Assembly (NCBI RefSeq): GCF_000375545.1
Contig: NZ_AQXF01000001.1
Coordinates: forward strand, 989,241 to 1,053,240
Reading direction: 5' to 3'
Length of the DNA stretch: 64,000 bases
From: Kordiimonas gwangyangensis DSM 19435 = JCM 12864
Lineage (GTDB): Bacteria; Pseudomonadota; Alphaproteobacteria; Sphingomonadales; Kordiimonadaceae
Part shown: positions 1 to 64,000 of the stretch, in pieces
How positions within the stretch are numbered: position 1 is the first letter of the stretch
How the letters are laid out: every line of letters begins with the position of its first letter
Translations under genes and position numbers: made by a program
Notes under the pieces: generated by a model
The model's database searches: none
What the model was told of the DNA's origin: nothing
The model's input: only the letters and a program-made list of their open reading frames with translations

Positions 1-11300: not shown

Positions 11301-14300
11301 ACGGCACTTGGTTTTTTGGCGCGGCACGACGGCAAATCAAGCGGCCTTACGTCGCGCCGCAGGTGCTGTGTCCAGAAGGCGTGATCTCTATCTGCAGTAC
11401 CACTTTGTCGGTAGTTCTCTTCGTCTGTAACAAACTCGCTATAGCTTGCGTCAAGCGGCGCCAGTGAGCGCCCGCCCAGCAGCTGCTCCAGTTCGGTCAT
11501 CAGGATACGCAGGCTGATACCGTCCATGGCAATGTGATGGAAAACACACAAGAGGTGCGGCTGCCCATTCCAATCCGGGATATAGTCGAACCGGCAGGGG
11601 GCCTCGGCACGCAGGTCAAAGGGCGCACGCACCCGTTCCCGTAGCGCGTCGAGGGTGTCTTCTTGCGCTCGACTGGCGGGCAGCGGCAGAGTTCTCAGCG
11701 CGGGGCGAGCAGCGACAGAACGCCTGATTACATTGCCTTGCGCATCCTCGTCAAAGCAGTGGTGCAAGCTTTCATGGCGGGCAACCAGTGCATCTATTGC
11801 GGCCTCCAGCTGCGCTATATCTACCTTGGTGCCAAACCGAATGAAAACGGGCATATTGTATGCGAACGACGACGGCGCCAGGCGGTAATGCCGCCAGATT
11901 GGGAGCTGTTGTCGCGAGGCGAGAAGTGGACCATCTGTGCGCGCGGGTTCCGGCGCATCTTCTGGTTTGGGGGCCGGGCGGCTAGCGAACAGGCCGTCGA
12001 TAAGCGTCCGCAGTTGGCCGACGGTCTTACATTCGACAAGGCGTGCCGTGGTGACTTCCGTACCTGTGCGTTCGGTGACCAACTGGGAAAGGCGCGCCGC
12101 AGTCAAGGAATTGAAGCCAATTTCGTCCAGCGTATCTACGTCATCCGGATGTGAATCGCCTTCCAGCGCTTCAAGGAGAAGGTCTGCAGCGGTGGTGCCC
12201 TCGGCCCGGTTCGCACTGGCTAATACATGAGGCGTTTCGGTCAGTTGATGAAGGAGCGGTGCATCCGCTGGGCCGTAGGCCACGCCAACAATAGCTTCAC
12301 CGGAGGCGAGAATACGGTCAAAAGCTTCAAACCCGATAGCCTCAGGAAGTGCCTTGAGGCCTGTTTTTCGAGCCAGGCGGCCAAGCTCACCCGCAGGCGG
12401 TGCCATGCCAATGCCGTCCCACAGGGGCCACGCGACCGATTTCCAGTTCTCTTCCTCAAAGGCGACAGCATCCTCAAAGGCATTTGCGGCGGCATAGGTC
12501 GCCTGACCCGGATTGCCCATCCAGGCCGCGAGGGATGAGAAGGTCACAACCAGTGGGCGGCGTTCAAGGCTCTTGATGGCGGTGCGCAAGGCTGCAACAC
12601 CACCAACTTTGGCATCAAGCACGCGCTCAATCGCGAGCCTGTCAGCAGACGATAAAAGCTGGTCATCCTGTATGCCTGCACAGTGTGCTATCAGGTCGAT
12701 CCTGCCGCTGTGCCCCTCAATATCCTGCAGCAGGGCAGTCATGCCCTGTGGATCGGCGATATTCTGCGAACGGTAGGTGACTTTTGCGCCGAGTGCTCGA
12801 ACTGCGTTAAGAGCGTCCCGTAGTGTCTCGTCTTCCTGACGACGGCCTACCAGGGTCAGCGCCACCTCGCCTTTGCGCGCTAAATGTTTTGCGAGCGCGA
12901 GACCAAGTCCACCTGCTCCGCCCAGTATCACCGCCTGTTGGTAGGCTTTTACTTTGCCTGAAAGCAGGTCCGTCGCCTCAAGGCCGAGAACCTCGAAACC
13001 CGTTGCTTGTTTGCGCAGTACAGACCCTGGCTTGACGGTCGGTATGTGCACTTCTGAGATGGTGCTTTCGTCAACAAGGACACTGCCGCAGTCACGGGCG
13101 AATTCAGTGGCCGCAGTACGCAAAAGTGCTGCGACTGCCATGCCTGTGGCCAGGTCCGCAGTTCGGTATAGCCGCGCTTCACCAGCACAGGCCAACCGGG
13201 CGACTTCTTCCAGAAGCACACCGAGGGACTTTTGGGTTGCAAGGTCTGTGGGCGATTGGGGTGTAGCTGTCGCGCCAGCCAGGGCATGCCAGCTTGGTCG
13301 CAGGTAGGTTTGCCTGTCAGGTGACGGGGCTACTTGCGCGCCAGCATCATGGCGGTGGTCGACCCAGTACCGTGCGCCGGTGAAAGTGTAGGCGGGGAGT
13401 TCAATTTTCTGAGGGCGATGCTTGTCAGCCCAAAGGGCTTGCCACGGAATGTCGACGCCGTCCTGCCAGATGGCAGCAAGAGACCCGAGGTCACCATCCG
13501 CGAGCATGGAACGTATCAAACCCGGTCCACTGGTTCCGCTTAGCAAGCGGCGAACGGAAGCAGGTATGTTGGAAGACTTGCCAGACTGTTCGGCCTTACC
13601 GCCAAGGAAGGCAGCAAGCGCTGATTTCAGTTCCTGAAGCGAACTGCAGACAAAAGCATGGCGACATGCCATGGCGTCCCGCCCGGTCTGAAGCGTGTAA
13701 GCAATCGCTGCCAAACTGACAGCGGGTCTGTGGTCCGCCACTGCGTGCAGGGGTTTGTGCATGCTCGCGAGTGCTGCGGCGACATCACGTACGGTATTTT
13801 CCACCGTTACTTGGTCGCGCGACAGGGCGCCCGGGTAGGTCTGTGACAGCTTCTGCACCAGCTGACGCATTTCAAGGAAATCGAGGCCGAGTTCGGCGAA
13901 GGCCTCGTCGGGGTCTATTGCATTCTCAGGGATATGCAGCATGTCAGAGAGATGTGATGTGATGTGCGCGATCACTTCGGCATGGTCAACCGCTGGCGGG
14001 TGCATAGCCTGCGGCGTGTCGGCTGCATGTATCTCAAGCCATGTGTGCATATCCTGAGCGCGCCGCCGCAGGTCGTCATTCGACCGCGCGGACAAGGGGA
14101 TCAGATAGGCACTTGTGTCGGCCGTATTATCGGTCGCGCGTGGCGCAGGTTCACCCGCGATCACAACGTGCGCGTTGGTACCGCCGAACCCGAAGGAGCT
14201 GACTCCAGCTATCAGTTTTTCGCCCCGTAGTGTTTTCCGGCTTGACGCGAGCTCAAGCGGCGTACCAGCTGTTTCGATATCCGGGTTGAGGGCACCGAGG

Positions 14301-17300
14301 TGAAGGTTTGCCGGCACTACACCAGTTGAAACCACTTGCAGTGCCTTGATAACACCAGCGAGGCCCGAGACGGCCTCAGTGTGGCCGATAGCGCTTTTGA
14401 CCGCGCCGACCACAAGTGGCTGGTCCGCACAGCGGCGACGGGTCCAGCGCGGGCCAGAGAGCGCCATTTTAAGGCCTGAGATCTCGACCGGGTCACCCAG
14501 CCGCGTGCCGGTGCCGTGAGCCTCAACATAGTCGATCTGGTCGGGCTCAAGACCTGCCGCCTGCCATGCGTCAGTGATGACGGCTGCCTGTTGGCTTGGG
14601 CTTGGGGCTGTCAACGATGTTGCCTTGCCACCATGATTTACGGCGGTCGCGAGAATGCGGCCCATAATGCGGTCACCGTCCGCCTGCGCGCGCGAAAGTG
14701 GCTTCAGGTAAAGTGCGGCGACGCCTTCGCTACGCACATAACCGTCCGCATCGGCGTCGAACGTTCGGCAGGCACCTGACGTGCTCAGAAGCCCGGCACG
14801 GCAAAATGCCTGATGAAGATCAGGAAGTAGAATAAGGTTTGCAGCCGCGACTACGGCACCCTCGCAGGCGCCTCGGCGGATCGCCTCGACAGCATGGTCG
14901 AGCGCTACGAGCGAACTGGCGCAAGCGGTATCCAGTGTTTCACTGGGGCCGGTGAAATCAAAAATGTGCGACAGTCGGTTCGCGAGGAGTGATGGCGAAA
15001 TGCCCGTTGGCGTGAAGGCCTCAATTGCTGCGCCAGCTTGCCGGATGACATTGGCATAGTCGTAGCCCGCACACCCTACGAAGACACCTGTGCGACTACC
15101 ACCCAGCGATCTCGGGCCATAGCCCGCCGCTTCAAGCGCCCGCCAAACCGACTGCAAAAGCAGGCGCTGTTGCGGGTCCATAAGTTTCGCTTCCGCAGGT
15201 GAGATGCCGAAGAATGCGGCGTCGAACTGGTCAATGTCGGTGAGGAAGCCACCCCAGTTCATGGCGGCCTGAGCGCGCACACTCTCGGGTACTGCGCGCC
15301 ATTCAGCGGCCCGCTCATCGGGCACTTGGCTGATGCCGTCTACACCGTTGAGCAGATTGTGCCAGAATGCCTCCATGCCGTCCGCTTTGGGGAAACGGCA
15401 ATCCACGCCGACGATGGCGATATCTTCCTGCCTGCTCGGGTGCGGGACAATTGCCCGAGCCGGTTCAAACGTTTCACCTTGCGCGGCGGGTTGGGGCACA
15501 TGCGTCTTTGGCGCAGGCATCGGCGGCGCAGGCACGCGCCGTGCCTCGACGCCAAGGCGGTCAGCAAGCGCGGATCCACCAAGTTCAGCGATCCGGTCGA
15601 TCATGGCGCCGATGGTTCTGAATTCGAAAAACGCGGAGGGTGCGATCGCTACGCCGAAGCTTTGGTGCAGGTCGTCCTTGAGGCTCATGACCGTAAGAGA
15701 ATCAAGGTCTATGTCGGCAGTTGCCATGGTCTCGTCAATGTCAGACGCTTGCATGGAAACCGAGTTGGCCAAGAGCTCAAGCACTGGTTTGACCAAAGCC
15801 TGTCTGAGCGCGCCGCTGCGTGTGTCTACGCCGGTCTCTGCGCTTTGCGCCTTTGCTCGCGGTTGTCCGATGGCGTGCTGCAGCTTGTCAGTGTCGCCAT
15901 ATAGCACCACGCTTTGGTTGCTTCCGCTCGCGATTGCACTTTCAAGCGCGGCCATTCCCACTTCCGCGGGCATAGCCTTAAGGCCGGTGGTGTGTTCCAG
16001 GTGTTCGCGCACATCGGTAGGCATCGCCATGCCGCCGTCTGACCAGAGTGGCCATGAAATGCAGTGCCGGTTGCTTGCTTGCTCTGCGAACTCGCTCAGG
16101 TACGCGTTGGTATAGCCGTATAGGGCCTGACCGCGGTTCCCAACCTCTGATACAAGGCCACCAAAAAGCAGGAAGAAGCGCAAACTTTTATCATCGACGC
16201 AGGCTGCAAGATTGTTCGTGCCAGCGATTTTGACGTCGGCCTCCACGGTCGCGGCCACAGTCGCGGTGTCCAGCCCGGTAATCAACTGGTCATCTGCAAC
16301 ACCGGCACAGTGTGCGATGCCCGTAATTACGCCGAAGCGTTTTTCTACATCGCTGACCATCCGCTCGACGTCGGACAGCTTCGTCAAGTCACACGACCAC
16401 TCTGTGCTGGCACCATCCTGCATGCCTGTATGTGCACGGCGTGCCGCAGCAATTACGGTACCCGCACCCAAATCCGCAAGGTGCTGGCAGAGAAGGCGCC
16501 CGATGCCACCCGTGCCACCAGTGACCAGGATTACATCGTCGGCTGCCAGTCGAATGGCTTTAGTCTGCGCTGCATCCGTAGGTTCAAGCTTGCGCTCGCA
16601 CCAGTTGCCAGATTGGGTGCGCAATACGACAGGAATGCCCGCAACAGTCAGTCCATAAGCCTGTGCAGCTGCGTCAGGTGTGTTTGTTTCAACAAGCGCG
16701 ATACGAATATCGCCATACTCTTTGGCGGCTGAGGCCCAGAACCCACGCATCGCAGCTGAGAGGATATCGCCAGGGCGGAAAAGTTGCACAAAATGCCGTT
16801 TGCCGCTTTGTAACAGCGCCGCCGCCTCAGCGGGGCCTTCGCCGTTGGACAGAACGGTGACTCCAGCAAGACTGACCGTCTCAGGTGTCGGCAGCGATTT
16901 CCATACAGGGCGCAACAGCAGCAGACCATCGCCCGCAGCTTTGCTGTGCAGAGCAGCGAAGGTCAGGCCTTGCACAAGCACGCAAATCGCACCGCTGTCG
17001 TCCAGCACCCAAACATCAACGCTGATGCCGGGTACTGTGGATGTAGCACCGTTGCGGCGGATGACGGCACGACCGGTCGTCAACAGCGGTTTCAACACCG
17101 TAATCTGTGTTAATCCCACAGGCACCATCAGCGGAAGCGGCGCATCCAGCTCAGTCAATGCCGCGACACACTGGAATGCCATATCCAGAAGCTCGGCTGA
17201 CACAAGCGAGCTGCCGGGCCTGCTGTGGCCAGCTTGTTGCAGCGCGATACGGGCTTCCACCGCATCGCCATCACGCCTGATGTCGCGAAGCCCGCGCAGC

Positions 17301-19585
17301 ATGGGGCCATACTCAAGGCCTGCATCACTGAAACGCTTGTAGAATGTCCCGGTGTCTATTGTTTTGGCCGTCTCGCCCAGAACCGGGAGCGTGCCGGACG
17401 AAGGTACTTCACGTGTGCTTAGCGCTTTGAGGACGACAGTGCCGTCCACCGTGCATAATCTGCGTTCATCGCCTGCGGCTTCCAGCTTCAATGCTGCCGC
17501 CGAATGCGCACGGGCGAGCAACGGCGTTTCAAATGAGACGCCGCGCAAACATGTTGAGCCGGTTGCTGCCATAAGCGCGCCCAGCAAGGCTGTACCCGGA
17601 TATAGCGGCTTGCCCCCTACCGTGTGTTCAAAAGCAATAGGGTCATCTGCGGCGAAGGACACGAGGTCTTTCGCATGGCTCGTGGTTGCGGGTCCTACCC
17701 AGAAGTCTTCGGTTCGGTATTGTGTTGTCGGCAATTTTACCCGGCGCAAAGTCCGGTTCACGAATATGGCAAGCCAGCGTTCGTCGGTCGTGCAGCCTTG
17801 TTCAAAGGCATTGGCCAGCACCGATAGTGCAATCGCGAAGCTGGCGCGTATATCCTCCATCTGCGCAGGCATCAGGGCCAGTACCGAGCCTATCTGCTCA
17901 TCATCCAGTGCCTTGCGGCGCGGCGGCGGGGCAGGTTTAGCACGTAACTGTTTGACGGCGTCCGCAGCATCCTTGGCGACGATAGCGCGCCGCACTGCTT
18001 GTGCTGGCCTTCCGGTCATCAATGTGTAGGCGACATCGGCAAGATCGAGTGCTGGATTGGTTTCAAGCGTCGCCGCGAGCGAACTGCATTTGTCCTCCAG
18101 GTCGGCCGCGTCGCGGCCAGAGAGCAGCAACAGCGTGGCTGGTATTTCGGGCACCTTATTCGGCGGCTGCTTATACTCCCGCACCACCACATGCGCGTTG
18201 CTGCCACTGAAGCCAAACGCGCTGACCGCACCGTGGCGCAGGTCACCACTTGTCGGCTCCGGCCAATTGATTGCCTGCGACGCCACCTGGAATTTGCGCT
18301 CATCAAGCGGCAGCAGGGCGTTGACGGGGCTGGCATGCAGGGTCTGAGGAATAAAGCCATGGCGCAGGGACTGCACCAGCTTGATAAAACCGGCGATACC
18401 GGCAGATAACTGCGTATGGCCAATATTGCTTTTCACGGAGCCGAGGTAACAGGGCGTGTCGGTAGTCCGTTCCGCATAGGCTGCGTTCAGCCCCTCAACT
18501 TCGATCGGGTCGCCGAGCTTGGTGCCCGTCCCATGGGTCTCCACATAGCCGACGCTGTTCTCATTGATGCCATAGCGTGACATGACATCCCGGATGAGAT
18601 CCGCTTGCGAGTGCGCATTAGGTGCGGTCATGCCATTGCTGCGGCCGTCCTGATTGATGCCTGAGCCAGCGATGACGGCTAGGATCTGGTCTCCGTCAGC
18701 CTCCGCGTCAGCAAGCCGTTTCAGGACCACAACAGCAACTGCCTCGCCCGGCACGAACCCATCAGCGTCAGCGCCAAAGGCATGGCAGCGCCCAGTGGGT
18801 GAAAGCATGCCCGCCGATGTGGCAAGCTGGTAGAGTTGTGGGGTCACAAGGAGGTACGCACCACCGGCCAGTGCCACATCCGTTTCGCCGCGGCGCAAGC
18901 TTTCGCACGCAAGGTGGATGGCTACCAGGGATGAGGAGCAAGCCGTCTCGACCGCGATGGCGGGACCGCGCAGGTTCAGCATATACGACACCCTCGCGGC
19001 AAGGATGGATGCTGCATTGCCAAGAAACGCCTGTGGCGTGTAGAGCTTGCCCGCATCTTTGAGGAGGCCTGCATATCCGCTTTCGGCAGTACCCACATAA
19101 AGCCCGACGGACTGGCCATCAAGCGCCGTGCCAGCGTAGCCCGCTTCTTCAAGCGCGTGCATGGCTTCCATCAGGAACAGGCGCTGCTGTGGGTCCATGT
19201 GCAGGGCTTCTTTGGCGGAAAGGCCAAAGGCATGAGGGTCGAAGTCCTTGATGTTGCCAACGAACCCGCCCCATTTACTGTTGCTTTGTCCCGGACCGGG
19301 CTCCGGCGCGTAAAGGGCGCTGACATCCCAGCGGTCGCTCGGCATTTCTGTGACGCTGTCCGCACCGTCCACAAGGTTCTGCCAAAGCGCATCGACCGAA
19401 TTTGCGCCCGGGAAGCGACCTGCCATTGCCACCACGGCGATGTCATCGGCGCCGATGTGTTGGCTGCCGAGCTGGTCGCGCGTACCGGTATTCGAGCGCG
19501 CGCCCTGTGCACGACCCGAGCTGGCACGGCGCCCCCCGGTACCGCCGGACTTCAGTTCCTTGGCGGTGATAGGAGTTCTACTCAT
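2396..19585 (-). CDS. Trans-AT PKS/NRPS megasynthase B (5729 aa). Domain order (aa, approximate): KS(45-470)-DH(640-900)-KR(1010-1210)-ACP(1296) | KS(1385-1810)-ACP-like lacking Ser(1870-1945)-KR(2205-2400)-CP(GFNSL 2493) | C(2553-2990)-A(3010-3500, Gly-like code)-PCP(3537) | KS(3593-4005)-ACP(4084)-ACP(4167) | C(4235-4670)-CP(4729)-A(4795-5300, Ser-like code)-C-like terminal domain(5310-5729). No AT, no TE
   Basis: KS motifs TACSSS/TACASS, HGTGT and N(I/V)GH all present; DH HTVGGKPLYP; KR GGTGGIG and GGAGGLG; ACP DLDSL and GMDSI (x2); C domains FHHIAMDG and NEHCVSDG; A domains YTSGSTGKPKG and YTSGSTGRPKG; 8-nt overlap (AATGAGTAG) with the upstream megasynthase; coordinate mapping verified on the YTSGSTG codons at ~4727. 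Confidence 0.95.
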   Translation of the reverse strand: MSRTPITAKELKSGGTGGRRASSGRAQGARSNTGTRDQLGSQHIGADDIAVVAMAGRFPGANSVDALWQNLVDGADSVTEMPSDRWDVSALYAPEPGPGQSNSKWGGFVGNIKDFDPHAFGLSAKEALHMDPQQRLFLMEAMHALEEAGYAGTALDGQSVGLYVGTAESGYAGLLKDAGKLYTPQAFLGNAASILAARVSYMLNLRGPAIAVETACSSSLVAIHLACESLRRGETDVALAGGAYLLVTPQLYQLATSAGMLSPTGRCHAFGADADGFVPGEAVAVVVLKRLADAEADGDQILAVIAGSGINQDGRSNGMTAPNAHSQADLIRDVMSRYGINENSVGYVETHGTGTKLGDPIEVEGLNAAYAERTTDTPCYLGSVKSNIGHTQLSAGIAGFIKLVQSLRHGFIPQTLHASPVNALLPLDERKFQVASQAINWPEPTSGDLRHGAVSAFGFSGSNAHVVVREYKQPPNKVPEIPATLLLLSGRDAADLEDKCSSLAATLETNPALDLADVAYTLMTGRPAQAVRRAIVAKDAADAVKQLRAKPAPPPRRKALDDEQIGSVLALMPAQMEDIRASFAIALSVLANAFEQGCTTDERWLAIFVNRTLRRVKLPTTQYRTEDFWVGPATTSHAKDLVSFAADDPIAFEHTVGGKPLYPGTALLGALMAATGSTCLRGVSFETPLLARAHSAAALKLEAAGDERRLCTVDGTVVLKALSTREVPSSGTLPVLGETAKTIDTGTFYKRFSDAGLEYGPMLRGLRDIRRDGDAVEARIALQQAGHSRPGSSLVSAELLDMAFQCVAALTELDAPLPLMVPVGLTQITVLKPLLTTGRAVIRRNGATSTVPGISVDVWVLDDSGAICVLVQGLTFAALHSKAAGDGLLLLRPVWKSLPTPETVSLAGVTVLSNGEGPAEAAALLQSGKRHFVQLFRPGDILSAAMRGFWASAAKEYGDIRIALVETNTPDAAAQAYGLTVAGIPVVLRTQSGNWCERKLEPTDAAQTKAIRLAADDVILVTGGTGGIGRLLCQHLADLGAGTVIAAARRAHTGMQDGASTEWSCDLTKLSDVERMVSDVEKRFGVITGIAHCAGVADDQLITGLDTATVAATVEADVKIAGTNNLAACVDDKSLRFFLLFGGLVSEVGNRGQALYGYTNAYLSEFAEQASNRHCISWPLWSDGGMAMPTDVREHLEHTTGLKAMPAEVGMAALESAIASGSNQSVVLYGDTDKLQHAIGQPRAKAQSAETGVDTRSGALRQALVKPVLELLANSVSMQASDIDETMATADIDLDSLTVMSLKDDLHQSFGVAIAPSAFFEFRTIGAMIDRIAELGGSALADRLGVEARRVPAPPMPAPKTHVPQPAAQGETFEPARAIVPHPSRQEDIAIVGVDCRFPKADGMEAFWHNLLNGVDGISQVPDERAAEWRAVPESVRAQAAMNWGGFLTDIDQFDAAFFGISPAEAKLMDPQQRLLLQSVWRALEAAGYGPRSLGGSRTGVFVGCAGYDYANVIRQAGAAIEAFTPTGISPSLLANRLSHIFDFTGPSETLDTACASSLVALDHAVEAIRRGACEGAVVAAANLILLPDLHQAFCRAGLLSTSGACRTFDADADGYVRSEGVAALYLKPLSRAQADGDRIMGRILATAVNHGGKATSLTAPSPSQQAAVITDAWQAAGLEPDQIDYVEAHGTGTRLGDPVEISGLKMALSGPRWTRRRCADQPLVVGAVKSAIGHTEAVSGLAGVIKALQVVSTGVVPANLHLGALNPDIETAGTPLELASSRKTLRGEKLIAGVSSFGFGGTNAHVVIAGEPAPRATDNTADTSAYLIPLSARSNDDLRRRAQDMHTWLEIHAADTPQAMHPPAVDHAEVIAHITSHLSDMLHIPENAIDPDEAFAELGLDFLEMRQLVQKLSQTYPGALSRDQVTVENTVRDVAAALASMHKPLHAVADHRPAVSLAAIAYTLQTGRDAMACRHAFVCSSLQELKSALAAFLGGKAEQSGKSSNIPASVRRLLSGTSGPGLIRSMLADGDLGSLAAIWQDGVDIPWQALWADKHRPQKIELPAYTFTGARYWVDHRHDAGAQVAPSPDRQTYLRPSWHALAGATATPQSPTDLATQKSLGVLLEEVARLACAGEARLYRTADLATGMAVAALLRTAATEFARDCGSVLVDESTISEVHIPTVKPGSVLRKQATGFEVLGLEATDLLSGKVKAYQQAVILGGAGGLGLALAKHLARKGEVALTLVGRRQEDETLRDALNAVRALGAKVTYRSQNIADPQGMTALLQDIEGHSGRIDLIAHCAGIQDDQLLSSADRLAIERVLDAKVGGVAALRTAIKSLERRPLVVTFSSLAAWMGNPGQATYAAANAFEDAVAFEEENWKSVAWPLWDGIGMAPPAGELGRLARKTGLKALPEAIGFEAFDRILASGEAIVGVAYGPADAPLLHQLTETPHVLASANRAEGTTAADLLLEALEGDSHPDDVDTLDEIGFNSLTAARLSQLVTERTGTEVTTARLVECKTVGQLRTLIDGLFASRPAPKPEDAPEPARTDGPLLASRQQLPIWRHYRLAPSSFAYNMPVFIRFGTKVDIAQLEAAIDALVARHESLHHCFDEDAQGNVIRRSVAARPALRTLPLPASRAQEDTLDALRERVRAPFDLRAEAPCRFDYIPDWNGQPHLLCVFHHIAMDGISLRILMTELEQLLGGRSLAPLDASYSEFVTDEENYRQSGTADRDHAFWTQHLRRDVRPLDLPSCRAKKPSAVYEDAATHTRTLSPDLRKGLLANGKPGQLFATTATAWAWTLAPYVEDHFVGLMVPFAGRHASKFQETVGCLMNPVILQTDLGVHETFKDALAAFDEGYKLSLEHSRLALADVLSAVGAAGRPANAAAKAQSAFYFQSWLGAATGHAGDIQMERLDLLHHEGEYPLTLEVVDDGSRFALKLKVDSSYCDSATAELLLARYEAVLSSLMSGDDPDRTPHTAQDREIYDAWQHTDLEPVIDRCVHHAIFEQARATPADAAVMVADETQSYGELLDQVACIASGLLGAGVKAGDTVAVVLERGISLPATLLAVMSVGGTYLPMDPAFPAERNRFYLEDSGAQFVICSELTDAADATQLLLTDLLTTEPVPDWDRATTEAGDPAYIIYTSGSTGKPKGVVVSHGALSNFIMAMVDVTGLDASDRLLAVTTVAFDISGLELFLPLWQGASVVISTGFESKDPYRLWDMVAKHKVTTLQATPSTWRLMMRAHKGGVGLKRILVGGEALPADLARTLCAVGEDVINVYGPTETTIWSTAAHVDARERVHIGKAIKNTLLRIVNESGEDCAIGMAGELWIGGHGVANGYWQRPDLTADRFVETTSGQKFYRTGDLVRFLSDGNLQHLGRLDTQVKLNGFRIEVGEIEVQVVEKLGFTDCAVIPVTTEGGTDGLVAFVTGSAKEQNTAPDWEGCKTVLRTTLPEYMVPGAWVQLEALPSTNNNKVDRQKLTALYAAQQADANIKPEHVHTPVDQISRDLRQIAAEIIGLPAQVLDALQPLNLQGFDSLAIIKLTEQLNETFGLQLSPVDLYNAPTLREISALLPRAATAAPIASADIKRGRIQDGAVAIIGMAGQMPGAKDLATFWDNLNEGRVSISNVPSGRWQDTDAAQNHKAGFLEGIDLFDAPFFGMTTQEAASTDPQQRLFTLNCYRAIEDAGIDPESLKGRKVGVYAGAALGDYQRLLEQADGFNAFSMIGMSPSIIPARIAFHLDLKGPTETVDTACSSALVSVHNAVKALQAGDIEMALAGGVYLMTTPLGQMISAQAGIIANDGRCKPFDGRADGIVIGEAVGVLTLKRLEDAVRDGDPIRAVIRGVAVNQDGRTNGITAPSSSAQAALIGKATDVDGLSADDISYVECHGTGTKLGDPIEIEGLRRASLGENAPCWLGSVKANVGHCYQAAGVVGLIKAVLSLEHQRLPGQPDFGEENPLLKLGTGGLRILKQAQSWDVTEGRKRVAGVSAFGFSGTNAHVVVEEWPAAASSPRPNKHHAFNLTSYWPQVSPAAAPLVSKPAGTGDTSDARRMVLMELSALSGIPAADIPADASLEADIGMDSIKLMGLIAKLGRMIDLPQIDAAGIARITTVASLLDLLPKAQSTNGDALPEAHALIMAEFEALSGIPAANISRDANLEADIGMDSIKLMGLVARLSRIAGTASLEASNIAKIVTVGDLLDAISLSSGSTAAPSATLESSPHTATAQVTHCADGRLPISIPYAGYLFLLGHHLIRSSSLCSWLRLEGPLDTGALQEAWQRVVDSQPGCRLIFERRGSSETFSDYQGVLLENPQVPQIAVTDLSALTPAEQDDALQQAFDAALNAEWSLESWPLHRFDVYRMGPNEHAVFLINEHCVSDGIGNQRLLAALMQAYSEVQHGDAATAPVISDGEFATLMSRFNDAADSLSEPMPISEEHGPYFWNPVGREIENFQPDFTVGVTVKSGAETDTLISAASNLGMSLNQLLVLAMARASHTTSGDDHVSVQMPTGGRTIDGIDAHDLVCCLAQNLPVDFSADLLSSSWELAGPLFAAKLARTLAAESDWHVTKAMATTIAGDIPLDPDALRGDLRPLFRGRLRSNIYVPYIGDTGIATTYSDLRVTAYRAGTVNGPATVDVLHEIFDGQLHGSWNYDRGFFTPDEIMRLRSAFEQELAEAVAAGSKHRVSREKTATTTELPPVLVEAVQAVLGPHVNSSDAHALIDRDLGLDSLQRIRILSKLPAVYRRDATRRAALLTAPTLAAMADLMCADDGVDTPDTGSDVPPTAGEEGASAAAYDYDELPIDRIIKQMAATPDAVAVTSANGQLTYAELDDKSHRIASYLIEAGCERGARIGILMDRGCAFIASVIGVLRAGLVYVPLDPSLPTDRLGYIADHAKLALVLCKPVHQNLLNGSAAGESGQPKVALVSEAFATSPAPKNTLPTAAPEDAMLVLYTSGSTGRPKGVQLNHAGYANRLAWHQKQFELKPGEGVLHKTTICFDVSVWEIFWPLMYGGILHTVGSEVARDPWALAQAMRDKKIAVLHFVPSMFGEFLSVLDADAPHAPFDHLRWVVLSGEAFPVAQARKWFELFGKRARLANLYGPTEASIDVTCQVVAEAPPENWARVPIGWATDNVELTILDASLKPVPEGEDGELFIGGVQLADGYLHAEDLTSKAFMMIDPDGHGARRFYKTGDLVRRLPGGAYDHLGRLDSQVKLRGYRIELGEIEAVLSDHADVRQVAVLVENDALVAHIAGNGEDQQSYLEHCAKKLPHYMVPHKVTLHAQLPINANGKLDRRAVQAGEFTPTAVESCSLLPAQSWMLQHFPAPYRWWGTSRFTVNRALDMDRVKAAFATLAARHDALRTVYAQNVDGSWRRRVIAPSEAGSLDLRIIDVQATPGDEREDMIAETMHNCCMAYAIDRLPLDTAVILQEGPARYTFCLANHHVNGDFVSGTILFKDFWDLYEGKELAPPAQQQGDIAKLLEGTDLSADQAYWQKLAGRETTPPALVTDRGIANLERQEVATERYLTASETKRLSTTGRANSGTALYPLLAAAFYMALTEQSGRRDAIISHRMMGRVLGSNLPDFTDTVGNFAVHFPLVVKTGETLPHTAKSVASALAEVPHGGVTYDWLAAQAHGAPSFPYPDEQVTALRLNYLGQILPRTDGDFEFNASQLNQRFAPDDLPRSAEVEVHLSVEKSCLKIRASFVEGRHNGALINELLDRVKVILTEL
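2399..3658 (-). other. C-terminal condensation-like domain (HHVNGDFVSG variant), candidate chain-release/cyclization domain; no TE present
   Basis: C-domain N-terminal pattern LLPAQSWMLQHF...; active-site region LANHHVNGDFVSG with second His retained and DG changed to DF. Confidence 0.6.
3686..5203 (-). other. Adenylation domain, serine-like code D-V-W-H-V-S-L-I-D-K (9/10 to DVWHLSLIDK; EntF-like FDVSVWEIFWPL and LYGPTEASIDVT)
   Basis: Motifs LYTSGSTGRPKG, CFDVSVWEIF, NLYGPTEASID, YKTGDL, NGKLDR; located AFTER a carrier domain (GLDSL at aa 4729) and directly before the terminal C-like domain. Confidence 0.7.
6971..7438 (-). other. Tandem ACP pair after KS8 (module with no reductive domains)
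   Basis: LEADIGMDSIKLMGL repeated twice, ~83 aa apart. Confidence 0.7.
8861..11929 (-). other. NRPS module C-A-PCP; adenylation specificity code extracted by eye is D-I-L-Q-L-G-V-I-W-K (9/10 to the glycine code DILQLGLIWK)
   Basis: FHHIAMDG; FDISGLELF, KVTTLQATPS, RILVGGEA, NVYGPTETTIW; PCP LQGFDSLAI. Confidence 0.75.
13751..13978 (-). other. Second ACP-like domain lacking Ser (GLDF) after KS7 in megasynthase B
   Basis: IDPDEAFAELGLDFLEMRQLVQKL; same relative position (KS then ACP-like then A(Y/F)TLQxGR linker) as the GLDM domain in megasynthase A. Confidence 0.5.
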
Positions 19586-22500
19586 TGGCCTGCCTCAGAG
19601 TCGTAGGGGGCACCAGATCGTCACCATTTTCAGCCTCAAGTGCGATCAGCAGGTCCATCAGTGGGTCTTCATCTTTTGCCAGGCCGGGCGTGTGGTGTTC
19701 GGTTTCCACGTCTTCTTGCGCAGTCACTGTGCGCGCGGGGGCGAGTTCCGAGATGCGGGTGCTCAGTTTCTCGATGCTGGGATAGTTGAACAATTCTGTC
19801 GGCCGGACCTCAATGTCAAACACCTGACCAAGGCGCCGCGCGGCTTCCCCTGCCAGAATGGAATCGATCCCCATGTCGGAGATAGAGGTATGCAGGTCAA
19901 TCTGATCTGCCTCCATACGGAGGACGACGGCAAACACCTCGCGAACCTTGTCACGCACGGCGCCTTGCGCACCGGCACCGGTTTTTACAGTTGTGGCTTG
20001 GTGTGTGATATTTCTGCTTTCAGGAACGTGCACCGCGCGCACGTCCGTATTTTTCGTCGCGGTAATGACGCTTATCGGGCCGCTGGCATTCGAGATTTCC
20101 ACATCACCGAAGCCCGCATTAGCAAGACACTGGCGCCACGCATTCCCTGAAAGAAGGGGGCTATGTGGCATGCGAAGTGCTGTATCTGTCGCCGACCACC
20201 AGTCAGGCAGCAGACCAAATACGGCGGTGTTGAACGCTAGTACTTCGGTCAGCTCCACAAGGGCGATGGTGCCACCCTTGCGCAGTACACCATTTGCTTG
20301 GCGAAGGGCTTCCGTCACGTCTGGCAGGGCATGAAGTACATTTGCGGCAATCGCGATGTCGTACTCACCCTTGTCGATGCCTTGGGCTTCACTATTGCGG
20401 CGGATGTCAAACAAGGATGTTTTGAGGAAATCATACTCCCCGCCAAGCTCAGCCTCGGCGCGCAACACAAAATTCTGTCCCACATCTGTGTAGCGGTATT
20501 CATCAACACCGCCTGCGTCCTTGAGGGCGCGCAACACCGTGCGCGAGGTTCCGCCGGTGCCAGCGCCAATCTCGATCAGGCGCGCAGCCCCATCTTTTCT
20601 GTGCGCTCTGGCATGTTCACCAACAAGCGTGTTGGCGTGTTCAACCAGCACGTTGCCGCGATAAACGGCCTCAATCAGGTGCGGTGAACCCTCCGGGAAC
20701 AATATGTCGGCGCCCGCTTTCGCGCCGCTCAATACATCGCGCAGGCCAGCGACAGCTGCTTTCAGTAGCGCGACATGACCAGAAAATTCCGGGTGGTTTT
20801 GGCGTGTCGTTTCCCAATCAGGCGCGATGATATCGTGGGGAGCGCTCTCAATATGGGAGAGGAGGGCGCGCAACAGCTTTTCCTGATTTGGCTGTACTTC
20901 AAGCATGTCTCGCCATGCCGCAACATCGCCCCAGTGAGGGGGATTGGCGGCATGTGCCTTCAGCGCAGAGGCCACTGCGCAAACCGTCAGCTGGTCCAGC
21001 GCTTCAAGCGCAGTTCCGGTCGCGTCGGCTGAAGCGAAACCAAGTCGCGCGAGCGCCTGTGCTTTGCCTTTTGCGACGACCAGCTGCGGGATGCGTTCAC
21101 GCAAGCAACGGTCTATGGCGCGTATGCCATCTTCGATGGAAATTGACTGGATACCTGCGGCCTGCATCAGGGCACGGTGATGCTCGTCGGCAACGGCACC
21201 CACCTCACCCCAGTAACCCCAGTTGATGACGCTTGTGTTGAAGTGGCTTCTTGCGGCCGTCGCATCCAGATAGTTGCAGGCTGCGGCATAGTTGGCCTGG
21301 CCCGCATTCCCGATCAAACTCTGGACCGAAGACATATGCAGGACGGCATCCGGATGGAAGCAACCTTGTGTCAGGATTTTCTCGAGGTTCGCGGCAACGA
21401 GGGCCTTGGCATAGAAGACGCTCCGGAAGTCCTCGGCGGACATGTCTATGAATGCGGCATCCTTCAGGACCATGGTGCCGTTGATGATAAGCCCGGGTTC
21501 TCCAATTTTGAGGCGGGTACGCTGGAAGGCATGGTGAAGCGCGGAACCATCAGTTGCGTCAACCTTGATATATTCCGCCCGGCAGCCGGTGCGTTTGATC
21601 ATCTGCAACCGGTGTGCGATGTCCTGATCAATGGAGCGACGACCCATCAGCACCACGGCGCCCGCACCGCGTTCAAGTATCGGATCAATCAGCGCGCCTG
21701 CAATGCCGCCTGAGCCACCCAGCACCACAACAACTTTGCCACTGAGGTCGGCCGCGCCTTCCGCGGTTTCAGGGAATGCCGCCACGGACCGTTCAAGCAG
21801 CGCGTTACCGTCAAGCCGCAGAACCTCGCCGTGACCATCGGTGGGCTTCAAGGCCGACGCCAAAATTGCTGGCGATGGGTCACCCGTCAGTTCAATGGAC
21901 CGGATTGTCCAACCCGGCATTTCGTGCGCAACGGATTGCGCCAGACCTGACAAGGCGGCGCCCAGTGCGTTGCCTTCCTGATAAAGCACGGTGATGGTGA
22001 GCGGCCTGTTAGCCGCCGCACGGCGCTGTAGTAGCTGCCGCAGAGGCTCCACCACAGTTGCGTACGACTGCAGGAATGCGTCAGCCCCACCTTCATCACC
22101 CTCTGCGGGCGCCACAAGCACCAGATGTTCTTCTCCGAAGGCATCGAGGTCGCAGTCATCAAGCGACACTTGCCTTACGGTCACCGACAGTCGTTCCGTG
22201 AGCGAGCGCGACAGCGCTGCATCCCATTCGTTCGGCCCGCGAACCAGTAGAATATTGCCATCATGGGTCGGGCCGCCCGTATTTGCTTCTACCGGTTTCC
22301 ATTCAATCCGGAAGTGGTGTCCGTCATAAGATGGTGGTGCGAGGGCTGCAGGTTGCTGTTCCTTTGGTGATGTCGCAACACTCTGTAGTCCCGGTGCCCA
22401 GAAACGTTTGCGCTCAAACGCGGTTGGGGTAAGGCGTGGCCGCGGCTCGGGGTAGCCATGCCGCAATGCGGGGTCGAAACTTTCGACAATTGCGTGGGCG

Positions 22501-25500
22501 TTTGCGCCGCCAAACGCAAATGAGGAGACACCGGCGCGCCGTGTTTGATACTGCCCAGTTGGCCAGGCCTGCGTTTTAGCCAAAGGCTGCAAACGCGTGG
22601 CATCGAACTGGGCGTGCGGGTTAATCTCATGGAAATGAACAAGACCTGGCATCATGCCTTCGCGCACCGCCATCACTGCCTTGATCATGCCCGCGACACC
22701 CGCGGCGGCTTCCAAATGCCCGATGTTGCTTTTTACTGAGCTCAGGAACACCGGGTGTTCCCGCCCTCCTTCTGCCGCGACAGATTGCGAGAGACCGATC
22801 AATTCTAACGGATCACCAAGCTGTGTGCCGGTGCCGTGGCATTCAACAAACCCGACCGACAGCGGCGAAATGCGATGCCGTTCCATCACATCCCGGATGA
22901 GTTGGGCTTGTGCCTTGGGGTTTGGTGCTGTGAGGCTATTGGCGCGGCCGCCGTGGTTGACGCCAATACCCTTGATAACCGCGTGAATGGGGTCACCGTC
23001 TGCAACAGCGCGGGAGAGCGATTTCAGGTAGACGGCACCAACACCCTCACCGCGCACATAGCCGTCTGCCGCCTTGTCGAAGGTATGACAGCGCCCTGTC
23101 GGGCTCAGCATGCCCGCTTGCCCGAAGGCGAGATAAAGCGTGGGCGACAGCATGATGTTGACGCCGCCTGCAATGGCCGCATCACAGTCGCCGTGCTGGA
23201 TCGCTGCTACCGCGCGGGAAATTGCCACAAGCGATGAGGAACAGGCCGTGTCAACCGGTTCGCTCGGTCCATGCAGGTCCATCAGGAAGGAAATGCGGTT
23301 GGGCAGCATGCTATGGCTCAGGCCGGTGGCGATATGCGGTTCAATTGGCAGCCCGGCGCGCATCACCAGCTCCCAATAATCCGACGTTGCCACACCAACG
23401 AATATGCCAGTGTTGCTGCCCGCCAAATCCCGGGGGTTCGTGCCACCGTCTTCAACCGCGTGCCACGCCGTTTCAAGGAACAGACGTTGCTGCGGGTCCA
23501 TCAGTTCTGCCTCGCGCGGGCTGATGCCAAAGAACTTGGCGTCGAACAGGTCGACATCCTCAATGAAGCCGCCCCATTTGGAATTGGTGCGCTCGACCCC
23601 CGGTTCAATCGGGCCATAATACTTTTCGGCGTCCCAGCGCGTGGCAGGAATTTCGCCGACCAGATCAGCCTGCGCCAGAAGGTTATTCCAGTAACTTGCG
23701 ATATCAGGGCTACCGGGGAAACGCCCGGACATGCCGACAACAGCAACGCCGTCGAGATCATTTCTCTGAGGCTTGGCAATGACTTCTACAGCGGGTGCTT
23801 GTTCGGGCAGCTTCGGAGGGGTGTTGGCAACTGGTGCGCTACTTGGGTTCTGGTCTGGCAGTGTCGCTTGCGGGAAACGGTCCGCCACCAGTTGGCTCAG
23901 GCCAGCAAGAGTATCGGCCTCAAAAAAGACCGCGGGCGACAGGGCAATGTCCATGCGGCGGCTGATGCGGTTCGCATACCGGGTCAGGGTGATCGAATCA
24001 AAGCCGTAGTCTTCAAAGCGCTTGGTAGGGGCCAGCCCATCGGGTTTCAGCTTGAGCACATCGATGAGGATATCACCAAGCGCTGCCATCACCTGCTCAG
24101 TGCCGGCACCAGATGGCGCATACCCTTCTTTTTTATCGGCTGTGCTCGCCGGTTGCTCTTCGGAAAGCCAGCGGCCTATCCGCTGTGTATTTCCGTGCAG
24201 GACAACTGCGCGCTCAAGGCCCGCAACAGCCTGAAAAGCATGCAAGGCAGCCTCTGTGGAGAGGGGTGCTATACCGGTTTCGCGCTTGGCACTTTCCTGC
24301 GCATCTTCCGACATCGGCATGCCGCCGCTCTGCCACCAGGGCCAATTGATGGACGAGACGCCTGAGGTGCCGTCAAGCCAACCATTCGCAAAGGCATAGT
24401 CGGTTTGACCGCGTTGCCCAAAACTTGCGGCCACGGAGCTGAAGCAGGTAACGCCGCCTGTCGGTTCATTCGGGAGCGCGGCTAGCACATTCTCAAGGCC
24501 CTCGACCTTGGTGCTGATGACCGACGACGCATCTTCTGAAGATTTGTTGATCAGGAGGCTATCACGCAGCACCCCGGCGCAGTGAATGACACGCGCGACC
24601 GTAGGTATGTCCGCAAACGCGCCACGCACGGACTGTGCGTCCATAATGTCGGCAATAATGACACGCGGTGCTGGTGTCAGCGCATCCAGTCGTTGCTGTT
24701 CGGCGGTGCTTGGCGCACGCCGTGTGACGAGAATGGTCTCAAGTCCCTCACTTGCGAGGTGCTCCGCCAGTAAAAGCCCGATATTGCCAAGCCCACCGGT
24801 TATCAACACTGGTCCCTTGGCTGGTTGAGCCGGGTTGCGCGCCGGCGCTTGTATAAGCGTGTGCCGGTTGAGGAAGGGTCCGCGTGCATCAAACAGACAA
24901 TGGCGCTGACAGGAGTTTGCCGCAATGGTCCCAAGTATGGCCTCATTCACCGCCGGGCCTTCGTTCAGCAGAACGGAGAGACGCAGGCGGGGGTCTTCCA
25001 GCATGAAACTCCGGGCGAAACCCGCCAGTGCATGGGCTGCATTTTCTTGGTCTGTGATGAGAACCAGATGTCCGCCTTTGTCCGCTTCCGCAATAATCAG
25101 CGTGCGGAGCTCATGATAGAGGGTGGCGGCATTCGCCTCAGCAAGGAACGCCGTGCGTGACCGTGGTGCAGCACTTTCGGCAATTGGAACATGCTCCCAG
25201 TGTGGTACATACAGAACCGTCGTGTCTGACTGGTTCCGTTCTATCGCTTGCAGGGTAAAGCCATGCGCGAAACCAACGCAGTGGCCATTACCATCATGGA
25301 AGTCGAGGTTAAAGGTGTGAAGCAGCGCACCCTCAGTGCCTTCGGCACGCCGGGCGACCACATATTGGATATCCCGCGAGCCGTTAGGAAGCCTTAGTTT
25401 CTTGATACCAACGGGCAGGTAAAGCGTGGTGCCTCCAAGCGTGGGGTCAATCAGCGCAGATACGACCTGCAGCGCGGAATCAAGTCTGCCGGGGTCACAA

Positions 25501-28500
25501 ACACCGTAGTTTTCGACCATAGGCGGGCCCAGCTTTGCGGTCGCAAAGTCATCTGCCGCGTAAACACATTCCACCTGCGCGAATGTGCCTTTCAGGATCA
25601 GGCCTTTTGCCGCAAAGGCCTCATAGAATTTCTCATGACCAAAGCTTCGGTTTGTGCCGTCTTGTAGCCGCGCCACGTCTACAGGTGCCGCAAGGCCATG
25701 TGCGTCTTCATTCGTGACATGGATGCGGCCAAAAGCGTGATCGTCTTCTGCTGAACAGGCCGAAAATCCGTAGGCGTCATGGTCCGGTATCTTGCGGATC
25801 AAGGTCACGAGGTCTGGAATTTTGCCGTCCGGCCGCGCACCGAGCGGAAGCCGCCATGTGAGGTCAGTGAGTGTGATGGATGTGCCGAGCCGCGCCTGGG
25901 CAGCGGCTTCCAGCACCAGCGCGGCGTAGGATGCACCGGCAAGGATCACACCGTCGGGGCCACGGTGGTCATCCATGATGGGTTCGCTTTGGCTAAAGCG
26001 GCTGACAGTTGTGATGATGCCGTCCTGCACCGTCACGGTATCCAGAATAGCGGTCTGTGTTTTCGCAGTGGGAGCTGGCGCGCGCGTCACGGCCGTTACC
26101 CAGTGTTGGTCCCCTTCGAAGACGTAGCCCGGTAGGTGCACGCGTCGGCCAGTCACAGGTTCGGTTGGTAGTGTGGTTATGCAGCCATCAGGGCCTTTGT
26201 GCAGCGCTGCAATCAGTGTCGCGTGATCCGTGGCCACGACCACCGCCACATGGTCATGATGCTGGCGGCCATGATACAGGGTGTAAGCGATGTCCGCCAA
26301 ATTATGCTGGCTGCCCTCATTTTCCAGCCAATGCGCCAGCTGCGCAAAACTGGCTTTCAGCGCACTTTTGCTCTTTGCAGTGAACGGGAAGGAAAGGGGC
26401 TCGGTAGTTGTGGTCCGTGCCACCTGCGGCGCGTCTGGGCCACGGAGAATAACGTGCGCGTTTGTGCCACTGAACCCAAACGAGCTGACTGCCGCACGGT
26501 AAGGGCGTTGCAACGTTGCCAGTGGCTCACCGCAGGTCGAAATGGTGAGTGCGCTGCCGTCCAGGCCAAGCCGGGGGTTGAGGCTTTCTGTATAGCGCTG
26601 CGGCGGAACCTGGCCGCTTTGTACGACTTTTACCGCCTTGATCAGCCCGGCGACACCGGCGGCCACCGTGCTGTGGCCGATATTGGCCTTCACCGAGCCA
26701 AGATAGAGGGGGGCAAGTGCTCTGCGTTCCGCAAAACATTCGCGCAGGGCTTTAACCTCAATGGGATCCCCAAGGTTGGTGCCCGTGCCATGCGCTTCAA
26801 TATAGTCCAGCTCGTCTGCGCTGATACCAGCCTCCGTCTGAACCTTGCGGATTAGCGTAGCCTGGGATTTTGCGCTCGGCGCTGTGATCCCGTTCGTGCG
26901 GCCATCCTGGTTGACCCCGCTTGCTTCGATAATGGCATGGATCGGGTCGCCGTCTCGCAGCGCCGCGTCCAACCGCTTGAGCACAACAAGGCCAACACCC
27001 TCCGCAAGCGCGATACCGTCTGCATCCGAGGAGAAAGGGCGACAGCGCCCGGTTGGGCTCAGCATGCCCGCCTTCGAGCTTTTGACCATCAGTTTGGGCG
27101 TGGCGGTAATGATCACGCCACCCGCGATTGCCATGTCGCAGTCGCCGCCAAGGATCGCACGGCGCGCCTGATGCACCGCCACAAGCGAGGACGAGCAGGC
27201 CGTATCAATGGATACAGCGGGGCCAACGAGGTCAAGCAGGTAGGCAATACGTGCGGCAAGAACAGCGGGCGACAGGCCGGTGAATGCTTCGGCTGTCCAG
27301 CTTTCCTCCGCGTTTGCGAGCAGGTCTTCATAGTCGCCGTTGGCGGCGCCAAGGAATAGCCCACAGGACACGCCCTTGAGCTTCTCCGGTGCAAGCCCCG
27401 CGTCTTCAAGCGCATGCCAGCACTCCTCAAGCGTGATGCGCGCCTGCGGGTCCATCGCGCGCGCTTCCAGTGGCGATATCTTGAAGAAATCAGCGTCGAA
27501 ACGTTTGATGTCCGACAGGAAGCCGCCAGTTTTGGTGACGGACTTGTTTTCCGCTTCCGGGTCAGCGTCATAGAAGGCATCTGCGTCCCACCGGTCAGCA
27601 GGTACGGTGTCAACGAAGTCGGCACCTGCCATAATGTTGCGCCAGAACGCTATATGATCGTCAGCGCCAGGATAACGGCATGCCATGCCGATTATCGCAA
27701 TTTTCTCAGCGCTTACGCTTTGGGCGGGCTGCTCTTCGGCAGGGGCGGCGGTTTGTGGCGTTTCCTCTGCTGCGGCGGTGGCAGGCTCTGCGGCCACGGC
27801 AACATGTGCCGCCGTATTCTGGCTAACATACTCACTGAGCGCCGCGATGGTTGCATAGTCATACAGGTCAGCGGCTTCCAGGCCACATTGCCAGCGCCCA
27901 TTAATCTCACGAACCAGTTCCACACCGCCGATGGAATCCAGTCCCTGGTCCATGAGGGGTTCATGAACATCAAGGTCCTCTCGGTCCATCTGCAGTAGCC
28001 TGCATACTGTTGCAGCGATATCCGCCAACACATCACCCTTCGGCAGGCTAGCTGACCGTGCCGGTGCTGGTGGAAGGGTTGGTTCGCCCGCATCCGGTGT
28101 TGCCTTGATATTTAAGGCGGGGTGAGCTCGCGCGGCATCAAGCGGGCGCAACCGTACTTTCTCCGCAACCTGTGCCGGGGTTGCGATCCTGGTTGGCGCG
28201 ACTGAACTACCTTCCTGTGCATAAAGTCCGGCAAGCAGTGCGGGCGTCGGATAATCATAGAGGCTCGCTGCCTCGCAGTTTGCTGCAAGGCTTGCGTTCA
28301 AATCCCGGATCAGTTCGGTCGCACCAATGGAATCAAGGCCGTGATCAAGGAAGGTGGTTTCATTGTCGATCTCGTCCGTCTCGGTCATCAGGATACGAGC
28401 CAGCGCTTCGCGAATGGTGGCGAGTGTTTGCGTTGTGCCCGCGGACGTATTTTGCCCCCCCCAGACCGGGCGGAGAGTAACCTTGGTTGGATGCGCCGGT

Positions 28501-31500
28501 TGCGCTGGTGCCGCGCTGATCTTGACTGGCTCACTAACCCGTTTTGGCTCCTGGCGCGTGACTGCTGCGCTTGTCGTGACCATAGGGTCTTTGAACAGGG
28601 TATCCAGTCGCTCGCGTACTTCCTTCTGGGTGAAGGTTTTGGCGTGCATCGCAACTTCGGCGGCAATGGTCTGCGGCAGGGTCGCAAGCCGCGCCTCCAC
28701 AAAGCCGCGTTTCATGGTCTCCAGCGTGACCTTGGGCTTTTGAGCGAGCGAGCGCGCAAGTTGCATCGCTTCGCCGAGCACCGATGCTTTGTCAGCAATT
28801 TTGACAGAAACGCCGCGCCGCTCCAGTTCCGCGCCGCTCAGGGCGCGTGCGCTGTACATCATCTCGGTCGCGAGTGTCGTGCCGAAACGTTCCGGCAGCA
28901 GCTGTGTCGCACCCATGCCGGGCGAAAACCCGTAATCCGCGAAAACGGCGGAGTAGAGCGACTCGCGCGCAAGAATCGGAATATCGCTATAAAGCCCGAA
29001 CAGCAGCCCGCCGCCATAGGCGTGGCCCTCCATCGCTGCGATCACGGGCAGCGGAAATTCGCCAAGGCCACGGAAATAGAAAGGTACATCGGTAAAGTTG
29101 GCAGTACCTGCCGCGATGGCTTTCAGCATTTCCGGGGTGCCACCCATGGAAAAGACTTCGCTTGTTCCGGCAAGCACGACCACCCGCGCGTCCGGATGAG
29201 CTGCAATTTTCTCAAACGTGGCAATGAGCGAAAGTGTCAGTTCGTCGTCAAACATGTTGCGGGCCTTCGAGCGCATGCGAACAAGCGCGATGCCGCCGTC
29301 AAATGTCAGGTCGACCACCGATGGTGTGAAACCGCGTGCCCTCTGCTTCCAGTCATCAGGCGCGGCAAGCGCGGGCGTACTGGTTGCAACAAAGGGCGCC
29401 GTTGCGACGGGCGCGGCTCCAGTATGCTGAGCCGTATTCGCTTCAAACCAATAGGATTTTCTATCGAATGCATAGCCTGGCAATGCAACGGGGCGCGGTG
29501 TGCCAGCCCTGTAGAGACGCAGCCAATCTACGCGCGCACCACTGACCCATGCTGCGGCAAGCGCCGAAGGGTCTAGCCCATTGTCTTCTGCCATTTGGCT
29601 TTTTTGTGAGAAGCCTTCAGGTGACATGAGCGCGGGATGTGTGGCCCCAGCCGCAAGCGCATCAAGCGCTGCCAATAGTTCCGCGGTGCTGTGTGCGGTG
29701 ATGACGGCGCGTTTCTGCAGCGGTAGGCGCCCGACCTGAAGTGTGAATGCTGTGGCGGCGAGATCAGGCTGGGTCGTTGGTTTTTCCGGTGCCACCCCAA
29801 GGGCCGCCGCGAGCTCACCAACTGTATGATGGCCAAAAAGATCATGGGTGCGCACTGGCTGCCCGGTGTGAGCCACGAGAAGCTCAATCAGCCTGCGGGC
29901 CGCGACCATATCCAGCCCAAGGTCCTCAATGAGGCTATCATCGGAAATGCTATCAGCTTCAACATCAAGTACTTCTGCAATCAGCTCCGTAAGGTTGATG
30001 GCGCTGCTTTCAGGGCTGGCACCGCGCAGTGCCCGCGCGAGGTTGGTTGCATTTTCCTTCAGAGATGCTTCGGTTCGGGCCGAAAGCGGGAACAGGTAGG
30101 GGCCAACCGCGGCCTCAACCCTACCCACGCTGCTTGCGGGCGCTGCGCTGACCACAAGGGCCGAGTTGCTCCCGCCTGCCCCAAACGATGAAATCAGTAC
30201 AGTGTCTATGTCATCGGCGCGCCGGGCCTGCCGCACGAGGTCGAAAGGTGCCGCTGCCCAATCGATATTCTGGTTCAGAGTATCTCCGTGCAGGGACGGA
30301 GCGAGGGTTTTGTGCGCAAATTGCAAAATTACTTTGGTGAGTGCAGCCATGCCTGCAGCAGCTTCGAGGTGGCCAATCTGGCTTTTTACCGAGCCGATGG
30401 GCCAGCGTTTGTGCGGTGCGCGTGTTCGCGCGCTCTCAAAAGCTTTGGTGAGGCCTGCCACTTCAATCGGGTCGCCAAGCGATGTGCCCGTACCGTGCGT
30501 CTCAATGTAGCCGAGGTCTTCAGCGTGCACTTGTGCGCGCTTGAGCGCTTGCGAGATAACCCGCGCCTGCGCACCCGGTGACGGTACGGTAAAGCCACCA
30601 TCGCCGCCGCCGTGGTTCAGAGCGCTCCCCTTGATGATAGCGAGGATGCGGTCCCGGTCTTGCCGCGCGTCGCGGAGGCGCTTGAGCACAACCACACCAA
30701 CACCCTCGCCTGGCACATAGCCGCTACCACCATCACCAAAGCTGCGGCATTTACCGTCTGCGCTCAGGAAGCTGCCTTCAATGAGCTGGCGGTATTTCTC
30801 CGGGCGTAGTGACAGGTTCACTCCGCCGGCAAGTGCCATATCGCATTGACCGGTCCGGAGCGCGTCAGAGGCAAGGTGGAGTGCAGTCACCGACGACGAA
30901 CACATGGTGTCGACAGTCAGGGAGGGGCCAAAAAGGCCAAAGCAGTGCGATACGCGGTTGGCAATCTCAGCGAAGGAGGAATTGGGTACAGCGCCTTCGG
31001 CAACACCAGTACCGGCCATCTGGTATTGGCTCCACATCGCAGCGGCATAAACACCGACGTTCTGCGCTTTGACCCGTCCAGCATAACCCGCGTCTTCAAG
31101 CGCATGCAGGCTCGCCTCTAGAAACAGTCGGGTCTGGGGGTCCATCAACCGTGCGTCTTTTGGCGAAATGCCAAATACGAGCGGGTCGAACATGTCGATG
31201 TCTGAGAGGAAAGCACCGAAAGCACCTTCCCCATTATGCCCAAGCACCTGGCTGCCGGTATGCCAGCGATCGGCTGGTACCGGACCCGTCGCATCCCGCC
31301 CGGCCTTGAGGTTGGACCAGAAAGTCTCGATATCCTCTGCGTCAGGGTACCGGCCAGCGAGGCCGATGATGGCGATATCATCCAGTATCGGTAAGCTTGA
31401 GGGTGCGGCACTCACCTCTGGCGCGGCTTCGTGCAAGGTTGGGCTCTGCCTGCTTGGCGCAGGTGGGGTGCGCTCGGCCATGGCTGGCGCAGTGCCAGCT

Positions 31501-34500
31501 TGCGGTGCCACCATTTTACTCACAGCGCCGCTGTGTTCCGCACAGAGATAATCGCACAGGGCATCAATGGTCGGATGCTCGAACAGTAGGACCTTTGATA
31601 GTTTGCCGCAGTCTTTTTCCAGCCGATTGACGATGGCGACAGAAATCACGGAATCGACACCGTAATTGTCAAAGCTGGTGGCGCTGTCGAGCAGGCCGCG
31701 GTCAAAATTTGTTTCGTCAGCGAGAATATCAATCAAATGGTCGCGCAACTGGGGCTTCAGCACGTCTACGTTGATGCTTTCACTGGCAGCAGCATCCACG
31801 GTTTCCTGAATGTCATCCGCAAGTGGTACCGTCACCAGTACCTGCGCCGCCTGCGCACAGAGAGCCTCGTCAAACGCTCGGATGCCCGCCTCCGTCGAGA
31901 GGACTTCTGAGCGCAGGTTTTTCACCAGCCAGTCAAGGCGGTCTTCCGCGACACTCATGCCGCCTTCTGCCCAAAGCGGCCAGTTTAGAGAAAGGCTGAT
32001 ACCGCTGCGCCTGCCCGCGCTCACCAGGTGCTGGCGTTCTTCGGCCAACAGGTCCAGCGCGCGGTTGGCGTATGCATAGTCGCTCTGCCCAAGGTTCCCC
32101 CGCACCGACACGATGGATGAAAAAAGAATAAACGCATCAAGCGGCATGTCGCTGGTTAGTCTATCGAGCACTGCGGCGCCGACCACTTTGCCGCGCGCCA
32201 CATCCATGCAGTCTTGTTCTGTTTTGCCGAGTAACAGCTTGTCGCGGGTGACACCGGCGCAGTGCACAATGCCATTTAGCGGCTTGCCAAACTCCGTCAG
32301 CAGCTCTGCCATCGCCGGTTCATCGGCCACATCGACCGATTTGAGCGTGACAGCGATGCCCTTCTCCTCAAGGGTCTGAATGCGGTGCATTGTGTCCGCA
32401 GGCAGGTCTGTTATCCGGCGGCCAAGAAGCAGGAATTCCCGCGCACCAAGAGATGCCAGATGTTCACAGAAGAGCAGGCCCAATTTACCCAGGCCACCGG
32501 TGATCAACCATGCACCCCGGGCTGCAAACTGCTGTGCGTCAGGAACGTGGACGGGCGCCTCTATGCGCTGCTGGCCTGACAAGCCTGCAAGCAGAACTTC
32601 CGGCTCTCCTGTCCAACGCTTCCGCGCTTGCGCGGCTATAGCACCGGCATCGGGCGTACCCAGTGTGAGCAGAAGCCGCATTTCCAAGGTCGGGCGTTCC
32701 TTGAGGATGGCTCGCACCATGCCGCCAACGGCTTCGCTCAGCAGGCCATGGGGCGCTACGAGCAAAATACGTTTTGCACCGTCGGCGATATGTTTTTGCA
32801 CAGCCGAGACGGCTTGCCACAGATACTCAGGGGCTGACGATCCTGCCGGGTCAGGCAGTGGCAGGATCAGTGTTTCAGTCACGCCGTTTGGCTGCGCGCC
32901 TTGCCATACAGGGAAGGCTGAGCTGAGCTTCTGGAACCAATGGGGTACTTCCGCTGCGCGCACGGTAGTGGTGTCTGTGACAGCTTCGTCCGGAAGGTCA
33001 GCCCAAACGAGATTATGGTAAGCGATGGGTTGCCGTGCTTCGGATGTCGCTTTTTCCGGAACCATAGTGCGGGGATCAATGCTGCGCAGCATGACACCAC
33101 CCAGCATGGCAATGGCTGGGCCTGACGGGTCGCAAAGCAGGATGTCAGCCTTGAACACCTCTTTCATCGCCGCAGGTTCGATATGAGCGCGCACGAGAAT
33201 CTCGTTTGGTAGCGAAGCGCGCCATTGCACCCGCTCGATGGACACGGGCACCGCAGCAATAACTGTATTATTGGACCTGAGCGCCATAAGCAGCGCCTGC
33301 AGCGCACCATCCACCAGCACCGGTGACAAGGTGGAGCCATGCGTCCAGCTCGACGCTTCGGTTTCGCGGATACGGGCTTCCATGAAGCGCCCGTCGAACT
33401 TCACTTCGCTGATGGTGCGGTACGATGGGCCGTACTTCATGCGAGCGGCAGCCAGCGCCCTGTACTCTGCTTCAATATCGAGTGATGCGCTACTCAGGTT
33501 GACGTTCAGGTTGGGCCAAGGGGCGCTTTCCTCGCTCCAGCAGCCACGCATGGATGGGCCACCAGCATCCTGGAGTTTGAAGTCAGGCCCGGCGCTTGTC
33601 AGTTCTATTTCTGCCGCATCTTTTGCAATAACCGGTTTCGCCCAGCTCAATTTGCTCAAGTGCGCATTTGCCGATGCAGCAGGGTTGATGATGCGCTGTG
33701 CCCTTATGGCAAGCTCAATGCCCATGGCGGCTGCCAGCACCGGCGCGCCGCCGATTTCATGGTCGCGGAGGCATGGCTGGTTTGCGTCAAGGTGAATAGC
33801 AACAGTGTTCGCATCTGCTTGGCGAAGCAGCGGGAACGGCGACGCCTGCTTTTGGTGCTGCGTTGTGACCGTTGGTATCCAATAGGCCTGCCGCTCAAAT
33901 GGCGTGGGTGGGAGTGACAGTAGGCGCGGTTCGGCTTCCACCGGAACATCTGTATGCTGTGCGGTCGGTTGCGGTGAACCGCTCGCAATCGCGCGCAGAT
34001 GGGCAAGAACCGCGGACGGACTTCCTGCCGGTATTGCCGCCGTGAACGCGGCTGTCGCCCGCCGGGCCAGCGAATGGGCTACGTCGGCGAATTGCCAATC
34101 GTTCCGCTTGCCAAGCACGTCAGCCAATTGTTGCGCGAGCGCGCGCAAGGATTTCTCCGACCGTGCACTCAACACAGCCTGGCTTGGAACTTTGGCAGCA
34201 ATGGTCGCCGGTTGCGCAGCTTCGGGGCCGCTTAGGATGACATGTGCGTTGGAGCCGCCTGCGCCAAAAGAGCTGATGGCGGCATGCCGAACCGTGCCCG
34301 CTTCCCGCGCCCATGGCTCCCCGTCTGACAGCAGCCGGAACGGCGTTTTACTGAAATCGAGGCGGCGATTGACCGGATCGTGGTGCAGCGATGCAGGTCG
34401 CCAGTCTTGCTCGAATGCAAGCAACAGTTTGATCAGCCCCGCAATACCTGCGGCAGCTTCAAGGTGGCCGATGTTGGATTTGACCGAGCCTATGGGGATG

Positions 34501-37500
34501 CTGCTACCGCCCGCATAAGCGGCGGTGAGCGCTTCAATCTCGATCGGATCGCCAAGGGCCGTACCGGTGCCGTGGCATTCTATTAAACCAATATCGGTGG
34601 CCTCGAGGCCGGAGCGCGTAAGTGTCTTTTCAATCAGGGCCTGCTGGGCACGTGGGTTGGGCGCCGTGAAGCCCGCAGCGTTGCCGCCATGGTTGACCGC
34701 ACTCGCTTTCACCACCCCGTAAATATGATCGCCATCGCTCAGCGCTTGGGAAAGCGGCTTGAGAAGGACCGCGCCCACACCTTCGCCCGGCACATAGCCA
34801 TCACCACCATCGCCAAAGCTTCTGCATTTCCCTTCCGCGCTCAGGAACATGCCTTCAGAGAGATAGTCGTATTTTGCGGGATGGAGGGAGAGGTTTACGC
34901 CGCCCACAAGCGCGGCTTCGCAGTCGCCCGCGCGGATTGCCTGACAGCCCATATGAAGCGCGGTGAGCGACGAAGAACACGCGGTATCGAGCATGAGACT
35001 CGGTCCCGTAAAGTCGAAGAAATAGCTGATGCGGTTGGCAATCGCCCAGTTGATGGCGCCGGGGCCACCATAAGCGCCCTGCAGATAGCCTTGCTCAGCT
35101 GCATACAGGCTGTATTCGCCCCACATGCTTCCCCAGAAGACACCGACAGACGCGCCGCGCATCGCCTCCGCGTGGCCATAGCCCGCGTGCTCCAACGTGC
35201 TCCATGCACATTCAAGGGACAGGCGCTGCTGTGGGTCCATCAGATTGGCGTCTTTGGGAGCAATCTTGAACAGCATGGCGTCAAACATGTCGACGCCTTC
35301 AATATAACCGCCCCAGCGGTCCCGGTTGCGGGGGCCGCTAGGCCCATCGCCCAGTGCCCGGCTCCAGACAGGGGCACCGCCTTTGACCACACAGTCCCGC
35401 CTACCAGCCAGATTGTCCCAATATGCCCAGATGTCAGGTGCTTTCGGGAACCGTCCGCTCATGCCGACAATGGCGATATCGCCGTCATTTGTGATCGACG
35501 CAGTGCGTGGCGTGGGCGCGGCGGATGATCTCAGGCTCGGCACTGGTGGCGTTGCTGCTGGCTTGACCGCATAGTCCGCCTTGGGCGGAAGGCCCGCGAG
35601 ATGCTCAGCCAATGCGGCGATGGTTGTGTAATTATAGAGTACCGTTTGCGACACGCCGACAAACTGTTTGTCTAGCCGGTCAGTGAATTCCTGCAGCTCA
35701 AGTGAATCGATACCCATCTCCAGAAAGTTCTGTGTGGTGTCGATGTCGAGGGCATTCAGTTCAGTGATGGCGGCGATGTCAGCAATCAGCTGCGCTTCAA
35801 TGCTGTCGTGACTAATGGCTCGTGTCCCGGCGGCAGGCTCGTCGGTCACGGGCGCTTCGGGAACCGTTTCTGCTGCGGGCACCGCGCCGAAATCCGACAG
35901 ATGGAAATCCACTTTTGACACCGGAAACAGGTGTTTCTCGAACGGATAGCGTGGCAGCGAACAGACCTTGTAACTGCCTTTCGGAAACAGGGCTGACCAA
36001 TTGGCCTCTGCACCGCGCTGCCACACCGCTGTCAAGGCTTCAAGTGCATGGTCAAGCGCAGGGCTTTCCACCGGCACGACATCAATGGTCGGACGCTCAA
36101 GGCTGGCCCAGGATGCGAGGTCGCTCTTGCCTTGTGTCTCTCTGGAAAATTGCGCTGCCAAGGGAGGCAAATCGTTGATCGCGATATCGGTCATGCCTAG
36201 AACTGGTAAAGTACCGTCCAGCAAAAGAGCCACCGCCGCCGCATGGTCCAGCAACCCAAGTTGCAAAAGCGAGACCACTTCGCGGTGCGCTGTGAGGTCG
36301 AGCTCAGCTGTAGCATTCAGCGACCATTTGAGTGCAAGTTTCGTCACGCAGTCGAGTACGATCAGTGGCAGCAGCGTACCGCGGGCATCGCCATCGGTCA
36401 AAAGCTGGCGGGGTGTTGGTAGCCCGTGATGCGCCAACGCCCCAGCCCATTCATCAAGGAACCGTCCGAAGGTCACCTGATGGCCAAGCAAAACCTTGCC
36501 GCGCTTCACGAGCGGGGCGAACTGGTCTGGCACTTCAGCATCCAGGCGGGCTTTCAGTTCCGAGAAGTAGGCGGCGTTCAGTGCGACTGCGGGATAGTAG
36601 CTCCCGTCAACTGGCGACAGAATTTGGCGGCTGGAACCAAGGACATCAACGTTGGCAGCCGCATGCGACCAGGCTGTCACAGTGGCCCCCTTGACCGCGA
36701 AGGCATCCAGTAACTCAGACCAAAGTTCGATGACCGGTTTCCGAGGCTCTGCCTTCTGCTTCAGGACCTTCTGCCACGCTTTGAACTCAGCCTCAGGGAG
36801 GGGTTCGTTCCGGAGCGAGAAGCCAAGGCACGCTTGGCCTGTTTTAGCGAGATCGGCGGACTTCAGCGCTTCCCGCAGGTCGTTGTGCGTTTTCACCCAT
36901 GTGACGTAGCGGTGGGACAATGCTTCGCGACCAACAGCCAGGGTGCCGCAAATATCCTTGAGAGGCAGCGCTTCAAAATCGGCAGTATTGGTAAACGCCT
37001 GCCAGTCGGACAGCAGGTTGGCCAGCGCGGATGGACTGGCGGCCGACAGGAGGAAAGGCAATGCTTCGCCTGATGCCCTTGGCCCTTTGATCCGGGTCGG
37101 CAGCCGGGTTGCCGACTGCAAAATGGCATGACTGTTTGCCCCGCCCATGCCAAACGAACTGACGCCAGCGCGCAGCGGCTCACCTTTGGCAAGCGGCCAC
37201 CAATGGGTTGCGTCCCGTGCAAGGTGAAGATTTGCGCCATCCAGGTCCAGAAGCGGGTTGGGTTCGGATAGCTGAACCGTGGGTACGATACGCCGGCGCT
37301 GCATCATCTTCGCTACCTTGACGACGCCGGCAAGGCCAGCCGCCGCTTCAAGGTGACCGATGTTGCTTTTGAGCGAGCCAAGGTAGCGTGGCGTTTTGGA
37401 TGCTTTGGCGTACCGCGGCTTGGTGCGGGTATAGACCTCAGCAAGGCCTGCAACCTCAATCGGATCACCGAGTGAGGTGCCGGTGCCGTGCGCCTCCCAG

Positions 37501-38444
37501 TACCCCAATTCGTGCGCGCCCAAACCGGCCTCGCCAAGGGCTTGCGAAATCACATCGGCTTGCGCCTGTTTGGAGGGGCGGGTGATGCCGCCTGTCTCGC
37601 CGCAGTGGTTCACCGCCGAACCCTGCACAAGGGCATAAATCCTGCGTCTTTCTCGCCGCGCAAGGTCGTTGCGCTCAAGCAGCACGGTGACAATGCCGTC
37701 GCCCGGCACATAACCGTCGGCCGAAACATCAAACGTGTGGCACCGCCCGGTCGCGCTCAACATGCCCGCGCGCGAGAAACTGAGGTATTTCCAGGGGTCT
37801 AGATTGAGGCTGACGCCCGCGACAAGCGCGAAGTCACAGATGCCGTCCTCTATGGCGCGGCGGGCTTGGTCAAGGGCAATGAGCGATGAAGCACAGGCGG
37901 CGTCTACCGTGACACTTGGGCCGTTGAGCTTGAGTTCATGTGATACCCTGTTCGCCAGAATGCCGCCGTAGGTGCCAAGGCATGCGGTTGCGTCGACGGT
38001 CATGCGCGGGTCGGAAAGCACCTGCTGATAATCGGTCGCCATGACGCCTACATAGACACCGGTGCGCGCCGCGGCGAGTTCCGAGGCGGAGACGCCTGCA
38101 TCTTCAAGGCAGTGCCAGGCTTCCTCAAGTAGCAAGCGCTGCTGGGGGTCCATGGTGCGGGCATTTTTGGCGGAAATGCCGAAAAAGCCGTGATCAAAGG
38201 CGTTGATGTCGTCCACCACGCCAAGCCATCGGCTGACCGACTTGTTCGCGACTTTACGATTTTCGCTGTAGAATTGCTGCCAGTCCCAGCGGTCTGCCGG
38301 GATTTCGGAGATGCCGTCGTAGCCTGCCTCGAGCCGTTCGATCAAGGTGTCAGCCGTCGGCGCTCCCGGGAACCTGCCGGACAGCCCGATTAGCGCCGCC
38401 TTATTCGTGGCGCCGCGCTTCTCACTGGAAGTGCTGGAAGCCAT
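19578..38444 (-). CDS. Trans-AT PKS megasynthase A (ORF open to 38606, 6342 aa; probable ATG at 38444 = MASSTSSEKRG). Domain order (aa of the 6342-aa ORF): KS(71-498)-long linker with possible AT remnant(500-935)-ACP(968) | KS(1041-1462)-DH(1590-1860)-KR(2025-2210)-ACP(2319) | KS(2405-2815)-ACP-like lacking Ser(2870-2945)-ECH(3095-3300)-ACP(3426)-ACP(3558) | KS(3633-4055)-DH-like(4190-4470)-KR(4590-4790)-ACP(4871) | KS(4950-5375)-KR(5615-5830)-cMT(5900-6180)-ACP(6249)
   Basis: Five KS with DxACxSS, HGTGT and NIGH; DH LRDHEIGGAPV; KR GGLGKLG, GGLGNIG and GGSGGIAG; ACP GIDSL, GVDSV, GLDSIG (x2), GFDSI and GIDSI; crotonase motif AMEGHAYGGGLLFG; SAM motif LIEIGAGTGG (checked in DNA at 20577); C-terminal docking-like tail. 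Confidence 0.95.
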   Translation of the reverse strand: MASSTSSEKRGATNKAALIGLSGRFPGAPTADTLIERLEAGYDGISEIPADRWDWQQFYSENRKVANKSVSRWLGVVDDINAFDHGFFGISAKNARTMDPQQRLLLEEAWHCLEDAGVSASELAAARTGVYVGVMATDYQQVLSDPRMTVDATACLGTYGGILANRVSHELKLNGPSVTVDAACASSLIALDQARRAIEDGICDFALVAGVSLNLDPWKYLSFSRAGMLSATGRCHTFDVSADGYVPGDGIVTVLLERNDLARRERRRIYALVQGSAVNHCGETGGITRPSKQAQADVISQALGEAGLGAHELGYWEAHGTGTSLGDPIEVAGLAEVYTRTKPRYAKASKTPRYLGSLKSNIGHLEAAAGLAGVVKVAKMMQRRRIVPTVQLSEPNPLLDLDGANLHLARDATHWWPLAKGEPLRAGVSSFGMGGANSHAILQSATRLPTRIKGPRASGEALPFLLSAASPSALANLLSDWQAFTNTADFEALPLKDICGTLAVGREALSHRYVTWVKTHNDLREALKSADLAKTGQACLGFSLRNEPLPEAEFKAWQKVLKQKAEPRKPVIELWSELLDAFAVKGATVTAWSHAAANVDVLGSSRQILSPVDGSYYPAVALNAAYFSELKARLDAEVPDQFAPLVKRGKVLLGHQVTFGRFLDEWAGALAHHGLPTPRQLLTDGDARGTLLPLIVLDCVTKLALKWSLNATAELDLTAHREVVSLLQLGLLDHAAAVALLLDGTLPVLGMTDIAINDLPPLAAQFSRETQGKSDLASWASLERPTIDVVPVESPALDHALEALTAVWQRGAEANWSALFPKGSYKVCSLPRYPFEKHLFPVSKVDFHLSDFGAVPAAETVPEAPVTDEPAAGTRAISHDSIEAQLIADIAAITELNALDIDTTQNFLEMGIDSLELQEFTDRLDKQFVGVSQTVLYNYTTIAALAEHLAGLPPKADYAVKPAATPPVPSLRSSAAPTPRTASITNDGDIAIVGMSGRFPKAPDIWAYWDNLAGRRDCVVKGGAPVWSRALGDGPSGPRNRDRWGGYIEGVDMFDAMLFKIAPKDANLMDPQQRLSLECAWSTLEHAGYGHAEAMRGASVGVFWGSMWGEYSLYAAEQGYLQGAYGGPGAINWAIANRISYFFDFTGPSLMLDTACSSSLTALHMGCQAIRAGDCEAALVGGVNLSLHPAKYDYLSEGMFLSAEGKCRSFGDGGDGYVPGEGVGAVLLKPLSQALSDGDHIYGVVKASAVNHGGNAAGFTAPNPRAQQALIEKTLTRSGLEATDIGLIECHGTGTALGDPIEIEALTAAYAGGSSIPIGSVKSNIGHLEAAAGIAGLIKLLLAFEQDWRPASLHHDPVNRRLDFSKTPFRLLSDGEPWAREAGTVRHAAISSFGAGGSNAHVILSGPEAAQPATIAAKVPSQAVLSARSEKSLRALAQQLADVLGKRNDWQFADVAHSLARRATAAFTAAIPAGSPSAVLAHLRAIASGSPQPTAQHTDVPVEAEPRLLSLPPTPFERQAYWIPTVTTQHQKQASPFPLLRQADANTVAIHLDANQPCLRDHEIGGAPVLAAAMGIELAIRAQRIINPAASANAHLSKLSWAKPVIAKDAAEIELTSAGPDFKLQDAGGPSMRGCWSEESAPWPNLNVNLSSASLDIEAEYRALAAARMKYGPSYRTISEVKFDGRFMEARIRETEASSWTHGSTLSPVLVDGALQALLMALRSNNTVIAAVPVSIERVQWRASLPNEILVRAHIEPAAMKEVFKADILLCDPSGPAIAMLGGVMLRSIDPRTMVPEKATSEARQPIAYHNLVWADLPDEAVTDTTTVRAAEVPHWFQKLSSAFPVWQGAQPNGVTETLILPLPDPAGSSAPEYLWQAVSAVQKHIADGAKRILLVAPHGLLSEAVGGMVRAILKERPTLEMRLLLTLGTPDAGAIAAQARKRWTGEPEVLLAGLSGQQRIEAPVHVPDAQQFAARGAWLITGGLGKLGLLFCEHLASLGAREFLLLGRRITDLPADTMHRIQTLEEKGIAVTLKSVDVADEPAMAELLTEFGKPLNGIVHCAGVTRDKLLLGKTEQDCMDVARGKVVGAAVLDRLTSDMPLDAFILFSSIVSVRGNLGQSDYAYANRALDLLAEERQHLVSAGRRSGISLSLNWPLWAEGGMSVAEDRLDWLVKNLRSEVLSTEAGIRAFDEALCAQAAQVLVTVPLADDIQETVDAAASESINVDVLKPQLRDHLIDILADETNFDRGLLDSATSFDNYGVDSVISVAIVNRLEKDCGKLSKVLLFEHPTIDALCDYLCAEHSGAVSKMVAPQAGTAPAMAERTPPAPSRQSPTLHEAAPEVSAAPSSLPILDDIAIIGLAGRYPDAEDIETFWSNLKAGRDATGPVPADRWHTGSQVLGHNGEGAFGAFLSDIDMFDPLVFGISPKDARLMDPQTRLFLEASLHALEDAGYAGRVKAQNVGVYAAAMWSQYQMAGTGVAEGAVPNSSFAEIANRVSHCFGLFGPSLTVDTMCSSSVTALHLASDALRTGQCDMALAGGVNLSLRPEKYRQLIEGSFLSADGKCRSFGDGGSGYVPGEGVGVVVLKRLRDARQDRDRILAIIKGSALNHGGGDGGFTVPSPGAQARVISQALKRAQVHAEDLGYIETHGTGTSLGDPIEVAGLTKAFESARTRAPHKRWPIGSVKSQIGHLEAAAGMAALTKVILQFAHKTLAPSLHGDTLNQNIDWAAAPFDLVRQARRADDIDTVLISSFGAGGSNSALVVSAAPASSVGRVEAAVGPYLFPLSARTEASLKENATNLARALRGASPESSAINLTELIAEVLDVEADSISDDSLIEDLGLDMVAARRLIELLVAHTGQPVRTHDLFGHHTVGELAAALGVAPEKPTTQPDLAATAFTLQVGRLPLQKRAVITAHSTAELLAALDALAAGATHPALMSPEGFSQKSQMAEDNGLDPSALAAAWVSGARVDWLRLYRAGTPRPVALPGYAFDRKSYWFEANTAQHTGAAPVATAPFVATSTPALAAPDDWKQRARGFTPSVVDLTFDGGIALVRMRSKARNMFDDELTLSLIATFEKIAAHPDARVVVLAGTSEVFSMGGTPEMLKAIAAGTANFTDVPFYFRGLGEFPLPVIAAMEGHAYGGGLLFGLYSDIPILARESLYSAVFADYGFSPGMGATQLLPERFGTTLATEMMYSARALSGAELERRGVSVKIADKASVLGEAMQLARSLAQKPKVTLETMKRGFVEARLATLPQTIAAEVAMHAKTFTQKEVRERLDTLFKDPMVTTSAAVTRQEPKRVSEPVKISAAPAQPAHPTKVTLRPVWGGQNTSAGTTQTLATIREALARILMTETDEIDNETTFLDHGLDSIGATELIRDLNASLAANCEAASLYDYPTPALLAGLYAQEGSSVAPTRIATPAQVAEKVRLRPLDAARAHPALNIKATPDAGEPTLPPAPARSASLPKGDVLADIAATVCRLLQMDREDLDVHEPLMDQGLDSIGGVELVREINGRWQCGLEAADLYDYATIAALSEYVSQNTAAHVAVAAEPATAAAEETPQTAAPAEEQPAQSVSAEKIAIIGMACRYPGADDHIAFWRNIMAGADFVDTVPADRWDADAFYDADPEAENKSVTKTGGFLSDIKRFDADFFKISPLEARAMDPQARITLEECWHALEDAGLAPEKLKGVSCGLFLGAANGDYEDLLANAEESWTAEAFTGLSPAVLAARIAYLLDLVGPAVSIDTACSSSLVAVHQARRAILGGDCDMAIAGGVIITATPKLMVKSSKAGMLSPTGRCRPFSSDADGIALAEGVGLVVLKRLDAALRDGDPIHAIIEASGVNQDGRTNGITAPSAKSQATLIRKVQTEAGISADELDYIEAHGTGTNLGDPIEVKALRECFAERRALAPLYLGSVKANIGHSTVAAGVAGLIKAVKVVQSGQVPPQRYTESLNPRLGLDGSALTISTCGEPLATLQRPYRAAVSSFGFSGTNAHVILRGPDAPQVARTTTTEPLSFPFTAKSKSALKASFAQLAHWLENEGSQHNLADIAYTLYHGRQHHDHVAVVVATDHATLIAALHKGPDGCITTLPTEPVTGRRVHLPGYVFEGDQHWVTAVTRAPAPTAKTQTAILDTVTVQDGIITTVSRFSQSEPIMDDHRGPDGVILAGASYAALVLEAAAQARLGTSITLTDLTWRLPLGARPDGKIPDLVTLIRKIPDHDAYGFSACSAEDDHAFGRIHVTNEDAHGLAAPVDVARLQDGTNRSFGHEKFYEAFAAKGLILKGTFAQVECVYAADDFATAKLGPPMVENYGVCDPGRLDSALQVVSALIDPTLGGTTLYLPVGIKKLRLPNGSRDIQYVVARRAEGTEGALLHTFNLDFHDGNGHCVGFAHGFTLQAIERNQSDTTVLYVPHWEHVPIAESAAPRSRTAFLAEANAATLYHELRTLIIAEADKGGHLVLITDQENAAHALAGFARSFMLEDPRLRLSVLLNEGPAVNEAILGTIAANSCQRHCLFDARGPFLNRHTLIQAPARNPAQPAKGPVLITGGLGNIGLLLAEHLASEGLETILVTRRAPSTAEQQRLDALTPAPRVIIADIMDAQSVRGAFADIPTVARVIHCAGVLRDSLLINKSSEDASSVISTKVEGLENVLAALPNEPTGGVTCFSSVAASFGQRGQTDYAFANGWLDGTSGVSSINWPWWQSGGMPMSEDAQESAKRETGIAPLSTEAALHAFQAVAGLERAVVLHGNTQRIGRWLSEEQPASTADKKEGYAPSGAGTEQVMAALGDILIDVLKLKPDGLAPTKRFEDYGFDSITLTRYANRISRRMDIALSPAVFFEADTLAGLSQLVADRFPQATLPDQNPSSAPVANTPPKLPEQAPAVEVIAKPQRNDLDGVAVVGMSGRFPGSPDIASYWNNLLAQADLVGEIPATRWDAEKYYGPIEPGVERTNSKWGGFIEDVDLFDAKFFGISPREAELMDPQQRLFLETAWHAVEDGGTNPRDLAGSNTGIFVGVATSDYWELVMRAGLPIEPHIATGLSHSMLPNRISFLMDLHGPSEPVDTACSSSLVAISRAVAAIQHGDCDAAIAGGVNIMLSPTLYLAFGQAGMLSPTGRCHTFDKAADGYVRGEGVGAVYLKSLSRAVADGDPIHAVIKGIGVNHGGRANSLTAPNPKAQAQLIRDVMERHRISPLSVGFVECHGTGTQLGDPLELIGLSQSVAAEGGREHPVFLSSVKSNIGHLEAAAGVAGMIKAVMAVREGMMPGLVHFHEINPHAQFDATRLQPLAKTQAWPTGQYQTRRAGVSSFAFGGANAHAIVESFDPALRHGYPEPRPRLTPTAFERKRFWAPGLQSVATSPKEQQPAALAPPSYDGHHFRIEWKPVEANTGGPTHDGNILLVRGPNEWDAALSRSLTERLSVTVRQVSLDDCDLDAFGEEHLVLVAPAEGDEGGADAFLQSYATVVEPLRQLLQRRAAANRPLTITVLYQEGNALGAALSGLAQSVAHEMPGWTIRSIELTGDPSPAILASALKPTDGHGEVLRLDGNALLERSVAAFPETAEGAADLSGKVVVVLGGSGGIAGALIDPILERGAGAVVLMGRRSIDQDIAHRLQMIKRTGCRAEYIKVDATDGSALHHAFQRTRLKIGEPGLIINGTMVLKDAAFIDMSAEDFRSVFYAKALVAANLEKILTQGCFHPDAVLHMSSVQSLIGNAGQANYAAACNYLDATAARSHFNTSVINWGYWGEVGAVADEHHRALMQAAGIQSISIEDGIRAIDRCLRERIPQLVVAKGKAQALARLGFASADATGTALEALDQLTVCAVASALKAHAANPPHWGDVAAWRDMLEVQPNQEKLLRALLSHIESAPHDIIAPDWETTRQNHPEFSGHVALLKAAVAGLRDVLSGAKAGADILFPEGSPHLIEAVYRGNVLVEHANTLVGEHARAHRKDGAARLIEIGAGTGGTSRTVLRALKDAGGVDEYRYTDVGQNFVLRAEAELGGEYDFLKTSLFDIRRNSEAQGIDKGEYDIAIAANVLHALPDVTEALRQANGVLRKGGTIALVELTEVLAFNTAVFGLLPDWWSATDTALRMPHSPLLSGNAWRQCLANAGFGDVEISNASGPISVITATKNTDVRAVHVPESRNITHQATTVKTGAGAQGAVRDKVREVFAVVLRMEADQIDLHTSISDMGIDSILAGEAARRLGQVFDIEVRPTELFNYPSIEKLSTRISELAPARTVTAQEDVETEHHTPGLAKDEDPLMDLLIALEAENGDDLVPPTTLRQANE
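20067..20909 (-). other. C-methyltransferase domain (module 5)
   Basis: SAM motif I LIEIGAGTGG, post-I acidic residue, motif II-like DIAIAANVLH; sits between KR and ACP. Confidence 0.75.
27807..28409 (-). other. Tandem ACP pair of module 3 (beta-branch acceptor ACPs)
   Basis: Two consecutive four-helix segments with DHGLDSIGATEL and DQGLDSIGGVEL. Confidence 0.7.
28707..29324 (-). other. Embedded enoyl-CoA hydratase (ECH2-type, PksI/CurF-like decarboxylase) domain inside megasynthase A module 3
   Basis: Crotonase fold motifs VVVLAGTSEVFSMGG and AMEGHAYGGGLLFGLYSDI; followed by tandem ACPs, as in beta-branching modules. Confidence 0.7.
29772..29999 (-). other. ACP-like domain lacking the phosphopantetheine Ser (GLDM), inserted between KS3 and the post-KS linker
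   Basis: LTELIAEVLDVEADSISDDSLIEDLGLDMVAARRLIELL has ACP helix pattern but Met in place of the DSL serine. Confidence 0.5.
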
Positions 38445-38604
38445 CCCCCATTTCGTCCCCGTCGCTAACCCAATGCGGTTTTCGTAGCTGATATGTTTGG
38501 GAAGCGATAATTTACCTAGCCAGATTAGTAGCTTAGATAATGTCAGTTGGCGCGGCAACTTTTTTCCGGTTGCGCACCGTGAAAAACGTCCTGAATACAA
38601 CAAC

Positions 38605-38619
38605 ACATCTATTAGATGT
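38605..38619. promoter_or_regulatory. Perfect 7-bp inverted repeat ACATCTA-T-TAGATGT in the AT-rich leader upstream of the megasynthase operon; candidate operator
   Basis: Palindrome read directly; sits in a 210-bp AT-rich intergenic region between the SnoaL-like gene and the megasynthase start. Confidence 0.3.
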
Positions 38620-38657
38620 ATATTTTATACCATTAAGTGCATTTTAATACAATGGGC

Positions 38658-39023
38658 TTAGACTTCCCAATGTTCTTGGATCATTCCGTCCCTGACACGG
38701 AAAATATCCACAACCTCAATGGGTGATGTATAGCCCGGCGGTGGGTTGTCCATGAATACCTTGCCACGGATGATGACGATGTCCTCATCCACTGTCACAA
38801 TGGATTTGGGTTCGACGCGCAAATCGGGGGACATCTCCAGATACATGGAAAACGCGGCCTTGAAGCCTGCGCGGCCGCCCGGAACACCCTCGGTGTTCTG
38901 CGCATAATCTTCCGAGACCAAACGGTCGGCGGCTTCCAGATTATGCTGGTTGAAAATCTCTTCCCACACATCCAGCACAACCTTGGCGGGGCTATCGGGC
39001 GCTACGTTCAATGGGTCAGCCAT
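38658..39023 (-). CDS. SnoaL-like / NTF2-fold small protein (predicted ester cyclase / polyketide cyclase-like), 121 aa
   Basis: Size, alpha+beta cone pattern with C-terminal ...GMIQEHWEV typical of the SnoaL/ester-cyclase family; position between the beta-branching cassette and the PKS. Confidence 0.5.
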   Translation of the reverse strand: MADPLNVAPDSPAKVVLDVWEEIFNQHNLEAADRLVSEDYAQNTEGVPGGRAGFKAAFSMYLEMSPDLRVEPKSIVTVDEDIVIIRGKVFMDNPPPGYTSPIEVVDIFRVRDGMIQEHWEV

Positions 39024-39026
39024 TCG

Positions 39027-39803
39027 TCAGGGCTCCACTATCTGTTTGAATTTTTCCGAAAGAGTCTGCCGGAAAACCGGATCGTCTGTCAGGTTCGTCA
39101 TGATATCGGTGGCATATTGAGGGTATGAGTCAGGATCTTCCTGCAGTTTCTGAAACAGGTTCCGCACGCCGATGACCGCACCATCTGGCAGGCGTTTCGC
39201 CCTGAGGGCAAGTCGGCGGATAATGCCATCAAATTTGGCGCCAGAAGGGACCACAAAGTCCACGAGGCCTTGCGCATGTGCCAGATCAGCCGCAAGCGGT
39301 TCTGTCAACAGGGCCATGCGCCGGGCAGCGCCGATACCCATGCGGCCCACCACAAAGGGCGCAGCATTTGCGGGCAACAACCCCCACAGGAGTTCCGGCA
39401 GGGCAAAGCGGGCGGTCTCAGTAGCAACGAGGAAATCGCATGCTGCCGCGAGGGCCACGCCGCCACCAAAAGCATCCCCTTCAACAGCCGCCAGCGTCGC
39501 TGAATCATAGGACTGTATAGTGACAAGCAGGTCCTGGAAGCTTTGATGAAGTGTCCGGGTGCTCTCGCTGCTCGGCCAATCCGCTAGTGTTTCAACGGCC
39601 ATGCCGCGGCAGAAAACGGTGTTGCTGCCACGCAGCACAAGAAGCCTGCCAGAGCCGCGCAGTGTCTCAATCTCGGCCTTGAGGCCGTGCATCAGATCCA
39701 CGCTGAGTGCTTCATGCGACAGCATGAGCGTGGTCATCGTCTCGCTATCGTGGCGCGTGAGAGGCGCGCCTGTTTGTTCATGCCCACTCATATTGCCGCT
39801 CAT
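39027..39803 (-). CDS. Free-standing enoyl-CoA hydratase/isomerase family protein (ECH1, PksH-like dehydratase of the HCS cassette)
   Basis: Crotonase motifs VFCRGMAVE...DAFGGGVALAAACDFLVA...ELLWGLLP; 26-nt overlap with the HCS gene. Confidence 0.8.
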   Translation of the reverse strand: MSGNMSGHEQTGAPLTRHDSETMTTLMLSHEALSVDLMHGLKAEIETLRGSGRLLVLRGSNTVFCRGMAVETLADWPSSESTRTLHQSFQDLLVTIQSYDSATLAAVEGDAFGGGVALAAACDFLVATETARFALPELLWGLLPANAAPFVVGRMGIGAARRMALLTEPLAADLAHAQGLVDFVVPSGAKFDGIIRRLALRAKRLPDGAVIGVRNLFQKLQEDPDSYPQYATDIMTNLTDDPVFRQTLSEKFKQIVEP

Positions 39804-41028
39804 AACCCTTTAACCCCATGAAGGTCAGCAGTCCTGATCCCGCAAACGAGGTGTCGTAAATATCCCGCGCCGCGCCAAACTCCATCGAGGTGCCTGTTCC
39901 GCCCATGATCCACGCTTTGTTGAGATCGATGATTTGATCGTACTGTGCCATAGGTAGCTGCGCGCGCGCGGCCAAGTGTGCACCAATATCAAAGCCAGCC
40001 TGCCGTTTGGCGGCTTCCGCTGATACGACGCCGCTATAAAACTCGGAGCAGCAGCCGGAGCCGTAGGAAAACAGTCCGACACGATAGGCGCGCCCCACTT
40101 CGCCAACCGTGTCGATAAGGCTCGCAAGTGCGACAAAGATAGTGGCTGAATACGCGTTGCCCACCGCCTGGCAGTAGCCCAGTGAGGGTGTCACCCGGGC
40201 ATCAAAGTCCGCATCGATATCGGCCGGTTTATCCTTGTAGGTGCGGCGCAGGAGGTTGCGGTGCGCTCCTTTGACCATGCCCGCGAATGGTGTGTGGAAG
40301 GCAAGATAATCGAAGCTCGCCTTGAAGTCAGCGCCCTCAACGGTGGCCATATAGTCAGCAACCGCGCCGTTCAGGCAATCCATATAGCTCATCAGCGAAA
40401 GGTCCGGATCGCCGGTCTCCACATCCGGGTCAGGCCTGCAGGTATCTAGGACTTCGAAACTATGAATGCCTGTCGCGCCGTGGTCTAGATCCAGAACGAC
40501 GGGGTCGGAACCCACCAGCACAGCAGCGGCGGCCACGCCTTGTGACGGCTCCGCGTAGGAGAGCTTCACCGATGGCCGTGCCATATCGGTGGCGATCACC
40601 AGCGCCTTTGCATTGGGATTTGGCGAGCTCTTCAGGTGCCCCGCCGCCATCTGGAGGGCCGCCGTGCCGCCATAACAGGCTTGCTTGACTTCAAAAACCC
40701 GGCACCGCGGCGACAGACCAAGGTACTTGTGCACCCACGTGGCAAGGCTTTTGCCAAAATCCAAGCCAGACTCGGAAGCGGTGATCAGCAGTTCAATGGC
40801 ATCGCGGTCGCTATCTGAAAGCTGGTCGATGATAGGTTTTGCGGCGTTGACGGCGTTGGTGACGCTGTCCTCATAGGGCATGCCAACCGCCTTTGAGCGC
40901 ATCATCAGGTTCGCAGCGCGCGATTTATCGAGCCCGCGTGCATCGAAGATATCGTCGACGGTCACATAGGCACGGCCGCCGTATATATTCAGATATTCAA
41001 TTCCTATGGCACGGTTAGTGGCGGACAC
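39778..41028 (-). CDS. HMG-CoA synthase-like beta-branching enzyme (HCS, PksG-like); probable GTG start at 41028 just after the KS stop (ORF is open to 41097)
   Basis: IGIEYLNIYGG N-terminus, catalytic Cys in VKQACYGGTAALQ, HMGS fold length; GGGAG Shine-Dalgarno 10 nt before GTG 41028. Confidence 0.85.
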   Translation of the reverse strand: MSATNRAIGIEYLNIYGGRAYVTVDDIFDARGLDKSRAANLMMRSKAVGMPYEDSVTNAVNAAKPIIDQLSDSDRDAIELLITASESGLDFGKSLATWVHKYLGLSPRCRVFEVKQACYGGTAALQMAAGHLKSSPNPNAKALVIATDMARPSVKLSYAEPSQGVAAAAVLVGSDPVVLDLDHGATGIHSFEVLDTCRPDPDVETGDPDLSLMSYMDCLNGAVADYMATVEGADFKASFDYLAFHTPFAGMVKGAHRNLLRRTYKDKPADIDADFDARVTPSLGYCQAVGNAYSATIFVALASLIDTVGEVGRAYRVGLFSYGSGCCSEFYSGVVSAEAAKRQAGFDIGAHLAARAQLPMAQYDQIIDLNKAWIMGGTGTSMEFGAARDIYDTSFAGSGLLTFMGLKGYERQYEWA

Positions 41029-41032
41029 GCGT

Positions 41033-42292
41033 TTATGCTCCCAAATCTGGTTGATCAAGCACAATGGCGGCGTTGAACCCGCCAAAGCCGAAGCCATTAT
41101 TCAATACCCGGCCAATGGACAGGCTATCACGTCTTTCCCGCACATGGTCAAGCAGCGGCGCGATAGGTTCAAGGAGGCCGGGGCTGCCGTGCAGGAAACC
41201 TTGCTCCATCTGCACTATCGCGGCTACGGTCTCCAGCACTCCGGCGGATGTCAATCCGTGCCCGAGGACGGCTTTGGGGGCGGTGACCGGTGTGCGGGCA
41301 TCCACCACTGCGGCCAAGGCCTCCGCCTCGGCACTGTCGCCAGCGGGTGTGCCGGTTGCATGGGCGCTGACCATATCAGGCTTGCGCGCACCTGCCATGG
41401 CAAGGGCGTTGCGCATAACCCGCACAGCTGTTGCACAGTCGGGACCCGGCTCAACTGAGCGGTGCATGGCGCTGGCCCAGCCGGAAATCCTGGCTTTTAC
41501 CTTGGCGTTGCGTGCTTGTGCGTGAGCTGCTGTTTCCAGAACGAGGGCTGCTGCGGCTTCTGTCGGCACGAAGCCCGCAGCGCCGGTGTCAAATGCCCGG
41601 CATCCGGCAGCAAGTGTGTCTTCGCTACCGTTGGCCAGTGCGCCCAAGGCTTGATATCCCGCGACTTCGAGCGGCGACAGTATTGTTGGCGCACCCACAA
41701 CAAGGGCTAATTCAGTCTCGCCACTCCGCAGTGCGCGCACCGCCTGCAGGATGGCGATATGGCCGCTGGCTTGCGCGCCGCCCACAACGGCACCGTCACC
41801 AGCAATCCCGAATACAGCGCTCAGGAGCGACACGAGAAACGAGTCGTGCCCCATCTGCATCAGCCGTCCAGCGGATAGTCGGCCCTCACTTGTGAACGCC
41901 TCACTTGCAGACAAAAGCACTTCGTTTGCCGTATTCTGGCCGGCCACAAATACGCTGGCGTCCTCCGTGACAGGTCCCATGGGCAACGCGGCATCCTGCC
42001 ATGCCTGAAGCGCGGCGGTGAGGCCCGCCCGTGGGCCGTTTGCAGCGGCACGGGTCAACCGCCGAACCTTTTTCGCGGTGTCGTCGTCAAAAAGGGATTT
42101 GGCAGCGGTTTCCGGGTCAGGATCAGGCATAATGCCTGCAATCCACGGCTCCAGGACGCGTGGGTCGGTGCGCCGGGTGAGGTGGTCAAGGTTTGCGGTT
42201 TGCAGGCGGTCGGACAGTTCAGCGCAGTTGGTGCCAACGGCACCAAACACGCCGCACCCTGTAATAACCAGCTCCCCCAAGGCGTCTTGCAT
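41033..42292 (-). CDS. Decarboxylating ketosynthase of the HCS cassette (PksF/CurC-like; active-site Cys replaced by Ser); start ATG 42292 overlaps the ACP stop (TGATG)
   Basis: GGAQASGHIAIL where KS normally has TACSSS; His motifs HATGT and VLGHGLTSAG retained. Confidence 0.8.
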   Translation of the reverse strand: MQDALGELVITGCGVFGAVGTNCAELSDRLQTANLDHLTRRTDPRVLEPWIAGIMPDPDPETAAKSLFDDDTAKKVRRLTRAAANGPRAGLTAALQAWQDAALPMGPVTEDASVFVAGQNTANEVLLSASEAFTSEGRLSAGRLMQMGHDSFLVSLLSAVFGIAGDGAVVGGAQASGHIAILQAVRALRSGETELALVVGAPTILSPLEVAGYQALGALANGSEDTLAAGCRAFDTGAAGFVPTEAAAALVLETAAHAQARNAKVKARISGWASAMHRSVEPGPDCATAVRVMRNALAMAGARKPDMVSAHATGTPAGDSAEAEALAAVVDARTPVTAPKAVLGHGLTSAGVLETVAAIVQMEQGFLHGSPGLLEPIAPLLDHVRERRDSLSIGRVLNNGFGFGGFNAAIVLDQPDLGA

Positions 42293-42534
42293 CAGGCGTT
42301 GGCGTCCTGAATGATGCGCGCAATATCGGCGATGCATTTGGCGGGCGCAAAGCTTGTCATGGGGATGTTGGCCGAAACCTCATTCTGGGCGGCCATGATG
42401 ACATCGATGCGGTCCATGGAGTTAAGCCCAAGCTCGACCAGGCTGTCGGTGCCGGAAATATCGGTGTCTTCAAGTTCTGGCAGCAGGTCTTTGATTTCCG
42501 CCACCATTACCTTGATCAATTGGTCTTCAGTCAC
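42292..42534 (-). CDS. Discrete acyl carrier protein (AcpK-like donor ACP of the beta-branching cassette)
   Basis: 80 aa, LVELGLNSMDRIDV phosphopantetheine-site motif; ATGA-type overlap with the upstream AT-ER gene. Confidence 0.8.
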   Translation of the reverse strand: MTEDQLIKVMVAEIKDLLPELEDTDISGTDSLVELGLNSMDRIDVIMAAQNEVSANIPMTSFAPAKCIADIARIIQDANA

Positions 42535-44867
42535 GAGGGTGCTCCCTGCCCAAGCTTGTTATCGCTATGTTTGCTGCCCGACAGACGCGCGCGGGCCTCA
42601 CCCATCAAACGCATCGCAATGTCCGCGCAGTGACGGGTGCGCCAGTCGGTGAGATTATTCTCCCGCGCCCATGAGTTAAAGGCAGCAAGTGCCGGGCCGC
42701 TATGAAGCTGGTAGTTCACTTTGCCCGAGGCATCACCATCTAGCGCGAGGTCGGCGCTATATTTGAAGTACCAGCGGAAAACGAGCGCCATTTTCACCTT
42801 CGGCCGGGCCTTGGCACGTTCCAGGAGGTCCGGGTCGGTACGCGAAAGCCATTCGACAACGCCCTGCCATACGTCATCGAATGAGCGCATGAAAAAGCGA
42901 TCCTCGACTTGGGTGCGTACGTCCGGCGGCAAGTCATCAAGTGAGTCATAGTGGCGGTAGAGTTGGTAAAGCCGCTCCGCGCGGGCGGCAAAAAAGCTTC
43001 CCTTGCGCACGACTTGTGCCTTCGCGCCAATTTCGAACATGTCGCCCGCGGGCGCGTAGGCAAAGTCACCAATATCCAGCGCTTGAAGCATGTCTTTTGC
43101 CGTCGGGCTCATGCCGGATTCCGTGGTGCACTGGTTGATGGAGCCAGTCACGATATAGTCTGCACCGAGCGCAACCGCCGCGACGATTGCCTCCGGTGAA
43201 CCGATACCACCCGCAGCGCCCACATGGATATGATGGTCGGGAAATGTTTTTGCCGCCTCCGCGCGAACGCGCAGGAATGTGGGGATCAGTGTGAAGGGCG
43301 AAGCTTGGTCTGTGTGGCCGCCACTATCACTTTCTGCCGTCAGGTCGTCTATCACTGGCATGTGCTCAGCCACATAAGCGGCTTCCTGATCCAGAAGGCC
43401 GTCTGCAATCAGGCTGTCCAGCATGGCAGCAGGTGCTGGTGCGAGGAACTGGCGCGCCACTTCGGGCCTTGACGCTTTCAGGATGACCCGCCGCACACCT
43501 TGAAACGATCCGTCGGACGCGCGTTTTGCACCCGCGTAGCGGTAATAGACCAGCGCGCGGCTCAGCGTTACAAAGGCGGAAGCCTCAACAACCGGTACAT
43601 CCTCCGCGACATAAAGCTTTGCAAGCGCCAGCTCTGCCTGCGGGGCATCGGGGTGGCTCAACAGATTTGCGCCCCAGTTGCGTTTCGCGCCAAGGGCAGC
43701 TTTGATCTTCCCGATGTTATCCTGAACATCCCGCGCCGGCATGCCGCCAGTGCCAAGGAAGCCCATACAGCCTGCATTTGCCATGGCAATTACCATGTCA
43801 GACGACGCGATACCGCGGTACATTGAGCCGGTGACATAGGCATGCTCAAGACCATAACGCTCCATGAATGATGGTGCCCCAATGGGGCTTTCTGTCGCGG
43901 CTGTATCAGCAGGCCGCGTGGCTTTTTTGGGCTCGATGGAAACCACTTTCGCGCTCGGCCTCATCTCTGGCGCTGGTGCAGGCGCGCTGACAGCGGCTTT
44001 GGGCGTGGGCGCAGCAGGGGCCGGGAAGTCTTTCAGCATACGCGTTAGCACGACGCCGGGGCCAACTTCTATGAAGTCCCTTTCGCCGATGCTGTGCAGA
44101 TAATCCACGGTATCCCGCCAGCGTACCGTGCCGGCAATCTGGCGCGAAAGCAGTTCGCGAACAATGGCTTGCGTGTCGCCGTTTCCATAGGGTCTCGCGG
44201 TCACGTTGGCGATCACGGGGATGCGCGGCTGCGCAAAATTTGTATCTTTCAGGAAATCAGCGAAGGCTTTTGCGGCGTCTTCCATAAGTTGCGAATGGAA
44301 GGCTGCGGATACATTCAGCGGAATCGCTGTGATTTCCTCAGTCTCACATACTTTCGCACAGTCCATGATCTGGGATTTTACGCCGGACAGTACGGTTTGT
44401 TTGGGGCTGTTCAGGTTCGCGATATCGATACCACCGAAGCCGTGACGCTCGAGAAACGGCTTTAGCGCCGCTTCATCCTGGCCAATGATGGCCAACATGC
44501 CGCCTTCGGACGCCTCGGCCATAAGTTGCCCCCGTTTTTTTACGAGGCGCAGGCCTGTGGCAAAGTCAAACACCCCGGCTGCGAACAGGGCTGCATACTC
44601 GCCCAAGCTATGGCCTGCGACAAAGTCAGGCTCAGGCTCGCCGTCCGCGTGACGCGCGAGCACGGATAGCGCACAAACGGTATAAAGTGCAGGTTGGGTA
44701 TAGTCGGTACGCCGCAATAGACCGTCGCGGTCATGGCGGCAAAGGTCAGCAATTGAGTAGCCGAGAACCTCATCCGCTTGGGCGGTCTCAACGGGGAACC
44801 GGTCAAACAGGTCGTCGCCCATGCCTTTCGCTTGGGCACCTTGCCCCGGGAACATCCAGACTGTCAT
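42531..44867 (-). CDS. Trans-acting acyltransferase (malonyl-type, GHSLG, AAFHS) fused to PfaD/nitronate-monooxygenase-like trans-enoylreductase (PksE/BaeE-like)
   Basis: N-terminus FPGQGAQAKGMG, GHSLGEYAALFAAG, SAAFHSQLM; C-terminal half YVTGSMYRGIASSDMVIAMANAGCMGFLGTGG TIM-barrel FMN ER pattern. Confidence 0.85.
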   Translation of the reverse strand: MTVWMFPGQGAQAKGMGDDLFDRFPVETAQADEVLGYSIADLCRHDRDGLLRRTDYTQPALYTVCALSVLARHADGEPEPDFVAGHSLGEYAALFAAGVFDFATGLRLVKKRGQLMAEASEGGMLAIIGQDEAALKPFLERHGFGGIDIANLNSPKQTVLSGVKSQIMDCAKVCETEEITAIPLNVSAAFHSQLMEDAAKAFADFLKDTNFAQPRIPVIANVTARPYGNGDTQAIVRELLSRQIAGTVRWRDTVDYLHSIGERDFIEVGPGVVLTRMLKDFPAPAAPTPKAAVSAPAPAPEMRPSAKVVSIEPKKATRPADTAATESPIGAPSFMERYGLEHAYVTGSMYRGIASSDMVIAMANAGCMGFLGTGGMPARDVQDNIGKIKAALGAKRNWGANLLSHPDAPQAELALAKLYVAEDVPVVEASAFVTLSRALVYYRYAGAKRASDGSFQGVRRVILKASRPEVARQFLAPAPAAMLDSLIADGLLDQEAAYVAEHMPVIDDLTAESDSGGHTDQASPFTLIPTFLRVRAEAAKTFPDHHIHVGAAGGIGSPEAIVAAVALGADYIVTGSINQCTTESGMSPTAKDMLQALDIGDFAYAPAGDMFEIGAKAQVVRKGSFFAARAERLYQLYRHYDSLDDLPPDVRTQVEDRFFMRSFDDVWQGVVEWLSRTDPDLLERAKARPKVKMALVFRWYFKYSADLALDGDASGKVNYQLHSGPALAAFNSWARENNLTDWRTRHCADIAMRLMGEARARLSGSKHSDNKLGQGAPS

Positions 44868-45709
44868 GGTTCCGTCTCCCCACAGATATTGCGTGCGCCA
44901 AGTGAAGAGCTAAGCATGTTAGCAGCGCGCGAGAGGAAGTTGCTGTCGGTCAGCACTGACTGGGAGGACATAACAAGCGCCAGAACGACGCCATCCTTTA
45001 GCACAGCCTCGCCGGCAAGATGCCCCGCGTTCACGAATGTGCAGTTTACGGTGTCGCCGGAGAGGCTTGGGACCGTTTCAAGTGCCTTGAAATCAAGGGC
45101 CAGCCCGCCGCCGAGAATTTTTGATGCCGCCTCTTTCAAGGCCCAGAGCGCGGTGGCCGCATTTAAGGCGCACGGCGCATTTTCACACCATTCGCGTTCC
45201 CGCGCTGTGAGTTGGCTTTCAAGGGCAGGCCTGTTCTGTGCGGATACCGTTTCAATATCGATCGCAACCGGCCATTCTTGCGGGGAAGACACCGCAACCC
45301 CTGCCTCATTGCTGTGGCTGATGGAAACATGCACGGGGGGCTTCTCGCCGCCCCGGTAAGCGGCAACGGGTTGATTGAATACGCCGCTACGGATGTCCCA
45401 CTTTGTGGGAGCACCACCAAACGCCTTACAGAGCGCTATTTTCGCGGTAGCCCTGCCGCGCAGGAAACTGGTGCGGCGGCGGTCGAGCTTCATGGCTGCC
45501 AAAGCCTGTGCTTCAGCAGGCGCGAGAAAGTCGGATTGTGCGCGGGACAGTGCTGATAGATCGGCTTTTGTCATCGCCAGCGAGAGCTGGCCGGTTAGAT
45601 CGGTGCGTGCGTCGCTATATCCGCAGCTGAGCGCGAGAACTTCAAGGGTGTCCGACCAAATTTGGGCACCGGACAGCTGGCTGGCCGTGTCATCCACAAG
45701 GCTAAGCAT
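44864..45709 (-). CDS. 4-phosphopantetheinyl transferase, Sfp/EntD type
   Basis: Motifs VSISHS, VAIDIE, WALKEAASK; overlaps neighbours on both sides. Confidence 0.8.
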   Translation of the reverse strand: MLSLVDDTASQLSGAQIWSDTLEVLALSCGYSDARTDLTGQLSLAMTKADLSALSRAQSDFLAPAEAQALAAMKLDRRRTSFLRGRATAKIALCKAFGGAPTKWDIRSGVFNQPVAAYRGGEKPPVHVSISHSNEAGVAVSSPQEWPVAIDIETVSAQNRPALESQLTAREREWCENAPCALNAATALWALKEAASKILGGGLALDFKALETVPSLSGDTVNCTFVNAGHLAGEAVLKDGVVLALVMSSQSVLTDSNFLSRAANMLSSSLGARNICGETEP

Positions 45710-47849
45710 TCACCGCCTCGCCGGTCTGAACCCGCCACAGCTCGGCATAAATGCCGTTTTGTTTGATGAGTGCATCGTGGGTGCCGCTTTCGACAACATT
45801 GCCGTGGCTCATAACATGAATGCAGTCTGCATTGCGCACGGTCGAGAGGCGGTGCGCAATCAAAATGGCGGTGCGGTCTTTTGCAAATGCGTCGATGGAG
45901 CGCTGGATCGCGGCTTCGGTTTCATTGTCGACCGCGCTTGTGGCTTCATCGAAAATCAGGATGGGCGCGTCTTTGAGTATCGCGCGCGCAATCGCAATAC
46001 GTTGCCGCTGACCGCCGGAGAGCGCCTTTCCGCGCTCGCCAATTTTGGTCTCGTAGCCTTGTGCGAGATCAACGATGAATTCGTGTGCTTCGGCGGCCTT
46101 TGCTGCCTCAATCACCTCTTCATCGGTTGCGTCCGGGCGGCCAAACAGGATGTTTTCACGCACACTCATATCGAAGAGGAAAGTTTCCTGGCTCACGGTT
46201 GCGATATTGCGGCGAAGATCAGTCAGGTTGGCCTCGCGGAGGTCAAGGCCATCAAGCTCCACGGCACCATCCAGTGGGTCATAGAAGCGGTTGATAAGGC
46301 GGATGACAGTAGACTTGCCGGCTCCCGTCGAGCCAACGATGGCGACGGTTGAGCCCGCAGGGATCTCCATGTTGAAATTCTCGAGCACTTTCCTGTCAGC
46401 GCTATAGCCGAAGTCCAGATTGCGGAAGGTGATTGCACCAGCGACGCTCTCACGCGGCAGGTGAACAGGGCCGGAATGGATTTCAGCGCTCGCACCCAGC
46501 TCATCAAGGATTGCGCGCGCGGACTGGTTGGCCAGTTTGTACTGGTCGTAGCTCACACCCATGCCTTCCATGCGCACCAGAAGTTTTGGCACGAAGAAGA
46601 GGATGAGCGTGAACATGCTGGCTGTGATGGATTTGCGCGCCACAAGGAAACCGCCGATCATGACAGCCAGTGCGAAGGACACGGAGATCAGGAGGCGCAT
46701 CAAGTCAGTGTATTGTGAGCTGGTCTCATGCGCCATCGATGACGTATCACGCACCTGCGCGCTCAAGGTGTTCAGCTTCTCAGCTTCAATATCTTCCGCG
46801 GTGAAACTCTTGATCACGGAAAGGTCAATCAGATTTGCAGACAGGAACTTCTGGATAAGTTCCTCGCATTTCTGCTGGATCGCATAGGGTTCTTCGACCC
46901 GTTTGGATACATAGCGCGAACCCGCAATGATTATTGGCAGCGGCGCAAGGGTGGTCAGCGCCAGAAGCGGTGACACAAAGCCAAGCGTTGCGACAATGAT
47001 CACGGCAACAAAAATGCGCTGTAGCATGTCATCAGCGCCGGATTCCATGAAGGTCCTGATCTTGCCTGTCGCGTCCCACAGCAGGTTCAAATGCTCGCCT
47101 GAACTCTTGCGGTCAATGTGCGCCATATCCATGCGCTGCAGGTGATCGTAGGTTTCGGTCCTGACTTCATGTTCCATCATGCGGGCGAGGTTGCGCCACT
47201 TGCGGCGTTTGTTGCGTTCGACATAAAGCTCGAACGCAAATGCTGCACCCGCAGCCAAGCCCATGGTCAACACCTGACCGCGAATAGTCCCCAAGCCGAT
47301 CTTGGTCAGAAGGCCAATTTTCTTGCCATTCACGATGTTGACAATGGCAATAAGCGCGAGCTCCGGCGCGAAGTTCACCAGCGTATTGCCAAGCGAATAG
47401 GATGTCGCTTTGACGAATTCACGTTTGTCCGGCGGAAACTGTTTCAACAGCTCACGGAATGCGCCGTCCTGCGGGCTGTTGGCCTTCAGCGGATTCGTGA
47501 CTTGCTTGAGTGCAGGCAGGAGCTGGATTGGTTCCGTGGAGAGTTCGTCCGGCCCCATGGTGATTTTGGTGCGGATTTCCTCCAGTAGCAGCTTGTGCAG
47601 GGCAGCACGGATTTCCGGCTCGATCTGCGCAGCGGGCACCTTTACATCGCGCAGCAGTATGCGACCGGTCCGCGGATTTGCCTCGGCATGGCCAACATCA
47701 TCCTTGCCGCCCATGATCATGCTTAGCCGCGCGGCGAGGACCGGTCGGCCGATCAGGTGGCGGCTCTGCCACCGTTGGCGCGTGGACCCAGTACCGGTCA
47801 CCGACGTGAGCGAGAGATTAAGGCGATCTCTAAGAGCTGCTGCTGTCAT
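45702..47849 (-). CDS. ABC exporter, fused permease-ATPase (MsbA-like) with ~130-aa N-terminal extension
   Basis: Six-TM region then GSTGAGKST (Walker A), LSGGQRQRIAIARAIL, ILIFDEATSAVD, AHRLST. Confidence 0.85.
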   Translation of the reverse strand: MTAAALRDRLNLSLTSVTGTGSTRQRWQSRHLIGRPVLAARLSMIMGGKDDVGHAEANPRTGRILLRDVKVPAAQIEPEIRAALHKLLLEEIRTKITMGPDELSTEPIQLLPALKQVTNPLKANSPQDGAFRELLKQFPPDKREFVKATSYSLGNTLVNFAPELALIAIVNIVNGKKIGLLTKIGLGTIRGQVLTMGLAAGAAFAFELYVERNKRRKWRNLARMMEHEVRTETYDHLQRMDMAHIDRKSSGEHLNLLWDATGKIRTFMESGADDMLQRIFVAVIIVATLGFVSPLLALTTLAPLPIIIAGSRYVSKRVEEPYAIQQKCEELIQKFLSANLIDLSVIKSFTAEDIEAEKLNTLSAQVRDTSSMAHETSSQYTDLMRLLISVSFALAVMIGGFLVARKSITASMFTLILFFVPKLLVRMEGMGVSYDQYKLANQSARAILDELGASAEIHSGPVHLPRESVAGAITFRNLDFGYSADRKVLENFNMEIPAGSTVAIVGSTGAGKSTVIRLINRFYDPLDGAVELDGLDLREANLTDLRRNIATVSQETFLFDMSVRENILFGRPDATDEEVIEAAKAAEAHEFIVDLAQGYETKIGERGKALSGGQRQRIAIARAILKDAPILIFDEATSAVDNETEAAIQRSIDAFAKDRTAILIAHRLSTVRNADCIHVMSHGNVVESGTHDALIKQNGIYAELWRVQTGEAVNA

Positions 47850-47879
47850 GGTTCAAACCGGGTTGGAGGGTGGCCAGTT

Positions 47880-48164
47880 TTAATGAGTTGTTTGTCCGGA
47901 GTTGCTCGCATCGCTGTCGGCGCCGGATGCATCAGCGCCAGATTGGCGGCGTTTCATCACTTCGCGTTCAAGCTCAGCCTCAACAGAGGCAACGACATCG
48001 TCGTTCAGCTCCGCTTCAACGTCCTGAACGTCTTCTTTCACGAATTCAAAAGCTGATTTTGCCTTATCGACATAAAGCAAAACACGCTCCTCCATCGCCC
48101 GAAGGCGCTGGGTCAGCGCGAGATAAATCAAGCCAAGTGCCAAAAGCAGTAAAAACCAAAGCAA
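47880..48164 (-). CDS. Small membrane-anchored protein (N-terminal TM, coiled-coil, acidic tail), hypothetical; TTG start
   Basis: TTG start preceded by GGGGGAGA 8 nt upstream; LWFLLLLALGLIYLAL hydrophobic segment. Confidence 0.3.
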   Translation of the reverse strand: MLWFLLLLALGLIYLALTQRLRAMEERVLLYVDKAKSAFEFVKEDVQDVEAELNDDVVASVEAELEREVMKRRQSGADASGADSDASNSGQTTH

Positions 48165-48257
48165 CGTCTGTCTCCCCCGAGGTCAGATATGACCACGCCC
48201 CAAAATGCGCAACAACCAACTGAGTGCGCCATAAAATGGCGCGACCGCGGTTGGTTT

Positions 48258-48665
48258 CTAGTCAGCTTTTGCCTTGCGGGTACGTGCCGGCCGTTTTGCT
48301 GCTGGTTTTTTGGCCGGCGCCTCGACTGTCACGCTTTCGTCGGTGATTTCCGCGGCGGTTGCGCGCTTGGCGTGGTAACGGCTTTTCTGGTCCGTGTAGA
48401 TTTCTGAAACATGGTCCCAGATGTATTTGTTGGTCAGCGACTTCGAGAAGGAGTCAGCAGCAACCAGCGCAAGGCCAAACGGGCCAAGCAGCGCTTTTGC
48501 GCCAAGACCAACGACTGCGTGGGCCGCACCGTTCACAACCTTGCCGTCCATCATCAGGCTCGCGCCAGGTAGCAGAGATTCGCCTACAAGTTTAGCGCCG
48601 TTCGAGAGCACTGTCATATTCTGAGTGTCAGCCATTGTTTGATATCCGTGTGATTGAAGGCTCAA
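48258..48665 (-). CDS. Hypothetical protein with Gly/Ala-rich core and Lys/Arg/Ala-rich C-terminal tail (alternative ATG at 48635)
   Basis: ORF only; weak ribosome-binding sites; tail PAKKPAAKRPARTRKAKAD resembles histone-H1-like tails. Confidence 0.25.
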   Translation of the reverse strand: MSLQSHGYQTMADTQNMTVLSNGAKLVGESLLPGASLMMDGKVVNGAAHAVVGLGAKALLGPFGLALVAADSFSKSLTNKYIWDHVSEIYTDQKSRYHAKRATAAEITDESVTVEAPAKKPAAKRPARTRKAKAD

Positions 48666-48720
48666 TGTTAAGGACTAAAAGCACAACATATTGGATTTTA
48701 GCTAATCATGTCCTCCCTCA

Positions 48721-48743
48721 AACCTCAAGTATTTATTGAGGTT
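48721..48743. promoter_or_regulatory. 8-bp inverted repeat AACCTCAA-N7-TTGAGGTT in the divergent promoter region
   Basis: Read directly; preceded by direct CCTCAA repeats; lies in the 480-bp intergenic region between the divergent operons. Confidence 0.25.
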
Positions 48744-49144
48744 AAAAGCCGGAGACAAAGGCAAAATTACTCAAATATGCTAGTGGTTTAGGATGGCAAG
48801 AGTACTCAAACCTGAAACAAATCCGACCTAGGCTTCAGGGTGATTTCGGGGCCGAAAAGTGTACCATGAACAGTAATTTAGGGCGGTTTTGACGCCGGTG
48901 AAACACCCTTGAACTATTGGTTTTCTGCGCTTTTTGGGAGCCATGTGTCGGCCTTTTGGGCGGCGCTTGCAGAATACCCTCATCCGCGAAGGCAAATTTG
49001 GGTATTATCTTCAAAATCAGGGGGATACAGCTCGCCAGCCTTGTTTCCGGCGGCATCATTCGCTAGCATCCGGCTGCTAGGGGGTCACGGTTTCGACACC
49101 ACCAGTTTTGTATGTGCGTAAACATCCTTACTTCAACCTGAAGC

Positions 49145-49372
49145 TTGAGAGGAAGCATTCACATGGCACAAATCATTTTCCTGTTGGTCTATATCGGGCT
49201 GGCCTATTGGGTTGCTCTTTATGGTCGCGAAACACGTGCGGGGTTCCTCGGCACTTTGTTGCTGAGCCTTGTGTTCACACCGGTTCTGGGCGCAATTTTC
49301 CTTTATGCCTTCGCGCCAGCGGATGAAGAATTCGAAGACGAACCTGCGGCAGAGCCACAAGCTGAAGCTTAA
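49145..49372 (+). CDS. Small two-TM membrane protein with acidic C-terminus, hypothetical
   Basis: GAGAGGAAG Shine-Dalgarno 8 nt before ATG; two hydrophobic helices; 41 nt upstream of the AT-like gene. Confidence 0.45.
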   Translation: MRGSIHMAQIIFLLVYIGLAYWVALYGRETRAGFLGTLLLSLVFTPVLGAIFLYAFAPADEEFEDEPAAEPQAEA

Positions 49373-49416
49373 GGTTTGTCACGCGGTGTGGGGCACAGGA
49401 TGGGAGTCCCCCGGTG

Positions 49417-50445
49417 ATGAGCCAGCAATCATCAGCTAAAACAGTTCTGCTTTTTGCGGGGCAAGGTAGTCATTTTCCGAAAATGGGGTCAGCAGCATTT
49501 GAGGCGGACCCCGTTTTTCGGGACAGGCTATTTTATGCCGATCGCTGCGTGCGCCGCCGCACCGGGGTAAACCTGATCGAGACCATTTTTGGCCCGTCCG
49601 AAGACTGGCTGAACGATATTGCCGTCACCCATCCGGCTATTTTCGCACAGCAATGGGCGGCGGGGGAGAGCCTGAAAAAACGGGGCGTACGGGTTGACGC
49701 GTGTTTAGGGGCCAGCCTAGGCGAATTTGTGGCGCTTGTGCATACCGGAGCCGCGACGTTTGAGCATATTCTCGACCTGATTGTTGGCCAAGCCAGCGCG
49801 GCAAGTAAAATCCTGGAGCCGGGCGGCATGATGACTGTCCTGGCGGGTGCAGGGTTTTTTCATGAGAACCCGGACATTTTTAAAGGCTGTGCGCTCGCGG
49901 CGGATAACTTTGAGCGGCATATCGTGGTGTCCGGTACGCGGCCATCAATTGAGGCTTGCCGTGCAGCGCTCGATAAAATCAGTGTGCCAGCGTTCCTGCT
50001 GAATATTCCGTTCGGATTTCATGGTCCTGCAGTCATGGCCATGCGGCCGGGATTTGATGCAATTGCCTGTGAGATCAGCTTGGGCGGTACAGCATGTCCG
50101 GTGTACGGCTGTAGCCTTGCAGGTGAAAGATGGTATCCGGACGTGGAAAATCTCTGGCGGATCGTAGAAGCGCCCATTCACTTCTCTACAACTGTTTCAA
50201 AGGTTGAAGCCGACCTGAACAGGCCGCGCTACATTGACTGCAGCCCCAGCGGTACGCTTGCCACTCTCCTTCAATATGTTTTGGGTCCCTCAGAACGGGG
50301 GCGGATCAGCGCGCTCTACTCCATGGGCGAAAATTCATCGCCTCTCTCAACGGGCGAGCAAATGGCGGTAAATTCGACGATGGCACCTCAAAGCGCTTGG
50401 CATAACGTGGAAAAAGAGACAGAGTTGCAGGGACTTAGCAGATGA
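49417..50445 (+). CDS. Second acyltransferase-like protein (malonyl-CoA:ACP transacylase fold) with atypical GASLG and FGFHG motifs; possible acyl hydrolase/proofreading or loading AT (GTG at 49414 also possible)
   Basis: LLFAGQGSHFPKMG, CLGASLGEFVALVH, NIPFGFHGPAV. Confidence 0.7.
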   Translation: MSQQSSAKTVLLFAGQGSHFPKMGSAAFEADPVFRDRLFYADRCVRRRTGVNLIETIFGPSEDWLNDIAVTHPAIFAQQWAAGESLKKRGVRVDACLGASLGEFVALVHTGAATFEHILDLIVGQASAASKILEPGGMMTVLAGAGFFHENPDIFKGCALAADNFERHIVVSGTRPSIEACRAALDKISVPAFLLNIPFGFHGPAVMAMRPGFDAIACEISLGGTACPVYGCSLAGERWYPDVENLWRIVEAPIHFSTTVSKVEADLNRPRYIDCSPSGTLATLLQYVLGPSERGRISALYSMGENSSPLSTGEQMAVNSTMAPQSAWHNVEKETELQGLSR

Positions 50446-50461
50446 TCGCGTCAGATTTAAA

Positions 50462-52126
50462 ATGAAAACAATGTCTCCAGCAAACACGCCAGCCACCCCT
50501 ACCACCAGCTTTATAACGCTGCTGTTGGGTCGGCATAACCGCAACAGAGTTTATCTGCTCGCGTGGCTTTTAGCGGCTGCGCTTTCAAGTGTCGCGACCA
50601 TTGCGCTCGTCACATCCACCGTCGCGGGTGGCACCGAAAATGGTGTCGATTTCCAGTCGCTCGGCATGTTCCTGATCATTGCGGCCGTGTTGATCTACAG
50701 TCAATTCAATGTCACCGGTCTGACGGTTGACACTTGCGAAACCGCCGTCGAAATCCAGCGGCGCGAATTTGCGCTTGCGATCCGCTACGCAGATCTGAAG
50801 ACGGTCGAGGCTCTCAGCACCACCAAGCTCTATGGGCTGTTGAACCGCACTACGGCAATCCTGACCGAAGCCGGACCCCCTGTCATATTTGCGCTGATCA
50901 CCGGCGGAGTGACCACCTGCATTGGCCTCTACACGCTTTACCTGTCGCCGCTGACCTTCATTGTGATCATTGTCACGGTCGCCGCGACCGCCTTCGTCGC
51001 GCGCTACTACATCGAGAGTGCAGCGCCTGACGTCTACAAGGCGCAGGTCACCGAACGTACCTACATGAACCTCTTCATCCAGCTTCTGGATGGGTTGAAG
51101 GAAGTGAAGCTCAACGGTCGGGCGGGGGATGATCTGCAGACCAATTATATCTCGGCAGCCGCTGCAAAAACCCATGCGGAGAAAGACAGCGCCTCCCGTA
51201 CCTCAAGCAAAGCCTATATGACGATCTATGTCGGCTTTTATGTTCTTGTTTCCGCCATCGTCTTCGCGGTGCCTCAATATATCGATAGCGCGGAAACGGT
51301 CAGCAAAATCACCTACATCGCCATTTTCCAGATCGCGACGCTGAACATTGTGCTGCGTGCGATTCCCATGCTCTCGCGCGCCAATCAGGCGTTGGCGGAG
51401 CTTGAACAGGTGAAAGCAACCCTGCGCGATGCCCGTCAAGGTGATGGGGCGGATGTTGCGGCGCTGGCGAGCTTCAAATCCATTGCGCTGGAAGACTGTA
51501 CGGTATCCTTTGATCCGCGCGGGGGAGTACCTGGGTTTGGCCCCGTGTCCGTTAAATTTGAGCCGGGCCAGATCATCGCGGTCAATGGTCCAAACGGATC
51601 CGGTAAAACCACCCTGTTGCGTTTGATTTGCGGGCTTGTTCATCCCGGCAGTGGCCGTCTGCTTGTGGATGGTGAAGAGTTGCATGAGAACCAAGGAAGC
51701 GCCTACCGCAGCCTGTTTGCCGCTGTTTTTCTCGATAGCCACCTTTTCGACCGGTTTTACGGGGTGAGCGAAGAGGAAAAGCAAGCTTTCTACGAGACAG
51801 TGGTTGAGCTTGGTATTGATGAAGGCTTGGTGGCCACGGCCGCGGATCTCAAGCGTCACTTCTCACCGGCTCAAAAGCGCCGGCTTATGCTGGCGTTCGC
51901 CCTGGTTCAAAAACGGCCCGTGCTTATTCTTGACGATATTGAAGCCGGGCAGGATGAGTGGTTCACAAACAAGCTGCATAACGACATACTGCCACGCCTC
52001 AAGCAGGCAGGAACAACCGTTGTGCTGGCGGTTCACCGTGAAGGTGCCCTGACAGAAATGGCTGACCAGATTATCAACCTCCGCCCGCAACCGGCGGGGC
52101 CAACACAGACCGAGAATTCTCTATGA
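50462..52126 (+). CDS. ABC transporter of the cyclic-peptide-exporter (SyrD-like) family, permease-ATPase fusion with degenerate signature motif
   Basis: TM domain then GPNGSGKTT, SPAQKRRLMLAFAL (in place of LSGGQ), LILDDIEAGQDE. Confidence 0.8.
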   Translation: MKTMSPANTPATPTTSFITLLLGRHNRNRVYLLAWLLAAALSSVATIALVTSTVAGGTENGVDFQSLGMFLIIAAVLIYSQFNVTGLTVDTCETAVEIQRREFALAIRYADLKTVEALSTTKLYGLLNRTTAILTEAGPPVIFALITGGVTTCIGLYTLYLSPLTFIVIIVTVAATAFVARYYIESAAPDVYKAQVTERTYMNLFIQLLDGLKEVKLNGRAGDDLQTNYISAAAAKTHAEKDSASRTSSKAYMTIYVGFYVLVSAIVFAVPQYIDSAETVSKITYIAIFQIATLNIVLRAIPMLSRANQALAELEQVKATLRDARQGDGADVAALASFKSIALEDCTVSFDPRGGVPGFGPVSVKFEPGQIIAVNGPNGSGKTTLLRLICGLVHPGSGRLLVDGEELHENQGSAYRSLFAAVFLDSHLFDRFYGVSEEEKQAFYETVVELGIDEGLVATAADLKRHFSPAQKRRLMLAFALVQKRPVLILDDIEAGQDEWFTNKLHNDILPRLKQAGTTVVLAVHREGALTEMADQIINLRPQPAGPTQTENSL

Positions 52127-53634
52127 CTGCCGAAGCGACAAGCACACCGACACCGCCAGCCAAGAAAGCTCGCAGGAAATCACCGCCGAAACATATGGTG
52201 CATGTCATTGGCACCATTCTGGCGATCGGGTTTCTCCTGCTGGTGTTCTGGCGCTATATATTTGTGACCATTCTGCCCGGTAACGTGGGCGTTCTCTACA
52301 GCTGGCTTTTTGGCGGTACCCAAGTCTATTCGGAACTGGGTGAAGGCTTCCACATGAAGCTGCCGTGGAACAGGATCTATGTTTTCGAGACCCGGGTACA
52401 GGCGGCAAATGAAGAAGTTCTCGCGCTCAGTGCCGAAGGTATGGAAGTCCGTGTGAAACTGTCAGTGCTTTTCCGGGTGAAAAGCGACCAAGCTGGTGAG
52501 TTGTTGCAGGGTATCGGACCAGAGTACCGCGAACGTGTTGTCATTCCGCTGACAACAGGTGCGGTGCGGGAAGTACTGTCGCGCTACAATTCAGTTGAGC
52601 TCTATACCAGCAACTACAAACAGCTGGAAAATGACCTCTACCAGATTGTGAAACTGTCTGAATATTCCCAGTATTTTGAATTTACAGACCTCATCATCCG
52701 CGAAATTATCATTCCGCCAGCTATCGCGAACTCTATCGAGGAAAAACTGGTGCAGGAACAAGTTGCTGCGTCCTTCACCTTCCGCCTCGAAGCTGAGCGG
52801 CAGGAGGCGGAGCGGCTTCGGATCAAGGCGCTTGGGGTACAAAACTTCTATTCGATTGTCTCCGGCGCGCTTAACAAAAACCTGCTGACATGGCGCGGCA
52901 TTGAAGCAACTGTGGAACTGGCGAAATCGCCAAACTCCAAAGTCGTAATTGTCGGCTCAGGTGAAAAGCAGTTGCCGCTGATCCTCGGCAGCGACATCCA
53001 TAACCTGCAGCAGGCACCACCAATCAAATCAATGTCTGAGTCAGACGCACCGGCGCTCGATTTTGAGAATCTGCCGCAACTTTTCCCGGAAGATGAGAGT
53101 TCAACAACCGGCGTACAAAAGCCAGCGACTGGCGTTGAAGGCGACGGATCGAAAAAAACAAAGCCGGCAGGAACTCAGCCCGAGGGGGCAGGCCATACAA
53201 AGGCGCAGAAGGTTGACGCCACGAGTGCTGAGGCCGATGGCCTCATTGCGCCAAATGAGGTCGCTGACGGGTTGACCGACACAACAAATACGGACGGCAT
53301 GTTGGCGGAGAAGAATCAGAACGATGGCCTGACCAGCCCAACAGACATCAACGAGGGCACACGGTCGCAGCCAGCTGCGCTGGTTAATCGGCAAATTTCA
53401 GAATCAAACCCCTATTCAGCAGGGCTCACATCCAACAGTCTAGGAGCGAATATCATGCTTCCCTTCCTTCTCGTTATCTATCTGTTCCTGTGTATCGTTG
53501 TTGCCTATTACGGCCGTCACCGCCGCTTCGGATTCGCAGGGGTGTTTGCCATCAGCATTTTGCTGACTCCCTTCCTCGTATTCCTGCTGTCGATCGCGCT
53601 GGATGATGATCACCGGGTGAAGAACAAGCGCTGA
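52123..53634 (+). CDS. SPFH/band-7 (prohibitin/stomatin-like) membrane protein with N-terminal TM, SPFH domain, ~150-aa low-complexity region with xDGLxxxxxx repeats and two C-terminal TM helices
   Basis: ATGA start overlap with the ABC gene; SPFH pattern GNVGVLYSWLFGG...MEVRVKLSVLFRV...coiled-coil; C-terminal LPFLLVIYLFLCIVVAYY and FAGVFAISILLTPFLVFLL. Confidence 0.8.
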   Translation: MTAEATSTPTPPAKKARRKSPPKHMVHVIGTILAIGFLLLVFWRYIFVTILPGNVGVLYSWLFGGTQVYSELGEGFHMKLPWNRIYVFETRVQAANEEVLALSAEGMEVRVKLSVLFRVKSDQAGELLQGIGPEYRERVVIPLTTGAVREVLSRYNSVELYTSNYKQLENDLYQIVKLSEYSQYFEFTDLIIREIIIPPAIANSIEEKLVQEQVAASFTFRLEAERQEAERLRIKALGVQNFYSIVSGALNKNLLTWRGIEATVELAKSPNSKVVIVGSGEKQLPLILGSDIHNLQQAPPIKSMSESDAPALDFENLPQLFPEDESSTTGVQKPATGVEGDGSKKTKPAGTQPEGAGHTKAQKVDATSAEADGLIAPNEVADGLTDTTNTDGMLAEKNQNDGLTSPTDINEGTRSQPAALVNRQISESNPYSAGLTSNSLGANIMLPFLLVIYLFLCIVVAYYGRHRRFGFAGVFAISILLTPFLVFLLSIALDDDHRVKNKR

Positions 53635-53750
53635 TACCTGTTAGCACTTCGCCGTTAGCCGAGCCCCGATGCGAAATGCGCTATTGTTGGGGCCGCTAGG
53701 CTGTCCGCATCTGGCATAGGCCAAAATCACGAATTTTTGGGGAAAAGAAC

Positions 53751-53787
53751 AAGGGCCCAGGAAATGCTTCCTGAGCCCTTTAAATCT
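53751..53787 (+). terminator. Rho-independent terminator candidate after the SPFH gene (AAGGGCCCAGG-loop-CCTGAGCCCTT then TTAAATCTT)
   Basis: 11-bp stem with one mismatch, 8-nt loop, U-rich tail. Confidence 0.4.
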
Positions 53788-53836
53788 TGGTGGAGCCGAT
53801 CGGGATCGAACCGACGACCTCTACACTGCCAGTGTA
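53788..53836 (-). tRNA. tRNA 3-prime-end fragment only (T-arm, acceptor 3-prime strand, CCA); no matching 5-prime half, so not a functional gene - looks like an att-site remnant
   Basis: Reverse complement reads ...GTCGGTTCGATCCCGATCGGCTCCACCA (T-stem GTCGG/CCGAT, T-loop TTCGATC, acceptor CGGCTCC, discriminator A, CCA); complementary GGAGCCG not found upstream. Confidence 0.5.
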
Positions 53837-54165
53837 TACCAATGTAAAGTTGCCTATTGTTTTGAAGTGGTTTTAAACGACTCTAATTATATAATGCTTT
53901 GAATTTATTGAATAAATATTATTTTACTTTTTTGGTCTGTTAACGCCGATCCGTCTCGAATTTTGCTGCCAAATAAAAAAAGTTTAAAAAATGGTCCCAT
54001 TTTTTTTATTGAAAAAATTTTGATATTTCAAGTTTTGATACCTATACAAACTAGAGCTGAGGCTCAAATGAGATGAGCTTTGACACCCAGCAGTCTGTGG
54101 AAAATTCCGGTGCTGAACCGCCTGCAATCAAGAACCCGACCCACCTCATTCGACCGATGCAGTGT

Positions 54166-55482
54166 TCATAGTTCCTGTATTGGTCTGCGGAGCCGCATTT
54201 GAACAGCCTCCGAGATTCTTACCACCACTTCTTCAGGCAGGTCCTGTAGCATTTTTGTCCTGGCGCGCTCGGCCGCGCCATCGGCGGCCTCCTGTATCGA
54301 TGCGTAGATTTCCTCGATCTCGCCGGGGTCCATCGCGGCTGCCTTGCCACTTTGCAGAAAGTGCCGAGGATAGATGGTGTCGATAGGATAATGCCGTCTG
54401 TCGCCAACCGCCATAGCCAGCTTCATCTCCTGCCGGCGCAGTTCATGCCGTGCCAGATTGGGCTCGGCCGACATGATGTCGTAAAAAGGAGTCATCCGGT
54501 ATCCGCCGCCCGGCGCCAGATACAGGCTGAAATTCTTGGCATGCCCGTCAGTTGCCCCCAGGAGCCAAAAAAGCATCTGGGCTTTGAGGAAATGCCGGCG
54601 ATCCTCATCGGCATAGTCGCTGCCGCCCAATAGATGCAGGCATTCGCCGATACCGGGTCCGCCTTCATTATTGTATTTTCGGGTCGCCGGCACGCCAAGA
54701 GCCTGGCAGAAGTCTTCCTGCGGCAAGCGCAGCAACCGGCCATCTTTTGTGTGGCGCCGGTCAAACCTCTCCACGACCAGAACGCGCTTGTCCTCGAAAT
54801 CGATTATCTGGCTACCTGCCACATCGAGGCCAAACTCGGCGCACAGTGTGAGGCAAAAATGCTCATTCTCAACGCTGTCCGACATATCAAGGCCGTTCGG
54901 CAGCTTACCGAGTTGGGGTTTGAGAATGTGGGTGGTCGGTGTGCCCCCTTTCGGTATTTGCCATCCGTTCGTCCATAGAAGAGCCGTCTTCTCCTGAACC
55001 CCTGCAAGCGAGATTCGGAAGTCGCGGTCTTTGTCTGTGCGGATGCCAAGCGGCGCCGTTGCCAGATTGCGGATGATGCCGGCGACTGCTGCGTCATCCA
55101 CCGGTTCCCCTTCGGGGGGACCCGGCGGTGCAATATCGTCTCCGTCCGGTACGAACTGCAGGGCTCCCACACAATCCCGGCCGATTTTATCAAGCATGCT
55201 GAAAGCGTCCGTGCCCTCAGCCCCGACCCTTTCGGCAACTTTGCGTCTGATGGGATCGTTCTCGGGCAGCAGATTGTCAAAATAAGCCAAGACGGGCGCG
55301 CCGACATAGCGCTCTTCGCGAAGAGGCAAGGACAGGGAAACCGGGATAGCCCGCCGCATATCCGCAAGCCAATCGGCTGCATAGGTGAAGCTGACGGCAC
55401 CGTTGTTCGAGCGGTCAAGATTGCCCATATGTCGGCCATTGAGGGCGACCAGGAGGCGGGACGTCCTTTTTTGCCGCGCCAT
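54166..55482 (-). CDS. hipA: HipA-family Ser/Thr kinase toxin (type II toxin-antitoxin)
   Basis: 438 aa; N-terminal HipA-coupling region, catalytic DGHAKNFS motif, overall collinear with E. coli HipA length. Confidence 0.85.
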   Translation of the reverse strand: MARQKRTSRLLVALNGRHMGNLDRSNNGAVSFTYAADWLADMRRAIPVSLSLPLREERYVGAPVLAYFDNLLPENDPIRRKVAERVGAEGTDAFSMLDKIGRDCVGALQFVPDGDDIAPPGPPEGEPVDDAAVAGIIRNLATAPLGIRTDKDRDFRISLAGVQEKTALLWTNGWQIPKGGTPTTHILKPQLGKLPNGLDMSDSVENEHFCLTLCAEFGLDVAGSQIIDFEDKRVLVVERFDRRHTKDGRLLRLPQEDFCQALGVPATRKYNNEGGPGIGECLHLLGGSDYADEDRRHFLKAQMLFWLLGATDGHAKNFSLYLAPGGGYRMTPFYDIMSAEPNLARHELRRQEMKLAMAVGDRRHYPIDTIYPRHFLQSGKAAAMDPGEIEEIYASIQEAADGAAERARTKMLQDLPEEVVVRISEAVQMRLRRPIQEL

Positions 55483-55736
55483 CAGAACAGGTCCTCAATA
55501 TCCTGGGGGGTGCTTTTGCTGCGCGGCTGCAATTGGATTTCAAGATCAAGCACGCGCATAAGCTCAATGATGGTACTGAGCTTTACCGTCTCGAGGCCGT
55601 TCTCGACCTGAGAGACCGTGCTCTGCCTGAGACCAGCACGCTGCGCGAGCGCTGCTTGTGTGAGATTGTGCTTACGACGCCGACGCCGGAGCGCGATCCC
55701 GATATCCTTGGCCGACCTGACAAGCTGATGATCCAT
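55482..55736 (-). CDS. hipB: HipB-like XRE-family HTH antitoxin/repressor
   Basis: 84 aa, HTH LTQAALAQRAGLRQSTVSQVENG; 1-nt overlap with hipA. Confidence 0.75.
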   Translation of the reverse strand: MDHQLVRSAKDIGIALRRRRRKHNLTQAALAQRAGLRQSTVSQVENGLETVKLSTIIELMRVLDLEIQLQPRSKSTPQDIEDLF

Positions 55737-55765
55737 AATTGCCTCATATGATCAGTTAAGACAGC

Positions 55766-55849
55766 ATATACGCTACAGCGCATATTTTTTCAATATACGC
55801 TATAGAGTATAAAGTAGAAATATGCGCTGTAGCGTATAGAGAGCGTGCT
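55766..55849. promoter_or_regulatory. Array of three 20-bp imperfect palindromes ATATACGCTACAGCGCATAT (two copies in inverted orientation plus a degenerate middle copy) immediately upstream of hipB; candidate HipB operators
   Basis: 55766-55785 and 55830-55849 are exact reverse complements; 55793-55811 ATATACGCTATAGAGTATA is a third copy; 30-100 bp upstream of the hipB start. Confidence 0.45.
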
Positions 55850-56315
55850 TGACACCGACTTTGATGGCTGATGTTCTGGTGATGATCCGCGTTCTGGGCC
55901 GAGTTGCCCGCCGAGGATAGGCACTGCAACTGAGGAAATTATCGCCAATCAGTGGCAGGGCCCGAGGAGGCAATTGATTGCAAATATTTGCGAATAGTAT
56001 TGCGAGGCAGTCCTGCCTGCCGTGCAATCTCCCAGATCGATGGAGCTAAGCCCAATCGCTTCTAACGAAGTATAACCAAGTATATCGCAAGCGGACTATA
56101 CATAGTTATACTTGTGTATATTCATGTGCAAGGTTACTCAAAATTGGATGCACACTGGCACGGTAGGCATGGCGGTCCACCTTACGGGGCAGCGAGCAGC
56201 AAATTTCAGGTGTGTGGGCATCATATATGAATGCGGCGCCACCTTCGGGAACTTCCTCAAGATGTCCAACTTTATGCCACATGAGGGTTACGATGCCTTG
56301 TCTGAGAGCTTCCTT

Positions 56316-56408
56316 GGTACCGATTTCCATACCTTGAATGTGTTATGGTATTGGTATGGTATCCTTTTCGGTACCCTTCAACAAAAAGGTATCGATTTCG
56401 ATACCTTG
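56316..56408. repeat. Cluster of GGTAYC/GRTACC palindromic motifs, including two 21-bp direct repeats GGTA(C/T)CGATTTC(C/G)ATACCTTG
   Basis: 56316-56336 and 56388-56408 differ at 2 positions; second copy GGTATCGA-TT-TCGATACC is a perfect 8-bp inverted repeat; GGTATTGGTATGGTATCC in between. Confidence 0.4.
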
Positions 56409-56789
56409 CTTCGGTCGAAAGCTGAAGCAGGTGCCGTTTTCAGAACCAAGGCGACGACTATGTCTAGAGTTCAAGCGAGGGGTTGGCCCAGCGAATGGGT
56501 CACTACACTATAAACCCCAAGGTAAGGGGAAAAGGCAAGGCGAGACGAGCCTCCGTTCTCTGGATCGTGCGCTACCTCCAGGCTCATCACAGCGGCAGAC
56601 CCTACCTTCCAACTGGAAAGAAACCAATTCTCGGGTCTTCCGCCAAGCTACCTTCGGGTTGAATTTATGGCTGCTCGTATTCATCTCTCATGCATGCGCC
56701 ATGATGTTTTACTCGCTGGGACATTGATGCCAATGTATTTCTATTAGGCGCAGCGAGCTCTGAGATATGTATGAAGATTGAGGCCTGCG

Positions 56790-57578
56790 ATGCCGAAGCT
56801 ACCGAACAAAATTCACCCCAACCACCGGGTAGTATCTGTAGCTGGGGATGGACGAACGTTTGTCTGTGGCGATCTTCATGGATGCTACGATGAGCTCCTG
56901 CAGGAAATGCATTATGCTGGCTTCGATAGAGCCCGGGATCACCTTATCGTTCTTGGCGATTTGACGGACCGGGGCATCAAGAATTATGAATGCGTCAAAT
57001 TGCTTGCCGAGCCCTGGTTTCATAGCGTGCTCGGCAATCATGATGAAATGATGCTCAATGCCGTCAATCCTCGCTCCGATAAACATTTCTGGCGCGTCAA
57101 CGGGGGCGGTTGGTTCGATCTGTTGAATGAAGAGCAGCAGGAAGAAGTGCAACATCTCTGTGACCACTATGTCGAGCGCTTACCGCTCAGCATGACCTTG
57201 ATACTGCCTGACGGTTCCCAGATTGGCCTCATGCATGCCGATGCCCCAACTGATTGGTACGCCGCGGCAGAGGGGCGCCAACCACGCATGGAAACCCTAT
57301 GGGGCAGAAGGCGCATTAAGGACAAGGATCAGACTTCAGTTGCCAACGTGGATCTCGTACTGGTCGGCCATACGTCCAATAACGCCATTTTGCGCTTGGG
57401 GAACGTAATCTACCTGGATACAGGCGCGGGCTTCAGAAATGGACGGCTCACCATGGTTGAGATTGGCCAGTCCCTCGAAGAGTTTGAGGCGAACCTTCAG
57501 CAGCGGATCGAGTTGGACCGAAACCGCAACTTTCTGCCCTTCACTTATGAGCCAATTGGCGACTATGAAACAGGATAG
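56790..57578 (+). CDS. PPP-family Ser/Thr protein phosphatase (PrpA/PrpB / lambda-phosphatase-like metallophosphoesterase); ORF is open from TTG 56778, ATG 56790 preferred
   Basis: GDLHG, GDLTDRG, GNHD, VNGGGWF, GHT, LDTGAGF - the PPP signature set; GAGG Shine-Dalgarno 6 nt before ATG 56790. Confidence 0.8.
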   Translation: MPKLPNKIHPNHRVVSVAGDGRTFVCGDLHGCYDELLQEMHYAGFDRARDHLIVLGDLTDRGIKNYECVKLLAEPWFHSVLGNHDEMMLNAVNPRSDKHFWRVNGGGWFDLLNEEQQEEVQHLCDHYVERLPLSMTLILPDGSQIGLMHADAPTDWYAAAEGRQPRMETLWGRRRIKDKDQTSVANVDLVLVGHTSNNAILRLGNVIYLDTGAGFRNGRLTMVEIGQSLEEFEANLQQRIELDRNRNFLPFTYEPIGDYETG

Positions 57579-57582
57579 CCAG

Positions 57583-58170
57583 ATGAAAACATTTCTCTGC
57601 ATTGATTTGGAAGCTACCTGCTTTGATAGGGAGACCCTTGGTCGTGATCTTACGGTCGAAGATATGGAAACGATCGAAATCGGCGTGATTGCCCTTGATG
57701 AGGCCGGGGAAGGTGTTGGTGAGTTTCATTCATATGTCAAACCGGCATATACCGAGGTTTCTCCTTACTGCACGGACGTAACCGGCATCACGGCGCATAC
57801 GCTGGCTGACGCACCGGGTTTTGCCGACATGATGGAAGCACTGCGACGGTGGTTGTCCGGTTTACCGGCGTCGCCAGATTGCTGGTATTCCTGGGGCAAC
57901 TATGACCTGAAGCAGCTCGAACTGGACGCGAGTATCAAAAGATCCAACCTTGTTCTTCCTCTGCCGCCACACCGGAATGCCAAGAAGCTGTTCCAGAAAC
58001 AGCATATCCGCAAAGGCAGGCAGGTCGGGCTTTTGAAGGCCTTGGAGCTGGTCAACCTGACCTTCGAGGGCCGACATCATTCGGCCCTTGATGACGCACG
58101 CAATGTCGCGAGGTTATTTGAATATTTTCACAATCCTGAAAAGCGTATTAGGTCTGTTACGTGCAGATAA
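57583..58170 (+). CDS. DEDDh 3-5 exonuclease (DnaQ/ERI-1/KapD-like), translationally coupled to the phosphatase
   Basis: Exo I FLCIDLEAT, Exo III HSALDDARNVARL; AGGA 8 nt before ATG 57583, 4 nt after the phosphatase stop. Confidence 0.75.
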   Translation: MKTFLCIDLEATCFDRETLGRDLTVEDMETIEIGVIALDEAGEGVGEFHSYVKPAYTEVSPYCTDVTGITAHTLADAPGFADMMEALRRWLSGLPASPDCWYSWGNYDLKQLELDASIKRSNLVLPLPPHRNAKKLFQKQHIRKGRQVGLLKALELVNLTFEGRHHSALDDARNVARLFEYFHNPEKRIRSVTCR

Positions 58171-58209
58171 TTAGGTCCGAACTGTGTCGTTGGTCGTGCT
58201 GAACCTTGA

Positions 58210-59178
58210 CTACCTGTTGCCCTTGACCTGACGCTCGATCCAAGCGTAGGTCTGCTTCAGGCCTTCGGAAAGCGGCAGGTTCGGTCTCCAGCCGAGTTTC
58301 TCTTCGATCAGGCGGTTATCTGAGTTGCGGCCGCGCACGCCAAGCGGCCCATCGATATGCCGCTTCCTGAGCGGCTTGCCGGCAATCTCTGACACCATGT
58401 CCACGAGCTGGTTGATGCTGACCATCTCGTCGGAGCCGATATTGACCGGGCCTTCGAAATCGGAACGGGTCAGGCGCAGGATGCCTTCGACACATTCGTC
58501 GATGAAGAGGAAGGAGCGGGTCTGCGTGCCGTCACCCCAGATTTCGATCTCGCCACCTTGCGCCGCGGACGCCACCTTGCGGCAGATAGCCGCCGGGGCC
58601 TTTTCCTTGCCGCCCGTCCATGTGCCTTCGGGGCCGAAGATATTGTGGAAACGTGCGACACGGCACTGCATGCCGAAGTTTCGGTTGTAGGCGAGGTAAA
58701 GACGCTCGCTGAAGAGCTTCTCCCAGCCGTATTCGCTATCGGGGGCCGCCGGGTAAGCAGAATCCTCGGCGCAGTTCGGGTTGTCGGGGTCTTCCTGGTT
58801 ATAGGCCGGGTACATGCAGGCGGACGAGCTGTAGAACACACGCTTGATGTTCCGCTTGTGACAGAGATCCACTACATTGAGGTTGATGGTCGCGCTGTTG
58901 TGCATGATGTCGGCATCGTGCTGGCCGGTGAAGATATAACCGGCGCCACCCATGTCGGCCGCAAGCTGGTATACTTCATCAAAGCGGCGGTCGATGACCT
59001 CGCGGCAGATCGACTGCTCGCGTAGGTCTCCGATGACAAAGTCATCCGCTTCGGTTTCGGCAAATTCAGGGAACTTCAGGTCGACACCGCGAACCCAGAA
59101 GCCTTCAGCCTTCAGCCGTTTTACAAGGTGGCTACCGATAAAACCGCCCGCTCCAAGGACAAGAGCCTGCTTTTGCAT
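58210..59178 (-). CDS. NAD-dependent sugar-nucleotide epimerase with strong resemblance to GDP-mannose 3,5-epimerase (GME)
   Basis: GAGGFIGSH Rossmann; blocks LAADMGGAGYI, SSSACMYP, ARFHNIFGPEGTWTGGKEKAPAAICRK, RSFLFIDECVEGILRLTRSDFEGPVNIGSDEMVS, GVRGRNSDN..EKLGW align closely with my memory of plant GME. Confidence 0.65.
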   Translation of the reverse strand: MQKQALVLGAGGFIGSHLVKRLKAEGFWVRGVDLKFPEFAETEADDFVIGDLREQSICREVIDRRFDEVYQLAADMGGAGYIFTGQHDADIMHNSATINLNVVDLCHKRNIKRVFYSSSACMYPAYNQEDPDNPNCAEDSAYPAAPDSEYGWEKLFSERLYLAYNRNFGMQCRVARFHNIFGPEGTWTGGKEKAPAAICRKVASAAQGGEIEIWGDGTQTRSFLFIDECVEGILRLTRSDFEGPVNIGSDEMVSINQLVDMVSEIAGKPLRKRHIDGPLGVRGRNSDNRLIEEKLGWRPNLPLSEGLKQTYAWIERQVKGNR

Positions 59179-59391
59179 TATTAAATCCCCATCAATAAAT
59201 ATAACCGACCCGGTGCCAACGCAGATTATCCGCCATCACCGGTCAGGACAACTGCCTCGTCGTATTTTTCCGCAGGGCTGCCCATCCTTTTGTCACTTAA
59301 TAGTACCCTAACGGGCGGAAGTCCAACCGCAAAAAATATCAATATCAATATTGATAAGAATGGCTTTACATATGGCTAGCTCGAGCAAAAA

Positions 59392-60897
59392 TTAATCGGC
59401 CTCGTCATATGAAACGGATACCAGGTAAGCGACCAGCTTTGGGAGACTGGAATTATCGGATTTGGCTGGGTGGGTTAGACGCAAAAGCCCGATACCATCC
59501 TGGTGATGCGCAGAAATCTTTTGCGGACGTGATCTAAAGTCGCTCTCTGAAAGCCATGGGTTGTGCAGCTTCCATCTGTCCCTGGACGCCTTGAAGTCCG
59601 GACCTTCGGGGATGTCGATTTCCATTCTCCATCTCCCAACGGGAATCTCGGGCAGGAAAAATTCGACGATTTCGGCGGCAAACATTGGATCATGAATTCG
59701 ATATGATCGTGCGTCTGGCGATGATGCCAACAGAATGGCTTTCATAAATCTTTCGATCTCTTTCGCTGACCAGCAGTCCAATTTTGCGTGCATGCCACGG
59801 CAAACCCGGTCGAGTTCCGTTTTCACTCGATTATCGTTCCGTGCCCGGAGACGAATGGAGGCTTCTTTGGCTTTTCCAAACAGCCGAGAATTTCCGCGGC
59901 GCGTTCTAAGGGATTGGAGCTCGATGGCATTTTGGTGCCACTTTTCGATCACTTCCCTGTCCACGTCGTATTGGAAAGCCAGATCTCGCGCTTTGGAGCC
60001 TTCTTGCAGCGCGCGTAAGATCTCATCAACCAGCATTAAGTCATGCTTGGCCTGTGTCGTGTGACTCTCTTCTGAACCAATTGAGAAAAGCTTCTGGTCG
60101 GCGGGCAACACAAATGGATGTGATGAAGCGATGGCGGGTACCTTGTGCCGAACCAAATATTGATGGCGCTCAGTAGAGTCGAGGTCTGCGATCTTCGAAC
60201 CTTGTACACCTGCGATTTGGGCCAGTTTGTCGGTACCAATTTCCAGCGGCTGCCTTTGAAGCTTGGAGAAAATGATTAGGTCAGAGAGATGCAAATAGCT
60301 CAGCATCGTCTCCCTGGGGCCAGCATGACCGGCAAAGGCCGCGAGTGTGTAATAAAGGCCCATGCGGTTGTCGAGGTGACCCACCAAGTATTTCCGAATT
60401 GCTTCCATTTTTTCCACCGATAAGCCAGCAATCATGTGTGCAATTTCGGCCTCGCCCTCAAGCGTTGCGTGCAGGCAGGACAAGCAGCTATGGCGCAGGC
60501 TATGAAAAACGACATCTGCATCACCCGTGACTTGCTCAATTGCCTGGGAGAACATTTTGGAAATTTGCCCTCCATGGTACGGCGCTCCTGTGCTGCCAAA
60601 GGAAAAGACAGGAAGGTTGCGGTTTGTCTTTCTGGCATATTGTGCCATCAGCGATTTAAACTCACCCATCTCCCTATCATCGAGGAAAACGCCTAGGTTT
60701 ATCTGCCGCCGGCCAGCGCGCGATTTATTGTTGCCGAATTGATTGTCCCGGATCGAAATGACACAGTCTTGTGAGCTCTCCACATCTTTCAATTGCAGCT
60801 TCACGAGTTCAGTGCGACGCATGCCGGTGCGATACGCGAGCATGACAAAAAGAGAGATTTTTCGCCTTTCTCGCGCACTGGGCTCACCGCTTGTCAT
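59392..60897 (-). CDS. Tyrosine site-specific recombinase with catalytic domain at the N-terminus (aa 1-210) and ~290-aa C-terminal extension of unknown function; lacks the usual N-terminal DNA-binding domains
   Basis: Box I LAYRTGMRRTEL, Lys NKSRAGRRQINL, box II HSLRHSCLSCL, AGHAG...TMLSYLH (Tyr nucleophile); in-frame TAA 13 codons upstream of the first ATG. Confidence 0.7.
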   Translation of the reverse strand: MTSGEPSARERRKISLFVMLAYRTGMRRTELVKLQLKDVESSQDCVISIRDNQFGNNKSRAGRRQINLGVFLDDREMGEFKSLMAQYARKTNRNLPVFSFGSTGAPYHGGQISKMFSQAIEQVTGDADVVFHSLRHSCLSCLHATLEGEAEIAHMIAGLSVEKMEAIRKYLVGHLDNRMGLYYTLAAFAGHAGPRETMLSYLHLSDLIIFSKLQRQPLEIGTDKLAQIAGVQGSKIADLDSTERHQYLVRHKVPAIASSHPFVLPADQKLFSIGSEESHTTQAKHDLMLVDEILRALQEGSKARDLAFQYDVDREVIEKWHQNAIELQSLRTRRGNSRLFGKAKEASIRLRARNDNRVKTELDRVCRGMHAKLDCWSAKEIERFMKAILLASSPDARSYRIHDPMFAAEIVEFFLPEIPVGRWRMEIDIPEGPDFKASRDRWKLHNPWLSESDFRSRPQKISAHHQDGIGLLRLTHPAKSDNSSLPKLVAYLVSVSYDEAD

Positions 60898-61374
60898 TAA
60901 ATCAATTGCTGCCTGAATGAACGCACTTTTTCCGTTTATGATACATTAATTGCTCCTTGCAATAATCCTATTATGTCAGGTGGATCAGCAAGTTGCTGAC
61001 CAGCAGTACGTTTCGTGAGGTACGCGGAGGTCTTTCTCGAGGATTGTTTTTGGCTTTTTGGGCTTTGTCCGCCATTATATGGTAGCTCTCGGTCATGCCC
61101 GTGAGCTTCTGCCGGTTCTTCGCTCCAGCTCGCAATCGGACATATTTCACTATGAAGCGATTTGCTACTTATCTCTAGTCAAGTGGCTTCCTTAATCGCC
61201 AAGGAACAACTTGCAACACCATGTCATGTTGGAATTATTTTTTATGGCGAACACCTGATGATATGCTTGGATACTGTGAGCCATCTTTGCGGAGCATGAT
61301 GACTAGACACCTAAGGGCTGTTCAGTTGGTGACTGGGCGGCAACTCACAAAGCACTCGGCTAACGGATAGACAA

Positions 61375-62730
61375 GTGATTGACCAGCCATATTCAAAACG
61401 TCCAGTCGGTGGATTACGCTACCGCTTTTTTATGTTATACTTTTTACTTTTAGCTGTGCCCTTTCCTCTTGCTAGCAACCGGCCGGTATTTCAGTGGTTC
61501 TGGGTCATATATATAGCGATACTATCTCTCTGGCATTTTTCACTTACGCGTCCATCAGAACGTAAGAATAGTGGCTTTGTCGCAACCTTTCTACTAATCT
61601 CAATAGCAATCGTTGTCTGGACATGGACTGATATGGTCCTGGGCACTACCGCCACCCCGCCGGTGTCGCTACCTAAACCAGAGGTCGGCACATCGCTGGA
61701 GTTTGTTACGGGCCATCGAGGAATATCTGTTTTATTCCTGCTATCCCACGCCATCTGGTTTGCAGTTATCTTCGATATTTCGCGTTCCATCCGCGATGCT
61801 AAGTACATTGTCCGCTTCATCGGTATTACTTGCGCGCTTTATGCCTCATATGGTCTTGTGGCCTATTTTGCTGGCAATAGCACAGTCCTCTGGTACGAGA
61901 AATGGGCGTATCACGAGAGCCTTACCAGCACTTTTGTGAATAGAAACAGTTTCGCTGCCTTTTGCGGCCTTGGACTGCAAGCCCTTCTCGCCTATGCTTT
62001 TTGTAGCCGAGAAACGAACGAAGCCGGCTTTAGATCGCACATGATTGCCTTTCTACAAGTAATGGCAGGTAGTGGAGCGATACTGATCCTTGCTATATTC
62101 GTTACTGCTACTGCTCTTATATTAAGCGGGTCAAGGGCGGGTATGCTAAGCAGTTTTATTGCAACCACAATATATTTTGTGGCATATCTTGTGCATTCGG
62201 GGACCCAAACTCGTTCAATGATACGATCCATCACTGGCTCGGCGTTGTTCCTGCTTGTTGTCGGCCTTATGCTCGAGATCAGTGGCGACAGTATCCTTGG
62301 TCGTTTTCAACAGCTTGATAATGCAGACCAGCGGTTTTTTGCCTACCCTCTAATTTTGGATGCTATCAAGCACCAACCTCTATCAGGATACGGTTTCGGA
62401 AGTTTCATCGATGTTTTCAGGGTTTTCCGCACGCCTGAAATGTATTCGTTTTTTGACCGTGCCCACAGTGACATTTTAGAACTGGTAATGACAGTAGGAC
62501 TCCCCGCTGCAATACTTATCTTCTGGCTAGTCTGCCACATTTTGTACCGCTTGTTTCGCGCTCTAAAGTCTTCCAACAAATCGCGTCCACTGATATTGCT
62601 GGGAATCACTACGAGTATACAAATTGGCCTCCATTCACTAGTTGATTTTTCGCTACAGATGCCAGCGGTTTCCTATACCTATCTCGCCATCTTGGCCACA
62701 AGTCTGAGTGTTTCGGATCGGACGAACTGA
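61375..62730 (+). CDS. O-antigen ligase / Wzy_C-domain polymerase-like polytopic membrane protein
   Basis: ~10 predicted TM segments, conserved LILSGSRAGMLSSF motif of the O-antigen ligase family, AT-rich codon usage unlike the rest of the window. Confidence 0.6.
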   Translation: MIDQPYSKRPVGGLRYRFFMLYFLLLAVPFPLASNRPVFQWFWVIYIAILSLWHFSLTRPSERKNSGFVATFLLISIAIVVWTWTDMVLGTTATPPVSLPKPEVGTSLEFVTGHRGISVLFLLSHAIWFAVIFDISRSIRDAKYIVRFIGITCALYASYGLVAYFAGNSTVLWYEKWAYHESLTSTFVNRNSFAAFCGLGLQALLAYAFCSRETNEAGFRSHMIAFLQVMAGSGAILILAIFVTATALILSGSRAGMLSSFIATTIYFVAYLVHSGTQTRSMIRSITGSALFLLVVGLMLEISGDSILGRFQQLDNADQRFFAYPLILDAIKHQPLSGYGFGSFIDVFRVFRTPEMYSFFDRAHSDILELVMTVGLPAAILIFWLVCHILYRLFRALKSSNKSRPLILLGITTSIQIGLHSLVDFSLQMPAVSYTYLAILATSLSVSDRTN

Positions 62731-62804
62731 ATAGCCCTAGTCTCTGAATAGCCCCTAGATTTCTAGACACCTTGCTTGGTAAAAATGAAGCAAGGAGTTG
62801 ATGT

Positions 62805-63086
62805 ATGTCGTCAGGTATTCGTTATACGGAAGAGTTCAAGCGAGATGCGGTCGCACAGGTGGTTGATCGGGGCTATTCGGTTCTGGAAGTTGCGACGGGG
62901 CTGGGGATTAGCACCAAGTCGCTCTATGACTGGAAGAAGTGCTATCACAAGCCAGAGCGACAGATCCGGCAGGAAGCTGCGGAGGCCGCCGAAATACGCC
63001 GACTGAAGGCGGAACTGGCCCGGGTTACCGAGGAACGGGACATCCTAAAAAAGGCCACGGCGTACTTCGCAAGAGAAGCCAAGTAA
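62805..63086 (+). CDS. IS3-family transposase OrfA (HTH)
   Basis: MSSGIRYTEEFKRDAVAQV...LGISTKSLYDWKK...leucine-zipper tail; typical IS3 OrfA. Confidence 0.8.
   Translation: MSSGIRYTEEFKRDAVAQVVDRGYSVLEVATGLGISTKSLYDWKKCYHKPERQIRQEAAEAAEIRRLKAELARVTEERDILKKATAYFAREAK
63047..63053 (+). promoter_or_regulatory. Programmed -1 ribosomal frameshift heptamer A AAA AAG linking orfA to orfB
   Basis: In orfA frame the codons are CTA AAA AAG; -1 frame continues as KKGHGVLRKRSQVKYAFIKAH, the conserved OrfB N-terminus. Confidence 0.6.
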
Positions 63087-63981
63087 AGTACGCCTTCATC
63101 AAAGCGCACCGGGGCCTTTTCCGGGTGCGCGTGATGTGCCGCGTGCTGCTGGTGCAGCATAGTGGCTTCTATGCCTGGCTGCGCTCGCCGATGAGCAACC
63201 GGGCCAAGGATGACAGACGTCTTACCGGCCTGATCAAGCAGGTATGGCTTGAGAGCGGCTGTGTCTATGGCTACCGCAACATCCATGATGATCTGCGGTC
63301 CATCGGCGAGACCTGCTGTCCGAAGCGGGTATGGCGATTGACCCAGCTGGCAGGCATCAAGGCACAGGTCGGTTACCGTCGTCGGCCCGGCAGCTATGGC
63401 GGATCGCCAGCAATCGTGGCCCCCAACCATTTGTAGCAACAGTTTGATGCAGCGCGGCCTGATCAGACCTGGGTGACGGCTTGCGAAGCAGACGTTTACG
63501 TCACATCACCTATATCAAGACCCATGAAGGCTTCCTGTATCTGGCTGTCGTGATTGATCTCTATTCTCGCCGCCTAGTCGGCTGGTCGATGCAGTCCCGC
63601 ATGCATATGGATCTGGTTCTGAGTGCACTTCTAATGGCCGTTTGGCGGCGTAAACCAAGATCGAAGGTGATCATCCATTCAGACCAGGGAAGCCAGTTTA
63701 CCAGTCATGAGTGGCAGAAGTTCCTGCAGACCCACAATCTGGAAGCCAGCATGAGCAGACGGGGGAGCTGTCACGATAATGCTGTCGCGGAAAGCTTTTT
63801 CCAGCTCCTCAAGCGGGAACGGATCAGGCGACGGACGTATCGGGACCGCACAGAAGCTCGGCAGGACGTCTTTGATTACATCGAGTTTTTCTATAACCCA
63901 AAACGCAAGCATGGTAACAACGGTCTGCTGTCGCCCGTCGAGTTCGAACGGCAGCAAAATTGGAAAGCCCAAGGTGTCTAA
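63047..63981 (+). pseudogene. IS3 transposase OrfB (DDE integrase core) disrupted by an in-frame TAG (63434-63436) and a ~23-nt insertion causing a second frameshift around 63445-63480
   Basis: Frame -1 segment ends ...AIVAPNHL*; conserved QQFDAARPDQTWVT continues, then GCTTGCGAAGCAGACGTTTACGTCAC interrupts the expected WVTD-ITYI junction; DDE core ITYIKTHEGFLYLAVVIDLYSRR... resumes in another frame. Confidence 0.55.
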
Positions 63982-64000
63982 GAAACTAGGGGCTATTCAG

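Follow-up and report, generated by a model that had tools for sequence, protein, structure and literature searches.

Carrier domains of the canonical PKS/NRPS type (PF00550) end their modules, and bear the phosphopantetheine Ser together with a TxLFFEYPT signature. The two domains described here, psiACP_A and psiACP_B, resemble them in a full-length HMM match, a predicted four-helix fold, a G-x-D cap and an acidic loop I, but differ in lacking the Ser and the signature, in sitting elsewhere than at a module end, and, for their family as a whole, by ~20 bits in profile comparisons with the Ser column masked. Dead domain copies kept as scaffolds and packed against active partners are familiar from PKS and FAS systems as psiKR and psiME, which derive from reductase and methyltransferase folds. 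The psiACPs share the dead-copy concept, but are carrier-derived and hang on flexible linkers. They lie in the KS flanking subdomain (FSD), which engineering exchange units at the LPTYPFx5W site carry along with the KS.

The function of the KS FSD in trans-AT PKSs has been called unclear (PMC11260071). As cited in bioRxiv 10.1101/2023.02.11.528132, Gay et al. 2016 described LINKS, helical motifs in the trans-AT FSD at the position of the AT in cis-AT PKSs. Like LINKS, psiACP is an extra element in the FSD of a trans-AT KS, with a presumably similar non-catalytic, architectural role; unlike LINKS, it is a complete domain of ~70 aa that lies one loop earlier (a1-a2), beside a LINKS region of normal length. 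The ACP3 of mycobacterial Pks13 is ACP-like, lacks the active-site Ser, does not carry substrate and has no known function (bioRxiv 10.1101/2023.01.27.525930). It too is a Ser-less ACP-like domain in a PKS, although in another enzyme class. To our knowledge, it is not located in a KS linker. In the literature that we searched, no ACP-like or pseudo-ACP insert is described for a trans-AT KS linker, although Gay et al. 2014 and 2016 might mention one, and no paper deals with the Kordiimonas cluster analyzed here.

Two Ser-less inserts in the KS flanking subdomain

The window, that is, the whole stretch of 64,000 nucleotides that was analyzed, holds two megasynthase genes and a set of genes for trans-acting enzymes:

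19578..38606, minus strand: megasynthase A, 6342 aa (ORF list, Pfam, local domain HMMs)
2396..19585, minus strand: megasynthase B, 5729 aa (ORF list, Pfam, local domain HMMs)
39027..45709, minus strand: trans-acting partner genes (ECH, HMG-CoA synthase, KS-like decarboxylase, AT-ER, PPTase)
42531-44867, minus strand: AT-ER gene, adjoining the megasynthases
44864-45709, minus strand: PPTase gene, in the cluster
49414-50445, plus strand: second AT-like gene

With the insert-bearing KS written as KS(psiACP), Pfam and local domain HMMs gave the domain order KS-?-ACP-KS-DH-KR-ACP-KS(psiACP)-ECH-ACP-ACP-KS-DH-KR-ACP-KS-KR-MT-ACP for A and KS-DH-KR-ACP-KS(psiACP)-KR-ACP-C-A-PCP-KS-ACP-ACP-C-PCP-A-C for B, the latter identical to the 5729-aa protein WP_020398751.1 of Kordiimonas gwangyangensis. 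Pfam found FSD families in both proteins and no Acyl_transf_1 match in either. Having no AT within the modules, free-standing AT genes and an FSD after the KS, the A/B system is a trans-AT PKS.

The inserts and their host domains are as follows:

30144..31379, minus strand: A_KS3, host KS in A (aa 2410-2821); Cys (DTMCSSS) and HGTGT present, NxH His replaced (GGSNSA)
29439..30101, minus strand: FSD of A_KS3 with its insert (A aa 2836-3056)
29796..29993, minus strand: psiACP_A, Ser-less insert of predicted ACP fold (A aa 2872-2937; PP-binding, AF2, Foldseek, translation)
14150..15424, minus strand: B_KS2, host KS in B (aa 1388-1812); catalytic Cys-His-His intact
13352..14107, minus strand: FSD of B_KS2 with its insert (B aa 1827-2078)
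13763..13978, minus strand: psiACP_B, Ser-less insert of predicted ACP fold (B aa 1870-1941; PP-binding, AF2, translation)

A sequence-only reading of this DNA had pointed out two ACP-like segments; its residue numbers fall exactly on window positions 13751-29999, and the motif strings are in place (EDLGLDMVAARRL in A and ELGLDFLEMRQL in B). Its claim that both are inserted at the same place held when we aligned all 8 KS domains of A and B: each segment adds residues after the first post-KS helix (LSARxxxxL...) and before the LxxIA(Y/F)TLQxGR helix, two helices that in the remaining six KSs are joined by no more than a short connector. That reading put the site between the KS C-terminus and the A(Y/F)TLQxGR linker. 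It does precede the AYTLQxGR helix, but actually lies inside the FSD, past the first strand and helix. The order in the A_KS3 FSD is strand/helix a1, psiACP, AFTLQVGR helix, LINKS-like region and LPGYAF motif, which places the insert one loop before the LINKS/AT position. The idea that psiACP replaces LINKS was rejected. The rest of the FSD keeps the same length (96 versus 95 aa from AYTLQ to LPTYPF), with a LINKS region of normal length beside psiACP, and psiACP is therefore an addition. As the sequence-only reading had noted, this is not the site of a module's own ACP; instead of the module-end position of a holo-ACP they occupy the KS FSD, and separate, genuine ACPs hold the module ends downstream, at 3392-3470 and 3524-3607 in the host module of A and at 2483-2541 (GFNS) in that of B.

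Each 101-aa segment was scanned on its own against PF00550 (PP-binding; gathering cutoff 20.8). psiACP_A matched with E=5.5e-11 (43 bits) and psiACP_B with E=8.6e-9 (36 bits), both over profile positions 3-67 of 67; NCBIfam ACP matches to both segments were weaker and in agreement. A word-indexed search with a 219-aa A segment returned 0 homologues at E<=1e-3, and an exact look-up of a neighboring gene was likewise negative. The AF2 model of psiACP_A has four helices (pLDDT 84, core >90), with helix II beginning at M2900, and its best 50 Foldseek matches in the PDB were all ACP/PCP chains (probability 1.00, TM 0.6-0.73). Modeled in its KS context, psiACP_B has helices at model residues 484-499, 519-532, 539-544 and 548-558, joined to the host by linkers of ~9 aa each (473-481 and 560-568) with pLDDT <50. 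Both inserts are thus predicted to adopt the four-helix carrier fold, and from profile and model we assign them with confidence to the acyl/peptidyl carrier protein superfamily (PF00550), as the clear ACP four-helix sequence remarked on earlier had suggested.

The position of the phosphopantetheine Ser was located by MAFFT alignment with the 11 genuine ACP/PCP domains that A and B contain, together with the AF2 models and the translation:

29907..29909, minus strand: codon of Met2900, which fills the Ser column and opens helix II
13877..13879, minus strand: codon of Phe1903, which fills the Ser column and opens helix II (model residue 519)

M2900 and F1903 directly follow G-L-D and stand exactly in the invariant Ser column, confirming the reported replacement (GLDM and GLDF). 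A Ser one residue away that would satisfy the motif is ruled out, since in this alignment neither neighbor of M2900 or F1903 is Ser or Thr. Neither psiACP has the GxDS Ser that marks the N-terminus of helix II in a holo-ACP, and with Met and Phe at the site phosphopantetheinylation should be impossible for both.

Distribution and conservation of the insert family

We surveyed other trans-AT PKSs, as the sequence-only reading had recommended, and found an insert in the same loop in no fewer than 8 phyla (Bacillota, Actinomycetota, Myxococcota, Chloroflexota, Acidobacteriota, Bacteroidota, Desulfobacterota and Pseudomonadota). Of 80 genome loci, 19 matched the query over most or all of its length, insert included, and the best 150 representative proteins contained 55 inserts in 47 proteins. 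Insert-bearing loci include one from Sorangium cellulosum So ce56 and three from Streptomyces. The gap from KS end to AYTLQ was bimodal, with 124 cases at 40-80 aa, 0 at 80-100 and 32 at 100-200; the inserts place ~70-100 aa between helix a1 and the AYTLQxGR helix. In samples that were enriched for the insert, ~8-20% of KS-FSDs carried one, and ~80-90% of the KSs in the same assembly lines did not. No insert was seen in the matching trans-AT KS structures in the PDB, whose coverage (about profile positions 93-252, mostly 120-252) begins past most or all of it. The KS and FSD of B_KS2 superposed on such structures (PksJ KS2 4NA1-3, MgsE/F, OzmH, BGC11 7ZM9/7ZMA/7ZSK and RhiE) with TM 0.85-0.90 when normalized to the target and ~0.75 when normalized to the 696-aa query.

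Outside the window, the Ser column of 62 inserts held 14 different residues (Pro in 23, Ala in 8, Thr in 6, Leu in 5, and others) and Ser in only 2; among 824 real ACPs of insert-bearing proteins, 814 have Ser there. To compare the two groups, we masked the Ser column, built insert HMMs and real-ACP HMMs, and cross-validated them. Held-out inserts scored +18 to +21 bits in favor of the insert HMM, 97-100% of them positive, and real ACPs scored -23 to -25 bits in the same test. With HMMs built without window sequences, psiACP_B scored 63.5 versus 47.0 bits (+16.5) and psiACP_A 49.6 versus 43.7 bits (+5.9, a small margin), while 9 of the 11 real carriers in the window scored the opposite way. 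In the inserts, the core is preserved and helix II still has its G-x-D cap. Helix III shows no conservation, and the TxLFFEYPT signature that functional PKS ACPs bear at loop II and helix III is absent. Inserts are more acidic than real ACPs, both in net charge (-7.1 versus -4.6) and in loop I (-5.2 versus -3.7), and at position S+5 of helix II, where real ACPs often have an acidic residue, inserts often have Arg.

We estimated dN/dS from three ortholog pairs, of which one was saturated. In the best-conditioned pair the value for psiACP was 0.28 (dS 0.67) and that for the rest of the FSD 0.19; in another pair the values were 0.32 (dS 0.10) and 0.53. The psiACPs are under purifying selection, at a dN/dS comparable to that of the adjacent FSD. 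Both segments very probably belong to an old and widespread family of Ser-less, ACP-fold domains inserted in an FSD loop of trans-AT KSs, and the two copies share their position because they are members of this one family, not two local accidents. The suggestion that they are relics of module fusion found no support: the same loop is used across the phyla by a family of its own that is almost always Ser-less and has FSD-like dN/dS, so that a recent fusion relic is disfavored.

Every host module retains its own real ACP downstream of the insert. A tie to module type was rejected, as inserts precede DH-KR, KR, DH, MT, ECH and minimal modules; the modules upstream of insert-bearing KSs are of all kinds. 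In the modules compared there was no association of the insert with module type or trans-acting chemistry, although a dedicated recruiter might show one. The nearest KS was also insert-bearing in 16 of 54 cases against a base rate of 8%, only a 3.7-fold enrichment, and a single KS clade as carrier of the insert was rejected; the scatter of host KSs over clades is an observation that speaks against the interaction role proposed below. The insert is also not a mark of a non-elongating KS0, since at least ~80% of host KSs have Cys-His-His. The second His is missing in ~11-13% of hosts, A_KS3 among them, and the HGTG His, whose loss is the usual KS0 signature, is missing in ~1 of 54 hosts versus ~10% of insert-less KSs.

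Proposed role and alternatives

Carrier homology, Ser loss and the non-canonical site favor the view, already raised from the sequence, that these are structural or docking pseudo-ACPs. On balance we think it somewhat more likely than not that psiACP is an old, conserved non-carrier pseudo-ACP, displayed by the FSD for interaction with other proteins. It would carry no phosphopantetheine and perform no covalent chemistry, and would instead mediate protein-protein contacts from the outer KS-FSD face, tethered by the two short, low-confidence linkers. A specific partner and mechanism can be put forward only tentatively, and the case is weak. We prefer ACP mimicry, in which the acidic loop-I/helix-II face would engage the basic ACP-docking surface of a partner and so hold the docked partner near the module. 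The likeliest partner would come from the trans-acting enzymes, with the trans-AT as an example; psiACP might instead bind a neighboring synthase chain and supplement the lateral contacts of LINKS. The neighboring trans-acting enzymes (including AT-ER, PPTase and the second AT) are candidate binding partners. Because S+5 is often Arg and the helix-III signature is lost, the mimicry may be imperfect. That psiACP is specifically an ACP mimic, either a landing pad for trans-ATs or other trans-acting enzymes or a gate at its KS's own ACP site, seems somewhat unlikely.

Taken by itself, the gate would be a decoy acting in cis, in which psiACP docks as a placeholder at its own module's ACP site (the KS entrance or the KS/FSD cleft) and controls which real ACP, upstream or cognate, gains access, and when. 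The short linkers that keep psiACP near the KS-FSD, the retained and strengthened acidic surface, the rarity of HGTG His loss in hosts, and the occurrence in every module type, as expected of something tied to the KS and not to downstream chemistry, all agree with it. We nevertheless consider it unlikely: turnover would suffer from a competitor lodged permanently at the entrance to the active site, the lost helix-III/loop-II signature is part of the contact surface of real ACPs, and most KSs of the same assembly lines function without an insert.

The insert could also be a functionless relic or spacer, a carrier captured long ago in the FSD loop, tolerated there and spread by KS-FSD recombination between clusters. 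This would account for the lack of a link to module type or chemistry, the patchy occurrence over KS clades, the free variation at the Ser position and the unconstrained helix-III region. It is decidedly unlikely in view of the core, G-x-D cap and family signature retained over the phyla, a dN/dS equal to that of the neighboring FSD, discrete insert lengths with no intermediates of the kind decay would leave, and the confident AF2 fold. Extremely unlikely is a working carrier that takes its modification on a different residue or from an atypical transferase. The cluster does encode a PPTase, and a few family members have Thr or Ser at the site, but neither Met nor Phe can be phosphopantetheinylated, they have no Ser or Thr beside them, Pro is the commonest residue family-wide, and an ACP of its own is already present in each module.

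In practice, psiACPs will be annotated automatically as "ACP", which may corrupt module and product predictions, and in module swaps they may have to be deliberately kept or removed. They offer a clean test case for dead carrier domains reused as structural parts, and a natural handle for finding what the FSD binds. If psiACP is a landing pad that mimics an ACP, the enigmatic FSD would gain a concrete job, and a defined subset of modules would recruit or time its partners through a dead carrier domain, a previously unrecognized layer of assembly-line organization in at least 8 phyla.

The cluster and its two megasynthases

Pfam and local domain HMMs gave the following domain orders, in which the insert is an ACP-like domain without the phosphopantetheine Ser:

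19578..38606, minus strand: megasynthase A ORF, 6342 aa; KS-?-ACP-KS-DH-KR-ACP-KS-[insert]-ECH-ACP-ACP-KS-DH-KR-ACP-KS-KR-MT-ACP
2396..19585, minus strand: megasynthase B ORF, 5729 aa; KS-DH-KR-ACP-KS-[insert]-KR-ACP-C-A-PCP-KS-ACP-ACP-C-PCP-A-C

A and B make up a hybrid PKS/NRPS with no integrated acyltransferases, and the genes upstream encode an ECH, an HMG-CoA synthase, a KS-like decarboxylase, an AT-ER fusion, a PPTase, an ABC transporter and a second AT-like protein. Together they form a typical trans-AT PKS that includes a beta-branching cassette. A literature search for this Kordiimonas cluster found no paper. The K. gwangyangensis protein WP_020398751.1 has the same length as B, and a 2064-aa fragment (P0001) is 99.95% identical to B. 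This fragment scored 485 bits in a scan of representative proteins and the next full-length match 114 bits, with no other close relative.

Several features of the region stood out. Between the first KS-FSD (FSD, the post-KS flanking subdomain) and the first ACP of A is a domain-sized unannotated stretch of ~345 aa (aa 591-935; window 35801-36836, minus) that lacks a Pfam match at cutoffs as loose as E<=1. The NRPS portion at the C-terminus of B (aa 4216-5729; window 2399-6940, minus) has the unusual order ACP-ACP-C-PCP-A-C, with a carrier domain before the adenylation domain and a condensation domain as the protein end. The gene directly downstream of B (window 860-2194, minus) encodes 444 aa whose sole Pfam match is a C-terminal LCCL domain, unusual beside a PKS. 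GC content is ~0.59-0.60 across the PKS region and drops to 0.50-0.54 past ~48 kb (window 48000-64000), a possible boundary of the gene cluster or of an acquired island.

Identity, predicted fold and position of the inserts

The residue coordinates and strings quoted in the sequence-only reading agreed with the window sequence, and its claim of ACP homology held: each 101-aa segment matched PF00550 end to end, at 43 bits (A) and 36 bits (B) with a cutoff of 20.8 bits. Alignment with the 11 genuine carriers of A and B placed Met2900 (A) and Phe1903 (B) in the column after G-L-D that is always Ser in those carriers, as that reading had claimed, and neither Ser nor Thr lies beside either residue.

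AlphaFold2, given a 44-sequence alignment, modeled the A insert at pLDDT 84 (core >90) with helices at 11-19, 39-53, 59-63 and 68-75 and Met2900 at the start of helix II; the top Foldseek matches of the insert model in the PDB were all ACPs or PCPs. The model of the second KS of B with its insert and FSD (696 aa; pLDDT 84, pTM 0.83) contained the same bundle, with Phe1903 at the start of helix II and two flanking linkers of ~9 residues at pLDDT <50. Compared with solved trans-AT KS structures, this KS-FSD model gave TM scores of 0.85-0.90 normalized by target but 0.75 normalized by query, so ~100 of its residues have no counterpart in those structures.

In an alignment of the eight window KSs, the insert follows the first FSD strand and helix (LSARxxxL...) and precedes the LxxIA(Y/F)TLQxGR helix, where the remaining six carry just a short connector. 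The insertion site of LINKS motifs, which is also that of the AT in cis-AT PKSs, lies in a later part of the FSD (Gay et al. 2016, as summarized in bioRxiv 10.1101/2023.02.11.528132). Since this later part has a median of 96 aa in insert-bearing and 95 aa in insert-free KSs, the insert is an addition at a different loop, and we ruled out a LINKS variant.

A PDB-wide profile search recovered many trans-AT KS+FSD structures, none with the insert; the matches ran from profile position 93 (mostly ~120) to 252, covering just the region past the insert and at most a little of the insert itself, and hence none of these structures contains it. A full-text literature search, with subscription papers mostly outside its reach and an earlier mention therefore possible, returned no description of the insert. 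The nearest published parallel found was ACP3 of Pks13, likewise ACP-like and Ser-less. Its position differs from that of the FSD insert. The function of this Ser-less domain is not known (bioRxiv 10.1101/2023.01.27.525930).

Distribution, signature and host modules

We ran a pattern scan over one genome per species, using FSD motifs outside the insert. The sequence-only reading had proposed a survey for such inserts elsewhere, and they were found: 19 of 80 loci matched most or all of the query, insert included, at a length fitting an inserted domain, and in a full HMMER scan of 1.84 billion representatives, 47 of the best 150 proteins together held 55 full-length matches. Sources included Bacillota/Clostridia, Micromonospora, Streptomyces, Dactylosporangium, Propioniciclava, Sorangium cellulosum So ce56, Anaerolineae, Aminicenantes, Pyrinomonadaceae, Aquimarina, Desulfobacteraceae, Thiohalocapsa, Methylobacter/Methylococcus and Roseibium. 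The distance from KS end to AYTLQ was bimodal (156 KSs, 80 loci): 40-80 aa in 124, 80-100 aa in none and 100-200 aa in 32. The inserted domain is a discrete unit, and its share of KSs ranged from 8% (54/664 KSs) to 20% (32/156), rough upper-range figures from insert-enriched samples. Two cultivable, known polyketide producers have insert-bearing KSs, So ce56 (NC_010162.1 5759699-5775048) and Roseibium aggregatum (P0054); we presume that the So ce56 locus may belong to the chivosazol cluster and P0054 to a sesbanimide-type cluster.

We aligned 62 non-window inserts to an HMM made solely from the window's real carriers. The Ser column held P23, A8, T6, L5, V4, Q4, R4, I2, S2, K1, D1 and Y1; in real ACPs of the same proteins it held Ser in 814/824. 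With this column masked, two-fold cross-validation of an insert HMM against a real-ACP HMM gave held-out inserts +18 to +21 bits toward the insert HMM (97-100% positive) and real ACPs -23 to -25 bits. Under models built without them, the window inserts scored +5.9 (A) and +16.5 bits (B), and 9/11 real window carriers favored the real-ACP HMM. Column profiles showed that inserts keep the hydrophobic core and the Gly (96%) and Asp (76%) ahead of helix II, sharpen the pattern A-x-I-L-x-V...I-D...G-x-D-P-V-x-L-x-x-L, and lose the loop-II/helix-III signature T-x-L-F-F-E-Y-P-T (2.1-2.8 bits in real ACPs, 0.5-1.0 in inserts). Inserts are also more acidic (charge -7.1 vs -4.6 overall, -5.2 vs -3.7 in loop I). 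The only two of the 62 with Ser in the Ser column were in one Pyrinomonadaceae MAG protein (P0142, aa 1363-1608 and 4496-4739); with the column masked, both favored the insert HMM over the real-ACP HMM by 21-24 bits. This Ser could be a reversion or a coincidence.

Nei-Gojobori dN/dS on ortholog pairs was 0.28 for the insert and 0.19 for the rest of the FSD in one pair (L004/L033, dS 0.67), 0.32 and 0.53 in another (L043/L077, dS 0.10), and 0.16 in a third with saturated dS. These data, though few, agree with purifying selection as strong as that on the neighboring FSD.

Host modules were of every type, the insert preceding DH-KR, KR, DH, MT, ECH or nothing, and each had a real ACP of its own. 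That of the B module (aa 2483-2541; window 11963-12139, minus) reads GFNS, not GxDS, and the local ACP HMM gave it a weak 14 bits; in the first ACP of B the motif is DLDS. Host KSs were scattered over KS lineages, and in 16/54 the closest KS in a different protein was insert-bearing too (base rate 8%). Most have the Cys-His-His triad, and the second His is absent in ~11-13%. Among the latter is the host KS of A, which opens the beta-branching module KS-psiACP-ECH-ACP-ACP (psiACP, the insert); this KS reads GGSNSA for NAH (aa 2816; window 30159-30161, minus) and retains Cys and HGTGT. The same His is missing in six more insert-bearing KSs outside the window (NAC, NAF, NAS, NAY, NVC).

Possible role of the insert

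These data show a conserved Ser-less carrier homologue, folded by prediction and kept by selection in many phyla; in the models, short flexible linkers tether it to a fixed FSD loop. The pseudo-ACP reading proposed from sequence is supported, while its alternative, a relic of module fusion, is not, the window copies belonging to a widespread family. A neutral relic is disfavored by the conserved fold, the signature of the family, the discrete insert length and the dN/dS values. A cryptic working carrier appears essentially excluded, since the attachment site holds Met, Phe or Pro.

The insert would carry no intermediates and would probably function in protein-protein interaction or have a structural role. 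We favor ACP mimicry toward the ACP-binding surface of a partner, since the inserts retain and strengthen the acidic loop-I/helix-II face. Carrier folds have both termini at the bundle end opposite the Ser, so an insert joined through both would show this face outward. The partner of such a mimic may act in trans, as a trans-AT, another trans enzyme or a neighboring chain, or in cis, as the entrance of its own KS, with the insert as a gate. The window's two copies are ordinary representatives of a domain family that is widespread and for which we found no description.

Follow-up and report, generated by a model that had tools for sequence, protein, structure and literature searches.

Kordiimonas gwangyangensis DSM 19435 carries a gene for a phosphatase directly followed by a gene for a 3'-5' exonuclease, close to a HipA-type kinase toxin on putatively mobile DNA. 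A sequence-only reading of this locus pointed to the recurrence of kinase, phosphatase, and nuclease combinations in phage-defense islands and suggested that the two genes may be a prophage remnant or a defense or toxin-antitoxin-modulating module. This raises the question of what connects the two enzymes to each other, and whether either of them is connected to the kinase. We analyzed a window of 64,000 nucleotides containing the locus (Table 1) and compared it to related loci, designated here by L numbers. In Kordiimonas-like alphaproteobacteria, the two genes constitute a single cassette that is co-transcribed and translationally coupled and is carried as cargo by mobile elements.

Table 1 Features of the window at and around the phosphatase-exonuclease pair.
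Feature	Coordinates	Strand	Basis
3' 48 nt of tRNA-Ala(GGC), followed by the tRNA terminator hairpin; att-type remnant and left edge of the island in window coordinates	53788..53835	-	
hipB-hipA toxin-antitoxin pair (HTH 55482-55736, HipA 54166-55482)	54166..55736	-	Pfam; dN/dS 0.11-0.14
N-terminal remnant of a second hipA-like gene	56106..56330	-	Comparison with relatives
Predicted lambda-type (PPP/NinI-like) binuclear metallophosphoesterase	56790..57578	+	Pfam, phrog, NCBIfam, structure-match, motif, and dN/dS evidence
AGGA ribosome-binding site of the exonuclease gene, within the end of the phosphatase gene	57572..57575	+	Direct reading
Predicted ERI1/KapD-clade DEDDh 3'-5' exonuclease, nuclease domain only	57583..58170	+	Pfam, NCBIfam, structure/fold, alignment, and dN/dS evidence
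Integrase-domain ORF, 501 aa; C-terminal part of a 1775-aa ORF of the relative L001	59392..60897	-	

Phosphatase

The phosphatase gene extends from an ATG, with GAGG 5 nt upstream of it, to a TAG codon and encodes 262 aa. The protein contains a Metallophos domain (Pfam, 5.6e-15), and its top family match is phrog_246, 'NinI-like serine-threonine phosphatase' (2.4e-68). Residues 23-225 align with the structure of lambda phosphatase (1g5b, E=2.3e-42). The motifs GDLHG (residues 27-31), GDLTDRG (56-62), and GNHD (82-85), together with H149 and GH (193-194), are kept across 25 relatives. The signature of the PPP family (GDxHG, GDxxDRG, GNH[DE], and the downstream metal-binding histidines) is present, and the similarity to 1g5b and phrog_246 is full-length. 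Judged by its sequence, the protein is a lambda-type PPP enzyme by family with all catalytic motifs present, as had been proposed. Its scores of 138.8 and 115.5 bits fall below the NCBIfam equivalog cut-offs for PrpA and PrpB (326 and 332 bits), and thus do not indicate orthology to either protein. The phosphatase domain of Pnkp (4j6o) is among its best solved relatives. The protein is acidic, with a pI of 5.3 and a net charge of about -12, and has an acidic C-terminal extension of ~37 aa that is absent from lambda phosphatase. The family alignment contains no obvious large insertion in the phosphatase.

Exonuclease

The exonuclease gene extends from ATG to TAA and encodes 195 aa, of which residues 6-179 form an RNase_T domain (Pfam, 9.2e-19). 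The DEDDh residues D8, E10, D108, H166, and D171 are invariant across 20 exonuclease sequences. The best solved sequence relatives of the protein are ERI3 (2.9e-10) and ERI1 (2.1e-9), and ERI3, 3'hExo, and ERI2 are the top fold matches of its predicted model (pLDDT 92), with TM-scores of 0.74-0.77. Both the sequence and the modeled fold place the exonuclease in the ERI1/KapD clade rather than with DnaQ, RNase T, or TREX. The earlier label 'DnaQ-like' is correct at the level of the superfamily only, since ERI-type proteins are the closest relatives and the cut-offs of the models for DnaQ and DNA polymerase III epsilon are missed (TIGR00573, 33.4 versus 71.5 bits; TIGR01406, 26.9 versus 222.7 bits). 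The NCBIfam equivalog cut-off for KapD is missed as well (NF005838, 58.3 versus 169 bits), and the protein lacks the N-terminal SAP domain of eukaryotic ERI1. We know of no role assigned to bacterial ERI1/KapD-type exonucleases outside Bacillus. KapD is a proven 3' exoribonuclease, and its homologs are horizontally scattered in Proteobacteria (PMC11736430).

Coupling and co-inheritance of the two genes

The phosphatase and exonuclease genes are separated by 4 nt (CCAG), and AGGA lies 7 nt ahead of the second ATG, in agreement with the two-gene operon recognized previously. At L005/L015, L014, and L298, by contrast, there is a 4-nt overlap between the genes. The phosphatase and exonuclease diverge in step over the pair-bearing loci: their identities between the window and L005 are 64.5% and 65%, respectively, those with L014 about 68% and 66%, and those with L298 50% and 50%. 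Relative to K. lipolytica, the phosphatase has a dN/dS of 0.21 and the exonuclease one of 0.08, which indicates purifying selection and therefore that both genes are functional. The phosphatase of L014 has an internal deletion. No fusions of the phosphatase and exonuclease domains occur among detectable relatives (Pfam); in P0008, the exonuclease is instead fused to a protein of 110-124 aa ('F'). A scan for promoters and terminators around the operon gave results at or below the shuffle expectation.

Either gene can also be found alone in the same family of elements. The exonuclease lacks the phosphatase in L006, L007-9, and L010-12, and the phosphatase lacks the exonuclease in L135, L300/L303, L302, and L134. 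Two of these lone phosphatases have another nuclease nearby: that of L134 (Gimibacter) is an Endonuclease_NS, and that of L302 an SNase. Because each of them has a signal or anchor sequence, they do not support a cytoplasmic partnership, and we rejected the idea of a phosphatase with an interchangeable nuclease.

Island and distribution of the pair

The pair resides in an integrative island, as the sequence-only reading had recognized, which is identified by the tRNA-derived att remnant together with a recombinase; the other end of the island is outside the window. The recombinase ORF has a Phage_integrase domain (Pfam) and is truncated. Homology of the window to its relatives stops at position 60917. 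Two paired ORFs at 62805-63981 look, on inspection, like a transposase of the IS3 family. The neighbors of the pair in the window are hipBA, an epimerase, the integrase-domain ORF, Wzy, and the IS.

The phosphatase-exonuclease pair is confined to Kordiimonas and its close relatives, where it usually occupies the final cargo position in tyrosine-integrase elements of 4-5 kb, three of which adjoin a tRNA gene, and the other content of these sister elements is limited to an HTH gene, the integrase, and small ORFs. The window contains no remnants of such an element (HTH gene, integrase, small ORFs D, E, F, and I), and its pair is located, without the usual integrase element, inside the larger island bounded by the tRNA-Ala fragment. 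We found no convincing direct (att) repeats for the small integrase elements and no near-identical DNA in plasmids. Elsewhere, the pair or its homologs are flanked by tRNA genes, polysaccharide clusters, type II secretion genes, or Tn7-like transposons.

As single genes, ERI1/KapD-like exonucleases have a wide distribution, and the collection of species-representative genomes contains at least 568 stretches that match, as might be expected if the pair were a conserved host unit of housekeeping RNA processing. The pair itself, however, occurs at only 3 of the 80 best-matching loci of this collection; each time, a mobile element carries it, and the chromosomal sites differ. One of its phosphatases (L014) is internally deleted. 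This distribution contradicts a housekeeping unit present in many genomes, the outcome that the sequence-only reading had named as fatal to its proposal, and makes such a role extremely improbable.

The data support the earlier idea of a mobile-element cargo that is possibly derived from a phage. It is possible, if doubtful, that the two genes are unrelated leftovers of the early region of a temperate phage, a NinI-like protein phosphatase and a stand-alone exonuclease, which are co-transcribed through operon compactness and have no common substrate. NinI-like phosphatases are present in 1434 of 50,697 phage records (about 3%), and phages carry relatives of the exonuclease within regions of nucleotide metabolism. 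The best family match of the phosphatase and the occurrence of either gene alone in sister elements also fit this explanation. Nevertheless, the exonuclease is absent from all 160 phage and metagenome loci with a lambda-type phosphatase; on the same count, we rejected a general association of the two enzyme types. At no locus is the pair flanked by genes for phage structure or replication, and neither the window nor the sister elements have the phage replication, nin, Q, or structural genes that would surround a lambdoid nin region. A chance association of leftovers is also difficult to reconcile with linkage and matched divergence down to 50% identity, and with the recurrence of non-homologous phosphatases beside the exonuclease family.

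Relationship of the pair to HipA

The hipBA pair, correctly noted before, is located 1 kb from the phosphatase gene. A second hipA gene is intact in K. lipolytica, where it encodes 450 aa and is divergent from the phosphatase gene, with an intergenic region of 316 nt. These arrangements suggest that the phosphatase might act on proteins and remove the Ser/Thr phosphorylation introduced by the neighboring HipA kinase or kinases. By analogy with the KKP kinase-kinase-phosphatase module, it would be a type VII-like antitoxin or modulator, and the exonuclease would be an accessory. Lambda phosphatase dephosphorylates phosphoproteins (PMC3675462), and KKP provides a precedent for a phosphatase that acts as an antitoxin to kinases (PMC11341870).

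Comparison of loci makes such a function improbable. A phmmer search with the HipA of the window against all ORFs of 295 loci found matches in L001 and L013 only. No HipA lies within 6-10 kb of the exonuclease or phosphatase at the other pair-bearing loci searched (L005/L015 and L014), at 118 further exonuclease loci, or at 160 further lambda-type phosphatase loci, and no HipA-like protein is encoded by the selected neighbor ORFs of L134, L135, L298, L300, and L302. Among the loci examined, only those of the K. lipolytica lineage (window, L001, and L013) have HipA close to the pair. We therefore rejected HipA linkage as a conserved feature, and a functional link to HipA is not supported. In the window and L001-4, only a remnant of the second hipA is left, while the phosphatase-exonuclease pair is still intact there and under purifying selection. 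Moreover, each of the hipA genes has its own HTH partner. KKP, a prophage module, consists of different protein families: a single operon encodes two kinases of the Hanks type (PF00069) together with a phosphatase of the PP2C type (PF13672) (PMC11341870). The locus has neither the conserved kinase-phosphatase co-occurrence nor the two Pkinase domains and PP2C domain that characterize KKP and type VII-like systems.

Relationship of the pair to phage defense

PADLOC 2.0 identified no system-level match in the pair, hipBA, and the integrase ORF, no match for the phosphatase, and no matches for the small ORFs of the sister elements. For the exonuclease, the only matches were to a generic DEDDh model and to a stretch (positions 5-171) of PDC-S48, a model of 411 positions; this stretch corresponds to the N-terminal domain of a candidate system. 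In L300, a homolog of the phosphatase is located directly upstream of a Hachiman-like hamA/hamB pair, the sole exception among flanks that are otherwise not defense islands. The pair could be a dedicated module of anti-phage defense or anti-defense, in which the phosphatase would control an exonuclease effector, or both enzymes would degrade second messengers with cyclic-phosphate ends. Such a module would accord with the two exonuclease matches, with the Hachiman-like neighbors, with the location of the pair on mobile elements amid toxin-antitoxin genes, and with the proposal that calcineurin-type phosphodiesterases are counter-signal enzymes in jumbo phages (PMC7824862). It has only a slim chance of being correct, given the absence of a system-level match, or of any match for the phosphatase, and a majority of contexts outside defense islands. 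The defense module suggested previously is thus not borne out. A parallel to aRES and its phage phosphatase was discarded as not relevant, because the phosphatase there is a Macro-domain enzyme.

Exonuclease relatives beside other phosphatases

The exonuclease family recurs beside non-homologous phosphatases on other mobile elements. In Marinobacter chromosomes and on plasmid p36788, the exonuclease gene adjoins an MPP-type Metallophos gene, with a 4-nt overlap on p36788, where a lambda-type phosphatase is also found 1.3 kb from the exonuclease. In L052, an internally deleted remnant of this lambda-type phosphatase lies directly upstream of the exonuclease. The rep_cluster_429 plasmids of Chitinibacter, Acidovorax, and Comamonas have a HAD-IA hydrolase upstream and RelB-YafQ downstream of the exonuclease. 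Chitinibacter has a further HAD gene, which shares 4 nt with the exonuclease gene and gives a match (8e-31) to PF18143, 'HAD domain in Swiss Army Knife RNA repair proteins'; a second HAD-domain gene occupies the equivalent position in Comamonas. To our knowledge, none of the Marinobacter and rep_cluster_429 pairs has been characterized.

Genes of RNA repair are also found near exonuclease relatives, in contigs of phages. Viral contig L132 encodes, in this order, Tpt1, the exonuclease, a 114-aa ORF, and a Pnkp-like kinase and lambda-type phosphoesterase. Tpt1 lies at most 2 kb from the exonuclease in L059 and L123, and 270 exonuclease-neighbor ORFs include RlaP seven times and AAA_33 with PNK3P twice. 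In raw counts, a phosphatase neighbor is present at about 5 of 118 distant exonuclease loci, most of which have none, and on 4 of 8 sampled exonuclease plasmids, three of those four being related.

Proposed function of the pair

Metal-independent RNases produce 2',3'-cyclic or 3'-phosphate ends, which block 3' exonucleases; the RNase toxins YafQ, MazF, colicin E5/D, and PrrC generate ends with a cyclic phosphate. From the families and the pairing of the two proteins, we infer their substrates, order of action, and biological role as follows. We tentatively propose, as the best of the explanations considered, that the cassette encodes a phosphoesterase and a 3' exonuclease that act together on the 3' ends of RNA or DNA. 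In a first step, 2',3'-cyclic or 3'-phosphate groups would be opened or taken off by the Mn-dependent phosphoesterase of the lambda type. The freed 3'-OH would then serve the ERI1/KapD-type exonuclease as the starting point for trimming or degradation. Alternatively, the phosphoesterase may work on the products of the exonuclease. The probable setting is the clean-up or repair of RNA damaged in conflicts among host, mobile element, and phage. Lambda phosphatase does not release phosphate from 2'-, 3'-, or 5'-AMP (PMC2190708), and a lambda-like enzyme alone therefore may not yield a 3'-OH. The authors of another study consider that the natural substrate of lambda phosphatase is probably not RNA (PMC3675462). 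The acidity of the phosphatase, the occurrence of either gene alone, and the scarcity of phosphatase neighbors at distant exonuclease loci also weigh against the proposal.

We also speculate, as a generalization that is itself unlikely, that mobile elements have repeatedly assembled ligase-free 'heal-and-trim' cassettes for RNA 3' ends from an ERI1/KapD-like exonuclease and whichever phosphatase was available, be it lambda-type, MPP-type, or HAD_SAK_2. Such cassettes would undo or clear the damage that RNase or nucleotidyl-transferase toxins inflict, as in a restoration of tRNA 3' ends that permits CCA re-addition, and the Kordiimonas pair would be the lambda-phosphatase version. If this is true, lambda-type phosphatases have a natural role in nucleic-acid metabolism.

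Lambda phosphatase is a standard laboratory reagent, and we know of no natural substrate assigned to lambda-type phosphatases since 1989. The conserved, coupled pairing is a testable hint that some of these enzymes act on nucleic-acid ends, and it is strengthened by the pairing of the exonuclease family with unrelated phosphatases elsewhere. Even if the hint is wrong, the reading as a kinase, phosphatase, and nuclease defense system is removed, as it was based on a lineage-specific neighbor.

Comparison with known systems

The phosphatase shares its fold and all catalytic motifs with lambda phosphatase (NinI) and E. coli PrpA and PrpB, at only about 40% identity. Like NinI, it is borne on mobile DNA; unlike NinI, it is outside any nin-type phage region, and its coupling to an exonuclease has no counterpart at the 160 other lambda-type loci. 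The exonuclease has its DEDDh residues in common with B. subtilis KapD and eukaryotic ERI1/3'hExo, ERI2, and ERI3, which provide its best sequence and fold matches, and it consists of a nuclease domain alone, as do KapD and ERI3. However, its identity to the solved ERI-type structures is about 26%, and, in contrast to KapD, it has no link to sporulation and is located on a mobile element with a phosphatase partner.

The locus resembles KKP in the presence of kinase toxins and a phosphatase on mobile DNA, with K. lipolytica carrying two HipA-type kinases beside the phosphatase. It differs in that the kinases are of the HipA type (HipA_C) and have their own antitoxins, the phosphatase is of the PPP type (Metallophos), and the co-occurrence is not conserved. 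The Marinobacter and rep_cluster_429 pairs share with the Kordiimonas pair the exonuclease family (36-39% identity), 4-nt overlaps, mobile DNA, and toxin-antitoxin neighbors. Their phosphatase partners are instead MPP-type Metallophos or HAD proteins, and the gene order in Marinobacter is also different.

A lambda-fold 2',3'-phosphoesterase module, to which the phosphatase of the pair would correspond, is part of the RNA end-healing and repair systems (bacterial Pnkp-Hen1, T4 Pnkp/Rnl, and the 'Swiss Army Knife' HAD proteins), and relatives of the exonuclease adjoin Pnkp-like, Tpt1, RlaP, and HAD_SAK_2 genes. The phosphatase scores 27.8 bits against the 750 bits of the Pnkp model TIGR04075, and the named ORFs of the island include no kinase, ligase, or methyltransferase of a Pnkp-Hen1 system (Pfam). 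The pair comes with no 5' kinase, ligase, or Hen1 methyltransferase and has an exonuclease in place of the sealing step, and the predicted outcome is therefore trimming or degradation of the substrate rather than its ligation.

Identity of the phosphatase and exonuclease

Direct reading gives exactly the ORF positions, 4-nt spacing and AGGA motif before the exonuclease gene that the sequence-only reading had claimed. The phosphatase matches Pfam Metallophos (5.6e-15), phrog_246 'NinI-like serine-threonine phosphatase' (2.4e-68) and the lambda phosphatase structure 1g5b (E=2.3e-42, residues 23-225). The PPP motif set is complete, as described earlier (GDLHG, GDLTDRG, GNHD, H149 and GH193-194), and is conserved in the family alignment, in which no large insertion relative to the relatives is obvious. 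The protein is thus predicted to be a lambda-phosphatase-type binuclear metallophosphoesterase. Of the initial label 'PrpA/PP-lambda-like', the lambda part stands, and orthology to E. coli PrpA/PrpB is ruled out because the scores fall under the equivalog cut-offs. With a pI of 5.3 and a net charge of about -12, the enzyme is acidic, and it ends in an acidic tail of ~37 aa that lambda phosphatase lacks.

The exonuclease contains an RNase_T domain (9.2e-19) with invariant DEDDh residues D8, E10, D108, H166 and D171. Its nearest characterised relatives by sequence are ERI3, 3'hExo/ERI1, ERI2 and KapD, and the fold of the AlphaFold model (pLDDT 92) likewise places it in the ERI-type/KapD group. 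The proposed 'DnaQ-like 3-5 exonuclease' is therefore a DEDDh exonuclease, and DnaQ identity is rejected, ERI/KapD being nearer by both measures. Measured against the orthologues in K. lipolytica, the phosphatase has a dN/dS of 0.21 and the exonuclease one of 0.08; values for genes on either side are 0.11 (hipB), 0.14 (hipA), 0.15 (integrase ORF) and 0.02 (epimerase). The low ratios of the pair show that both genes are functional.

Island carrying the pair

The window is 93-95% identical in nucleotide sequence to K. lipolytica NZ_JBHSCR010000015 over 53.8-60.9 kb. A 3' fragment of tRNA-Ala separates the Band_7 gene (52123-53634) from the hipBA-bearing island, which extends rightward past the window end. 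The same terminator hairpin follows the fragment here and the complete tRNA-Ala in two further Kordiimonadaceae genomes. No 5' half of tRNA-Ala is present beside the fragment, and ARAGORN calls no tRNA in the window. The fragment is a classic one-end remnant (att-type) of a tRNA-integrated island; together with the integrase-domain ORF, it bears out the integrative setting suggested earlier. The island comprises hipBA, the phosphatase-exonuclease pair, an epimerase gene, the truncated integrase-domain ORF, a Wzy-type gene and an IS3-like ORF pair. The full-length ORF of close relatives is unusually large for a Phage_integrase-domain protein. Homology to the relatives ends abruptly at 60917, where the Wzy-type and IS3-like sequence starts, which suggests a rearrangement.

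Most of the window is taken up by two giant ORFs (5729 and 6342 aa; 2396-38606, reverse strand), which are followed by transporter-like ORFs and probably represent a large biosynthetic cluster. The Band_7 gene closes the ORF series downstream of them.

A second hipA, a stub in the window, is intact in K. lipolytica (L013 7259-8891; 450 aa, HipA_C 5e-36). It diverges from the phosphatase operon, and an IS3-type element is inserted close by. An overlapping 114-aa HTH gene follows this hipA, reversing the usual hipB-hipA order.

Features of the island and of comparable loci (L-numbers, homologous loci gathered for comparison; other coordinates refer to the window)
Feature	Location	Strand	Length	Remarks
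tRNA-Ala(GGC) 3' fragment	53788-53835	-	48 nt	then terminator hairpin, to about 53745
Second-hipA stub (N-terminal part)	56106-56330	-		same stub in four 97%-identical metagenome contigs
Phosphatase ORF	ATG 56790 to TAG 57578	+	262 aa	GAGG 5 nt upstream of start
AGGA	7 nt before exonuclease ATG	+		within 3' end of phosphatase gene; intergenic gap 4 nt
Exonuclease ORF	ATG 57583 to TAA 58170	+	195 aa	
Integrase-domain ORF	59392-60917 region		501 aa	C-terminal part of 1775-aa ORF of relatives (L001 4216-9543)
IS3-family transposase-like ORF pair	62805-63981			by reading; IS3-family element spans 62745-63999
4-5 kb elements, Kordiimonadaceae	L005 3767-7629; L006 7153-11334; L007; L014; L298 185-4895; L302			phosphatase and/or exonuclease cargo
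rep_cluster_429 plasmids (Chitinibacter, Acidovorax, Comamonas)	L304 1945-3919; L306; L307			HAD-IA hydrolase, exonuclease, RelB-YafQ

Distribution of the pair and small integrase elements

Among the best 80 of at least 568 species-representative genome matches to ERI1/KapD-like exonucleases and 41 viral contigs, a lambda-type phosphatase adjoins the exonuclease in three Kordiimonas species only. The exonuclease is missing from all 160 lambda-type phosphatase loci examined in metagenomes and viral contigs (identity 30-45%; lambdoid prophages for the most part). The pair thus qualifies as neither a general feature of phages nor a housekeeping unit shared by many genomes; the latter, named at the outset as the counter-reading, has a negligible probability given this distribution.

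Both proteins have few close relatives, and all those with a name belong to Kordiimonadaceae (Kordiimonas, Gimibacter). In this close clade, the pair usually forms the terminal cargo of a 4-5 kb element, in which an HTH repressor-like gene on the opposite strand is followed by an ORF of 71-100 aa, a tyrosine integrase that has an Arm-DNA-binding domain, two to three small ORFs and the cargo. One of the small ORFs weakly matches the antitoxin domain Xre_MbcA_ParS_C. Pair-bearing elements are L005/L015, L014 and L298/L299, with tRNA-Ala or tRNA-Leu adjoining three of the loci; tRNA genes border the elements in L005, L006 and L014. No att repeats were found for the elements, which may be satellites, remnants or mobilisable islands, and the window retains none of their remaining genes.

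The two genes need not be coupled. The exonuclease occurs without the phosphatase in sister elements L006, L007-9 and L010-12, the phosphatase without the exonuclease in L302, and the phosphatase is also carried near Tn7-like transposons (L134, L303). In loci with both genes, the two overlap or are almost adjacent, and they have diverged to similar degrees (phosphatase/exonuclease identity to the window 65%/65% in L005, 68%/66% in L014 and 50%/50% in L298). Weighing single carriage with this joint divergence, we consider it unlikely that the two are independent mobile-element genes.

In a Kordiimonas MAG (L014 9396-10004), the phosphatase is internally deleted (202 aa, with ~residues 160-225 gone), and the overlapping exonuclease is intact. 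The IS3-family element after it is related to that of the window. An uncharacterised protein of 110-124 aa is encoded just upstream of the phosphatase or exonuclease in L006 (9615-9989), L134 (9508-9840) and L298 (2724-3077). In P0008 (L298 4011-4895), it is fused to the exonuclease C-terminus (40% identity over 107 aa), which hints at a possible third partner; the window lacks that protein.

HipA and defence

The proposed link of the pair to the HipA kinase and to defence is not supported. A search of all ORFs in 295 loci located HipA beside K. lipolytica-type copies only, ruling out a conserved association, and none is present among selected neighbour ORFs of L134, L135, L298, L300 and L302. 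The pair is intact after loss of the adjacent second hipA, and each hipA has its own HTH partner. The published kinase-kinase-phosphatase toxin-antitoxin/defence module, KKP, combines Hanks kinases with a PP2C phosphatase (PMC11341870), families different from HipA and the lambda-type phosphatase. For all their proximity in the window, a protein phosphatase countering HipA is thus improbable.

The kinase/phosphatase/nuclease argument for defence leans on this lineage-specific neighbour. PADLOC, suggested earlier as a check, returned zero matches for the phosphatase and domain-level matches only for the exonuclease (the generic DEDDh model and, for candidate PDC-S48, its N-terminal third). A Hachiman-like hamA/hamB pair (HamA weak, 6e-5; HamB 1e-49) lies 295 nt downstream of the phosphatase homologue in L300. 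The data do not point to a TA-modulating or defence role, and we give a defence or anti-defence module a slim chance. The L300 homologue, 58% identical to that of the window, follows an HTH gene (reverse strand) and an 85-aa ORF; the region including the hamA/hamB pair is L300 7198-13662. In L303, these three genes lie right next to a Tn7-like transposon.

Distant exonucleases beside unrelated phosphatases

The most telling evidence on function is that more distant exonuclease relatives (35-40% identity), on other mobile DNA, are paired with phosphatases from unrelated families. In Marinobacter, an MPP-type Metallophos gene follows the exonuclease in three chromosomes and in plasmid p36788. 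The plasmid copies share a 4-nt overlap, and 1.3 kb off lies a lambda-type phosphatase 30% identical to that of the window (E=1e-29). Marinobacter SS5-14b has an internally deleted lambda-type phosphatase remnant directly upstream of the exonuclease. In all three rep_cluster_429 plasmids, which are small and betaproteobacterial, a HAD-IA gene precedes the exonuclease, a RelB-YafQ RNase toxin pair follows it, and the block adjoins partition genes. The Chitinibacter plasmid carries a further HAD gene, HAD_SAK_2 (PF18143 'HAD domain in Swiss Army Knife RNA repair proteins', 8e-31), overlapping the exonuclease by 4 nt; a HAD-domain gene is absent from that slot in L306, and the Comamonas plasmid has a second one there.

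The viral contig IMGVR_UViG_3300033066_002300 (L132 9399-12300) encodes, in this order, the RNA 2'-phosphotransferase Tpt1/KptA, an ERI1-like exonuclease, a 114-aa ORF and a 467-aa P-loop kinase-lambda-type phosphoesterase fusion, a putative Pnkp-like end-healing enzyme. The cluster resembles an RNA end-healing set, with no obvious ligase close by. Tpt1 lies within 2 kb of the exonuclease in two further loci, and 270 neighbour ORFs include RlaP seven times and T4-type AAA_33+PNK3P twice. Phosphatases neighbour only ~5 of 118 distant exonuclease loci, and 4 of 8 sampled plasmids, three of those four being related.

Possible joint role in end processing

The pair may be mobile-element cargo for nucleic-acid end processing or RNA repair. 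The most economical reading of the contexts and literature is that the two enzymes would have nucleic-acid 3' ends, probably of RNA, as their common substrate, one handling terminal phosphates and the other trimming or degrading. Lambda phosphatase frees no phosphate from 2'-, 3'- or 5'-AMP (PMC2190708); ends treated by an enzyme strictly like it would therefore keep a monophosphate. The investigators of lambda phosphatase doubt RNA as the natural substrate (PMC3675462). Because of this result, the single genes, the few phosphatase neighbours and the acidic enzyme, we regard joint end processing as possible rather than probable.

Each protein is a newly found member of a well-known family. As far as checked, with one RNA-repair survey not covered, no described system couples them on small integrative elements. 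The 2',3'-phosphatase of Pnkp-Hen1 RNA repair shares the fold of lambda-type phosphatases (PMC3675462), and 3' exoribonuclease activity is proven for KapD (PMC11736430). The recurrent combination of exonuclease and phosphatase offers a testable route to the natural role of lambda-type phosphatases.
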